A stretch of DNA of 64,000 bases from Styela clava. Lineage: Eukaryota. The position numbers were made by a program, and so were the translations under genes. Location: contig NC_135253.1 in assembly GCF_964204865.1 (NCBI RefSeq), positions 17,856,001 through 17,920,000 of the forward strand, in the 5' to 3' direction. The notes beneath the pieces were generated by a model, which had not been told where the DNA came from, did not search any database, and worked only from the letters and a program-made list of their open reading frames with translations. Each line of letters opens with the position of its first letter. Positions within the stretch are counted from its first letter, which is position 1. Shown one piece after another: positions 1 to 64,000 of this stretch.

Positions 1-280
1 TCTTTATCAGCCAGATTAAATTAAAGAGATATTATAAAGTAAAATGAGAAAGAAACAACATCAAAATACAGTAACCGCACCCTGTAACTTATGCTTCATC
101 ATTACTGCATTCTGAAAATGGCACACAATTAATGTGCAAAAACAAAAAAGCATGAAAAACGTATTTTCAATGCGTAAAAATGTAATTAACAAGTAACCTA
201 ACATAATACTACTACCACCGTACCATAAACGCACTTACGGTACCTTACACTGTACCGCCTGACTGTACACAAAACGGCGC

Positions 281-622
281 GGCGGTGTGGCTCAACGGGC
301 TAAGCGTTAGGAATACGCTCACCACCGCACCTCTAATTACTCTGCGTGGGTTCGCAAGTTCGAATCCCATGCAGGGATGGTTATGTGCGTGAGGATTGCT
401 GGACTCCTCGCCGACGTTGGGTGGTTCACGTAACCGCTGGTCGGTTACGGCTTCCTCCACCACCAAGTCCATGCTTCCGAAAACAAAACAATACAGTAAA
501 ACTAATCCCATACCCGACTTGGAATGGTAACCGGACGAGAGGCCGTGGTTCGCCATATGGATAAGCCGTCTTATCGGCTTTCCTCTCCCCCGGGATAAAT
601 ATGTAAATCCTATCCTATCCTA
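281..622 (+). mobile_element. tRNA-derived SINE, near full length
   Basis: Pol III A box TGGCTCAACGG (288-298) and B box GTTCGAATCC (358-367); internal hairpin CGTAACCG-ctggt-CGGTTACG; (TCCTA)n tail at 608-622. The 3' ~120 bp recurs at ~22052-22172. Confidence 0.75.
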
Positions 623-824
623 CACAATATTCCAGTGTTCTGATATTTCTGTATTCCATTCACTATACAAGCTTTTGGTTAAAATTTAAAATGTTCAGAC
701 TGTCAGATTATCATCTAATGATTTCTTTTCATATTCATTTTGTGATTAATATATCCAAGCACAAACCTGTTTCGCGTAACAGCAATAATTATCCTTATCC
801 TTAGCTGAAGTTCAATTTTAGGCA

Positions 825-855
825 GGGAAATCCCCGCGTCAGTTGTCCTAGCAAC
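825..855. promoter_or_regulatory. Adjacent NF-kB-like site and RFX X-box-like palindrome
   Basis: GGGAAATCCCC at 825-835 and GTTGTCCTAGCAAC at 842-855. Motif match only. Confidence 0.3.
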
Positions 856-3800
856 GGTCATCAAGAGTTGAATCAATAAAAATCCTAAATTCCAATATTA
901 AAACAACAGGTTTATTAAATATTATTTTTTTATAATAATTTTATTAATAAGAAAAAACATTTATGAACAAGATAATAACTTTAACCTCTTCAAAAACAAA
1001 ATCGACGTTTTCGCTACAGCGTTTCTATTTGCAGCGGCGGCAAGGACATCCTGCTCTTTCAACCATAAGAGAGCTGGCGCTTGCTCACCCTCTCGGCCTG
1101 TTTTGAATTTTATTATTTGTTATTCATTATCTATATTTTCGTGGTACGGTACCGGTATTTCGTTTATGTACCTATATTATTAAGTTAACGTATGGTACGA
1201 TATGGTAAAATAGGAACAAGATTTATTTGAGGGAAAGGTGGGCCGATAATGAGACACGGCAATCCAATCATATTAGCATTTTTCTCTATTTTGAACAATG
1301 TCCGGATGTGTTAGCAGGCACAACTGCACAACTTAATTCATGTAATTACTGAATTATGTAGCCCATACAGCTACATGCAAAAAATATTCAAATGGGTTAG
1401 GAAATTGTTGAATTACGAGTTAGACTAATTCATTTGTTTGTATATTTTTTTAGGGTCTCATGTAGTTTCGTACCTATTGACCTAACATACAGATATACGG
1501 TACTTCTAGTGGGTGTAGCATGACAATTTTTTCACGTATCAATCCTAACTCCCACCTGACTACACCACCCAAAAATTACGTCATTACGACGCCCACTAGA
1601 AGTACGTTAGGTAGGTACCGTACGAAACTACACGAGACCCCTTTTTTCAGTTTTTATTTGTTTGTATATCTTTCTTTTTACTTATGTCTCGCTTTTTTTC
1701 ACTCCCGACCTCATGTCTCGATGATTGTGTGTGTGTGCGTGCCTAATTAGTCCTGATACTGTAAAACTGGGTAACTTTGGATGATTTCACTATACTTTAA
1801 TCAATACTTCTGCCGTTTGTTGTCCAATTCGTGGTAAATTAAGTAAATGTAATTCTCTGCACATGTATTTAATTTTCTCGACGGTCCGATCATTTTTTCT
1901 GTCTTGATTGTTTCATTTTTCATTACGCTACTGAATATCTAACTTGGGATGGTGAATCACCTCCCTGCGTCACCGCAACTCGAGCGAAAAGTGCGTGTGT
2001 GAAGACAAAACATGCTTTGCGTCGTTGCGTAAAAATACCAGATGTTCAATCCATGTCGCGAGTGACTATGATTATGACGACGGTGTGATTTCCGGTGCGG
2101 CCCTTTCAAGTCGTTTTTAAACTATAATATCTTGTTTCTTTTCACCTTATCGTAACTTTAGATCGAATATTCACCGATCATAGCCGATTTTATCGTCTGT
2201 TGCACGACAAAGATATATGTATTTTGTCATTACTTTTTAGGTAAAAATAACAAAAACAGGTGAAGGTTTTGCTAAATTTACTAAAACGAAAACGCGACAA
2301 AGCATTTGGCATTCCACCCATAGTAGGCGAAAGACGATTAATACCGTTATTGTTTTGATAGCGTTTAAACACTCCACATTGTATATAGTCGAACGGTAAA
2401 TAATATTAAACTTGCATGTGGTTGGATCCTTCATTAATCGACCAATTCAAATGTCAGTCGTGCATAAATCACACCAAAACATCGATTCAGCAATTGGCAA
2501 CTTTCATTTACGGTAAATAATTTTGCTAAATAAACATTCGTTGTCATTTTTATTAAATTTAGTGGAATTACATTGTCAACATTTGACACAATGAAAACTG
2601 TTAGTGTATTTATTTTAACCGAACTTGATCCAATCAAACAAAATATCATTGCTATTTCAAGTCTACGTTAACTCGTCGGTGCCGGAATGTCTGACGTTAA
2701 ATCTGTAAAGGCGACACAACATGGTGCCGTCTTCGACGTGAGCGAGCAGTCTTCGACGTCCGGGTGACGTCAAATTCAACGTGTGCATCAGATGCTATTA
2801 TTCTGCAAAATGAAACAAAACATTAAATTTAATTTTTTTTTGAATCTCGTGCGACATCTCGCGATCAGTCTAATTTTTTACATACATTCTTTTTGCCCTC
2901 TATCGAATGACGGTATTTTGACGAAGTTCGCGGCGGTAGGCATCCGAAGTTTCCCGGTTTTTATGATACTTTTGGGTAAGCGAACACACACTACTTCTTT
3001 CATCAATATCTTCCCACCTAAAAACTGTACACTTCAAACCGTACTTGGGGTTTCGTTTGCTTTTTCGATTCTATAATCAGTTTTATTTATTTTGTTCTTA
3101 TCAGAAGCCGCTGTGACAATGTGATGACTGAGGCGGCATGAAATCGAAAACCAAAAATTGAAAAAATACTAAAATAAATTATGAATGCATGTCACCGTTC
3201 CATGATTAAAAATCAAAAATATATCTAGGAATAATTATAATACATTCACACAAAAATCAGAAAATGTAAAAATCGATTGTGAGTTCTCAAATATTACGTT
3301 TGAGCGGTTTAACTTATGTATATCCAGTCCCATGTGTAAAGAGAGCAGTCCAAACTTGATTTCATTTAAACCCATCTTCATGCTTGCGTACAGTATTTGC
3401 TTGAAAATCTACCATTTTTGCATCCCAGTTGTACATTTCTAGCTCTGCAGTCTGACAGTCAATAATTTGCAATTTCCAGACTTATGTGATCTTTTATTGT
3501 TTCTTGATGTCACTAAGTCTACAGGTCTATGATTTACTTCTTGAACACATATCTTCAGCATGTTCACACAATCACACTTCAGCACTGTGGGCACGCCTCT
3601 GTAAAAATCATCCACTGCTGCCCTTTTTCATGCTGGTACAAGAAAAAAAAGAGTCTGTTTTGCTATTTAATAAAATGTAATGAATATCACATGTTAACTG
3701 TACTTGCAATAATGGCAGTAGTAAATACAAAATATGAAGAGTAGGTACACGATTAGCAAACACAAAACATCACAAGATATCAAAAAAAATTTCCCCTAAA

Positions 3801-4011
3801 TGTCTCATCTCATTTACAAACAATTCCAGAATTAAGAATTTTTTTTCTGAGTGAACAGAAAATGTTTTTGTTAATAAAAATGTGAAAGTGTCAACTGTCA
3901 AGAGTTACATTACACCAAACATTTTCTCAGCCACATTCTCGTTATAATCTAACGTTTGCATTTGTTTTGTTTGTATTTTCCATTTATAAAACAGTCTTTC
4001 GATTCTTATAG

Positions 4012-4473
<462 letters not shown>

Positions 4474-5426
4474 TTTTCATTCGAATTTTAAAAATATAGT
4501 CTACTTTGTGGTGCTGGTCTTACTGAGTGGTGTGTAAAGGCCGCTACAATATGTCTTTCTCGGAAACATCACAACGTTTTCGTGCTACCATAATGTGATT
4601 GTCATCACTAGTCAAATGGAACAAATATTTTATTGTGAATTAGCTCATAGGCATAATTTTTAGGCAAATAAATTTTGAATAGAAAATTGAGTTTGTGTCA
4701 TCTAGTAAATTAAAATTTGATTCATGCATTGGCATTTGGGAATAATAATATTCTGTTCAACTCTGCCACTGCATTACTCACCAACAATGGAATTATGCAT
4801 TCATTCTTAATGCTGACTGCTAAGTTAATGATAAAATGGTTGTTTACTACGGTGTAGTCAAATTGTCTTATTAGCTTGCCAGTTCTTTGAATTAAATATA
4901 AAATCTCATATTGGGAAGTGCCAACATTCATTCGTTTATTCATATTGTATAATTTTTTGACATTGATGGTTAATTATGGGTATAATATAAAATGTCACAA
5001 AAAAAAATAATATGAATTGGCAAATTATATGTGAAACTTTTCTATAATTCTATTATTGTAAAATGAATCTGAAGCTTGGAGGAAAAGTTATACAGTACTA
5101 ACGCCATTGTCTTTTCCATTGCCATGATTTTCTTATATTATGTTTGTTCGTGTTTTGATGCGAAATTTGCTGTTAATGATTTTTGTCTTTGAGAGTAAAA
5201 TATCTATTCTGTTTTGGGTACAATTGGGTAATAGTATTTATAAGAATTTAGATTGCCTAAAAATAGTCTGAATGTCAAAATATTGAAATATTTTCTTCAT
5301 TGTTCCAATTAATTGCAGCGTGCATGCAAGGCCATTATCATAGCTTTCGATACACCTTCTCAATTAACCATTCTGTGTTTTATTTTATTTATTATAGCCA
5401 ATAAGCCATTATCAATATCTATAAAA

Positions 5427-6140
5427 ATGCCATCGCCTTCTAGAATTCCGCGGCCAAACAGGTATGTGTCGAAAAAAAACGGAAACGAAAACAAAGTTGA
5501 GACGAAAAAATCTGTACCATCATATCAAAATAAAAATAAAACTGCACATTCAAACTCCAATGAAGTTGAGAAATCTATAAAAGCAGAAACAAAAACAGTT
5601 GTAAAGGGAACAACAATGGCAAAACAAAAGAAATCTCCACTTCGTGTTGTCCAAGAAAATAAATTCCGACAACAAGAAAAGAAAGAAAATCATTCAGTTC
5701 CGAAAACAACTTTCCATGATAGGAGAGGTATCTCTGAAATTAAACGTTCTGAGCAAAACCTCAGATTAACACTAGATTTTATGGAACATGATGTGGAAGC
5801 ACTAAAGCACGATTTGAAGTCTGTTAAAATGGAATTACAAAAATCAAAAAATGATGTTATGAATTTGAGTGAAAAGGAGATAAATTTACAGGAAAAGATG
5901 GAATTTTTGAAAGAAGAAAACACACGTCAAGCTGAAATTTTAGAAACGATTGATAGAGATCCAGTAACAATGTCAAAGCTTGATTTAACTCCTGAATTTA
6001 AATCATTATTGGTTTCACAAGAACAAAAACAAATAACTGTTGCTTTTGATTTGAAAAATTGTCTCACAGACTTGAAAACATCTTTAAATGAAATGGATGA
6101 GCGGTTAGACAATCTCAATTTTGAGAATGTCACAGAATGA
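5427..6140 (+). CDS. Coiled-coil protein with N-terminal SxIP motif; possibly SKAP/kinastrin (KNSTRN)-like; single coding exon
   Basis: 237 aa from the first ATG (aaaaATG at 5427). MPSPSRIPRP is an EB-binding SxIP motif in a basic S/P context, followed by a basic disordered region, a heptad coiled coil and an ILETIDRDP segment recalling the vertebrate SKAP ILESKGLDP motif. The family call is from memory, not a search. Confidence 0.6.
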   Translation: MPSPSRIPRPNRYVSKKNGNENKVETKKSVPSYQNKNKTAHSNSNEVEKSIKAETKTVVKGTTMAKQKKSPLRVVQENKFRQQEKKENHSVPKTTFHDRRGISEIKRSEQNLRLTLDFMEHDVEALKHDLKSVKMELQKSKNDVMNLSEKEINLQEKMEFLKEENTRQAEILETIDRDPVTMSKLDLTPEFKSLLVSQEQKQITVAFDLKNCLTDLKTSLNEMDERLDNLNFENVTE

Positions 6141-6252
6141 TTTGCCTATAAGGATGATGAAATATTCGTTGTGTAATTGGACTGTAATTGGACTGACCAA
6201 TTGCCGCAATTGTGTGGGAAAAAAAATATCTTGTTCGTGAATATGCATTTTA

Positions 6253-6472
6253 TTATGAGTTTGTCATTTGTATGAATCGAACCGAACTGAAATTATTTTG
6301 TATTCCAGATTGAGATGACATTGTAATTAAATGGCTTTTCATTTTATTGACTTGTTTATGTATGTTATGAGTTTGTCATTTGTATGAAACGAACCGAACT
6401 GAAATTATTTTGTATTCCAGATTGAGTTGACATTGTAATTAATTGCCTTTTCATTTTATTGACTTGTTTATG
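6253..6472 (+). repeat. Tandem duplication, 2 x ~108 bp, period 112 (3' UTR region)
   Basis: ttatgagtttgtcatttgtatgaa...gacttgtttatg at 6253-6360 and 6365-6472 with few mismatches. Confidence 0.9.
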
Positions 6473-7514
6473 CGGAAGGAAATGTTTTTTTATGGTAATA
6501 TCTCAATTTGTCCCATTTTGATATTAATTTGTGAAAACAGAAGATCAGATTCCCCCTCCACATATAACAAATTTTCAAACCAAATTTATATCATGAATTG
6601 TTTTATTTTCTTGCATAGTAGGTTCAAAATCACTTGTTCTGTCATATTTTTAACCCATGGGTTGTTCGATGTTCTTTCAGTGAAGATAAACTCTACGGAA
6701 GTGTTTAAATATAAATATTAGTAAATTTAGCCATTTTACAAATTACAATCATATGGTCTATTGTATGTTCTGCCCTATCATTTTTTGTAAATACACTCAT
6801 CTTTTTTTCAGCTGTTGAACAAATTTTCAGAAATATACAGAAGACTGCCGTTACTTATTTTAACTTTTATTACCGGTAAAACCTCTTGTTCTCAAATAAT
6901 CATAATGTTCACATTTATATCATAATATGTAGAGAAACATTTTCTTGAGCAAATATATACAGTTTTCTTTTTGTTGTGGTTAATCTTAGTTATTTGGATT
7001 TTTGTTTTTGTGCAGTTATGCATTGTATTCACTAGGGATGCAATCTCAGAACTTTGGATAAAGATTGTTCTGGGTTCAATGCTATTTTTAGTTTTTTATA
7101 AAGGGTTTTGTTGTATATTGCTAATCTTTTGTTTAAAGTGTCTAAATTCTCTGATATTATTGCTAAAGGCTAGTTGTTATTTGAATACACAGAAATTTCC
7201 ATCTTTTCTGTTCATCATAGACTCCATCTTCTCTATTTTAAAACATAAATATCTGACTGGATGGTCAAATACGTTCCAAAATAACCAAATTTTATTGTCA
7301 CTTCATATGTTATGTTTTATCTTCAAATCCAAATATGGAATATCTAAATCCCAGAAGTGTCTTCTTTTATTGATATCAGTTGAAGGTAGTGTTGTTGTAG
7401 TTATGCGTCAGGAACTTTTATATTTGTAATTTCGTTCTATGTGAAATGTATTGTATATACTTTGTATAGATTTTTTGTAATGTGTTATTTTCAAACTTGT
7501 TTAGCAATCAGTCA

Positions 7515-10500
7515 ATGATTTTTAGGAAATATTTTAGTTTTTATGTACTTGGATGTGCCAAGAAATTTTATTTGAGAAGTTTGAGTGAAAAAGTTTGCAC
7601 AACACAATATTTTATCCAAATGCAACGACAATCGTCAAATTTTAAAGTTTTAAATGTTGCTGAGAAAAACGATGCAGCTAAAAGAATATCTGAGATTTTA
7701 TCAAATCGGAATTCTCAAAGGGTATGTAATACTTTTTTCTTGTGCGTATTATAATGAATTAAATTTTTCAGTTTTACCTATTCACCCATCTTTTTTGTCT
7801 TGGTTTAATAGGCATAAAATGATAGCAATACTGGTTCTTGATCTGAGAAGCTCTTCACTGCTGATAAAATAAATAGGATAATGTCATTCGCTTCCAAATG
7901 CCATCATGCAGATCATTCCTAATTCATCAAAGCTATGTTGAGATAGCAGACTAACTTCATGGATTCAGGCTGTATTAATAACAAGGGATAATACTAGGGA
8001 TGGGCCGGGATTTGGATCCGGACTCGGATTCGAGTCGAATCCAGGCATTTTTTGGACACGGATTCGATTTCGAGTCCACATCATTTTTACAGAGTGCATA
8101 ATCAATTCCGTTTTTACTAATTTACGCCTATGTTTGTACTTTTGCCTCTATAAATCCCACTACATTGACTAGTTAAAATTCAAGGTTAGATCTGTAACAA
8201 TATCCCTCGTGTGCATTATAAACACTCCTAATAAAACGACGACAGATATCCAGATAAGATAACGCAAGTTAAAGACTATTGATTGCGTATAACAATGATG
8301 TTGCGCCAGTCGCCTTCAAACTATCAATCTTTTTTGGTATACATGTGGTACACAATAAAATATGAGTTATTGCAATATATTTGAGTTTTTGATTCGCGTA
8401 AAAATGAAACATACTCTGGATCACCCAATGTGGAATCTCATTAAAATCGAGTTTATTGCGAGCAATCCTTTCGCTAAAAAGGCAATGGAGAGCATGGAGA
8501 GTGTCAGAACGTTTACATGAACTACTAAATCGCAAGCAGATGTACCACATTGTATTGACGACGAGTGGCATTTCTCTACCATATGCGCACATGACATAGC
8601 AAATTTATGGCTAGAAATATCTGGAATTATGGTGAAGCATTGTAGTCGAAAGCTTTTTATTTTTCATATTGACATGTAAGAATTCCTGAATAGCCGCCCA
8701 GAATTGACGCAAGGTGGGATGGAAATCCAGTTCACATCCATGGCGCACATTGACCCACGTTTACGTTTGTATTATGGCTGTCAAAAAAGAGAAAAAATAT
8801 ATATTTGGAATGATTCAACAGCTATCTGCGGAACCATTAGGCGAAAAATATGAACTACGACATATGTTTGTGAGCGCACAATTCCGTAGCATGGTCAAAA
8901 ACACGTTTTTCTGCTTTTCTATTATGACGTCACAGACTCGGCAGATTCGATTCAAGTCCTTGACCTATACTCGGATTCGTCGAATCTCTGTAATGCCAGA
9001 CTTGTCCCATCCCTATTAAAAACATAGTAAATCCAGACTTGTCCAGAATACCTCATATTTTCATGAATAGGAACATTATAGTCATCTTGAATTTGCAAGA
9101 TTGGAAAGTTTATAGAAATAATGCTTTCAAACTTTCATTTATGTTTTTACTGTTTCAGAGGGAAGGATACTCCCAATACAACAAGATATATGAGTTCAAC
9201 TATTCCATGTTGGGACGGAATTGTCACATGATTATGACATCATTATCTGGTCATCTTATGAATTACGAATTTACAGGCAGCTACAGAAAATGGTTGGTTG
9301 CTATTTTATTTTGTTATTGGATGAATTGAGAGTATTTGTTTCATCAAGTTTTGTGATAGTGGATATTATCCTCTGTTGTTGTCAATCATGTAAAATCTCA
9401 TTTCTGGATGTTTTGATATGATGAACAAACAATATTGTTCACTGTATTCACAATATTGAAGAGAAATATTTATTTTCCAGGACATCTTGCCACCCAGGAT
9501 CTCTTTTTACAGCTGAGATAGAAAAACATGTGACAGAGAATATGACTGGAATTAAAGTAAATATATGAACATTTGACTTGAGTGAATGATATAATGGCTC
9601 GTGATATTATGATAGGATAGGGAAGACGAAGCATAGCGCAAAACAGAGGTTTGGGTAGATCGAAGGTATGGCTACAATGCAACATTTTGAATGGTTTATT
9701 CACCCAATTGCAAGGTGTTGTTCATGCGCATTGACTTGTAGTTTTGATTATTTTAGCCATTTTATATTTTGGAGAATGGCATTTTGTACCTTGAACCAAA
9801 TGTAGAAAGTATGTTTAAAAATCCCCAGTATTTTTATAAAAATCAGCTAATGATCAAGCCAATGGTGTATAATATCCTTATTTTACTGTTTTAATAGGCA
9901 ATTTTGACCTATTTCTAATCCAGAAAATTTATGAAGAAGAATCCTCGAAATTTATTTCGATGTATACATCGTTGTGCTATCTAATTTTGAAAAATATGTA
10001 CCGGTAATCAGTTTAATTTCTCTGTATTCATGGTTAATTTCTTTCAAGAGAACGCTTGAAAAAGAATGTCGGTCTTGTCAAGCTCTTGTAATATGGACTG
10101 ATGGAGACAGGGAAGGTGAAAACATTGGATTTGAAATTATAAATCTCTGTCTTGCTATAAAACCATCGCTCAATGTTTACAGAGCAAAGTTTTCTGAGAT
10201 TACTGACAGGTATATAGATTTTATAATTTATCAAAAATCCTCATAGAGTTCTTCACCAATATGAATTTAATGAGGACATATTGAATTCTTGTTCTAAAAT
10301 TTAGTAATATTGACATCTGACATGTTTTAGCTGTTATAACTTCAAGTGTCAAAAAAATTTACCTTAAGTAAATAACATTTGTATATATATTTTGAAACAA
10401 ATGATGGAATTACACTGTTTTTGGTAATTCGAGTGACATATTGGCTATGGACTATGGTCAACAGATAATTTAAAATCCTCTCTGTTTTTGATATTGGTAT

Positions 10501-13500
10501 TTCAAATAACATAACATGTGTTGAATATTGTTCCTTTGATTGGCATCATTCATCTTCTATGCCACATTAACAAAAATAATCCACTGCTGAAATTGATTTC
10601 CAGCCTAGCCCTCCGAGGTAAAGATTCGGATAATTCATCAATGTTAGGTCAGTCAGATTTAATCCTGAATAATTTGCGACTCCTGAATTGTGATTTTTAC
10701 CATCTTGTAATGTATTTTAAGATCCATCAAAGCCAGTTGTCGCAACCTAGTGCGACCAGATCAAAATGTGAGTGATGCTGTTGATGTGAGGCAAGAACTT
10801 GATTTAAGAATTGGTATGTACAAATGCAGACTGTCGATGACTTTCAACGTTTTTTAAAATTCTGAAATAGCTGTTTCAATGATTTAATTAAGGTGTTTAA
10901 TTGGTCAACTAAAATTTAATTATATACGGGAACTGCACAATTTCACATCCACTAATTAGAAATTTATTTAGCCAAAAGTAATTCAGAGTCTGACGGAGGT
11001 TTTCTTGAACACCCACAGCATTCGATTCTAATTTATATACTTATGCAGTGTAGATTAAAAAAGATCTTTTAAAACTTGGGCGCTCCCGTAGTATGTGTAC
11101 CAAGATGGCGAACACGGAACATAGTATGTGTACCAGGTTAGGGTTAGGCCATCATTTTTTTTCAATTTTCCTTATTTTAGGTCAATTACGGGATCCGGGA
11201 CTAGCCAAGTGAGTCTAGTAGTATTTGTATCTGAAATTATGGCCTAACCCTAACCTAGTACACATACTGCGTTCTGGTGTCCGCCATCTTGGTTCACATA
11301 CGACATGAGTAACAAACTTGTATCTTTCTATCTAATTAGTGTATTTTTTTATTCAACAGGAGCCTCTTTTACTCGATTTCAAACTTTGAGATTACAGAAA
11401 GTTTTTCCTCAAGTATTATCAGAAAGATTGATAAGTTATGGAAGTTGTCAGTTTCCTACTCTTGGATTTGTTGTTGAACGATATAAAGCAAGAGAGGAAT
11501 TTCAACCCGAAGCATTTTGGAAAATTGAAGGTATTGTTTTGTGTGTGTTGATCTGTTTTTCAACCCAATAATTCTATTTTTTAAAAAGAAGTCATCAATG
11601 CTGAATTATGTGAACTTAGAATGCATACTGTGATAACAGCAAAGTTTTAACCAAACATTAAAAGTATGTTATATTAATTTGTGCCTGTTAATTATAATAA
11701 ACAGCAAAATTCAGTGTAAAAATTGGCACTAAATGACCCAGACACAATTGAAAAACAATTTACCAGCCTTATCTTTAAGACTAAAAAGTAGCCGAATGAT
11801 CAATTGCAGAGAAAAGTGTTGATGGAATTCCACTTGTGTTAATTTTTTTCTTTCTTTTCTAGTTTCTCACACTAAAGATGATTGCAATGCCAACTATTCG
11901 TGGAAGAGAAATAGATTATTTGATCAACTTGCTTGTCAAGTCTTGTATGATCAATGTAAAGAAGAACCAGCTGTTGCCACGGTAACTAAGATTAACAGCA
12001 AACCGAAAAGCAAGTGGCGACCTCTTGCTCTGGATACTGTGGAATTGGAAAAATTAGCTTCAAGGAAACTTCATATAAGTGCGAAAGAGACAATGCAAAT
12101 TGCTGAGAAATTATATACAAAGGGGTTAGTATGTAAAATATTGGTCTTGGTTTGGATGTTTCAAGACTGATACAAGGCAGGAAACCCCTGTATTCTAAAT
12201 TCCCAAGTTATAGCTAATTTGAAATGTCTTATAATTGAAAAAAAAATTTGGTTTGAGTTTTATGGAGTAAAGTGTTTTTTTTTGCTTCTGGTAGATCAAT
12301 ACTTTCCTAGTGGAGATGCAGATTTATGTACTAGCCTATTGCAAATTTTCTGAAATAACAACTAGGTTGTGGCTTACTTAAGTTTACATGAATCGTTGTT
12401 GTCATGTAATGGAAATTGAAATTAAAAATGGATGATATCAACATTATTTCTGATTGATTCTTATTTTCAACAATAACCAGACATTGATTAAAAAGAGATA
12501 TATTTTAAATCTGACCTCAGATGTGAAATACTTAAAGAAGACAAATTCCAAAATAAAAATATTTCATATTTTTCCAACAACCAAGAATTAAATATGTTAA
12601 ACGAACCAATTTTAAATGTATTCAAAAACTTAATTTGCTTTGAACATCCATGCCTCCAACCGAAAATTCATGAATTAAAATGAAAAAGTTTCTTTTTTAT
12701 TTCAGTTACATAAGTTACCCACGCACAGAGACCAATATGTTTCCTAAGGAAATTGATTTAAATCGTTTGATTGGAGAACAAACGAATAGTATCACATGGA
12801 GTGGATTTGCAGAAAATCTTCTTGATATTGGTCCGACTCCAAGAAATGGATCGAAGACTGATAATGCTCATCCTCCCATCCATCCAACTAAATGTGGAAA
12901 TGATTTATCAGTAATGAATTTGTATATTACCATATGTCCTCGCATAATGTCATTTCATTTGAGTGCGATCAGAGTTTTGTACGTATAAGCAGAATTTTCA
13001 GTACGATCGGAGTTATGCACGTATAAGCCGACCCCTTAGTCCGGCAACTTTGAGTTTCAAACTCGGCCTATATGTGAGGATATACGTAATTTTTTTTTTA
13101 TGTGAGTTTCGTGAGAAGAATGTCAGTCTCACATTTTAATAAAGTTGAAACATTACTCATTGGAGGGAAACAAGTGAATTATGATACTCCAATAGTTACA
13201 AATATATTTGTGGGACATTATATATGTTAATAGGTTCATTGTTGGCATCATAAATTGTAAGGTTGTTATTAGTTGTGTAGTGATGTCAATTACAAAATAA
13301 CCTGGCTTGTATTTTATCACTGATGGCCGAAATCTCTTTTTTGTTCGAATTAGTAAAATTTATTAATATGTTATTGTTATACTATGTATGGAAATTGAAC
13401 CAAAGCTGTAGGCAGTTATCTTAATAATACATCTTAATACATTGGTCGTCAAATTAGCCCACAACCTATGTCATTAACAAAAATCATCTGCAGATACAAC

Positions 13501-16500
13501 AGATAAGCAATTGTATCAAAAGCATGACTTTTGTCACCCACATATTCTATAATGCACATTCATTTCATACTTTTTAATTTTGTTATTATTTTCAGGGAAA
13601 CGAAGGTCGAGTGTATGAGTTGATTGCGAGACATTTTCTTGCATGTTGCCATAGAGATGCAAAGGTTGGTGAACTCTTTTAATTTTAATATTGTTTTATA
13701 GGGATCAATGGGAAAACCCTAAGTGGTAATATAGCAATTTAGGGGACTGGTGAATGTTTCAGTATTTTCTTATCTGAAGTTTCCCATTTAGTTAATCATT
13801 GGATAACTTGGGTGATAAAATCACTGATTAGAATAGTGTATCTGGGTGGTTTTTAACAATATGGATCTTTTGTTAGGGTAGATTTATTTATTTTTGATAT
13901 GTGTACGCAAAACAATTTTGTGGGCTGTTAGCTTGAAGTGGAAGAAAGATATGTAAAAGTTAATGCACTGCTGTAATGAGAGTACTATTATGCCAACTCT
14001 GCCACAGTAGATGTCAGTAGATACAGGTTGATACAAGACTTAATATTGCTATTCATTGGAAGCAATTCTAATTCTAATAATATGAGAAATGTGCATCATT
14101 TTGTTCCTTTTTGTAAAACCAATTTTTGTGTTATACGCATTATTCTAAGAAAGAATTGTTCTAATTAGCTCCAAATAAACTTTATCGTCTAAAATTGCAT
14201 TATCAGATAATTGTAACTTCTATTCATTCATTTCTCTTGTGTTTAGGGTCACGAAACAAGTGTTGAAATAGAACTTGGAGGAGAGAAATTCACTGCTCAA
14301 GGATTGATGATTATTGAGCGGAATTACCTTGATATTTATATTTATGAAAAATGGAATGCAAAAGTGAGAAAAATAGTTTTAAAATTTTCAAAAAAATTTC
14401 CGGAGATGGAAAATTTTTGTGAGAGAATTTGCGGAAGGCAAGATCACCACGTGTATTCACTCAAAAATGAATAATGTGAGATTTGAAGTAGTCTAATATG
14501 GTCAGGAAAGTTTACTTTCTGTAATAAAAATCACAATAGCTCAGTGAGAAAAATTGACTTTTTCAACTTGGATATGAGTACATTTAAATCAACAATTGCA
14601 ATCTGCGAGTTTGTTTCTGGACATGAATGATCAGAATGCTGCAGAATCTCATTTACTGTTTTATTCAAGTTCTAAACACGAACTAGTCTTAAGTAAATTT
14701 TGGAAAATAGATTGATATTTCATGACATACTCGAAATTTTCATGCAACACGAAAGTTTTGGGATCGCTGCAATATGTTCTGCTAGATTTCTTGAAATCCT
14801 AGAATTTTCTTTTTGTTGGGACAAGCATAGGGCAGTAGATATTTTTCATTCAATTCAATCCAAAATATTTTATTTATTCAAATTGTAATTTGCTTACAGA
14901 CAATCCCTGTATATGAAGTTGGTGAGGAATTTGAACCAAGAATCGAAATGACAGAAGGTGCAACAACTCCTCCTAATTTATTGACAGAAGCTGATTTGAT
15001 CGCTTTGATGGACAAACATGGGATTGGTTAGTAAACTTTTTATATAAAGCAAATTTGATGAACACATAATTCAGAGGTAAATTCAAATTGATCACCAGTA
15101 TGGATTAGGCAGTATAATCTATTTTAACATTTATTTTCAGACACATGAATTTTTTTTACATGGAATCGTTGAATTTTAATTCAGTGTCCTCACTGATGCA
15201 AAGTTAAAATGTAGAATGATTCTATATCTTATTGTTGTTATCTTTTAATTTTTAGTATTAATCTCAGCTTTAAACCCAATGCTCACCGAATCACCCAGAT
15301 CATAATAAATTGGGTTTGCAGTTCCAAACTGAAAAGATTTTTTATTCGTCCTTCATTAAATACTAACTCCTTACATAGCGATGGCTGCTTGTGCAGAGCC
15401 TTGTGGAGAGTGAACAGACAAAATGTACTTTTCTGTGAAACATTCAATATTTTTTAAAGCGAATTTTACAAATTTTGTCCCAAGTTGTTGGGTTATTCTC
15501 ATATCATATTGTATATTATTGTTCAATAAAATTTACGTATTTGATGATTTCTTAATAAACCAGGTACTGATGCGACACATGCAGAACATATTGAGACAAT
15601 AAAATCAAGAATGTATGCTGGTCTGACTCCAGATAAAAGATTTTTACCTGGGGAACTCGGCATGGGGCTTGTTGAAGGTATGCACCTATAAGATGGCAAA
15701 TATTGTAGAAAGCATTCATATATAGTTCATATTGTTTGTATATACATGGTTGCGTTTTGCGTACAACTTTTATAGCTTTGGTCTTTCTTTTTTTAGATAA
15801 AGTTTATGATTTTTCTCGAAAATAGGCTCTGTGAAAATAAATATTTATGACTATTTCCATATTGTGTTATTACTACCCTTCACATATATATGTACCCTTC
15901 ATTAGTGAGTTTTGAAATACTTTTGTCATGGACGTGAAACAAGATCTAGATAAATATTAATACATGAATATCATGTGCAATTGTGCAAACATCAAATTAA
16001 TGTGCTATTGGCATAGTTACACAGAGAAAAGGAGACTCATCTTTGATGATGGTCATGGGTGAAAATTAAAATGACAACTGAAACCATATACTATTAATAG
16101 TAGTTTGAGTCAATTTGCAAGTCAAAAACAGTTGAATGAATTGATAATTTCCACTCAACTTATTAAATATTCCTCAATGAAACTTGGAATTATCATTAGG
16201 ATACAATATGATGGGATATCAAATGGCAAAACCCGAGTTGCGAGCTGCTCTGGAAGCAGATTTGAAATTAATATGTGATGGAAGAGCAAGGAAAGAAGAT
16301 GTTTTGCAAAAATATATTACTAAATATAAAGAAGTTTTTGACGAAGCGATAAGACAGGCTAAAAAGTAAGTTAGTTTTTATTGTCGTTTTGCTATAAGTA
16401 GTCGTGGCCGGAATTGAATAATTCACTATTCCAAATAGATTTTTAAGTAATGCTTTCTAAAATAGAATAGAGATATAGGGACGTGCAATATAGAATAATT

Positions 16501-19500
16501 GGTGCTCCAGAAGTGTGTGTACCAATATGGAGGTAATTAATTTTGTTGGCCTACTTTACATCAAGTTCTGTAAAGGGACTGATACCTATGGGCAGGGGTA
16601 TATTCACTTGGCTAACAGACAGACAGTCCCCGAACTCGTGATAGAACTAAAATAAGGATAATTTGAATGAAATTATGGCCTAAGTCTAACCCTAACCTGG
16701 TACACACACCACGGGAGTACCGAATGATTTACTGTTCTAGGGTAGTTAAATCGAATTTGTAGTACCTAATCCTATTTTATTTTTATTTACGGCCATAAAG
16801 CTAAACCTCCAACTGAACCCTAAACTGTTGCAATAACAAAAGTAACTCGTCTAACAGCTTTAACGAATTAAATAGAAGTCACTATCTATTAATCTGAATT
16901 TTGAAACTGTTTTATTGTAATGTAAATCATTTTAAAATTGAAATGGAATGTGAAAAATCACAAAATATTATGATAGGTGTACCCAACTTTTTGTTGCAGT
17001 CAGTGACACATTTAAGGTCCTAACATGTTTGCCAGTTAAGCGTGAACTTAATTTATTATCAGTCAATCCTGCACTAGGAAAGATGTTCAGAGGATGCAGA
17101 TATGGCTGTTATCCATGAATACTTTGTTATTTTTTTCGAAACAGTTGTAATAGCAGTATCACTCTTCCACCATTCCAAAGTATCTAAGTTGATAGTCTCG
17201 ATTTTTGTTTTCGAATAAGATGCAGTTTCTTCCGAAACGCTGGTAATCTCATCATTTCCCTTGTATGTGTCTCTACTGCTGTCGTGGCTTTACAATGCCA
17301 CAGTCCATTAGGTCATCTAATGATCTCGGCTTTTTGGCAAACTCACAATGCTGGTCAAGAGAGTTGTTGATATTTTTTGCCGGAGCGTTTATCATTGATT
17401 CATCATTCATATTGGTGATCATTTGTGATTCCACATTGCCCTCAACCTATCAGAAATAAAAAAAACTGCAAAAGTGTTTTTATACAAAGAAACTCACTTG
17501 AAGATCATCCTCTTTTTTGAAATAGCTAATCATTTATCTTGGGTCCAGCCAAGTCGTGATGCTTATGTGAATACTCGGCTGAAACCAAAATCTCATGCAG
17601 TGGGGTCAAAATCTTATTCTTGAATAATGCCAAACTTCGTGAATCTTCTCCGCATGTATTTTTGGGACAATCCTTTGATTAAAGGTATTAAATCACTTAT
17701 TTTAACATACTTCTCACCTTCCAGTTGCGATCTGTTGGCAAAATAATGTATATGGTATAAACAAAGTATGTGACCCAAGTTTTGTTTCTTCCTGTCACAC
17801 ATATGATTACCTTAATTGGTTTCAGCTTTTTCACTAGGGTTTGAATTAGTGCCCACTGGTTGTTTCTTAATTCCAAGTAAGCCGTTGATGTCGGTTTTAC
17901 AATAAGCCCATTGCAGAGCACTTAACGAACATAGGCTTGCAGTGACAAAGTATCTCCAGCATATTGTATGTGAAGTTTCATCTTGAGGATACATCGAGTA
18001 TTAGCTCTAGCTGGTGTTCTTTTTCTTATGCGGGCTTTTGAAGATTGTCAAAATTGAAATGAAAACAAGGTGTCTAAGCACCTAATAATAGTGATATATC
18101 AAGTCAAGAAGGACAGGTATAATAAAATAATCATGTTATCAACTCCCTATTGCAGATTTAATTTGTGTAATCTCGAATGCCTGCTTTAAAAACACAGTTG
18201 CAATCTGTGTGCTACACATCGTATGTGTATCCGGCCATACTTTTCTTTTAGTTTTCCACAAGCATTTTTGACACTGGCACCATTCTCAGTGACAATAGCT
18301 TTGTTGAGGAGACATCTCATATTCTTCAATGACAGATTCTGGCTCTGCTGCAATATGTAATCATGAATGAACATCAATCACCTCTTTTTTGGCCGCACGA
18401 AATTTAGGAGTTCAAAAAACCTCATTTATATAGAGAAGAGTCACACCAAGAAAAGATTGTATTTTTGCACTGCACCATAGTTTCGTTGTTAATGCTCCAT
18501 ATTTAACATGTTTCAGAACTTCCTTCATTTCCTTCTTAGTTTGAAAACTTTTCTTCAATATATCGTGTCAGTGCCTGATGACATGTCATTTTATATCCGG
18601 GTGCTAATTCTTTTAATTAGTTTCTTGAAGTTTTCCCTTCTACATACCAATCGGCCTCAAATCACCGACTATAGTATTTAAAATCAGTTTGGTGATCTTC
18701 TTGGATTTTGCGAGTGTAACAGGGGACCGAAAATAAAAAAAAAAATTTTTTCCCAGAAATTCAGTTCTGAGTCTCGCATCAATGGAATTTACTGAAGCAT
18801 ATTTCATCAATGACCAATAATTCGATAGCCAATAATTTCAGTAACTCTTGGCTTTTCAGTGTTTGCTCATAACTTGCCCAGAAATAAGTCTTCTTTTCTC
18901 TATTACTGAGTGAGTACACATGATGGCCTTGCTTTGAACAAATTCTCATACCAAGTAATAAGCATGCATTTCAAACATATAAAGAATTGTTATTGGGAAT
19001 GTTCCTGTGACTAGATATGAAATTTACCCGTATTTTATATTATTGTTGTATATAGACTTGATCAAGCTTTGGGTTGTTATTTTGGTGATGCTCAATCAGT
19101 TGAAAGTCAGAATATATACAATCCTATGGAAATATCAAGTCCTGTCAGACCTTGTCCATCGTGTGGTAAAGATATGGTGATTAAAAGGAAGAAAGATGGA
19201 GGGTTTGTGCAATTATAATTATAGCTAAGTTTTAACATAAACACACATTGCAGATACTATGGATATAACCAAGGACAGAATGCTTATTTACTGTTGAATG
19301 TTCAATCAGTATTTCAATAGTAACTCGTGGAACCTAAAATGAAATAATGACATTAACCCTTGTGTAAGATTAACATTTCACTTTATAACCTGTTCTTACC
19401 CCAATAATGTTTTTAATAACAATTTTACCATAGATAATAAGTTGCAGACTTTCAGCATAATTCATCATTTTGCTTATTCACCAAATTGCAGATAATATTT

Positions 19501-22500
19501 TTTCAAATTTTTGTGTATTTATTCGGGATTTCAAATTGATTGTACTCGATTGTAATTTACCATATAAATAAAATATCATGATTCATCATATTCACTTTCT
19601 TCATAACTTTAATTTTTACCAAACATATTTAAAAAATACCTAATGGTAATTAAATAATAGTGTATGGTGAAATGATATCTAATTTTTTCTAATGTGAAAA
19701 CCTGTTTTGATTTTTTTTCAGCTTCATGGTATCATGCATGGGATTTCCTGATTGTAGAAATGCTGCTTTTATGCCAAAATCAGTACTAGATGCCACTGTC
19801 GATGAATCAATATGTTCAAGGTGTCGACCTGCACCAGTACATAAGTAAGACATTTACAGAATGGAGTGAACTTCTACTGTTTATTGTTATCGGTGTATAT
19901 TGTTCTGCTTGACAGATAGTTTTTGGCTCAATGATATTTCTTTGAACAGATACAAATTTGTTTGAATATTAGCAGATGTAAGTTGATATAATTCTGCATA
20001 CAATCTGAAATATTGGTTGTGTTTATTTGCTGATTGTGGATATGGTGATTTAGTAGATATTGTGTTGCTTCCAGATTTGCTGACATCTTGAGTGAGAGTT
20101 TCTGTGCATGCCAAAATGACAAAATTTGGTTCTTCTGTTGGCCTAGTCAAAAAAACATCAAAGACAAGTTGTTTTCATTTTTCAAATATAAAGTTATGCG
20201 GTAGAGTTTTTATTAATTTCACATTCTGGTTTATTGTTTCAGAGTAAAATTGAAGTTAAATCGCAGCAGTATTCCTCCATTCATGGATTCTGAACAAGTC
20301 GCTTGCATATGTGGATGTGATGAAGATATTAATAATGTCTTAGACATCAGGTAGTTTAGTTCATCAATCATCGTAATAATAAGATATATCAGGGGTTGGT
20401 AAATTACAGTTTGCAGGCCGGGTCCGACCCACTGAAGTGTTTTGCCCTGCCCACTTGTGTCTGCTGAAATTATGACTAGTTTTTATGGATATAAATTTCC
20501 GGTAAAAATATTGATGAAAATAACGTTGTAATGACCCCAATTCTTACACTGTACTTTCTGTTATTCTGTTGTATTAGCTTTTGTAAATGGACTGTTTTTA
20601 TTCATAGTTTTCATATCAAGTTTTGACACTCCGGTCCAGTTACCAAGTCTATTATTAGTGGTTGGTCCACTTAGAAAAGTAATTGCCCACCCTTGAGATA
20701 TATGATTATTTCTATATTCAAGATCCTTTTCAAACCATTATGTTTTAGAATTCAAATGCTGTGCCATATCCTTGAGTTGGGTGGTTATATAGAATCTAAA
20801 AGATTACGTTCATTGGTCACTTTAAATAAATATTTTATCTTGTATACAAAAATTGGCTACTTGCTTGAAGCCTTGGTCAGAGATAATGTATCAAACATGT
20901 GATAATTAAAATTGTTTTAAAGAATTTATGTGAGTATTTAATACGCACTGATATATTAGTAACCTTTGGGGTTTAAAAATTGCTACAAGGAAATGTTTCG
21001 GGATTCATAACAGCCTCTGGTAAATTTATAAATGCTTATAATGCTTTTTGACTGTCATAATCACCACGCATGCCCTTGTTTGAACATTGCAACTGTGACT
21101 TCTTTCTCAACAGGTTCCGACTGCTGACTCCTAATACAAATTCATCAGCTTACTCAAACCAAAATAGCAGACAACCACGTGGTGGGGGTAGAGGGTCTTT
21201 CCCTGCATCATCCAATCACAGATCTGGACCACCAAGTGGCAATCGAAGAGGTGGAGGGGGTACACCTGGATTTTTATCTAGGCCTGGGGGTGGAGCTGGT
21301 GCCCCGAGTGGCGGAACGAAAAGAACATCAGGTGGACAAAAGAAAACTTATTCCACCTCGTCCAGCAGCAGTATGGACAGTGGCTATTCTGGTTCAACTT
21401 CTAATAGGTAAGTTTTTTTTTTAAATTTGCTCAAAGCAAGGGTAAAAACTCTCCTCTGTGAGTAAGGGAGACTCATCTCTGAACAAGGTTTAGGGCGACA
21501 ACCGCAATGCCAAAAACTGCTGAAAGTATATAAATTTATGGTTGTGCATTTCTTGACAGCGATTTCATTTCCTGACATTAATTGCATTGATGCCGCTTAT
21601 ACAAGTTTAATAACATGCTAACCAAACATCCGAATCCGAATAAAGGTTGAAATCATAATACTATGCTTTGATTAATGCGCCTCATTCGTGACTTTGTTTG
21701 TTTGGTTATAAATTATTTCGATAATAATTCCGGCTAAAATTCCAATGTTTCCTTCTTCTAGCTCTGAAGCTGAGAACCAACCCTGCTGTAGATGTGGGAT
21801 AAATGCTGTACAAAGGTGTGTTGGAATTACTTTTCTTAGAGGCATCGTAGATTCAAGATCTTGCCCTACATTTTATTCTGGGTGAAATAAACTAGTCCGT
21901 CAATGCCAGTCTGGAAGAAAATTCAATGGTCTCAAAATACAGCATCTTCTTATGCATCCGTAGATGCTTTTACCCAAGGGAACACATAGAAACAGTTGAA
22001 ATGACTTCCTCTACTATCAAGTTCATGCATTTGAATACAAGTAACTGGCTGAACTAATCCCATACCCGACTTCAACTGGTAACTGGACAAAAGGCCTTGC
22101 TTTGCCATATGATTAAGCTGACTTATCGGCTTTCCTCTACCCCAGGATACATATGGAAATCCTATCCCTATCTTAATTGAGATGTTATTTGGTTGAAGTC
22201 TTGAGATCTTTAAAAATATCTTTACTTTGATCAATAGACTGAAAGAGTAGCCTTGTCATTATCTACAATCATACAACGTTTGTACAACATTTTAGTCAAC
22301 ATTTTTAACACACGTTCAGTATTCCAATTTTAGAATTGATGGGCTTCCAAATTATTTGGTCTTTTCAAATTAAACTTTCATATTAAACATATTACGGTAC
22401 CTTGTCTATCTTTTGTTTCGACAAGTTTCATGGTTTTCATTTTATTACGATCCAAACTTTGTTTGCAGAACTGTTTTGAAAGATGGTCCAAATAAAGGAA

Positions 22501-22958
22501 GACAGTTCTATACTTGCGAAAAACCTCGAGATCAACAGTGTGGATTTTTTGAATGGTCAGATGCAGTATCTCGTAAGTTAATTATAAATCTTTATCAAGG
22601 TCAGCGAAGTTGATAATTTTTTTGCCAGAAAAACATGTCTAAATCATCTAATGTATATTAAAATTTTTGTATGGCAAAATCGATGTTTATGCAGTATTTT
22701 AATTTTAATTAACCCGGTGTGGGTATTTTTTTTCTGTTATGTTCGTTTTTTTATCATTAACATAATGCCAATTTAGAAGGCCAAAGTTCGTCTGGAGGAT
22801 CCAGAGGGTTATATAATATAAGTAACAACAACACGAGAGGAAATCATAGCAGAGGAAGCGGAAGAAGCAGAAACTCGTCAACCACGTCACGGAAACCACC
22901 TACATGTAGTTTGTGCAAAGAACAAGGCCATACAAAGAGATCTTGCCCGAACAAATGA
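7515..22958 (+). CDS. TOP3A: DNA topoisomerase III alpha, ~20 exons
   Basis: Approximate exons: 7515-7721, 9159-9292, 9481-9556, 10049-10209, 10722-10813, 11360-11530, 11863-12124, 12726-12910, 13596-13664, 14247-14363, 14900-15027, 15564-15677, 16200-16365, 19055-19202, 19722-19843, 20243-20349, 21114-21407, 21761-21815, 22469-22572, 22776-22958. TOPRIM motifs VLNVAEKNDAAK and WTDGDREGENI; catalytic YISYPRTET; HGIGTDATHAEHI; C4 zinc ribbon; GRF finger (KDGPNKGRQFYTC..CGFFEW); terminal CCHC knuckle (CSLCKEQGHTKRSC). Confidence 0.95.
7995..9015. mobile_element. Non-autonomous hAT-like DNA transposon in TOP3A intron 1
   Basis: TIRs TAGGGATGGG...CCCATCCCTA; GATTCG/ACTCGGA subterminal repeats clustered at both ends; TSD not convincing. 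Confidence 0.65.
11079..11312. mobile_element. Fold-back MITE (GG termini, 8-bp TSD; Merlin-like by inference)
   Basis: Long imperfect inverted arms containing GGTTAGGGTTAGG / CCTAACCCTAACC; flanks aaaacttg / caaacttg. Same family at 16501, 23480 and 28036. Confidence 0.75.
12929..13088. mobile_element. Short Tc1/mariner (Tc2/pogo)-like MITE remnant
   Basis: taccatatgtcctcgcata ... tatgtgaggatatacgta are imperfect inverted ends in a TA context; cgtataagc repeated internally. Confidence 0.4.
16501..16721. mobile_element. Fold-back MITE, same family as 11079
   Basis: GGTGCTCC...GGAGTACC termini; TSD gaataatt/gaatgatt (7 of 8 match). Confidence 0.7.
16990..18720 (-). pseudogene. Decayed hAT (Ac/ZBED1-like) transposase inside a TOP3A intron
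   Basis: Minus-strand fragments with stops/frameshifts: AIVTENGASVKNAC...HIRCVAHRLQL (18186-18377), TWLDPR* (~17540) and a dimerisation-domain-like DTLEWWK...TAISASSE (~17090-17185). Confidence 0.75.
20390..20695. mobile_element. hAT (Charlie-type) MITE
   Basis: TIRs CAGGGGTTGGTAA...TTGCCCACCCTTG; perfect 8-bp TSD AGATATAT at 20382-20389 and 20696-20703. Confidence 0.85.
22052..22172 (+). mobile_element. 5'-truncated copy of the SINE at 281-622
   Basis: aactaatcccatacccgactt...cttatcggctttcctct...aaatcctatccctat matches the 3' part of the SINE. Confidence 0.8.
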
Positions 22959-23479
22959 TTGCAGTTCGAGTTCCCAGTCTGCCATTTTTCTGCCAAGTAC
23001 CTTCACTTGCAGATTACCTATAACTTGCGTCCTTTTTCTCCCATAAGTACATATGAAACATTCGTATTTCACTGTGATTTTTCGTTGCTTAATATTTCCT
23101 TGCACCCTGTTTCTTATGTGAAAGTATGTACTTGTTGAAACTGATAAATGCCCGTATGAAGATGTTTATAACAGAAAGTTGTTACATTAATTAAACACGG
23201 CTAGCCCTTTCTTAGCTATTTTATGTTTACTTGTTCTTTTTTATTTTTTAATTCAAGGATAATTTTAGCACAATTTTGTTTCTTGTAATTTGTATTGGAA
23301 ATTCTGTGGGAAATGGTAAAGATTACCAGTTTAAACTGTAAGATGGACCACTATATTTCCAGAGAGTATGATTGAATTTTGCTGTGCGTACAGTTTGTTT
23401 TATAGACTTTTGTCTGCTGTTTGGTTTTATTATTGTCAGGGTGATTAGATAAGTTGCTATCAACAAACGGCGTCCCGAA

Positions 23480-23523
23480 TGGCGCACAACCTAAACCCTA
23501 ACCTGGTACACATACTATGTTCA
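23480..23523. repeat. Fragment of the fold-back MITE family directly upstream of the MCO copy A ATG
   Basis: atggcgcacaacctaaaccctaacctggtacacatactatgttc matches the arms of the 11079 and 28036 elements. Confidence 0.6.
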
Positions 23524-23534
23524 GATTGTGCAAA

Positions 23535-25999
23535 ATGTACTATATCGCTGTTTTGGTTTCTATATTTTGCGCTGGGGAGGTATTGGCAATGAGACGTGAG
23601 TATTTCATTGCAATGGAAGAAATATTTTGGAATTACAACGGCCCTGAAAACAGGTATGATTTGAGTTAATTGAATTAATTGAGATGAACCAAACGACATA
23701 AAATCAGTAATCAGTAATCAGTAATTTATTTCTTCACCAAGCTGAAAGTACGAATTTTACATACACAAATAAAGAAAATATAAAAGACCGCATTCCAGGG
23801 TGAAAGGAGACGCCGAAAACCAATTCTGGTTATCGAGCGGCGGCACCCACGGGGAAGTCCAACAAAAACGTGATAAATCTAATTAAATCGAACAAAATAT
23901 ATTACTTAATAAATAAATAAAGAAACGCAATCGATGCGTCAAGGCGACCCGGTAAAAACCAAGCAATCGCCGTTAAAAATAAGAAAATCGACTCCATGCA
24001 CCACAGTCTAGGTAACCATGGAAATTATTAAGTGAACCAAACAGACTTGCAGTGTGGTCATGGCAGGTAAATAGTTCGGCTACGGTAAAGTGCAACACAA
24101 GTCGATTGTGTGCATATAAGTGTCCAGATTGAAATAAAACTGGATGTTAAGAGTACACAAATTGTAAAAGTATAGAATACCGTACCAATCAAGTATGCAA
24201 ATAACAAAATATTGACACTTTGAGGCAGAAACAAGCTAGTAGTGTGAAAGCTAAAATGTTGACCTGGACTAACAAGTGTTTTGATGCTGGAGTCAAAGAT
24301 TCACATACGGGAATTGTATAGACATGAGGAAAATATACATCGAAATATTCAGCAGTATTAATACAACACAATGAAGTGAGTATCATACCATAGAAGTAGA
24401 CTAGGAAAATTAAAAAAAAAAAATTAAGTTAATCAAAAGGATAAAAACAATTGACCTGGATCACTGTTACCGAGGCATTATAAATAGTAAAAACAAATAC
24501 AACATTAGGCTTGACTGCCCATAATGAAAGTAATCAGAAGGATGCCAATTAAGTTTGGATCCCAGTTGAGGCATGTAAAATGGCATGGTAACAATAAGTG
24601 TATTTATGGGCATTGGACTGTAGGCATGAATTTGTCATTGGCAGTTAACAGAATAGATATCAAGAAATTACACACTAAATAGGAGACCAAGATCATTGAG
24701 GAGCGGGCTCAATAGTAGGGCAAAAAGCCTGCAATATTTTTTTGTTATATAATTTTAGTAATATAATTTTTGGCTTTACCTCAACCCACAATGTGTTGGT
24801 GACAGAAACACTTGTCAAGTGGCTTGTGCCCATCAGTATGGAATACACAATTAAAATTATAAGCTAAAATACAATACGAATATTTACACGAGACATTGTT
24901 TTGTTACAGGTGATTTGGATCGAGACAAATGATGAGCTGGCAATGACGAAAAGATTTGCTGGGACCACATCAACTGGATGTAGAGGCAGTGGATGGCAAG
25001 GTAAAGGGAGCGCATGAATTTTTTGTATTTGAATTTGAAAGTGTCATAACTACAGTTACGTAAGTTTAAGGGAATATTATTCCAAGTTACCACACCTTTA
25101 TATTTCAAGGAGTTTTGGGATTTGCTTAGAGAAAATCTGGGTACAAATAAATTAGACCTTGTCGAAGAGCGTGTGTTATGATCATGCACTTTACTGAGCG
25201 AAACAAAATAATCGTCGAAAGCAGCGGGCAAATGGTTGCTATGAAACTGATGCATGACCTTGGAAATCTCTAGTTGATAGATATCGGCTAATTTTAACAC
25301 CCTGGTCTTATAGTATAGGGTGTTTAAGTTAGATCGAATGGGTGCTCTAGAGAGAATTCTAACTGCTCTATTTTGTACATAAAAGAGATATTTTACCCGA
25401 AATCATCACATATTTGAGAAATGCAGCAATGTTTTTTCTTTCGATCTGCCAAAATTATTTTTATAAATTGTGGAAAAAATAATAAACTGTATTGTGTTCA
25501 TAAAATCTACGAATAACTTAGGAAACAACCTTCAACAATCTTTCACAATACTTTGATATGAATTCAAAATTTTTTCGTAGCTCAGTTTCTAGGGATCGTG
25601 GACCGGCCAGGATAGGAGGAGAATATAAAAAAGCAGTTTTTCGTCAATACACTGATTCAACCTTCAGCACACGAAGTCCGAGGCCGCAGTCATTGGGATT
25701 ATTTGGTCCTATTATTAGAGCTGAGGTATGACGTGTTTTGTTGTTGAAGCGAATACAAAATTTAACGATTCTTCAGAATTTAAGTTTGAAATTAGTATTT
25801 ATATCAAGGTGAACGACACGATCGTTGTTTATGCTTTCAACCGGGCCTCCCGACCATATAGCATTCATCCACATGGCGTTTTTTACGAGAAATCCAGTGA
25901 GGGAGCGTTGTACTCGGACAGCACAACATCTTCAGATAAAGTCGATGACACAATTCCACCCGGAGGAAAACATACTTATGTCTGGGAAGTTAGAGACGC
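23535..25999 (+). pseudogene. MCO copy A: exons 1-3 only (truncated duplicate, or alternative 5' cassette of copy B)
   Basis: Exons 23535-23653, 25581-25725, 25809-25999 are all open with intact GT/AG and encode a signal peptide plus half of cupredoxin domain 1 (SIHPHGV). Exons and introns match copy C; similarity ends near 26095 and no exon 4 occurs before copy B. Confidence 0.7.
23703..25378 (-). mobile_element. 5'-truncated CR1/L2-group LINE in intron 1 of copy A
   Basis: ORF2 C-terminus VQNRAVRILS...LKLADIYQLE...HDHNTRS aligns with the end of ORF2 at 38073-41063; long 3' UTR; AATAAA plus (TTACTGA)n tail; candidate TSD ACATAAAA (23695-23702 / 25377-25384). Absent from the matching intron of copy C. 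Confidence 0.85.
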
Positions 26000-28035
26000 G
26001 TATGTAACTGAGTCTAGAAATAAAATAAGTTTCTAACATTTTCCGCGTTGACCGACTATCGATTGAGAATTTTTTTTTTCTGATGAGCAAGATTTTCAAA
26101 TATTTGTCCAAGACAAATCAGACTTAATCCAACAAGGAGAAGTAGCGAGTTCCCAAAACCAGACGAAGGGCACACAAGTGGCAGAGGCAGTCGCGCTTAA
26201 TTGAATAAAAACGGTGCCCTAAGTGAAACTTAGTAATTTTGGATGAAATATCGTAGTTTGCAGCAAATTTGAAAGAGAAAATAAAAGTGACTACTTCTAT
26301 CTTTTGATAACGATGATTTAAGGTTGACTGGTAACACTAGTCCATTAGTTGCAGATAAAATCGATTTCGTCTTCATAGAAACCCTTTGAAATTTATGTCA
26401 GTTTATGTAAATTGATATCAATAACAGAGCTGTAATCTCGGTTTACATCAACGCTGTCACCACTGTTGTCTCCGTGTAACATCTTCACCAAAGACTGTTT
26501 GATATTTTTGACAAAAATTCACAGGAGGGTTTGCATTGATTCCGCAATAGACAAAATGCCCCCACCCCTCTATATTATTAATAAAAACGGCTCTTGTCAT
26601 ATATACATTAAATACAATTTCACCTAAAAATGAGTTGGAAATAATTTTTCTACTTTTTTTACATGTCAGTTTACTCTTTTTGCAGCAATGGCTTTTTCAC
26701 AATTAATGACACTTTTCACGAAGTATAAAATTAAGATATTTTTTACGAAGTTTAGATTTGTAAATGAAAAATCTTCCACATAATAAAACACAGTTAATAC
26801 ATTGATTTTGTCCAACCCCTATTAGAATATTCCTTTGTGTTAAATTGAGGTTTAAATGAAATTAAATCATATTCCGCAGTTAGCCATGCATTAACTATTT
26901 AACTAAATTGTTGCACAAATTCACAGTAATAAAATAGATGTAATACAGTTTTGACATGCATATCACAGTATCCTTTTACAGTCTCACTGCCAAAATGTTG
27001 GATGCTGCCAATAAAATCGGCATCCACGACTGTAACTGCCATTATTATCGATCGTAACGACTGCAAGTCAGCCGGCCAACTCGACGATCTACGTTTCGGC
27101 GCATATGGGTAGGCTATACCCATGAAAACAGGCTTCTTTTGAATTGAACTCTGAGTTCAACACTGGTTTTTACCAAAGGTAGAAAGTTAGAAACACATAT
27201 GAAACAATGATACCGATTTCCATATTCTTTTCGAGCTATATCGTTTATTTAGTTAGGTATAGCGGGTATATATTGTTAAAATATATTAGTTCGTATTGGC
27301 CAACCTATTAATGGTTAATAGTTCGTCAACCATAGCTGGCAAGCACCATAGTCATTTAAAAGATGACCTTGGAAGAGAGTAAACTCATGGAGTAATCCAA
27401 AACTCACAATCGTACCTGGCAACAATACTTCTTCAAGTTAATTTTAGTATTATGGTATGATTTATTCATTTAAATACTTCTACTATTTTCAAATATTATT
27501 GTGTCCTTGTCACTTACACCGCTACAAATTTTACACGCTAACACGTTTTATACAGTTGCCAATTAAATTTCACAAACCTCCGTAAACGCGACAATCACCT
27601 AAATTTATCACATTAAATTTCTTGCGTGTAGTTATTTTGATAAAAATCTTTACGTAATAGGCAATTCTTGCTCCTCGCCACATATTTTTGTTGTCGTTGA
27701 GGTTATTTTCCCCTTCAATTATATATAGCCTTTTATCCAACGAAAATCTCGCCGATCCCTTTTCATGTATTGTCGGTGCCAAGTTGATCTCTCGTTGCGG
27801 TTCGTTAGTAACCACGATTGCTCGAGGGTGTTTGGATGATAAAACATACAAAAGCACGTTAAATTCTGCCAAACATGCTGCAAGATTTTGAAAAAGAAGT
27901 TGTAAAGTGACATTTTTCTCGTTTATCACAATGTTAGATAATAACAAACAACAAAAAAACTATCATATATATATAAAAGATGGATTATACAACCACTGCG
28001 ATATTCGTTTACTACGATCACGCAGAAGAATATTT

Positions 28036-28145
28036 GGACCTTCTGACGTATGCGTACCAAGATGGCGCACAACCTCAACTTAGGTTGTGTACCAGGTTGG
28101 GGTTCAGGTTGTGCGACATCTTGGTGCGCATACTTCAGGAGTACC
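28036..28145. mobile_element. Short fold-back MITE, same family as 11079
   Basis: Nearly entirely palindromic; perfect 8-bp TSD GAATATTT on both sides. Confidence 0.8.
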
Positions 28146-29065
28146 GAATATTTAGTAAAGTAAGACAGACAATTCTTAAGGTCACCGTGTTGTAAATATT
28201 GGCGGTAAATTTGCGTTTTATAAACCATATATAATTTCTTATCGATTTTAACGATGTGTAACACATTTTTTGATATTTAAATTTTCAAAAAAACAGCGCA
28301 TATTTTGTCCCTTTCGCGCGATCGATTATATTAATGAGGATTAAGATAAAATTAATATCACTTACACTAAAATTTACCACAGGTTATCGCCAAATCGAAA
28401 ATGTTGCTAAAAAAAAGCTTAACAATCACCGTCTGAGATCTCAGGAGTTAAATAGAAGTTAGGGTTAATTGCATTGACAGCTAGTTATGCATATGAATTA
28501 AAAAAACATGGTGATCAGCGTCGGACCGCTAAATTATTGGCTGATTTGGTCTTGCAGTATTTAGTGAATGATAAATAGAAATGGAAAAGGCTTATGTTCG
28601 GCTTGCTTTTTGGGGATCGCTACTTAGATTGTATCCTAGTTTCGAAGAATTTTAAATTAATTGGTCATTGAAATCAGTGGAAGAATCACGTGTGTGCTTA
28701 AAACAACAGCTTGACATAAACGCCATTTATCTTACTGACGGGGCTGTAATAGGTATAGTGCATTTAGCATTAAAAGAAAACTTACTATAGGTGAGGTGAA
28801 ATTCATAGATGATTGACATGCAACAAAGACTATCATGCATTATGCTGTAACAATCATAGCTGTAAGTTATCAACTTTTCATTTAAAAGAAAGACACACCG
28901 ACCTAAACACTTATGCGCCGGTAGCCGCCTCGGGTAAGCTAATTTAAATTGTCACTTGTAATTGTCGTTGATGTGACTTCTCAGTTGCCAGATTGAACAG
29001 GAATATTATATATTATCTCATGCAGTCTTTCTGTAATACAGTCGGTTATTCAACAACACGACAAA

Positions 29066-32000
29066 ATGCAAAGTATTGTCGCGTTGTTTTTGATTTACTG
29101 CGCTGGGGAAGCTTTAGCATTGAGGCGTGAATATTATATTGCAATGGAAGAAATAGTCTGGAGTTACAACGGTCCCGAATCCAGGTAACGATTAGGCTTG
29201 ATAGGCCGTTGCAATTATCAATAAAATAGAATCTCCTGATAATACACATCTAGCACCGAACCGTAATATGCTTGAGCGTCAAAATCCCGAGTAATCGATC
29301 AGAAATTGCGTTATTGAAGTAATTAATGCTGGACAAGACCTACGTACTTAGAAAATTGGTGTTTATTTAGTATATTAAGGAGAAAATATTTATTTTTGCT
29401 ACATTTGAATGAGTTTCAATCGCAGTAATTTGTTTACAAATTTTTCCGTTCATGAAATTTACTTCGAATTCTTCAGTCCATTCTTCAAGCGACCCGGGCC
29501 AACGAGGATTGGAGGAGACTTCAAAAAAGCAGTTTTTCGCCAATACACCGATTCAACATTCAGAACTCGAAGTCCGAGACCGAAGTCATTGGGATTATAT
29601 GGTCCTTTTATTAGAGCTGAGGTATGACTTTGATTTACAAGTGATTGGTTATAAAATACCTTTTCAATGTACAAAGAACGTCTTTGATTAAAACAATTTT
29701 TCTTTTGCGAAAAATGAATCGGCATCTTTATTTTAAGTTTTATTTCACTAGTAAGTTGTGCCCACACAACAATATAGCTGAAATTAGTATTTATATCCAG
29801 GTAAAAGACACAATAGTTGTTCACGCTTTTAACCGAGCCTCCCGACCATATAGCATTCATCCACATGGCGTTTTTTACAAGAAATCCAGTGAGGGAGCGT
29901 TGTACTCGGACAACACAACATCCTCAGATAAAGTCGATGACACGATTCCACCCGGAGGAAAACATAAATACATCTGGGAAGTTAGAGACGAGTATGTAAA
30001 GCTGAATTTATTGCTATAAATTAATATTAAAATCACTTTTACACTATAATATAGAAGGCAAGAAGAAGTTGATAGGACGTTATTTTGTGAGGGTGCATTT
30101 GTGGTAGTTAGGGACGATGGCATGGGTTGAATCGTTATGCTTGGCTATGTTGGAATCGAAGTTTCTACATCTTGACTTCAAATCCCATGTTCCCCATCTC
30201 ACCCAAAGTGTCGTAAAATACGTTTGAAGATTCCGGTTCGTCCAAATAAAAGCAGCTTCTTACACATCGTCATATATCTTGTGCTTGTTGTACATAGCTG
30301 TGTTTGGAGAGGAATGGGCGTGCCCATTTATGGCTAAAAATATTTAAAATTGCGATCTATATTCACTTAAATTTTATAGATATGCTCCCGGACCGGATGA
30401 TCCAAGCTGCCTCACTTGGGCTTATCATTCTCATGTTCACGCCTCAAGAGATCAGAATACTGGCTTAATCGGAACTCTACTCACATGCAAGAAAGGTATA
30501 ACCCATGTCGCGTGTAAAATCAAAAGTATGCCTAATTTTATCAAATCCGTCATGTTACTGTTATGATATAATGGGTTACTATGATATTTTACAATACCAT
30601 TTTTGAAAATTGAAACCTTTAACAAGCCCACCATTATGGCAAATTATTTTCTGGTGTCATTACATATTATTATATGTAGGCCAATACTTTTTCGATAAGC
30701 GTTGAAACTTAACTTCCGATATTGAAAATTGTCTGGTTCTTATTTTTGAGTTCCATAAACTAAATACCCAGATGGCAAATACCTCACAAAATTGATCACA
30801 AAAACCACAAATTACTTTTGTTTAAAACTATTGTCAAACTAATCCATATGATTTTTTAAATTTTGACTTTTTCAAATCTGAACTTGAAATCTGAATGTGT
30901 CTGTGATTAATTTGGTTAGGACAAAACCGAAACTCCTTTTTTTGCCATCAAATACTTCTTGGCTTGGATTGGCCATCGCCCCTACATAATTTTTTCTTAA
31001 TTTTTAAATTCTCATATTGCGTGGGGCGGGCGAGGCTGTAAATTAAATTGTATCTTGATTGACAGTGTTTACGCGACGGTTTCTATCAATTTGTTTATAT
31101 GAAATTACACTTTAGCCTTTAAGATATATATTGAATCAGAAAAGTATGATATATTTTTAACACAATTGATGCGAATATGGTTATTGAACAATTTGTTTTG
31201 TTATATTATGAATATAGTACATTACATGATACTTATATCAAAGATTACAAATTTAAATGTTAATGTTAGTAATTTATTCTTGTGGCGTGGTATTGTATCT
31301 CAAAGACAAATCTACGCTAAAATATACAGTTGATATAGACAAATATTTTTTACCCCAAATTGCTAGAGTTTCTTGAAAATTGCCCTCGTTCGTACAACAT
31401 TCAAATGGTCACATAGAGTTCAGGTTACATTTTAATCGACATTTAAATCTCGTTTAGCACTTACTCAAGTTCATGTTCATGTCAAATTATAACTAATTTT
31501 ATCTTACGCCCTCGGGTACGACTGTGCGACGGTCAAGTTTACTCTTTAAATAATCGTGACATTTCAACACACATTATCTCAGCTAAAAATCAATATTTCT
31601 AGACATTATGATTTTCAAAACATCTCATAATCAATTGTGTTACATATTTTACATGTCTACTATGTCCTATTTTATCCTTACAATGTCGAGCAATATAATA
31701 AAAAAAAAGTTAAAAATAGTTGTCTTGGAAAGTGGGAACACCTATTGATACTATAAAATATGATGATTTATCGTCCTCGTGAGATATTGGGCTATTTTGG
31801 ATACTTTTTACGCCTATTAAAAATAGTAGCATAAAACGAATATCATACACGATATATTCAAACTTGAGTTATTGAACACGAAATGTAAATATAGATCGTT
31901 ATATTATTATTATATTGTCGTTGTTGTTCTTCTTGTTGTTGGTATTTTTTGATCGCCTGCAATGGCTAGGACGATCTACAAGTGAAACTGACCGTTTTTC

Positions 32001-35000
32001 TTTAGTGCCAAATGACTTTGTTACGATCATTATGCAGTGATGATAATGATAATAAATTCAACAGTAAATGGTCCGTGAAAATTAGAAATTTACAGAAAAA
32101 AAGTACTTGACTTTAATAAATATTTTTAAGTCTGTATATTTGTTTTCAAATTCAGGAACATTGACATCCGCGGGACATCGTACTGATGTAGATCGTGAAT
32201 TTGCTGCCATTGTTTTTATTATTGACGAAAATGAAAGTTGGTACATTGACGAAAATATTAAGGCAAGAAGATAATTCAGTATTAATATGTTCAAATTATA
32301 AGTTTCATTCGAGCTTTACATGTTAATGCAATAAAACAGGAGGACTGCATCATACACATGTTTTATGAAGTTCATACATAACTTCAAAAATTTATATGCT
32401 TATGATCAAATAGACGAAGTATTACGACGAAGTTGTGTTTCCATTCAATTTTTATTTTTGTGCAAACAATCAAATCAATTTAGTTAATAACTGTTTTAGC
32501 TTCGCGTTCAAGGACCTTTACTAAGGATAATATTTAATTGTATTTTCTGAAGCCTGTTCTGAGAAGGTGATACCTAAACCTTTTTTCACGGAACCTATCA
32601 CATGAAAACATTGCCCAAACTTTTATCGTGATATTTCTAACCAATCTTTTTATTCGAATTTTCAGAATTACACTTTGCAACCAGATAGTGTGGATAAAAA
32701 AGATCCAGATTTTATTGAAAGCAATTTGTTCTATTCTGTGAATGGACATACTTTTCTAACACTTTCGACTGAAATGTGCAAGGGTGATTTGGTGCACTGG
32801 CATATTATTGGAATGGGATCAGATCTACATACAATGCAATTCACTGGGAATTCGGTAATATAATGTACTGCTTATAACTCTAATTATACGTTGCGCAACT
32901 GTTGCTGAATCCCACCTGTAGAGTCACATTGTAATACGTAACATAATATCAATTGAATACATGTATGATAATATTATATGATTACGAAGTCTTAGCAAGC
33001 TCAAGATTTCTACCTTTGGTGCCAATAATGTTTATTCAGATAGAGCTCTTTGACATACAAACTTAAACAAATAATGTCATGGCTTTTTGAGTGATTAAAG
33101 TTTATTGAGTTCCTCTGAGTATGGTCAAAAGCACTGACTCGATTGTGTAAGTGCAAGAAATATGATATCGCTAAATGTTATGGGTTTAACCGCGATTTGA
33201 ATATAAATTAAAATAGATGATACTTTATAATCTCCACGAAATTCGGATAGTTTGATTTGGTCTTGTATAGGAACAACGATATAACAAGATGATTGTTTTC
33301 GTTATGCTAATTCTGCCACATTTCGATAATTTTTGATTGCCGCAGACAGTCTATTTCAATAGAGAGAATGAAATTTCAGCGGCGTCGTTTCAAATGTTGG
33401 AAATTTTTTTCATCAGGTGATAATCAATGGACATCGCGAAGATACTGCGACTTTGTTCCCGGCAACATTTACGACAGCAATTATGAGACCCGATAATCCT
33501 GGCAAATGGCTTTTTGGATGTCACGTGTCACACCATGCTTCCGGCGGTAAGTTTTATTGGACACGTCAGTGGACATAACGATCGTTTCAATATTATGTTG
33601 TTGTTCTTATTCTTGTTCTTTGACACGTTATGAAAAAGTCGCTTTTCTCTCTGATTACTGGGCCAATTGCTTTGAAATTTTTAATGAATAAAGATTATAT
33701 TTTTCACTCGGAGGCTATTACTTTTTTTTTGCTATGACGCCATTAAAATTGGCCACTATGTGGCGCTACGTGTCTATATATTTGAGCATAGCTCTCTTGT
33801 TTCCACCAAGGCTTCTGTAATTGTTATATTCGTGAGAAGAATTACGTTTCTGCATATTTGCGACATCTCGAGTATATATTTAAATTTTATGGACATTCGG
33901 AATACACATCAGTTCAAGATATTTGTAGTTTATTTTAGCGGACATGCCAGGTATATGTCGAAAAAGTGTCAATACAGAGCAATTCTTTTCATTTTATATT
34001 CTTTGGTGTCCGATTCAAAAGGGTTTACAATTATTTTAGGAATGGTGATGGGATATAAAGTGCACGATAAGTGTGGACCTTCATTTGGAGCAGAATTTGG
34101 AAAAGGCTTAGGAAGTGTTGGCGACACCATTCGGACATATTATGTCGCAGCAGAAGAAGTGGAATGGAATTATGCACCAACTGGAATGAATATGTTCAGA
34201 CAAAAACCAATTGCAGAAGATGGACAGTAAGATACCAACTTGTAGTATAATCATAAAAATACCGCATTATCGTGTTAATCCTGGGTTATCTAACAAATTA
34301 CTTTTTGTTGAGGGATCGGGACTTTGAGTTCAAAAATTCTGAACTGACCCATACGTAGTTATGATCTAAAACCGCAGCAAAACCGATTTAAATTCTTTCA
34401 GGTACAGTCATGAATATTTTAGGAAAGGCCCAGATAGAATAGGAGGAATCTATATCAAGGCGGTTTATAAAGAATACACTGATGATACATTTCAAGTAGA
34501 AATGGAACGTGATCCTGTAATGGGAATCCTTGGTCCTGTTATTTATGCCGAAGTTGGGGAAACAATACATGTTGTATTTAAAAACAAGGCTAATCGGGTG
34601 AGAATGCCAACACATATTATGTTGTTTTATTAATTATATGAATTTTGAATTGAGTTTATCTGATCTGAATTTAGCTAAACGATTTACATGGTAACTTGGT
34701 AATCAATATTTTCAATCGTTTTGTACACAGGTCTATGAGATTGAACCACACGGGGTTTTCTTCAATAGCACAGTAAAAGTTGAACCAGGAAAGACTCACA
34801 CATACATATGGTAAGTATAATTATTTATAAATAATTTTTTTGTTGTATACGGAATTGTTGTTTTTAAAATGGAAAACCATTAAAGTAACTGTTCTATAGA
34901 GAACAAATTTAGTAACTTGAAGTTGCTGTAGGTCTGATACATTTTACTGATTCCCCCAGGCCTGTACCAGACAGAGTATCGCCACTCGAAAAAGATGACA

Positions 35001-38000
35001 ACTGTGTTACACATGCGTATGCGTCAATGGCCACTATCGATGTTGACCAACATACCGGATTGGTCGGCCCCATCGTGATTTGCAAAAGAGGTAAAGAAAA
35101 TTGATATCACAATTGTTGATATACTCATCGCAACTTATCGCAAATAGAATATTTCAGATTTATTATTTTATATTGTGGAGTGATTTTCTTCTTTTAATAG
35201 TCTTGATTTTCAATTATATAAAAATTCTTATTCTAAGGAAAATCGTAGATAATTTGATATATGATTTTTAGCATCGATATAAACTTTGGAAAACGCTGTT
35301 GAAATCGCATCTATTCACAACTGTCATTTATTTAAACAAAACAATTACACTTTAGTATTACCATAATTGTATGATGTTTATCATGTAATACTTCCCGCAT
35401 TCATTATTGGCAAGTTTTTTCAAAACTGCCCATTTAAATACATGTACATGCTATTCATTTTGAAGTGGTAACTGAAAGGCATATCCGTTTCATAGGAATT
35501 TTATCACATTACCAATCATTCTATTGTTTCGTGCGTTTTTTCTAGTTTATTATTAAAACCTGTTCTTTCTTTAAATGTGAATGATACCGTGACTGGTGTA
35601 GTTTATCATACCAAAAACAGTTTGGGATCAATATCCGTGAAATGCTATCACAGGTATGTTAGCAGACGAAATGAAGAAAACAGTATATTACATGTTGTTG
35701 GCAACGTTTGACGAAAACGAGAGCCCGTATCTACAACAAAATATTGATGCTTTCGCTGGAGATCCTTCATCGGTTGATAAAGATGATGAAGATTTCAAGG
35801 AATCAAATAGAATGAGATGTGAGTATTAAAAATAGATTACAAGTCAATTGCTGATTTGATACTAGACACCGTCGGTGTTGTAAGAATGATCTTGGTAACT
35901 TAACAAAGTAATTTATATTAAAGTCATAGCCATAGTCAACGTCGGCATAGTGCTCCGTTGTGGGAAGCGCATGTGGCACAACGTCATTTCATTACTTTAG
36001 TGAAATAGTCTTCAATGGAAATTGAAAAATGATGCTGTATCTTTTCAACGGAAATTAAAGAAAAAATGATAAATTATTGTGAAATTGGAAGATCTTCAGA
36101 ATTCCATGTTTTGTTTTATCAGCGATTAATGGTTTGACGTTTGGGAATATTCTTGGAGTGCAGTTGTGCACTGAACAGTATACCGATATTCGTTTATTTT
36201 CTATTGGTTCTGATCTGAATAACCATGCCTTCATATTGGACGGAGCTGCAATGAAAACTAGGTGATTTTATCTTAATTCGTATCTCAAATAAAAAAAACT
36301 TTTTGGAATTTTGGAATGAGTTTTTGTTCGTATAGAAATCGTCTCTAAAACGATAAATAGAAATGAAATATAACACAATGGGGTCTCCGTTTGAAGTTTG
36401 ATGATATCCGGTGACGCATACTTAGTATTTAGATATATGTATTTTGATTGGTTATGGAACAAGTTTCCCTTGTTTTGGTATCGTAGCTTTTGGATGGACT
36501 ATTTTTTTTATATATTCAAATCCATTCTTGTGTTTAAGAAATGAATACACGGGCATGGCTGGAGTATTCCCTCACGTAATCACAACGGTAAGTGTATACC
36601 CCTATGAACCTGGTGTAACGTTGTATGGATGTCACGTATCAAACCACGGAAAAGGAATGCTCGGTTTTTATGAGGTAACCTACATCCTACATACATTCCT
36701 AATTGTTGTTAGAATTCTTTTTCATTTTTGTTGTTTAGAAAGAGAGCTTTTCTCGTTATCTAGTAGACGAATTGCTTTGATTTTTCATTGATAAAAGATT
36801 GTAGAGTGTTGTTACTTTTACTTGTTTTGAAAAACTCTGTTGGCTCTATGGGATTTTTTTAGTTATTCTCTGTTTAAGATTGCAGATGATAGCTGAATAA
36901 ACATAAACATAGCCTAATATTACTACTACAACTGCTGCATAATGTGCATATGGATATAATCTCTGCTTGACAACTTCAGCCTCATTTCTTCGATTGTGCA
37001 GTGTGGTGCAAAGGGAAGCCAGAAAGATGGACACTCCAAATAAGCCTGTCCCTCCCAAGCGCAAAAGTCCCACCAATCGACCAATGCGTAATACTGCCAC
37101 GATGACCAACACAATTGAGGTTGATGATGTTAGTAACCTAGTGACTATCCTTGAAAGTACTGTTCTCAAAACCCTTCGTCTCGAAATTCCTGCCATCATC
37201 GAGCAACATCTTGAGAAATTTACTTTCGACACATCCCATGCCATAACCAACAATACCAGCGTTGATGAATCATTGTCATCTCTAAAAGAGTCGTTGAACG
37301 AGATTAAAAATGAAGTAACATCTTTCAGTGAAATCAAAAGAGAAATTCACGAAATCAAAAAAAGCCAAGATTTTGTGTCGAAAAAATTTGAAGAGCTTAA
37401 TTTCAACCAAAGCGAGCTCACAAAACTAGCTACGAAGACTCAAAAAAGAGTAAAAGTATTGGAACACCTTGTAGAAGAACTAGAAGAAGAAGTCGATATA
37501 TTAACAGAACGGCAGCAAGACCAAGAACGCCGTTCCAGACTGGATAATTTAGAATTTCATAATATTCCCTTTGCTGCTGGAGAAAACTGTGAACAGTTAA
37601 TATCAACGTTATGTAGCAAAATTGATGTCCCCTTACAATCCCTAGACGTCTCAAATTGCCACCGACTATCTAAAAACAACATTAAAAAACCATCTCCAAT
37701 AATAGCTAAATTTGTGAACAGAAAAACCAGAAATCGGATACTAACAAATCGTCGCAGACTGAAATCTCTGGACTTTTCGACTGTTTTTCCAAAACTTCCC
37801 AGAGCCACAAAAGTCTTTGTTGTTGAAAATCTTTCAGATACCAACAAAGATTTGTTCTTCAAAGCTAGAGAAAGGAAACATTCCTGTGGCTACAAATTTC
37901 TATGGACAAATAATGGCAAAGTCCTGATAAAAAAGAATGCTGACACATCCACCATCCCAATCCTTAATGAAGATGATCTGCTCTTAATAAAGTAGGTCAT

Positions 38001-41000
38001 TATTTACATATTTGCATTTCTGTAAGTTAGTTTTCCAACTTTTATGGCTTATTTTCATCCCCAAAAGTGTCAATGTTTGATTTGTGTGATAATGTAAAAG
38101 CTAAGGGTATTACCAGTTTGAAACATTGTAAAGAATTCAGTAATTGCCTGTGTAAAAACATTGAAGTATCCAATTTGAATGATATTCCGGTCGATTCTAA
38201 CTTAACTATTATCCATGTTAATATTCGCTCCATTCAAAAAAATATTGAACAACTAACATTACTGCTGTCCAATTTCTCTATTTCTCCACATATTATAGCC
38301 ATAAGTGAAACGAAATTGCATAAAAACCATCCTGCAAATGTAAGCATTGATGGGTATAGATTTATCCATGTCCCTTCTGCCTCTAAATCTGGCGGTGTAG
38401 GTGCATTCATCAGAAATGATATTATGTTCGCAGAATCCTCCGAAAATCAACTAAATTATTCTAACTGTGAAGATCTCTGGCTTGAAATTAGCTTGGCTAA
38501 CATAGGCATTAAATTGAACATTGGCATTATTTACAAACACCCTAAAAATGATATACCTGCTTTCACAAGCATCTTAGAAAACCGCCTTGCGAAATTAGCT
38601 AGGGAGCATTTTATAATAGTTGGTGACTTTAATATCAATTTACTTGCAACATCGAGTAGTTCTCAAATCACCAACTATTCTAATATGCTTATTGCTCATA
38701 ACTCTACCTCACTTATTACGAAACCGACCAGGGTTACACAAACATCATCCACCCTCATTGATCACATCTATTCCAATGTGACGCATTATAATTTAAATTC
38801 TTATGTTATAACATCTGACATTACAGATCATTTCCCTATCATGTGCTGTTTCAGTGGGGCCAAACCATCTGTTAGAAATGATCTCATAATAACAAGGGAT
38901 ATGTCTGCTTTTTCCATCCAAGATTTTCATTCAGACACTCTAAGCTTGATAAATGATTGTTTTCATGCACTTTATTTGACTTCCCAAAATTTTGACAGAA
39001 AATTTGAAGAATTCACACAATCTTTTATAAGTTTAATCAATCATCATGCCCCTTTGAGACCACTATCACGTCGTAAAAAAATAGTAAAACTCAAACCTTG
39101 GATAACGAAAGGCTTGCTTAAAAGTATTCACCTGAAAAATAAGTTGTTCAAGTCGCATTTTCTTAAAGGCAACAGTATACAATGCTCTTACTTTAAAAAG
39201 TATCGTAACATACTGACACATGCTATTGATAATTCAAAACAATTACACTATCAAAATCTTATTGCCCAAAACAAAGGGAATCCCAAATCTACGTGGCGAA
39301 TTATTAATCAAATTGCAAACACTAAAAATAATGCAAAGCAAAAAATCGATGTAATTCATCTGGAAAATGGCACTATTATCAATGATAATCATCAGATTGC
39401 TCTAGAATTCAATAAGTATTTTTCCACTGTTGGATCCAACCTTGCAGATAAGTTCTGTAATGACATGGATGGCTTTAAAAAGTATCTTGGTAAACAAGTT
39501 AACCAATCCATATTCTTAAGTCCAGCGACGGTGAACGAATTAACAATAGAACTTGCAACCCTAAAGGAGGGGAAGGCGGTGGGAGCTGACAGCATTCCCA
39601 GTCGTTTTCTCAAGTATGTTGCTGATATAATAGCGCCATGTCTGACAGACTTCTTTAATAGCTCGCTTCGATTCGGAATTTTTCCATCCTCGTTGAAAAT
39701 CGCCAGAGTGATTCCAATCTTTAAATCTGGCAATACAAAACAAATATCAAATTATAGACCTATTTCGATACTATCCGCTATTGACAAAGTATTCGAGCGC
39801 CTAATCAATAGAAGGTTAATGAACTTTTTTACAAAGCACAATGTAATAAATAAATCACAGTTCGGTTTTCAAAGCAATCATTCTACTTCACATGCGATTC
39901 TAGATACAATATCTCATATCTACGAAAAATTAGAGAAGAAGGAATATGTCAGTGCAACATTTTTAGATCTCAAGAAAGCTTTTGATACCGTCAATCATCA
40001 AATTTTAATATACAAGCTGTGGCATTATGGAATTAGAGGAGTACCAAACCAACTCCTGGCTAATTACTTAACCAATAGAACGCAATATGTTCAAATAGGC
40101 TCACATTGTTCCCCTTCTTTGCCTGTGACCCACGGGGTCCCCCAGGGGTCTTGTTTGGGCCCGACTCTTTTTTTAATCTACATCAATGACCTTGCTCACA
40201 GCTCAACATTATTCTCAAAATTGTTCGCTGATGATACCAACCTTCTAGATAGTGACAAGTCCCCCGGTGTTCTTCAGTCCAGAGTGAACACTGAAATTAG
40301 GAAAGTTGCGAATTGGATGAAACTCAATAAATTAACTTTGAATGTAGACAAATCAAAAACTATGCTATTAGCTCCCCACAAATCCAAGCCAAAGACAGCT
40401 TTAAAAATTAAGATTGAAAGTACTATTCTTGAAAATGTTAGCTCATATAAATATCTCGGCATTCACATTGACAACAAAATGCAGTGGAACATTCAAATAA
40501 CAAACACTGCTGTTAAATTATCTAGGGCGGTAGGAATGCTATATCGGCTTAGATCTTATACTTCAATGTCTACTTTACGCATGGTATATCACGCCTTGTT
40601 TCAGTCTTATTTGCAGTATGGTATTATAGCTTGGGGTTCCGCTAACAAAACCTTGTTAAATCGCATCGTAATTATACAAAATAGAGCTATCCGTGCCATT
40701 ACTTATGCTGGTCCAAGGTCGAGACTAGACCCCCTGTACCATAAAATGCGAATAATCAAAATGGCTGATATTTATAAAATTGAGGTTTTAAAACTGATGC
40801 ACCAACATCATAATAATAAACTTCCATCGGCTTTTACTGACTATTTTGTTAAACAAATGAGCGTCCACACCTATGCAACTCGTTCAGCTGCCAATAGTTC
40901 TTACTATGTGCCTCGCTATGCTACCAATCGTTCGCAAAGCACTATCAAATACATGGGTGTAAAACTATGGAACACGCTTACTGATTCGATTCGTTTGAAA

Positions 41001-44000
41001 AACTATAATTTTTTCAAAAAAGCTTTAAAAAATCTTTACCTTGATGCTTACATTTGTCAGTAATTTTCGAGCTGTTAGGACTGTTTCTCTGACTGCTGGA
41101 CTGTCGATAAGATGAATACTGTAAAAAAAAAAATTTATTGTTAACATTTGTTTCCTTTTGCTTCATTGCTGTAATATATAGTCAATGCTAATGGCATTGT
41201 CATTATAATTATTTGTCTATGCTTAATGTTGAGTAGTATAAGCATACAATTTTCGTATGGCTATTTCTTTGTTGTAAGTCCTAGCATATACTAGAACATA
41301 AGTGCTATACCGGTACCAACAAGTTTATTTGCTGATTAATTCGCATTATTAAATTTGCCTCACTGCTTAAATTGCTCCTAATGTGACTTATTTCAACAAA
41401 ATCTTCGAAATTCTTTTCGCTCTCACCCGAATATTAGTGACTTACCCAAGATTTGTAAACAACTATTGTATTTTCCTTTTGTGGTTGTTGGGAATTCCCC
41501 TCGAGTTGTCACAGCTCTGCCGCGTCATGTTATTCATCATTTTTCTTTGTTGTTCCTGTGCTCATTTGAGCATGACATTAATACGCGCAAATGATTTATC
41601 CAATTCTATTCGCTTGACTGATTCTCTCGTTTTGTTTATTTCATTTCATGTTATTCGACTGCTCGCTTTACTGATTCTCTCGTTTTGATTGTATTTCCCA
41701 AATTGTATTCACTCTATTTTCAAAAATTAATTATTTCATGTTATTGACGTCTTCTGCTTATCTTAGCAAACACGGTGTCGCTGACACGATGACTTTATTA
41801 GTCTCTCGCGGTTCCTCGTCAATTGCGCAAATATTGTATTCCAGTATATTTTAATTGATGTTTTGTTATATATTTTGATCAATTTTGTTTGTACAATATT
41901 TCATGCACGACGAAAATAAAAATCTGAATCTGAATCTAGTGTGTGCGATGACGGCATCGAAATAAAAATTCGCGCATCTTGTGGCGGTTCCACGTTTGCG
42001 TTATTGATTTGATTGCCAAAATCATGAAGATTGCGGTCTGCTGTGACAGATTGTATACCCCTAATACTTTGCGTTCGTGCCCATATATTTGAGCACTTTT
42101 CTCTTGTTTAAAAATGTCATACTTTTGGGTAAAACAACGATCCTTCTTAAGCCAATGAGTAATTAAAAATATATAATTAATTCTTTTCTGAGAGACTCTT
42201 TCCGAATCGCTTGGCGTTAACAATTGTTCTAATAGTTGTCTCAGAAATAACAATTTAGCGAAGATTTTTGAAACCAATAGTTTTCTGTAATCTAATTCTT
42301 AATCTTCTTCTTACCACGTTAATATAACCTGATTAACTTGTAAGCCAATAAAAAATTGAAATTAGTGAAATTAGCGCTAATTTTATCTGTTTATTTTCTT
42401 CAAGTCAAAATACTGCAGTGACCCGAAGCCAAAATTCCAGCCTTCTGCTAAACGGACAATTTATCTCGGCATTGTTGAAGAAGTTTGGGATTATCTTCCC
42501 CGTAGATTCGATCATAAAGGAAATTCTGTTGATGATCCAGAGCATCTCGCTTATTTATATGCTCACCAGGAGAATGGAAAATACATAGGTTGGATTTTGA
42601 TTTCAATTTTAGTCTAAGTTTAATTCATTACAGTAATGTGGTGGTTCTGCAATTAACATGAATATGTAGATGAGAATATGAAGTTTATGAAAAACCCTAG
42701 GGCTTTGGGCGAAAGAATATTGAAAGCGCAAGCGACAACACAAGGCAGGCTGGAGTATCAGCTTTTAACTTCTTTATAGATACACTATTGTAAATTATAT
42801 ATAATTTACATTAAACGAAATATTTCATCAGTTCAAACTGATATATTTTCAAAGGATCAAAGTATAAAAAGTCTATTTTCTACGAATATACGGATGCCAC
42901 ATTCACAGTTCGAAAACCAAAACCAAAGCATCTTGGATTCGAAGGACCTATCTTGAAAATGGAAATCGGCGATGAAATAAAGGTGAAATGATACAATTTG
43001 TCGTTTTTCCCTTTCTAACAAATAACAAATTTATCCGAGGGTTATCGTTATGATCGAACTTGAATATTTTTCAAAGGTTGTTTTTAAAAATATGGCAACT
43101 ATTACGTTCAATGTACAAGCCATCGGGATACATGTGGCTGGAGTCATGCAAGGTCCTGTACCACCCGCTAAGCCAGGAGAAACCGTGACGTATACGTGGC
43201 AGGTTAGAATTTATAGTAAACAATTATTTTGTATCAAGTCCACGATTTTGCCTGTTTTAGCGTTTTCCGAGGGGCTATTGTATAGGCTACTCATAAAAAT
43301 AATACATGAGTGGATTTTTGATTCCGTAAATTGATTTCATGGTATGACGTAATTTTGCTATTTTATTTCATTACTGAAATATGAATTTGTTGATTTATGA
43401 GTCGGCTAATAACAATTCGTTACCACAACCATAGGCCTGTTTTTAACTATCATTTTCTGATTTCGGTTTGAATAAAATGTACGTTTATTTTATGTATTAT
43501 AATGTTTAAAAAAAATATTACGATACAGGTAAGACCGGAGTTGGCTCCAAATCCGGATCAACCTGATTGCTTCGCAAGTGCCTATCTTTCTTTTGTTGAC
43601 TTCAGAAGAGATGCCTACAGTGGTGCTAGAGGACCCATGGTCATATGTAGAAAAGGTGCGGAAGCTTTTATGTTCAAAATCCTTTCATTCTAATTTACTT
43701 AGAGATTCAGAAACAAGATTTAATATGCTTCTAGGAACTTTGAATCAAAAGGAAGGAGGAATGGCAGATAAAGAATTTTCTTTATTATTTTACATTACTG
43801 ATGAAAATTTGAGTCATTATGTTGATGAGAATATTCGTGAATTTGCAAAGGCTGATCCAGGAACATTTAATAAAAAAGATAAATCTTTTGTGGAAAGTAA
43901 CAAAATGAATCGTAAGTAAACGACTTTATTTTATTACTTCAATTGTTACACATTTATGAAGGCATGGTATATGATGAAGTCATATCAGTGTATTACATAG

Positions 44001-45202
44001 TCCAGTAGCCTATGCCAAAATCAATCGAACACTTTGTGTGTACTTTAAGATATTAATGGATATATGTATCATGTTCCCGAATTGAATATGAAGAGAGGAG
44101 AACTTGTGAGATGGCATTTGTTTGCAGAGGGAGAAGAAGACATTCATTCGATTCATTTCCATGCTAACGCATTTGTACACCAGTAAGTTTATTTAAAAAT
44201 TAACGCAACGTAAACGCAGTCTGCTACTAAATACGTATTTTGTATTACGCTGCTAAAATAATGTAAATAAAATTTGATCAAATAAATAATTTTTCATGAC
44301 ATATGTCTACGATTCATAGTTCCAATGCAGAAAACAAAGGCGATGTGTTTGATTTGTATACTGGGCGGTATTCTACACTCTTAATGCGACCGGATGCTGT
44401 CGGCGAATGGCTTCTACATTGCCATGTTAATACTCACGTAGATATTGGAATGGTTACAACATACACTGTTCACGACCAGACAGGTAAAAAGCAAAACTGT
44501 TATATTTTCACATTTATCCTTATCTACCATTGAATTCAGACACTCTCGTCAAGTAAAACCTATATTTTATTATAGACAACTCAATGCAATAAAGCTTCAA
44601 TATCTTTTGCAGCTATCTGTAAGCCGAAATGTAGTCCATATCGATGTGATTCCAATTCTCATATCGATTGTTCTCTTCTCGGTATTGGCAAAACATCTCA
44701 TTTATTGAGCGACAAGCTTCAGGTGAAAGTTAAGTTTGCAGAAGACGTTATTTTTGTACCCGCATCCAGCATTACTCAGTTAGACTTAAGTCACAATATG
44801 GCTCTTGGTGACGTTAAGATATTGAAAAGAACTCTGTCATATTTTCCACGACTCCACACTCTTTGGCTTAAAAACATAAATCTTATGAACCTACCAGGAG
44901 ATCTCTTCGACGAAAACAAATTCCTAAGGGTAGTGCACCTCCAGAACAATCGTATCCAATACTTTCCAGGACGGTACGCCCGCCCTACCGGAAAAATTGA
45001 AGTATTGGATCTTAGAAACAATGACGTCAAGTCAGTGTCACCAAATGTGCTTGTAGGACGAGGTAGACGATTGAAAAGATTAGATTTGCGCGGAAACAAC
45101 GAGCTTACACCTGAGTGTATGAACGCTCTCCACATCGACTGGCGTATGATGAAATTCTGTGCAGCGAGTGACAAGTTCGAAGGGATTCCGAAGTCTGGAT
45201 GA
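29066..45202 (+). CDS. MCO copy B: secreted hephaestin/ceruloplasmin-like six-domain multicopper oxidase with C-terminal LRR module (~1219 aa, 22 exons)
   Basis: Exons 29066-29184, 29477-29621, 29801-29991, 30380-30495, 32156-32262 (GC donor), 32666-32854, 33417-33546, 34040-34226, 34402-34597, 34731-34810, 34960-35090, 35654-35818, 36123-36261, 36539-36674, 42405-42588, 42855-42982, 43077-43202, 43529-43655, 43735-43911, 44050-44182, 44320-44483, 44613-45202 sum to 3660 nt and are in frame. Signal peptide; HPH and YHSH (domain 1); HSIHFH and [12 protein letters not shown] (domain 6); T1 motifs in domains 2 and 4; last exon is LRRNT plus five LxxLxLxxN-type repeats. Confidence 0.9.
33557..33801 (+). 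mobile_element. Helentron-associated (HINE/DINE-1-like) non-autonomous element
   Basis: 5' TTGGACACG, TTG/TTC microsatellite, conserved core ATTACTGGGCCAATTGCTT, 3' subterminal CGTGTC then GAGC-ata-GCTC hairpin and tcttgtt end. Further copies at 47045, 55243 and 56689. Confidence 0.6.
37027..37995 (+). CDS. LINE ORF1 (coiled coil plus RRM/CTD type)
   Basis: 322 aa from the first ATG. Coiled coil, then [47 protein letters not shown], typical of non-LTR ORF1. Confidence 0.85.
   Translation: MDTPNKPVPPKRKSPTNRPMRNTATMTNTIEVDDVSNLVTILESTVLKTLRLEIPAIIEQHLEKFTFDTSHAITNNTSVDESLSSLKESLNEIKNEVTSFSEIKREIHEIKKSQDFVSKKFEELNFNQSELTKLATKTQKRVKVLEHLVEELEEEVDILTERQQDQERRSRLDNLEFHNIPFAAGENCEQLISTLCSKIDVPLQSLDVSNCHRLSKNNIKKPSPIIAKFVNRKTRNRILTNRRRLKSLDFSTVFPKLPRATKVFVVENLSDTNKDLFFKARERKHSCGYKFLWTNNGKVLIKKNADTSTIPILNEDDLLLIK
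38073..41063 (+). CDS. LINE ORF2: APE endonuclease plus reverse transcriptase
   Basis: ~996 aa, uninterrupted. APE motifs HVNIRS, SET, GDFN, IDHI, TDHFP; RT motifs [30 protein letters not shown]. Confidence 0.97.
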   Translation: MFDLCDNVKAKGITSLKHCKEFSNCLCKNIEVSNLNDIPVDSNLTIIHVNIRSIQKNIEQLTLLLSNFSISPHIIAISETKLHKNHPANVSIDGYRFIHVPSASKSGGVGAFIRNDIMFAESSENQLNYSNCEDLWLEISLANIGIKLNIGIIYKHPKNDIPAFTSILENRLAKLAREHFIIVGDFNINLLATSSSSQITNYSNMLIAHNSTSLITKPTRVTQTSSTLIDHIYSNVTHYNLNSYVITSDITDHFPIMCCFSGAKPSVRNDLIITRDMSAFSIQDFHSDTLSLINDCFHALYLTSQNFDRKFEEFTQSFISLINHHAPLRPLSRRKKIVKLKPWITKGLLKSIHLKNKLFKSHFLKGNSIQCSYFKKYRNILTHAIDNSKQLHYQNLIAQNKGNPKSTWRIINQIANTKNNAKQKIDVIHLENGTIINDNHQIALEFNKYFSTVGSNLADKFCNDMDGFKKYLGKQVNQSIFLSPATVNELTIELATLKEGKAVGADSIPSRFLKYVADIIAPCLTDFFNSSLRFGIFPSSLKIARVIPIFKSGNTKQISNYRPISILSAIDKVFERLINRRLMNFFTKHNVINKSQFGFQSNHSTSHAILDTISHIYEKLEKKEYVSATFLDLKKAFDTVNHQILIYKLWHYGIRGVPNQLLANYLTNRTQYVQIGSHCSPSLPVTHGVPQGSCLGPTLFLIYINDLAHSSTLFSKLFADDTNLLDSDKSPGVLQSRVNTEIRKVANWMKLNKLTLNVDKSKTMLLAPHKSKPKTALKIKIESTILENVSSYKYLGIHIDNKMQWNIQITNTAVKLSRAVGMLYRLRSYTSMSTLRMVYHALFQSYLQYGIIAWGSANKTLLNRIVIIQNRAIRAITYAGPRSRLDPLYHKMRIIKMADIYKIEVLKLMHQHHNNKLPSAFTDYFVKQMSVHTYATRSAANSSYYVPRYATNRSQSTIKYMGVKLWNTLTDSIRLKNYNFFKKALKNLYLDAYICQ

Positions 45203-45613
45203 TATGTATCATGTTGCTGATAATTATCATTTCAATAACAGTGCATGCTACTGTTAGTTTATGTGTAAATATGGGGTATTTGCAGCTATTGATTTCTTTC
45301 CGCTTTTTTATTAATAATCTACAATGCATTTTGTGTTTTTATTATTTTATACGCATGTCTGCCAAATTTCAATTGTGCCGATATGTTTTAAAATTCGGGT
45401 ATAAATCAAATAATTCAGGGATCTCAATTTAGTTGCAGTAAAAATGTAATGGTTATATATAATAAATTGAAAAACACATCATCGCTTATTACTGCTATCT
45501 AGCCAACTAACGAACTGAATTTCTATGTTCAAGAAGATCAAAAAGTAACTCAGAAATAATTTAATGGGACATATACATATTTGCCAGCTTTTTTTACAAT
45601 AAAGATTTAGTTA

Positions 45614-48600
45614 TTATGCAGAGCACGCATCACATCTAGCGCCAGTGAGGCCTTGGTAGCAAGAACAGTAAACAAAATCAGGTGCGACTTCTGTCAATAC
45701 ATCATTTATTGTGTCTTCGTCCTGCACTTCACTCAGTAACTCTTCAAACTTAAGAAGATAACCTTCAAGTTTCAGAATCTGGTTGGCGCCCAAACCAAAT
45801 GACCCTTGACCGTTGTCAAGAACGCTGTCAACTTCATCTTGCAGTTGTTCAGTATCCGTAGCTAACTGTAAAAGAGTTTGCATAAAAATAGAATGCAAAT
45901 TAGAATAAACAGAATTTGAGTTAGGAAAACAAACTTATAACTGAATTATGAATCTCGAAAATTACAGTAGGTGATCGGAATTGGCATTTTCTTGAGCGTA
46001 AGGTATCTTAAATAAACGTAGCTGATGATCAAACAAATATATAAGGTCGAAAAGGGCCTTTGTTTATTTCTTCCAATGAATTCTTCATAATATGAGGCTT
46101 TCTCTCTTTATTTTTTTTTCAATTTTCATTCATTTAGCTTTCTGCCATCACAATGAAATAATAATTGAGATTACTCGATTTGTCAATAGATAGAAAACAC
46201 TTTGGAAATACATTGTGGGAATCTGTGAAGCATTAGACTAATGCCTCCTTGCGATTACGTAACATACGACATTTGAGACTGCTTTATCTTTGTAAACTTC
46301 CAAAATACAATCCAGATGTGCAACAGTTTTTTTTGGAAATATTGTGTTTGAAAAATAAATTGCTAATTTGAAATACACGCATGATCGATTGTTCTAGTAG
46401 TCAGAGTTCCGTATTATTGGCATGTGTTTTGTACGTGTATCAGCACGTCTCAAATTTTCAGTAATTTACCAGTAATTTACCGATTTTAGTTAGAAATATA
46501 CTACATACTTGTGTATTCAAAATTTGTATCATTTTTTGAGCCATTACATCAACACCAGTTTCGATTTGCTCATTACTAAGATCCAAAGTCAAACATTCTC
46601 CTCCATTCATACATCCCATCGAACTACAGAAAAACTGAGCAACGTAAAAATCTAACTCCTCCATTTCAAGTGCGTAGTGCTCTTGTTGGGTCTCTATTTG
46701 AAAAAAAAAGACAGATTTACATGGATAATAACAACAATTCGTAACATAAACAAAATTATTTTCTTAATCGTGAAACCTTGTTTTAGTTTGACTGGATTGA
46801 AGCAAAAATAACAAATACCTAATCAAACGCAAGTAAAAGTTTATAAATATTGTCTGCTGGGTTATTGCTAAATCTAAAAAGGTGCCTCTATCCGAAGAAC
46901 AAAAATATCACTCCTCGTTTAATATTAAATTAGAAATAACAAAAGAAGAAATCAAACCGTTTTTTGTTTTATTGGTAAAATTGTGAAATTTGAGATTGAA
47001 ATGTTTATTGGACGCAACAAAAGCTAATTTGAATATTAGAAAATAACAAGAGAGCTATGCTCAAATATATGGACACGGAGCGCCACCTAGCGACAATGTT
47101 TGAAGACGTCATAGCACACACAAAAACGAATCTCATACAGGCCACCGGAATATTTGAAATAAATAATAGTAATAGCCTTCTAGCAAACAATTTTATCTTC
47201 AACCAATGAAAATTTCAGAGCAATTGGTCCAGTAATCAAAGAGAAAAGCGATTTTTCAATATCGACAAGAAGAAGAATAACATGATGAAGGACAACAACA
47301 ACATGCAAACAAAACAATCGTTATGTCCACTAACGTGTCTAATTCGCTATTCCGCGATTTATAATTACTCGACTTTTATTATGCCGAAACTTATGATAGA
47401 ATTTATTTAATATTCAATCAGTCTACAATACGTACCAACGCTGCTATGTTCAACATCGCCAATATATGTAAGACCGTATATTTGTAACTCTTCCACAACT
47501 GATTGCAAACATTCTATTTTTTTCGTCTTACTGAAACCTTAAATGAAATATACACATAACATTAAAATATTCTAGTGAGTTTGAAGAGCCTTTTCTCGGG
47601 AAATTGCACAAAGAAAAATTAAATCAAGAGATAATTTTACTGCAATTTGATGTCATTATATTTCCATGTTATTTATATATATATCAAGCCATTATTTATC
47701 ACAGAAATTGTTATTCAGTCGAATTAGAGAAATAATGATCATCAGATTAGACCAATAGCCTCCCCAATCGGTTTGCTTCTTCTTCTTAGTACCTGTGGCC
47801 ATTCTACTACAAAGTTACCAAAAATATACCAAAAGTAAAGTGTTCAGAAATAATCTAATGTAATTGATAGTGAAAGTTGTGAAAGTTCACATCAAATAGT
47901 GAAAGTTCACATCTATGAAGTCACGCAAGCGATGACTTCAATATTTTTAGTTAGAAAAAAGCAGTATACGGTTCACGGAAAAAGCATTTTTATAGGTTTG
48001 CCTAAATATAATACTCACTTGATATGTCGCACTTAACAAGATTATAACCATTTGTTGATTGTGTGTAAAAGAGCTGTAGCATGACAGTCAATAATCTAGT
48101 TCTATAGTCCATAATGCAAGGAAGAGTCTAATTAAAATGCTATCACTTGAAAATTCAAAGTATAATGATATTTCAAACTTGCCCAGAAACGAAATTTTGA
48201 ATCTGCGCAAACGTTATTCCGTAATAATCATACTTCCGATAATAAATGGATATTCGCGTTACCTGAACGCATATCCTATGGTGCTCAAATGTAATCTGTA
48301 AAATTCACATATATTTCCAGGGATTTGTTAATTGCCTAATTATAATTTCAATACACTAACTAGATTTGAGTGATTGTCTTCAATTTATATTTTATGTAAT
48401 TGTGTATTATTTTTACATTTCGGTTTCTCGAGATAACGTTAATTTTAACATATTTTGTAACAACTTATTTTTCGTTGCGTTCAATTCAAACTAGAAAGTT
48501 AACTATATTCTATTCACTCTAGGTTTACATGAGTTTTATATGATATATCGGAAATACAGTGAATATTATCACAATCAACATATTATTGGCAGAAAGATTA

Positions 48601-49921
48601 TGAGGGTCATTATATTGTTCATTAGAAGATCTGTTGGCTCTGATATTTGAGTTAATTTTGAACCGTAACCTGTACATTTCCACGCTGGATATTTTCGTGA
48701 ACTTGCTCCATAAAAATCCTTCCCATACGTTACCACTGCAAAACTTTTGATGCTTATTGGAACAGCGTTTTCTCGAAATACTGTTTCATAACTATTATTT
48801 AAAAAAAAATAAAATTACACATCATTTTCATTCGAAATTACTAATAGTCATTTGATAATTTTAGTATAAAATTAGTCTTTTCTGGGTTAATTTGTGATTA
48901 CCGCAATTAAACTAAATCTTAGAGAAAGCCACAATGACTATTGTATCATTTGATTTCTACCTCAAGTAATAACAACTAGCAAAACCGAGTAAACGAGTTA
49001 ATTTATACATATCAGTAAATAGCTGTATCAGTGAAAAAATCGTTAGAGTACATTTGCATTTAACTATAATTTTGTCAAAATCATAGACTGTCATCTTACC
49101 AGGATCTTATTCACAGACTGGTCGTCTTCGAGCACGCATTGAGAGCTGAAATCTCATGCGTATCAGTAGTTATGCAACATAGTGTTTCAAATGTACTAGA
49201 TACGGCTGCGACATTGCAACAAACCGCTGGGATTTTAGTTCATTCATTTAAGACATATTCGACGAGTGTTATTATAGAGAAATTCGGAAATCGCGATATT
49301 TACTAACAAATGTACCGTGTTGACTCATCACAATCTCCTCAAACTCGTTCCATTTAAGTTCCAATTATTATAATTCCTGCATTGAATTAATATTTGCTGC
49401 TCAGCACTGTTTAAAAATGTGCTAGATACGACTGCGACATTGCAACAAACCGGTCGGATTTTAGTTCATTTATTGAACACATATTCGACGTGTGTTGTCA
49501 GAGATAAATTTGGAAATCGCGATATTTACTAACAGATGTATCTTGTTGACTCATTACACTCTCCTCAAACTCGTTCCATTTAAGTTCCAATTATTATCAT
49601 CCCTGTATTTACTTAATGTTTGCTGCTCAGCTCTGGTTAAAACACCTTGGTCACACTAGTTGCCCTCACCGAAGTCCACTTTATTTATTAGACAAATGTA
49701 CTAAGATTTTCCCATTTCTCAACTTTGGCCACGTGTAGAATGCAGATGAAATTACATCTCTAATTTGGTGGAATGCTGCTAGATTTATGACTGAAAGTGT
49801 TTTTTACGTATGCCTGCCTACATTGACATTTTTAAACTCTGTTTTAATAGCAAAATATTTGTTTTTAACCAACGAGCCAGCTGGTAAAAAATAGTAACAA
49901 TGTTGTTACAGTGAGCAACAT
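45614..49921 (-). CDS. Uncharacterised, probably secreted protein with a split EGF-like domain; 5' half of the model uncertain and possibly disrupted
   Basis: Confident phase-compatible last exons 47530-47436, 46693-46509, 45865-45614 encode ...FCSSMGCMNGGEC-[94 aa]-CSCYQGLTGARCDACSA*. Tentative upstream exons 49145-49100, 49022-48961, 48735-48670, 48295-48263 (plus possibly 48073-48019) chain in frame. Candidate signal-peptide exon from ATG 49921 (MLLTVTTLLLFFTSWL). I could not find a stop-free path from it to 49145. Confidence 0.6.
47045..47342 (-). mobile_element. HINE-like element, copy 2
   Basis: Reverse complement of the 33557-33801 element (aacaagagagctatgctcaaatatatggacacg ... gtccactaacgtgtctaat). 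Confidence 0.65.
49187..49640. repeat. Tandem duplication, 2 x ~226 bp
   Basis: ctagatacg.ctgcgacattgcaacaaacc...ctcctcaaactcgttccatttaagttccaattatt...tttgctgctcagc occurs twice with period 226. Confidence 0.9.
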
Positions 49922-49949
49922 GCTAGAATGAGTTTAAATATATTTTATT
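49922..49949 (-). promoter_or_regulatory. Candidate intercistronic junction: poly(A) signal of copy C followed by a splice acceptor and ATG of the next gene
   Basis: Minus strand reads AATAAA (49949-49944), 19 nt, AG (49924-49923), c, ATG (49921). Confidence 0.45.
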
Positions 49950-50035
49950 TTTGAATGTATATTTCACCAGAAAATATGTGGATAACATGATAACAGCACA
50001 AAGTTTTATGTTAATTAATTACAATAATTGCACTT

Positions 50036-53000
50036 TTACATAGATTTTAGAATCCCTTCAAATTTATCACTAGCGACACAGAATTTCATCGTGCGCCAGT
50101 CTACGTGGAGGTCATTCAGACATCTGGGGGTGAGATCGTTGTTCCCGCGCAAATCTAATCTTTTCAATCGTCTACCTCGTCCTACAAGCACATTTGGTGA
50201 TACCGATTTTAATTTGTTATGTCTGAGATCCAACACTTCAATAGATCCTGTAGGGCGGCCATAACGTGGTAAGTATTGTATATGATTGTTCTGAAGATGC
50301 ACTACTTTCAGAAGTTTATTTCCATCGAAGAGATCACCCGGTAGGTTCATCATGTTTACGTTGTTGAGCCAAAGAGTATGAAGTAATGGAAATTTCGATA
50401 AAGTCTTTTTCAATATTTCAACGTTACCGAGAGCCGGGTTGTGACTCAAGTCTAACTGAGTAATACTGGATGCGGGTACAAAAATAACGCCTTCTTTTAA
50501 TTGAACTTTCACTTGATACTTGTTGTTCAATAAATGCATTCTTTCGCCAATGCCGAGCAGAGAGCAATCGATATGCGTATTGGAAGTACATATATATGAA
50601 ACGCATATCGGCTTGCAAAGAGCTGTGAAATATATTAAACTTTGATTATGGCGGGGTTTCTATGATAAAATAGGAGTATTACAGCACCCCGACATCTGTA
50701 TAGTAATTCCTTTCATTATAGTAAATGGATATATGCAAACAAAATGAATAGTTTTGCAAGTTACCTGTCTGGTCGTGAACAGTGTATGTTGTAACCATTC
50801 CAATATCTACGTGAGTATTAACATGGCAATGTAGAAGCCATTCACCAACAGCATCCGGTCGCATTAAGAGTGTAGAATGCCGCCCAGTATATAAATCAAA
50901 CACATCTCCTTTGTTTTCGGAACTGGATCTAATGATGATTAACATTGAATGATAGGAAGACGTGCATACCAGACTGTTTTATTTACGCTATCCAAAGACA
51001 TGAGATTTCAATAAACTAACACAAGCATACAGATTATAATAAAAAATGAAATGAGTACAAAAGTAAACTCACTGGTGTACAAACGCGTTAGCGTGGAAAT
51101 GAACCGCATGAATGTCTTCTTCTCCTTCTGCAAACAAATGCCATCTTACTAGTTCCCCTCTCTCCATATTCAATTCGGGAACATGATAGAGGAATCCATT
51201 GATATCTACATATGCATAGAAATGGTTTTTCTTTAATTGCTAATTCACAGATACGTGATCATATGTTATGTGGAAATAGGTAGGTATACTAATTAAAAAC
51301 ATTAAAATATTTTGCATCGTTTTTAAATTCCGTAAAAATATATCTGAATATCTGATAGAAATGAATTTTCAACGTTAGAAAATCTCAAACAAATGTGTTC
51401 AATGTTCAAACAAATAAGTTCTTATAGAAATGATTAGACAATAAATGTGTGATAATTGTGGTACAGTCTTTACAGTAATATAGTACAGTCGTTTACTTAC
51501 GATTCATTCTGTTACTTTCCACAAAAGATTTATCTTTTTTATTAAATGTTTCTGGATCAGCTTTTGCAAATTCACGAATATTCTCATCAATATAATGACT
51601 CAAATTTTCATCAGTAATGTAAAATAATAAAGAGAACTCTTTGTCTGCCATTCCTCCTTTCCTTTCGTTTAATGTCCCTGCAATACGATTTGAACTGTGT
51701 TTCTGAATCGTTACATATATATATATGTGTGGCAAAAGTTAAATTTATCCATAAAAATAGGATCTTACCTCGCCTACATATGACCATGGGTCCTCTAGCT
51801 CCACTGTAGGCATCTCTTCTGAAATCAGCGTTAGAGTAATAGGCACTGGCGAAACAATCAGGTTGATCCGGATTCGGAGCAAACTCCGGTCTTACCTGTG
51901 TTGGATTGAATATTGTTGAAGGATGCAATGCATAAAATAAATGTAAACGCAAACTCCAGTCAAGAATCTCAGGCATATTTGCGAATGCTAATTAGCCTTT
52001 ATAATATACAAAAATATATTTGAGTTAACACAATAAAATTATGCAAAACAAAAAGGTTGCTTTACGATTGTATTATAAATTCACACTTAAACTTCATTTT
52101 TTAGATTTTGAAAGCAACTCAAAGTAAGCTATATTCAAGCACGATGATGATCTGCACGATTGTTATAGATTTTCTACGTTTACCATAAATTTATACCTGC
52201 CAAGTGTAGGTCACGGTTTTTCCTGGTTCGGCGGTTGGTACGGGACCTTGCATAATTCCGACGTAATACACGCCGATTGGTAGCACATTGAACTTAATCG
52301 TTGCCATATTTTTGAAAACAACCTTTGAACAACACACCGTGTTATTGTTTTTTCGATAAAAAGCTGTCGATTTATCAAACTATATATAAAAATAGGCAAA
52401 TGTGATATAAAATGTTATCAAATGATTCACCTTCACTTCGTCACCGATTTCCATTTTTAAAATGGGTCCGTCGAATCCAAGATGCTTTGGCTTTGGTTTT
52501 CGAACAGTGAAGGAGTCATCGATATATTCATAAAATATAGCTTTTTTATACCTTGTTCCTGAATATATCATTATTTTACATGAATTTTTGTTAGTAATGA
52601 GAAGATAAGATATTATATTAGAAGTAAAATAAATACCAAAGACACGTGCAAGCGGTTAATAATGTTTTATTAAGCATACATAAGTGTCCCAAATGATCCA
52701 TCGTTATTGCACAAAAACAAAATATAGTCAACTTAGATTTTTTTAGCAAAGATTTAAATTTAATTTAACCTATGTATTTTCCATTCTCCTGGTGAACATA
52801 TAAATAAGCGAGATGTTCTGGATCATCAACAGAATTTCCTTTATGATCGAATCTACGAGAAAGATAATCCCAAACTTCTTCAACAACGCCGAGATAAATT
52901 GTTCGTTTACCAGAAGGCTGGAATTCTGGCTTTGGGTCACGGCAGTATTTTGACTTGATGAAAATAGAAATATTTGTAAATAGTTTTGTTCTGAGAGGTT

Positions 53001-56000
53001 ATGGTCGTGAAATTGGAGCAAAACTTGGCCATCTGCCATTTTTCCTTTTTTTCGTTCAATGTACCTGCAATACGATTTGAACGGTGTCTCTGCATTGTTA
53101 TATATATGTAGGCTTACCATACGTCCCGCTTTAGGCGGGACAGTCCCGCTTTTCAGCGTTTTGTCCTGCCGTCCCGATAAGTCAGCCAAAAGTCCCGCTT
53201 TTTCAGCATAATACACAAACATGTTCTCGTTACTGTTGTTTCTGTGTAGCGCAGCGCTAGCCTACTTACTGAAGGTTGATGCGTTCGTTTTCCCGCTGAT
53301 TCCCATTGATGACAGGCGTATCGCATGTAAAACCAATACTAATTAGTCTAAATTCGAATTATTTGTACCGGTATCGTTAACGTCAATTCCTTCCTATTTT
53401 TCGAACTAAACCCGATATTTGGACAGAGAATATGCGCATGAAATTTCTATAACAATATGGTCAATAAAGACAGCCGAGGCAGCTTTAAATGTAGAAATGT
53501 AGGCCTATGTAGTAAAATCGGAAAATGTGAAGTTATAAAATCACAGCTAAGGGGTCGTTGTCTTTCGAGGCGTCCCGATTTGAAGTCACAAAAATTGGGA
53601 ACCCTATATAAGCTAAAAAGAAACGGGACTGACGTCACAGATTGCGCAACACGATTAACCATCGGTAATCAACACTTATGCAGTGTGGCGTAATATGTGT
53701 TCTTTGTTTAACAGCTGTTTTGACACAATATCGCAATTATTTTTGCTTTTCAGGATCCATAAGTGAATGTGATAAATTTCTTGTTGGAAAAAATGCTGTG
53801 CGAGGTCTGATTGAGTTTTTTGGCGATAGGGGGTTCAATTAAAGAATGACGACTGAGCAAAGAATTAACATTAAATTTTGCATGTGCATTCATCATAGCT
53901 CGGATCAGAAGACTATTTTGGATGGATTATGTCTTATAATTAGCGAGTTATTAATTAATTAGCGATGTGACACACGGTGTCACTGTGGAGTAAGACCACT
54001 GTTTTGGGGGATCCCCTAACCTTCGATCAATAAGTCTTCGGTTTCTAACCGATATTCTAGTTTTGATTTTACTCGAAATGTCTCTCTGATATCTCCGATA
54101 AACATTTCGGTTAAAATCTTATGACTTTAGTGGAGATACAAACGTGGCAATAAATGTACGCAATAGAAGTAGGAGTCAACCAAAAGTTTTTGCTCACATT
54201 TTTGAAATTATAATTCTGGCTGCGTGTGCAGCTGCCAGAATGCAACGTTTCTGCGAAGTTTCGCGGCGATGCAGGGGGTATTTCAAATAAAAAATATAAA
54301 AAATACAGAAAAATTTGATTTGAAACATGCCCTTGTTTTAAAACATGATGTTTTTTTTAGAATTGATAAAAAACAAAACTCTTCTCCTATTTACCTCATA
54401 AAAAGAGATCATCCCATTGGTTCCATGGTTTGATACGTGACATCCATACACTGATACACCAGGCGCAAATGGGTATACACTCGTCGTGCTGATAACATGG
54501 GGGAAAACTCCAGTCATGCCAGTGTACTCGGTTCTTAAGAAAAAGCAACAAGTACTTCAACATTTAAACGTGAAACAAACAAAATTGAAAATCTTTCTAC
54601 CATTATAAAGTTTTTAAATTATAATTTTAGCCACATAGAAATACCGCATAAAAAATTATTCAAAAAATAAAGCTTTTCAGTCTTCGCTCAATGAACATTT
54701 TGACGATAGGAAACAAAAAACTTCATTCAAATATCAAATCAAACGTTATGTGTATTCAAAAATGTCAGGATTTCAACCACGCCTTGTCAGTCAATGTTTT
54801 CGTTTTTAGAATTAACAGCATAATATCGGAAAGGAAGATTTTCTTCCATATGCTTAGTCTCAAGTTATTACAAAATTTGTAATCACCTCGTTTTCCTTGC
54901 AGTTCCGTCTAATATGAAGGCATGATTATTCAGTTCAGAACCCAGAGATAATAAACGAACGTCGGTATATTGTTCAGCGCACAACTGCACGCCAAGTAGA
55001 TTTGCGAACGCCAACCCATTAATTGCTGATAAAAGATATTGAAAAGATAAGGAAAAACTTCCAATTTTAGAGGAACTGTAAAGTAAATTTATTTTTTTGA
55101 ATTAAAAAACAAACAGTATAATTTAATACTTAAAGATTCGTCAACTATTTCACAAGTGTGACTATGTGGGATATTTAACAATGTTCATTTCACGTTCTTT
55201 CATGTCGCCAAGTAGTGGTTCTATGACAAATAGTCTAGTTCGTTGGACACGAAATGTATATATGGATCGTTTTGTTATGATGTCGTTGTTGTTCTTGTTC
55301 ATGTTCAATTTTTTTATCAATTCTTGGCTTGTTATGAAATAAATTTCTCTTCAATTACTGGGCCAATTGCTTCCAAATTTTCCATGGTTAAAAATTCCCT
55401 TTTTTTGGTAGAAGGCTATTTAATATTTATTATCAGATAATTATTTGATATTTTATTAATACAGCTATTATTTTTCATTTATTTCAACAATTTATGTCGG
55501 TTCCATGTAGTTCGTTTTTCATGCAATGACGTGATCAAAATTACGTACTTTGCGGCGGTATTCTACTGTAATAGACAGCATGCCTTTACTACTTCATTTT
55601 GACCCTTATGTCCATCTATTTGAGCATCGCTCTCTTATTCCTAATTAATAAACACAGATCTTTAATAAGCTACCATTTGAATCTTCTTTTACACTCTTTA
55701 CTTTGCTATTGTTATCATGCCCTAAAAATAAATGTTTTTCAACTCACATTGCATTCTATTTGATTCCTTGAAATCTTCATCATCTTTATCAATCGACGAA
55801 GGATCTCCGGCAAATTTATCAATACTTTGTTGAAGATACGGACTTTCGTTTTCGTCATACGTTGCCAACAACATGTAGTAAACTGTTTTCTTCATTTCAT
55901 CTGCTTTCATTTCATTTCTAAACTGCCGATTGTAATTTAGATTTGAATATTTCCTAGGAAATAGTTAAATTGGGGAACTAAATAAAAATCTTCAATGCAT

Positions 56001-59000
56001 TTTCCTATAATCAATCACTAGTCGTTAAATATTTCTTATGGAGTATTTAATTCATCGGAAATTTTTTCGTTTTATTAATTAAACGATTGTATAAAGCGTG
56101 ATAATAATTTGATAGTTTAATCTAAATCTTTAATCCTAATCTAAAGCGTGATAATAATTGACATTTTTTTACCTCTTTTGCAAATCACGATGGGGCCAAC
56201 CAGTCCGGTATGTTGGTCAAGATTGATACTGGCTAATGACGTATACATATGTGTAATACAGTTGTCATCTTTTTCGAGAGGAGAAACTCTGTCTGGTACA
56301 GGCCTGAAGTTATTAATAAATTCATTACAGCAACATTTTCTTTATGAAGATAAATGCTTATTTTGGATCACAACATTTAGTTAATCAATTTTTTCCGTTT
56401 ACTCTTAAATGTTTTATAGTGACCCCATGTTGATATCCAGACCACCATAGCATGGTATTGCGCTTCTAGTTAAATTTATTGAGGTGTTGCTGAAGTTTAA
56501 TTTTTTACGTAATTAATGGTAAAGTAAGTTACCTGCTTCAACCAACAGTTGTTTAATATTTGTTCAATATGTATTTTGTTCGCTTACCACACATAAGTGT
56601 AATTCTCTCCCGGCTTTACTGTCTGTTTTCTAAATGAGAAGACTCCATGAGGATCCATCTCATAGGTCTGTGTAATATATATATATATAACAAGAGACCA
56701 ATGCCTAAATATATGGACACGAAAAGCAAAACGAATCAAATTTTTCACAACAACGGTATTCTGATTACGAGATCACTGAGATGTAAGCAAGAAACCTCGA
56801 CATGCGATGCATAATTTTGATGACTTCATCACACAAAACTTTGAAGTGAAAAAGAATCCTATAGAGACCACAAATATATTTCGTGTCCAATATTATCTAG
56901 GATATAACTACTTTCTGGCATGCCATTACTAGAGTTTAATACCATCACGATTTAAACCTATGTTTGAACGGGATACAATATTTCGTGACATTGCTCTAGT
57001 AGGCCAAGAATTATTACTAGGTTGGTACATCTGGATACTGGAGTTAAATCAACAAAGATTTACTTTGATAAAACACGGAATCTGAGTATCCGAATCTTGG
57101 ACGAATCATGCTCTTCTGCGGCCCTAAGCATGCAAGATTTTGGTGCCCTATATGTGCCTTTCAAAATATTAACATCATAAAGCACACACAATATTATTCA
57201 TCAAAACTAAACAGTGAGAAAAATATTATTAATAATGTTTAAGTTTATTACTAATTGAGGGCCCAGGTATGATTAGTTTACATGATTTTTTGGAAATAGT
57301 TCTCATACATACAGACATTCATACAGAAGTTTAAGATGATACTTGAAAAGGGAAATTAGGCAATAAGTTTAAACGGGCCGATATTGAAGTCTGAGTCTTT
57401 TGACCAACTAGAATCATTTCATTAAACACTGAAACACAATTGCAAATTTGGCTTAGAAATTTACTGTGGTGCCAGCACTGATTCGAATCCTCACCCGATT
57501 AGCTTTGTTCTTAAATACAACATTTATTGTTTCTCCAACTTCGGCATAAATAACAGGACCAAGAATTCCCATTACAGGATCACTTTCCACCTCTACTTGA
57601 AATGTATCATCAGTGTATTCTTTATAAACCGCCTTGATATAGATTCCTCCTATTCTATCTGGACCTTTTTTGAAATATTCATGACTTTCCCTTAAACAAA
57701 TTTGAATTGTGTACATTAGTGTAGAGTACAAACATAATAGAAAGTGTCAAAGCAAAGCACTGTTTAAGAGTAGTTATTGTGACTTTAAACATTATGTTTG
57801 AATTCTAATACTCTGAAAAATTAATAAAAAAACACAATATGTTATTTGTTTTTATTCGCATTGAATAAATCAAGTTTTTTCGTGGATTTTAGGCCCATCC
57901 ATAGTCACCCTTCACACGAACCCTCTCATACATATTGCAAGAGCAAATAATAATTGTATCTTACTGTCCCTCTTCTGCAATCGGTTTTTGTGTTAATATG
58001 TTCATTCCAGTTGGTGCATAATTCCATTCCACTTCTTCTGCTGCAACATAATATGTTCGTATGGTGTCGCCTACACTTTCTAAACCTTTCCCGAATTCTG
58101 CCCCCAGCGTTGGTTTACAGGTATCATGCACAGTGTAAAACATTGCCATTCCTGGAATAAACCAAAACAATCTGTCAAATTAAATAATTACTTCTTGATA
58201 CATGTGTTTAAAAATATACCAAAAAGCACTAAATACCTTTGATTTGAAGCGTAGGGAAGTTTGTCGACGATTTTAGTGTTAAAGTAGTATTTTGATGATT
58301 AAAAATGTCGAAAAGTTCAAGATCGGAGCTATCGGCAAAAATTTACTTTAAAAACTCCTTCCAACAACTAACTGGTGGGTTGGAAGGAAGGATAAATTTA
58401 GTTACCTCCAGCCACATGGTTTGTCACTTGACATCCGAAAATCCATCTTCCTGGATTGTCAGCTCTCATAATTACAGTTGCGAATGTTGCCGGAAACAGA
58501 GCCACAGCGTCTCCGCGATGTCCATTAATAATTCCCTGGTGAAATTTTTAATTTGTGACATTTTAGTATAAACTTGAGAAGCAACAAAATAATAGTAAAT
58601 TGCTTTTCAATATGTTTTTTTACATCGATATATTTCACAGGCAATTCATATACATGACAAATAATATTAAGAATGCTTCAAATTTTATCCAGTTTGAGCA
58701 GTGAAATCTGTAACATTTGATTGTGCTTTGAATTTACGCTAGTAAGCGTTGTGACATTTCATTACTTTTTCACTCTCACGACCGAGCCATAATCTGCTAA
58801 CTAGGAAATGGGAATGCAAAATAAAATCAGCTGGGGTTGCAAGTAACCAACTATCTTTCTCTGCTCTATCACTTTGCGCCAGTGGATCAGGATGCGTATA
58901 TTGCAAGAATGGTGTAGCAAGAATAAAGATAACTTTTCTATTTGATTAAAGAGTCTTGCTTACTAAAACAAATATATTCATGGTTGACATAAGATTGTCT

Positions 59001-62000
59001 GAAGAAGTCTGACCTCGGCAAAATATAACGCCACCGGGCAGCAAGACTCTTGAATAAAATAACAAGATAATATATTACGGAATTTCCAGTAAATTGCATC
59101 CCATGCATTTCTGAACCCATTCCAATGGTATACCAGTTCACCAAATCCCCTTTGCACATTTCAGCCGATAGACTTAAAAAGATTAATCCATTCATAGCGT
59201 GAAATACATTGCTTTCAATGAAATCTGGATCTTTTTTATCTACAGTTTCTGGCTGCAGAGTGTAGGTCTAAATAATTGAAAATATTGAATTGAAGTTCAG
59301 GTTTTTATGTATCTGATAGTTTTTTGAATTGTCACTTTTAGGCCGCCTTGCGTACAAGACAGTCTACAAACACGCCAGTAATTTCCACATTAAGTACAAC
59401 AATATACGAATGGAACATTGGTTTCTATGGTTAATAATAATAATAAACATATGGAATGGATTTCGTGTTACAGCTTTCCAGTGCCGCTAAACCGGTATAA
59501 TGGTTTTGAGGAGTTAAACCTATCCTAGTAAAATGTGATAAAAGTAATTTAAACATTATTAGTGAGCCGCCTTCTTGCCTTAATATTTTCGTCAATGTAC
59601 CAACTTTCAGTTTCGTCAATGACGAAGACAATAATTGCAAATTCACGATCTACATCAGTACGATGTCCAGTGGATGTCAATGTTCCTGAATTGAATGAAA
59701 AACTATTTTCGCTTGGAAACCATTGTATCGCAATCCTTGTCGCAATTTCATGAAGCTATTAATTCACAAGTGGCATAATATTCTTCGAAATCAATTTCAG
59801 CATGAGTGTAATATAATTAAAATATATTTATTCGGTACGTATCGTTTGAACCGACTTGCATTGATGCTATCTACTTTTACTATGTTTTACATGGTACCCT
59901 TATCCTGTAATCGGTTGCTTACTGTAAATGTCTCAATTATAACAATATGGGCGAATTGATGGTAATGGACGAATTGATGGACTGAGTTGAACGCTTGTGA
60001 ACACCGAAGTGTTATATCGATATCAAAGTAAGTACCAAGGCTTTGTGTGGCATTTCTTTGAAATCAGAAGCAGTTTTTGATAATTTTTTTACAAATACCA
60101 AAGCGTATATATCTCTATGAATATTTATGTTTTCCGTCTAGTTGTCTGTGGGGGTAATTTATGCCTTGCACTGAATTCAAACGTTGCAAATCGTTTATTT
60201 CACAGTCATTGCATTGTTTGTAAAACTTCAAATTATTCGTGCACGATTTTAATGCCTCTAGGTAGGGCTCAATAAACAATATGCCTGGTACTAACGATTT
60301 TTGTCGTGATAAACATGTCAAGAGTTCACGATTATTGAACTAATAAATAAATACATTAGTTGCGCTGTTCTACCCGAAGGCGAAATATGAATTTAATTAC
60401 AAAATGACACGGAATTTACATTTTTAAAGTGTTAAATAATATTTAAAAGTCGATTTCAATGCCACATCGAGTCAACTCTGAAGAGCTATCTAACTGTATT
60501 ATATATCTCTTCCTATAACAAATTTCCATTTGATTCGTTTTAATCGACATAAACCGGACTCGGCATTTACTGCTTCTGTTCACAAAGCCTTCAAGATTAT
60601 TCGCCAAAGAGTTTAAAATACTTAGCATAGACTGGTTTATAATTAATTTTGAACATTATTCACAAATTTCCATTTTCTTGTTAAATAGGTGATTTAGAAC
60701 ACAAAGACAATACCCGGTTTTAAAAATTTTGTCGATTCATTGTGCCATTTAAATATATAAGATATTATGAAGTCCACACAAACCAGATCCTCATATAAAA
60801 GTTTCACTTGGGAAGGGTCCTATTAAGCTTTGATAAGATACCTTCTTTGCACGTGAGGAGAGTTCCGATTAAGCCAGTGTGTTGGTCTCGTGACGAGTGA
60901 ACATGAGAATGATAAGCCCACGTTAAGCAGTTTGGATCCTCTTTTCCTGGGGCATATCTGCAAAGTGAGTAAATGATATAAAGTAATTAATTTTTTTGTG
61001 AAAAGATTAGGAAATCTTGCGCAGAATGAAATAACAATTAATTAATCGATAGTCGGTCGACGCGGAGAATAAATGAAAACTATTCTTAGATACATACTCG
61101 TCTCTAACTTCCCAGATATATTTATGTTTTCCTCCGGGTGGAATTGTGTCATCGACTTTATCTGAAGATGTTGTTTTGTCTGAGTACAACGCTCCCTCAC
61201 TGGATTTCTCGTAAAAAACGCCATGTGGATGAATACTATATGGTCGGGTGGCACGGTTGAAAGCATAAACAACGATCGTGTCTTTCACCTCGATATAAAT
61301 ACTAATTTCAAACCTAAATTCTGAAGAATAGTTAAATTTGGTATTACTCCCAACAACAAAACAGTGTCATACCTCAGCTCTAATAATAGGACCAAACAAT
61401 CCCAATGACTCCGGTCTCGGACTTCGAGTGCTGAAGGTTGAATCGGTGTATTGACGAAAAACTGCTTTTCTATATTCTCCTCCTATCCTGGCCGGTCCAC
61501 GACGCCTAAAAAATCGGCTGCAAGAAAATTTTAGATTCATATCAATGTATTGTGAAAGGTTGTTGAAGATTGATTAAAGATTTCAGATTTAGATTTGAGG
61601 CGGTACATTTTTCAATCTCGTAAAAACTGTATTGGATATATGCAGAATGGTGTTATGTCTAAACGAACTTTTGCTCATTCGAATATTTTATTTCCTGTGT
61701 TATTTATAGATTTTCTGAACACAATACAGTTTATTATTTTTTCGCTAATTTCATAAAAATAATTTCGGCAGATTACCTGAAAAAGACATTACTGCATTTC
61801 TCAAATATGTAATGGATTCGGGTAAAATATCGCTTTTTATAGTCATCTCGTGAAAATTATAATTTTACATTACTAGCATGTGTATCGGATTAATATCTCT
61901 AATGCTCTGATCCTCAATTAATTCAATTAACTCAAATCATACCTGCTCTCAGGACCGTTGTAATTCCAAACTATTTCTTCCATTGCAATGAAATACTCGC

Positions 62001-62061
62001 GTCTCATTGCCACTATCTCCCCAGCGCAAAATATAGAAACCAAAACAACGATATAGTACAT
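50036..62061 (-). CDS. MCO copy C: inverted paralogue of copy B, MCO plus LRR (~1219 aa, 22 exons)
   Basis: Exons 62061-61943, 61517-61373, 61288-61098, 60957-60842, 59685-59579 (GC donor), 59267-59079, 58535-58406, 58151-57965, 57690-57495, 56667-56588, 56303-56173, ~55912-55748 (acceptor irregular), 55025-54887, 54533-54395, 52953-52770, 52558-52431, 52322-52197, 51895-51769, 51677-51501, 51205-51073, 50928-50765, 50622-50036. Sizes equal those of copy B except exon 14 (+3) and exon 22 (-3). All Cu motifs present ([25 protein letters not shown]). Confidence 0.88.
53030..53108 (-). repeat. Displaced duplicate of the intron 18/exon 19 junction of copy C, inside intron 14
   Basis: ctgccatt...ttcgttcaatgtacctgcaatacgatttgaacggtgt matches 51645-51720 (acceptor plus [12 protein letters not shown]). 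Confidence 0.75.
53109..53615. mobile_element. hAT (Tip100-like) MITE
   Basis: Ends TAGGCTTACCATA ... ATTGGGAACCCTA; multiple subterminal GTCCCG repeats; TSD degraded. Confidence 0.6.
55243..55639 (+). mobile_element. HINE-like element, copy 3
   Basis: TTGGACACG start, GTT microsatellite, same core, ends gtccatctatttgagcatcgctctcttatt. Confidence 0.6.
56689..56891 (-). mobile_element. HINE-like element variant (same ends, different interior)
   Basis: aacaagagaccaatgcctaaatatatggacacg ... cgtgtccaat. Confidence 0.5.
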
Positions 62062-63142
62062 TTTGATATTTGATATATATAAAATAAATCAAATAACCTT
62101 CCCATTAAGCCTACGAAAGACAATGGCAATTTAGATTATCAGACCCTGAAACGCCTGTTAACGGGCTAAGACGTTTATTGTTTAATTTAAAAAAATTCGA
62201 CAGTAAACACTTCCAGCAGAGTAATTCTAATACAAATTATATATAGAATTTAATGTGTAATAAATGGAACAGTTTGCGCAAGTATGTTAACCACAAGTCT
62301 TATCACGTCAGACATCTGGTATCTGCACGATTGGTTTATGTTATACGCGATTGTATACGTTATAAAACAAACTGGCATATACAACAGAATATTATAAAAT
62401 CTGTGTATCGTAGATGATTACAACTACGATAATTTATTAAATGACTACCAGAAAAACCTTGTTGTTACCTTGTTGATAGGCTAAGAACGTTGCATGAAAT
62501 TATTTTGACACCGTTTGAAAACTGACGCAAACTTTTTCATTTGCTGTTTTGACTTTTCAGTAAACATTGCTGCTTTTTGTGAATATGTGCCCCAACATTC
62601 GAATAACAAACGAAATCTTAAATATGCCAACATGACTTGGATAAATTCATACTTAATACATATACTTCATTTCGACCTCGCTTATACAAAATTCAATCAG
62701 GCATTTCTGTTATTTCTAACATTGCTCAAGCATGAGGTAAAATGGAACGAATAGACAACATTATTGAGGACGTATATATAATGTATAATAATGTGATATA
62801 TATAATGTGTCTGGCAAATTTTTTTATCGATTCTCCATGCTTTTTAGTAGACACCAGATTATATATTTACCGAAAAACAACAACAATAGCATAACAATAA
62901 TAACAAAACGATCCATATGTATACAGTTGCCCAATAATCTTTAGTTTTCCTACACGGATTTATTTAAATACATATATCCACCACACCACAATAAAAAGAT
63001 CACGTTTAGCGATCCTGACGACTGGACGTGACTGATTATGACAAAAAATTATTCCTCTTCGAATGATTGAATAATTGTGACTAAACAAGTAAAAGTTTGT
63101 TTTTCAATTCATCAAGTTTCATTCAATTGAAACGGTCTAGAC

Positions 63143-63720
63143 CAGTGGTTCCCAAACTTTTTTGACCATCGCCCCCCTAAAGTAGTTTATACAACTTCAT
63201 CGCCCCCCGGCAAACAAAAAAATGGAAAGTCAGAACCGAATATATTACAGACCAAATAAGAAGACAAATCATAGTTTATAGTGTTTTATGAGATAGATGA
63301 GCTTGGTGCTCTTCGGCGAGTTTTTTATTATATCTAAACTTACCCCGTTTACTGGTGGAAAGGCGATTTCGTTGTTTTGATAGCAATAGTAACACGGCTG
63401 AAAACCCCCTTTTCCACCATATAATAGGTCGAAAATGAAAGAATCCAGGGTTCTACCTCCTCAAACAGCGCCGTGTACTCTTGCCTTATAGCATTTCACT
63501 TCCTAAATTCACCCCATTTCACATTAAAATAATCAAAACAAAGTTAATTTTCCCAAACTTTTAATAATGATTTCCGTACATCTCATTCATTCGTACAGCC
63601 TGATGACCTGCACCAAAATACTTCGGTAAAATTCATCCCCGATTCCTCATTCTACTACGGCCTCCAGTCTGATCACCGGTCCATAATTTACCAGCCATTT
63701 GTTTTTGGATTCATGGACTC
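63143..63720 (-). mobile_element. Decayed hAT (Buster/Charlie-type) transposon end with transposase C-terminal remnant
   Basis: TIR-like CAGTGGTTCCCAAACTTTTT at 63143; minus-strand remnant ..ALFEEVEPWILSFSTYYMVEKG.. resembles the Buster/SCAND3-type FPSSYLVERGFS motif, with stops. Confidence 0.55.
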
Positions 63721-63759
63721 GGATGTGGAAGAAGCCGTGACCGACTATCGGCTACGGCC

Positions 63760-64000
63760 CAGGGGTTGGCAAATTTTATGTCGCTCGCAGGACAAAATTC
63801 AGGGTTGCTAGTCTTTTGTGGGTCGCATATATTTTTTGAAAGGTAAAAACGGAACAGCGCGCGAAAACTGCGACAATTCGTGAACTCAACTCAGTCGTCT
63901 TATTAAAAAAATATTATAATGACATTTAATGTGACACTGTCTTGGTACTGCATCACGCTGGATAGCTTTACGACGCCAAGATTGAAACATTTTCTAAATG
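63760..64000. mobile_element. Left end of another hAT/Charlie-type element running out of the window
   Basis: CAGGGGTTGGCAAA terminus similar to the MITE at 20390. Confidence 0.4.

Follow-up and report, generated by a model that had tools for sequence, protein, structure and literature searches.

LRR extension encoded by the last exon of two convergent ceruloplasmin-like oxidase genes in Styela clava and its possible role as an extracellular address tag

Vertebrate ceruloplasmin uses alternative 3′ exons, and in factors V and VIII, which offer a precedent, the same type of chassis carries a C-terminal module for membrane binding (discoidin domains C1–C2). Ceruloplasmin itself ends a few residues past domain 6 or has a GPI signal, whereas about 195 residues of LRR sequence are added at this place in the predicted products of two genes, P1 and P2, found in the stretch of Styela clava DNA analyzed here (contig NC_135253.1, 64,000 nt, further referred to as the window). 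We consider them, with a probability of about 0.65, as functional secreted six-domain oxidases supplied with a C-terminal LRR address tag, which would localize the oxidase extracellularly.

The two genes are convergent, each composed of 22 exons (Table 1), and both encode precursors of 1216 residues, in which a signal peptide is followed by six ceruloplasmin-type cupredoxin domains. Complete models without internal stops were obtained for both, with AG and GT conserved at every junction except for one GC donor; this rare donor (exon 5) is common to P1 and P2. Exons of the two genes correspond one to one, all 21 introns occupying identical positions, and every exon of P1 maps end to end onto P2 with splice dinucleotides preserved, stop-free translations of individual P2 exons and split codons that are all sense. 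Domains 3 and 5 served as the model for placing the donor of P1 exon 4 at 30495, and P2 confirmed this position. The N-terminus of P1 is hydrophobic (KD12 maximum 2.27 in exon 1). The 21 oxidase exons account for approximately 1020 residues; exons of oxidase units 1, 2, and 3 cross-match (for example, exon 2 with exons 9 and 16 at 47–52% identity), the six cupredoxin domains of both proteins being arranged as three tandem two-domain units.

Table 1. Coding features of P1 and P2 (positions within the window)
Feature	Position	Strand	Details
P1 whole coding span	29066..45202	+	22 exons, 3651 nt, 1216 codons plus stop; phase-consistent, stop-free, one GC donor
P1 exon 1: start codon, signal peptide, domain 1 start	29066..29184	+	hydrophobic N-terminus
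P1 exon 2 (domain 1)	29477..29621	+	
P1 exon 3 (domain 1; HPH of trinuclear cluster)	29801..29991	+	Pfam Cu-oxidase_3 23.3 bits, cut-off 21
P1 exon 4 (domain 1; HSH motif)	30380..30495	+	
P1 exon 5 (domain 2), then GC-AG intron	32156..32262	+	AAG/gcaaga donor, kept in P2, P3, P5
P1 exon 6 (domain 2)	32666..32854	+	
P1 exon 7 (domain 2 type-1 copper Cys/His)	33417..33546	+	
P1 exon 8 (domain 2 end, domain 3 start)	34040..34226	+	
P1 exon 9 (domain 3)	34402..34597	+	
P1 exon 10 (domain 3)	34731..34810	+	
P1 exon 11 (domain 3)	34960..35090	+	
P1 exon 12 (domain 4)	35663..35818	+	
P1 exon 13 (domain 4)	36123..36261	+	
P1 exon 14 (domain 4 type-1 site)	36539..36674	+	lacks 3 nt present in the other four paralogues
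P1 exon 15 (domain 5)	42405..42588	+	
P1 exon 16 (domain 5)	42855..42982	+	
P1 exon 17 (domain 5)	43077..43202	+	
P1 exon 18 (domain 5)	43529..43655	+	
P1 exon 19 (domain 6)	43735..43911	+	
P1 exon 20 (domain 6; HxxHxH)	44050..44182	+	weak Pfam Cu-oxidase_2 match, 17.6 bits, under cut-off
P1 exon 21: last oxidase exon (HCH..H....M), phase-1 donor at end	44320..44483	+	Pfam Cu-oxidase_2 40.9 bits
P1 last intron, 129 nt, phase 1	44484..44612	+	gtaaaa...ttttgcag
P1 exon 22: four-Cys N-cap, five LRRs, two-Cys tail, stop	44613..45202	+	Pfam LRR_4 44 bits, LRR_8 36.6 bits
P2 whole coding span	50036..62061	-	22 exons, 3651 nt, 1216 codons plus stop
P2 exon 1 (signal peptide)	61943..62061	-	
P2 exon 2	61373..61517	-	
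P2 exon 3	61098..61288	-	
P2 exon 4	60842..60957	-	
P2 exon 5 (GC donor)	59579..59685	-	
P2 exon 6	59079..59267	-	
P2 exon 7	58406..58535	-	
P2 exon 8	57965..58151	-	
P2 exon 9	57495..57690	-	
P2 exon 10	56588..56667	-	
P2 exon 11	56173..56303	-	
P2 exon 12	55748..55903	-	
P2 exon 13	54887..55025	-	
P2 exon 14	54395..54533	-	
P2 exon 15	52770..52953	-	
P2 exon 16	52431..52558	-	
P2 exon 17	52197..52322	-	
P2 exon 18	51769..51895	-	
P2 exon 19	51501..51677	-	
P2 exon 20	51073..51205	-	
P2 exon 21: last oxidase exon, phase-1 donor	50765..50928	-	
P2 last intron, 142 nt, phase 1	50623..50764	-	
P2 exon 22: N-cap, five LRRs, two-Cys tail, stop	50036..50622	-	Pfam LRR_8 42.9 bits, LRR_4 34.3 bits

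The earlier note on this DNA had proposed that the oxidase part continues into the LRR exon over the junctions 44483–44613 and 50765–50622 and that both paralogues stop at the same codon, and the sequence bears this out. In P1, the donor ...CAG ACA G/gtaaaa at 44483 and the acceptor ttttgcag/CT at 44613 restore an Ala codon (G + CT), from which the frame stays open to the TGA at 45200–45202; in P2, donor 50765 and acceptor 50622 give the same split codon GCT, and its stop codon (50036–50038) shares the aligned position with that of P1. The terminal part after this phase-1 intron is thus a single exon of 195 codons in P1 and 194 codons in P2. The IDCS-containing cap, five LxxLxLxxN units, and the two-Cys tail quoted in the same note are all present in the translations. 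Its claim that TM and GPI signals are missing likewise agrees with the hydropathy scan, in which neither a C-terminal TM helix nor a hydrophobic GPI signal was found in the LRR exons: the maximum Kyte-Doolittle 19-residue mean is 0.9, whereas the control, a distant paralogue (L009) with a TM tail, reaches 3.09 in that tail, and the last 25 residues have mean hydropathy of about -0.1 to -0.2.

Judging by motifs, the oxidase part appears to keep the full set of copper ligands. HxH, HCH, and C-H-M motifs are seen in exon peptides of domains 1, 2, 4, and 6. Both genes carry HPH (exon 3), HSH (exon 4), HFH (exon 20), and HCH (exon 21), which we assign to the trinuclear cluster from the position of the motifs and by analogy with the human enzyme rather than from structure. 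Exons 7/8, 14, and 21 hold the type-1 sites, an upstream His followed by C-x4-H-x4-M; only in domain 4 of P1 is Met one residue nearer, owing to a deletion of 3 nt. Pfam was run exon by exon, and several short oxidase exons gave no match. The best relatives of exon 21 in PDB are rat and human ceruloplasmins (E from 7e-21 to 1e-17), aligned over the last ~45 residues of their chains, with factor VIII as the next-best solved relative (E 1e-9). Since exon 21 matches the very C-terminal end of ceruloplasmin, the LRR part is a pure add-on. Between HCH and the next His, rat ceruloplasmin has Asp, as do P3, P4, L008, and L009, whereas P1, P2, and P5 have Thr at this position. We assume that this Asp, which stands beside the type-1 His of domain 6, corresponds to the Fe(II)-binding one of human ceruloplasmin, so that its replacement by Thr makes a non-iron substrate possible for P1 and P2.

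The identity of the terminal exon is supported by several signatures. Pfam models LRR_8, LRR_4, LRR_6, and LRR_1 score above gathering cut-offs on both P1 and P2; each copy contains four strict matches to the LRR motif and one relaxed, and both have retained six Cys, four on the N-terminal side and two on the C-terminal side. Sequence matches of P1 exon 22 in PDB are LRRTM, IGFALS, LRRC15, and LGR4 (E from 1e-13 to 1e-11), and hagfish VLR aligns from residue 2, i.e., through the N-cap. Pfam LRRNT and LRRCT gave no match on either exon at E up to 1. The AF2 model of this exon was built from an alignment of 16 sequences, that made from two sequences being useless (pLDDT 38); pLDDT of approximately 80–92 was reached in the core (residues 50–165) and fell below 50 in the caps, leaving disulfide capping of the module weakly supported. 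All 22 Foldseek matches in PDB with E <1e-3 are LRR proteins, the closest being the Nogo receptor (31% identity, ~130 aligned columns), and the core is accordingly predicted by the model to fold as a curved LRR solenoid resembling this receptor most closely.

One objection is that the LRR exon lies outside the oxidase mRNA, being a separate gene or an untranscribed relic merely located downstream, and this appears very improbable. A chance open frame is excluded because the probability of 196 open codons is ~4e-6 at the stop-codon frequency of the window, the other two frames contain 12–19 stops, and the coding frame is open in both copies. Between P1 and P2 the exon retains 77% amino-acid identity (one codon is missing in P2) and 79% nucleotide identity, with dN 0.14, and its 195 codons stayed open in both copies through dS of 0.79 at dN/dS of 0.18; omega is 0.13 for the repeat core and 0.57 for the N-cap, and the surroundings have decayed (58% identity in the last intron and ~51% in the 3′ flank). 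Thus, the LRR exon is under purifying selection. A separate gene is further disfavored by the lack of a start codon and signal peptide within this exon, though six Cys of the secreted-cap type are conserved, and by the last intron of only 129–142 nt, which leaves no room for another first exon. The splice sites at this distance past the oxidase donor are conserved and phase-matched, and the oxidase frame has no stop before the donor and therefore requires a further coding exon. The view that a complete copper oxidase of six domains continues in phase into the LRR exon as conserved coding sequence is thereby sustained by gene structure, selection, and the absence of a start and signal peptide in the exon itself, and the exon is probably spliced onto the oxidase mRNA in vivo. 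The share of words in sequencing runs guessed to be RNA amounts to 0.71, a figure that cannot separate RNA from DNA, and at the query lengths searchable no entry of public protein collections joins the oxidase and LRR parts.

More room is left for doubt as to whether the LRR exon is the only 3′ end and what it serves for. Five close paralogues (P1–P5) are present in the genome, and in all of them domain 6 is followed by the same phase-1 donor; the LRR exon is carried by P1 and P2 only, the remaining three appear to run into a different Cys-containing tail, and in the distant hephaestin-like paralogue L009 a TM helix stands directly after domain 6 with a Pfam match to a TM/cytoplasmic-tail model. 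Genes that are very similar elsewhere differ in the C-terminal tail from a phase-1 intron common to all of them, a pattern expected of an address module moved by exon shuffling. The same variability at the post-domain-6 intron would also fit genes with several alternative 3′ ends, the LRR exon being one of them, so that plain secreted and LRR-tagged isoforms would arise by intron retention or by use of an undetected terminal exon, like the secreted and GPI isoforms of ceruloplasmin. This seems unlikely, as reading through the donor yields short tails without conservation between P1 and P2, no counterpart of the tail exons of other paralogues was found in the window at E <1, and strong purifying selection shows that the LRR form matters. 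An equally doubtful view accepts the fusion as real and assigns to the LRR a recognition or regulatory rather than anchoring role, such as sensing of a ligand of microbial or damage origin and its coupling to local oxidative reactions, as in melanization or tanning, recruitment of the substrate protein itself, or oligomerization. TLR8 and variable lymphocyte receptors of lamprey and hagfish are indeed among the structural neighbors of the module, but such resemblance is generic to LRR folds; a non-iron substrate would agree with Thr at the position of the presumed Fe(II)-site Asp, yet five repeats, the low omega of their core, and only two copies are unlike a diversifying recognition family.

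In the favored reading, i.e., an LRR-tagged secreted oxidase, the extension would enter via the phase-1 intron directly after domain 6 as one exon, presumably encoding a small disulfide-capped five-repeat LRR of the extracellular NgR/VLR/LRRTM type. By analogy, it would most likely be a protein-binding tag holding the soluble oxidase at an extracellular partner, which may be a matrix, tunic, or cell-surface protein, and would perform the function of the GPI anchor in ceruloplasmin, the TM helix in hephaestin, and discoidin domains in factors V and VIII. The earlier note further suggested that such targeting may serve extracellular cross-linking, adhesion, a wound or immune response, or metal handling. 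Address tags would be swapped at the C-terminus of one oxidase chassis.

The earlier note knew of no characterized six-domain multicopper oxidase with LRRs, and a literature search likewise found no paper describing this architecture; the combination of a secreted ceruloplasmin-like oxidase with an LRR module from the last exon is apparently undescribed. The LRR part shares repeats of 24–25 residues of the LxxLxLxxN type with the Nogo receptor, the LRR of LGI1, VLRs, LRRTM, and chondroadherin, and it resembles small capped extracellular modules in having a putative N-cap rich in Cys, Cys residues in the C-terminal end, and a core predicted to be curved. It differs from them in having only five repeats, cap spacing Cx3Cx4Cx7C, two Cys instead of four in the putative C-terminal cap, and in being joined to an enzyme and not to an Ig/EPTP domain or a membrane anchor. 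With vertebrate ceruloplasmin, P1 and P2 share the signal peptide, six cupredoxin domains as three repeated pairs, type-1 motifs in domains 2, 4, and 6, and, in domains 1 and 6, the HxH/HCH motifs of the trinuclear cluster, differing from it by Thr at the presumed Fe(II)-site Asp. Like hephaestin and zyklopen (HEPHL1), they combine the six-domain chassis with a C-terminal addition after domain 6, a putative localization device, which, unlike that of hephaestin, is devoid of a hydrophobic segment and is predicted to be a soluble protein-binding fold. The A-domain (cupredoxin) chassis is also common to factors V and VIII, but these have lost oxidase chemistry and carry discoidin and B domains, whereas P1 and P2 apparently keep the ligands and carry LRRs.

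Six-frame translation of the window (G000:C4:17856001-17920000 of a 377-Mb assembly), which is AT-rich with about 34% G+C, revealed ceruloplasmin-like exon pieces, forming a complete set on the plus strand and a mirrored one on the minus strand, which belong to two convergent paralogues, P1 and P2 (see the table). Splice sites of P1 were picked by frame compatibility and consensus, giving a stop-free, phase-consistent model of 22 exons, while in P2 every P1 exon, flanking dinucleotides included, aligns over its full length, AG and GT (or GC) occupying the same positions, and the translation is stop-free with all split codons sense. Each gene measures 3651 nt, i.e. 1216 codons and a stop. Exons were searched and handled singly, totals being obtained by arithmetic and distances by summation over exons. 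The junctions proposed in the earlier note between exon 21, the last oxidase exon, and exon 22, the terminal LRR exon, are confirmed by direct reading on both strands: in P1 exon 21 ends with ...CAG ACA G/gtaaaa and exon 22 follows the acceptor ttttgcag. In both genes the codon split here is G+CT (Ala), and exon 22 stays open over 195 codons in P1 and 194 in P2, terminating at the same aligned position as had been claimed. Intron 5 has a GC donor (AAG/gcaaga) in P1, P2 and the outside paralogues P3 and P5, P4 lying outside the mapping.

Some features of the locus deserve separate mention. Exon 14 of P1, and of P1 alone, bears a 3-nt deletion in the His-Met loop of the domain-4 type-1 copper motif, the spacing of which is usual in the other four paralogues; since the loop is shortened, domain 4 of P1 may bind copper differently. 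Intron 14 of P1 extends over 5.7 kb compared to 1.4 kb in P2 because it hosts an apparently intact non-LTR retrotransposon in gene-sense orientation, with ORF1 of 350 aa, ORF2 of 1010 aa, and endonuclease and reverse-transcriptase Pfam domains. Two short ORFs, one within intron 7 of P1 and the other between P1 and P2, have a similar translated string, suggesting a small interspersed repeat. Upstream of P1, a single-exon ORF resembles by eye mitochondrial acyl carrier protein, and two exon-sized ORFs suggest a topoisomerase III-type gene, as a TOPRIM-like DGDREGE motif is recognizable by eye.

The oxidase part is of ceruloplasmin type. The N-terminus is a typical signal peptide; exon 3 matches Pfam Cu-oxidase_3 (23.3 bits) and exon 21 Cu-oxidase_2 (40.9 bits), and exon peptides display HxH twice in domain 1, HxxHxH and HCH in domain 6, and type-1 Cys-His-Met motifs in domains 2, 4, and 6. 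Among solved structures, exon 21 is closest to rat and human ceruloplasmin (E 7e-21 to 1e-17), next comes factor VIII, and laccases follow far behind. The alignment covers the final ~45 residues of ceruloplasmin chains, and therefore homology to ceruloplasmin stops at the end of exon 21. The residue between HCH and the next His, Asp in rat ceruloplasmin, is also Asp in P3, P4, and the distant copies L008 and L009, and Thr in P1, P2, and P5.

Terminal exons of both P1 and P2 exceed the gathering cut-offs of Pfam LRR_8, LRR_4, LRR_6, and LRR_1, and sequence search against PDB retrieved LRRTM, IGFALS, LRRC15, LGR4, chondroadherin, LRRC32, Nogo receptor, and FLRT, all of them extracellular LRR proteins; hagfish variable lymphocyte receptor aligns to the exon from residue 2. 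Structure prediction, suggested in the earlier note as a check, agrees with this assignment. AlphaFold2 run on the two paralogues alone gave pLDDT 38 and was unusable, while with an alignment of P1, P2, and 14 generic LRR proteins pLDDT rose to about 80-92 in the core (residues 50-165), both ends staying <50, and Foldseek against PDB returned at E <1e-3 LRR proteins only, Nogo receptor with 31% identity among them. The proposed cysteine caps fared less evenly: of the six conserved Cys, four belong to a Cx3Cx4Cx7C N-cap and two lie close to the C-terminus, but none of the Pfam cap models matched the P1 and P2 exons, so the caps rest on the pattern. The expected lack of a transmembrane (TM) or GPI signal held, in that no hydrophobic segment was found (maximum KD19 0.9 versus 3.09 in the TM tail of L009). 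Both paralogues share a dibasic RRLKR in the fifth repeat; as it falls into a predicted beta-strand, it probably has a structural role and does not serve for processing.

Whether the LRR exon is in fact used can be judged indirectly, and this evidence is strong. In the P1-P2 comparison the exon has dS 0.79 and dN 0.14 (omega 0.18; 0.13 in the repeat core and 0.57 in the N-cap), while the preceding intron is 58% identical and the 3′ flank, at 51%, is essentially unalignable. The other two frames contain 12-19 stops, and at the stop frequency of the window 196 open codons would arise by chance with a probability of about 4e-6. The exon lacks a start codon followed by a signal peptide, though its Cys caps point to secretion, and both selection and phase data make an unrelated downstream exon unlikely. 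The oxidase frame has no stop upstream of the last donor, and AATAAA signals lie past the LRR stop, about 90 nt from it in P2 and 260 nt in P1. An alternative 3′ end is a less likely rival reading.

Whole-genome search with the last oxidase exon yielded five close copies and two distant ones of the six-domain type, whereas the LRR exon is present in two copies only. A donor gene for the latter was sought in this genome and rejected, the next matches having 28-35% identity at E 6e-5 or worse and all lacking the caps. P3-P5 share the exon structure of P1 and P2, including the phase-1 donor G/gtaa after ...QDQT, and a search of roughly 10-14 kb downstream of their last oxidase exon revealed no LRR exon. 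Four small conserved blocks found there carry splice sites whose phases form a consistent chain (1, 0, 2, 0), and the series ends in a stop; together they encode about 126 residues, several Cys among them, with CECQTIWC as a conserved stretch and CKCEC at the end; in P3 the roughly 2-kb tail block occurs in two tandem copies. The largest block has no match in Pfam, and this putative four-exon alternative tail stays a tentative model because omega of that block is about 1, although its frame is open in four copies. A relic of this tail in the window was also considered and discarded (no match at E <1). L009 has a TM helix directly after domain 6 followed by a short cytoplasmic tail, resembling hephaestin, and L008 has a phase-1 donor at the position used in P1-P5 with a possible 24-residue terminal exon next, its tail being probably short. 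Oxidase exons 1-3 occur once more, as a partial copy with open frames and good splice sites located 3 kb upstream of P1, later exons being absent after it. With exon 1 98% identical to P3 and exon 3 99.5% identical to P4, it qualifies by sequence as a very recent P3/P4-type fragment, which could be either dead or an alternative 5′ cassette for P1.

Location of the paralogues, their tails, and further features (bare numbers are window positions)
Feature	Location	Strand	Remark
P1	29066-45202	+	this window
P2	62061-50036	-	this window
P3	C4:17.93 Mb	-	
P4	C4:18.00 Mb	+	
P5	C8:22.74 Mb	-	
L009	G000:C8:4.82 Mb		distant copy, six-domain type
L008	G000:C8:7.26 Mb		distant copy, six-domain type
Candidate alternative tail	L016:372-1663, L018, L011, L012		four small exons, downstream of P4, P5, P3
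Last junction, P1	44483/44613	+	exon 21 end/exon 22 start
Last junction, P2	50765/50622	-	donor/acceptor
GC donor, intron 5	32263, 59578		P1, P2
Exon 14, P1	36539-36674	+	3-nt deletion
Intron 14, P1	36675-42404	+	
Retrotransposon	36943-41060	+	non-LTR
RRLKR	about 45056-45070 and 50171-50185		P1, P2
Partial copy	23535-25999	+	oxidase exons 1-3
Short ORF	33688-33817	+	P1 intron 7
Short ORF	47005-47202	-	P1-P2 spacer
Acyl carrier protein-like ORF	4030-4473	+	single exon
TOPRIM-like ORFs	9974-10246 and 12680-12988	+	exon-sized

Synonymous divergence of the oxidase body, summed over 13 exons, amounts to 0.42-0.48 between P1 and each other copy and to 0.16-0.22 among P2-P5, and LRR exons, with dS 0.79, are no younger than the deepest split of the paralogues. 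Per-exon values for P1 against the others are mosaic, about 0.11-0.27 in exons 9, 11, 15, and 21 and about 0.5-0.7 in exons 1, 6, 7, 16, and 17, which suggests patches of gene conversion among paralogues. Either the LRR tail is ancestral to all five and was replaced in P3-P5, or the body of P2 was homogenized with P3-P5; as quartet sums leave the tree of five paralogues unresolved and per-exon values are mosaic, we do not claim the ancestral state.

The literature searched gave no description of an oxidase-LRR fusion, though automatic annotations may already include this architecture without comment. Among the entries of a 2013 survey of six-domain copper proteins are two from Ciona whose lengths, 1670 and 1434 aa, far exceed that of ceruloplasmin; the survey has no discussion of extra domains (PMC3600357). 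HMMER search for orthologues of the LRR tail against 1.84 billion representatives gave only generic multi-LRR giants of <=36% identity, none of the best 150 matches having oxidase sequence; this does not show absence, since representatives at 50% identity could conceal an LRR-tagged protein behind an untagged paralogue. Nor does word-indexed search at 107-341 aa, which found nothing, as this length window excludes full-length proteins.

The domain fusion described here is that of a predicted gene, whose product is best read as a secreted copper oxidase bearing a protein-binding address tag. A role of the LRR module in localization is inferred by analogy, because the fold has known C-terminal devices (GPI, TM, and discoidin) and tails differ among the paralogues; participation of the module in recognition or substrate recruitment is the rival possibility. 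To our knowledge, every well-studied six-domain copper protein is positioned by an addition after domain 6, be it a GPI anchor, a TM helix, or discoidin domains, and a conserved LRR module at this place would represent a fourth, protein-directed solution. With five near-identical paralogues that differ in their tails, a single genome provides a natural experiment on re-addressing of an enzyme by terminal-exon swap, and the LRR module as a bait gives a concrete handle on the targets of a non-vertebrate ceruloplasmin-like oxidase. A wider reading, to which we would assign roughly one chance in five, joins these observations into a sea-squirt oxidase chassis with swappable address tags (LRR, fast-evolving Cys-containing tail, TM helix, and short tail), all of which would join the chassis through a single old phase-1 intron that follows domain 6. 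Forms with the LRR tag and Thr for Asp would then not be iron oxidases but matrix-tethered phenol or catechol oxidases; hardening or repairing the leathery tunic, or taking part in wound or immune reactions, they would be a chordate counterpart of insect cuticle laccase.
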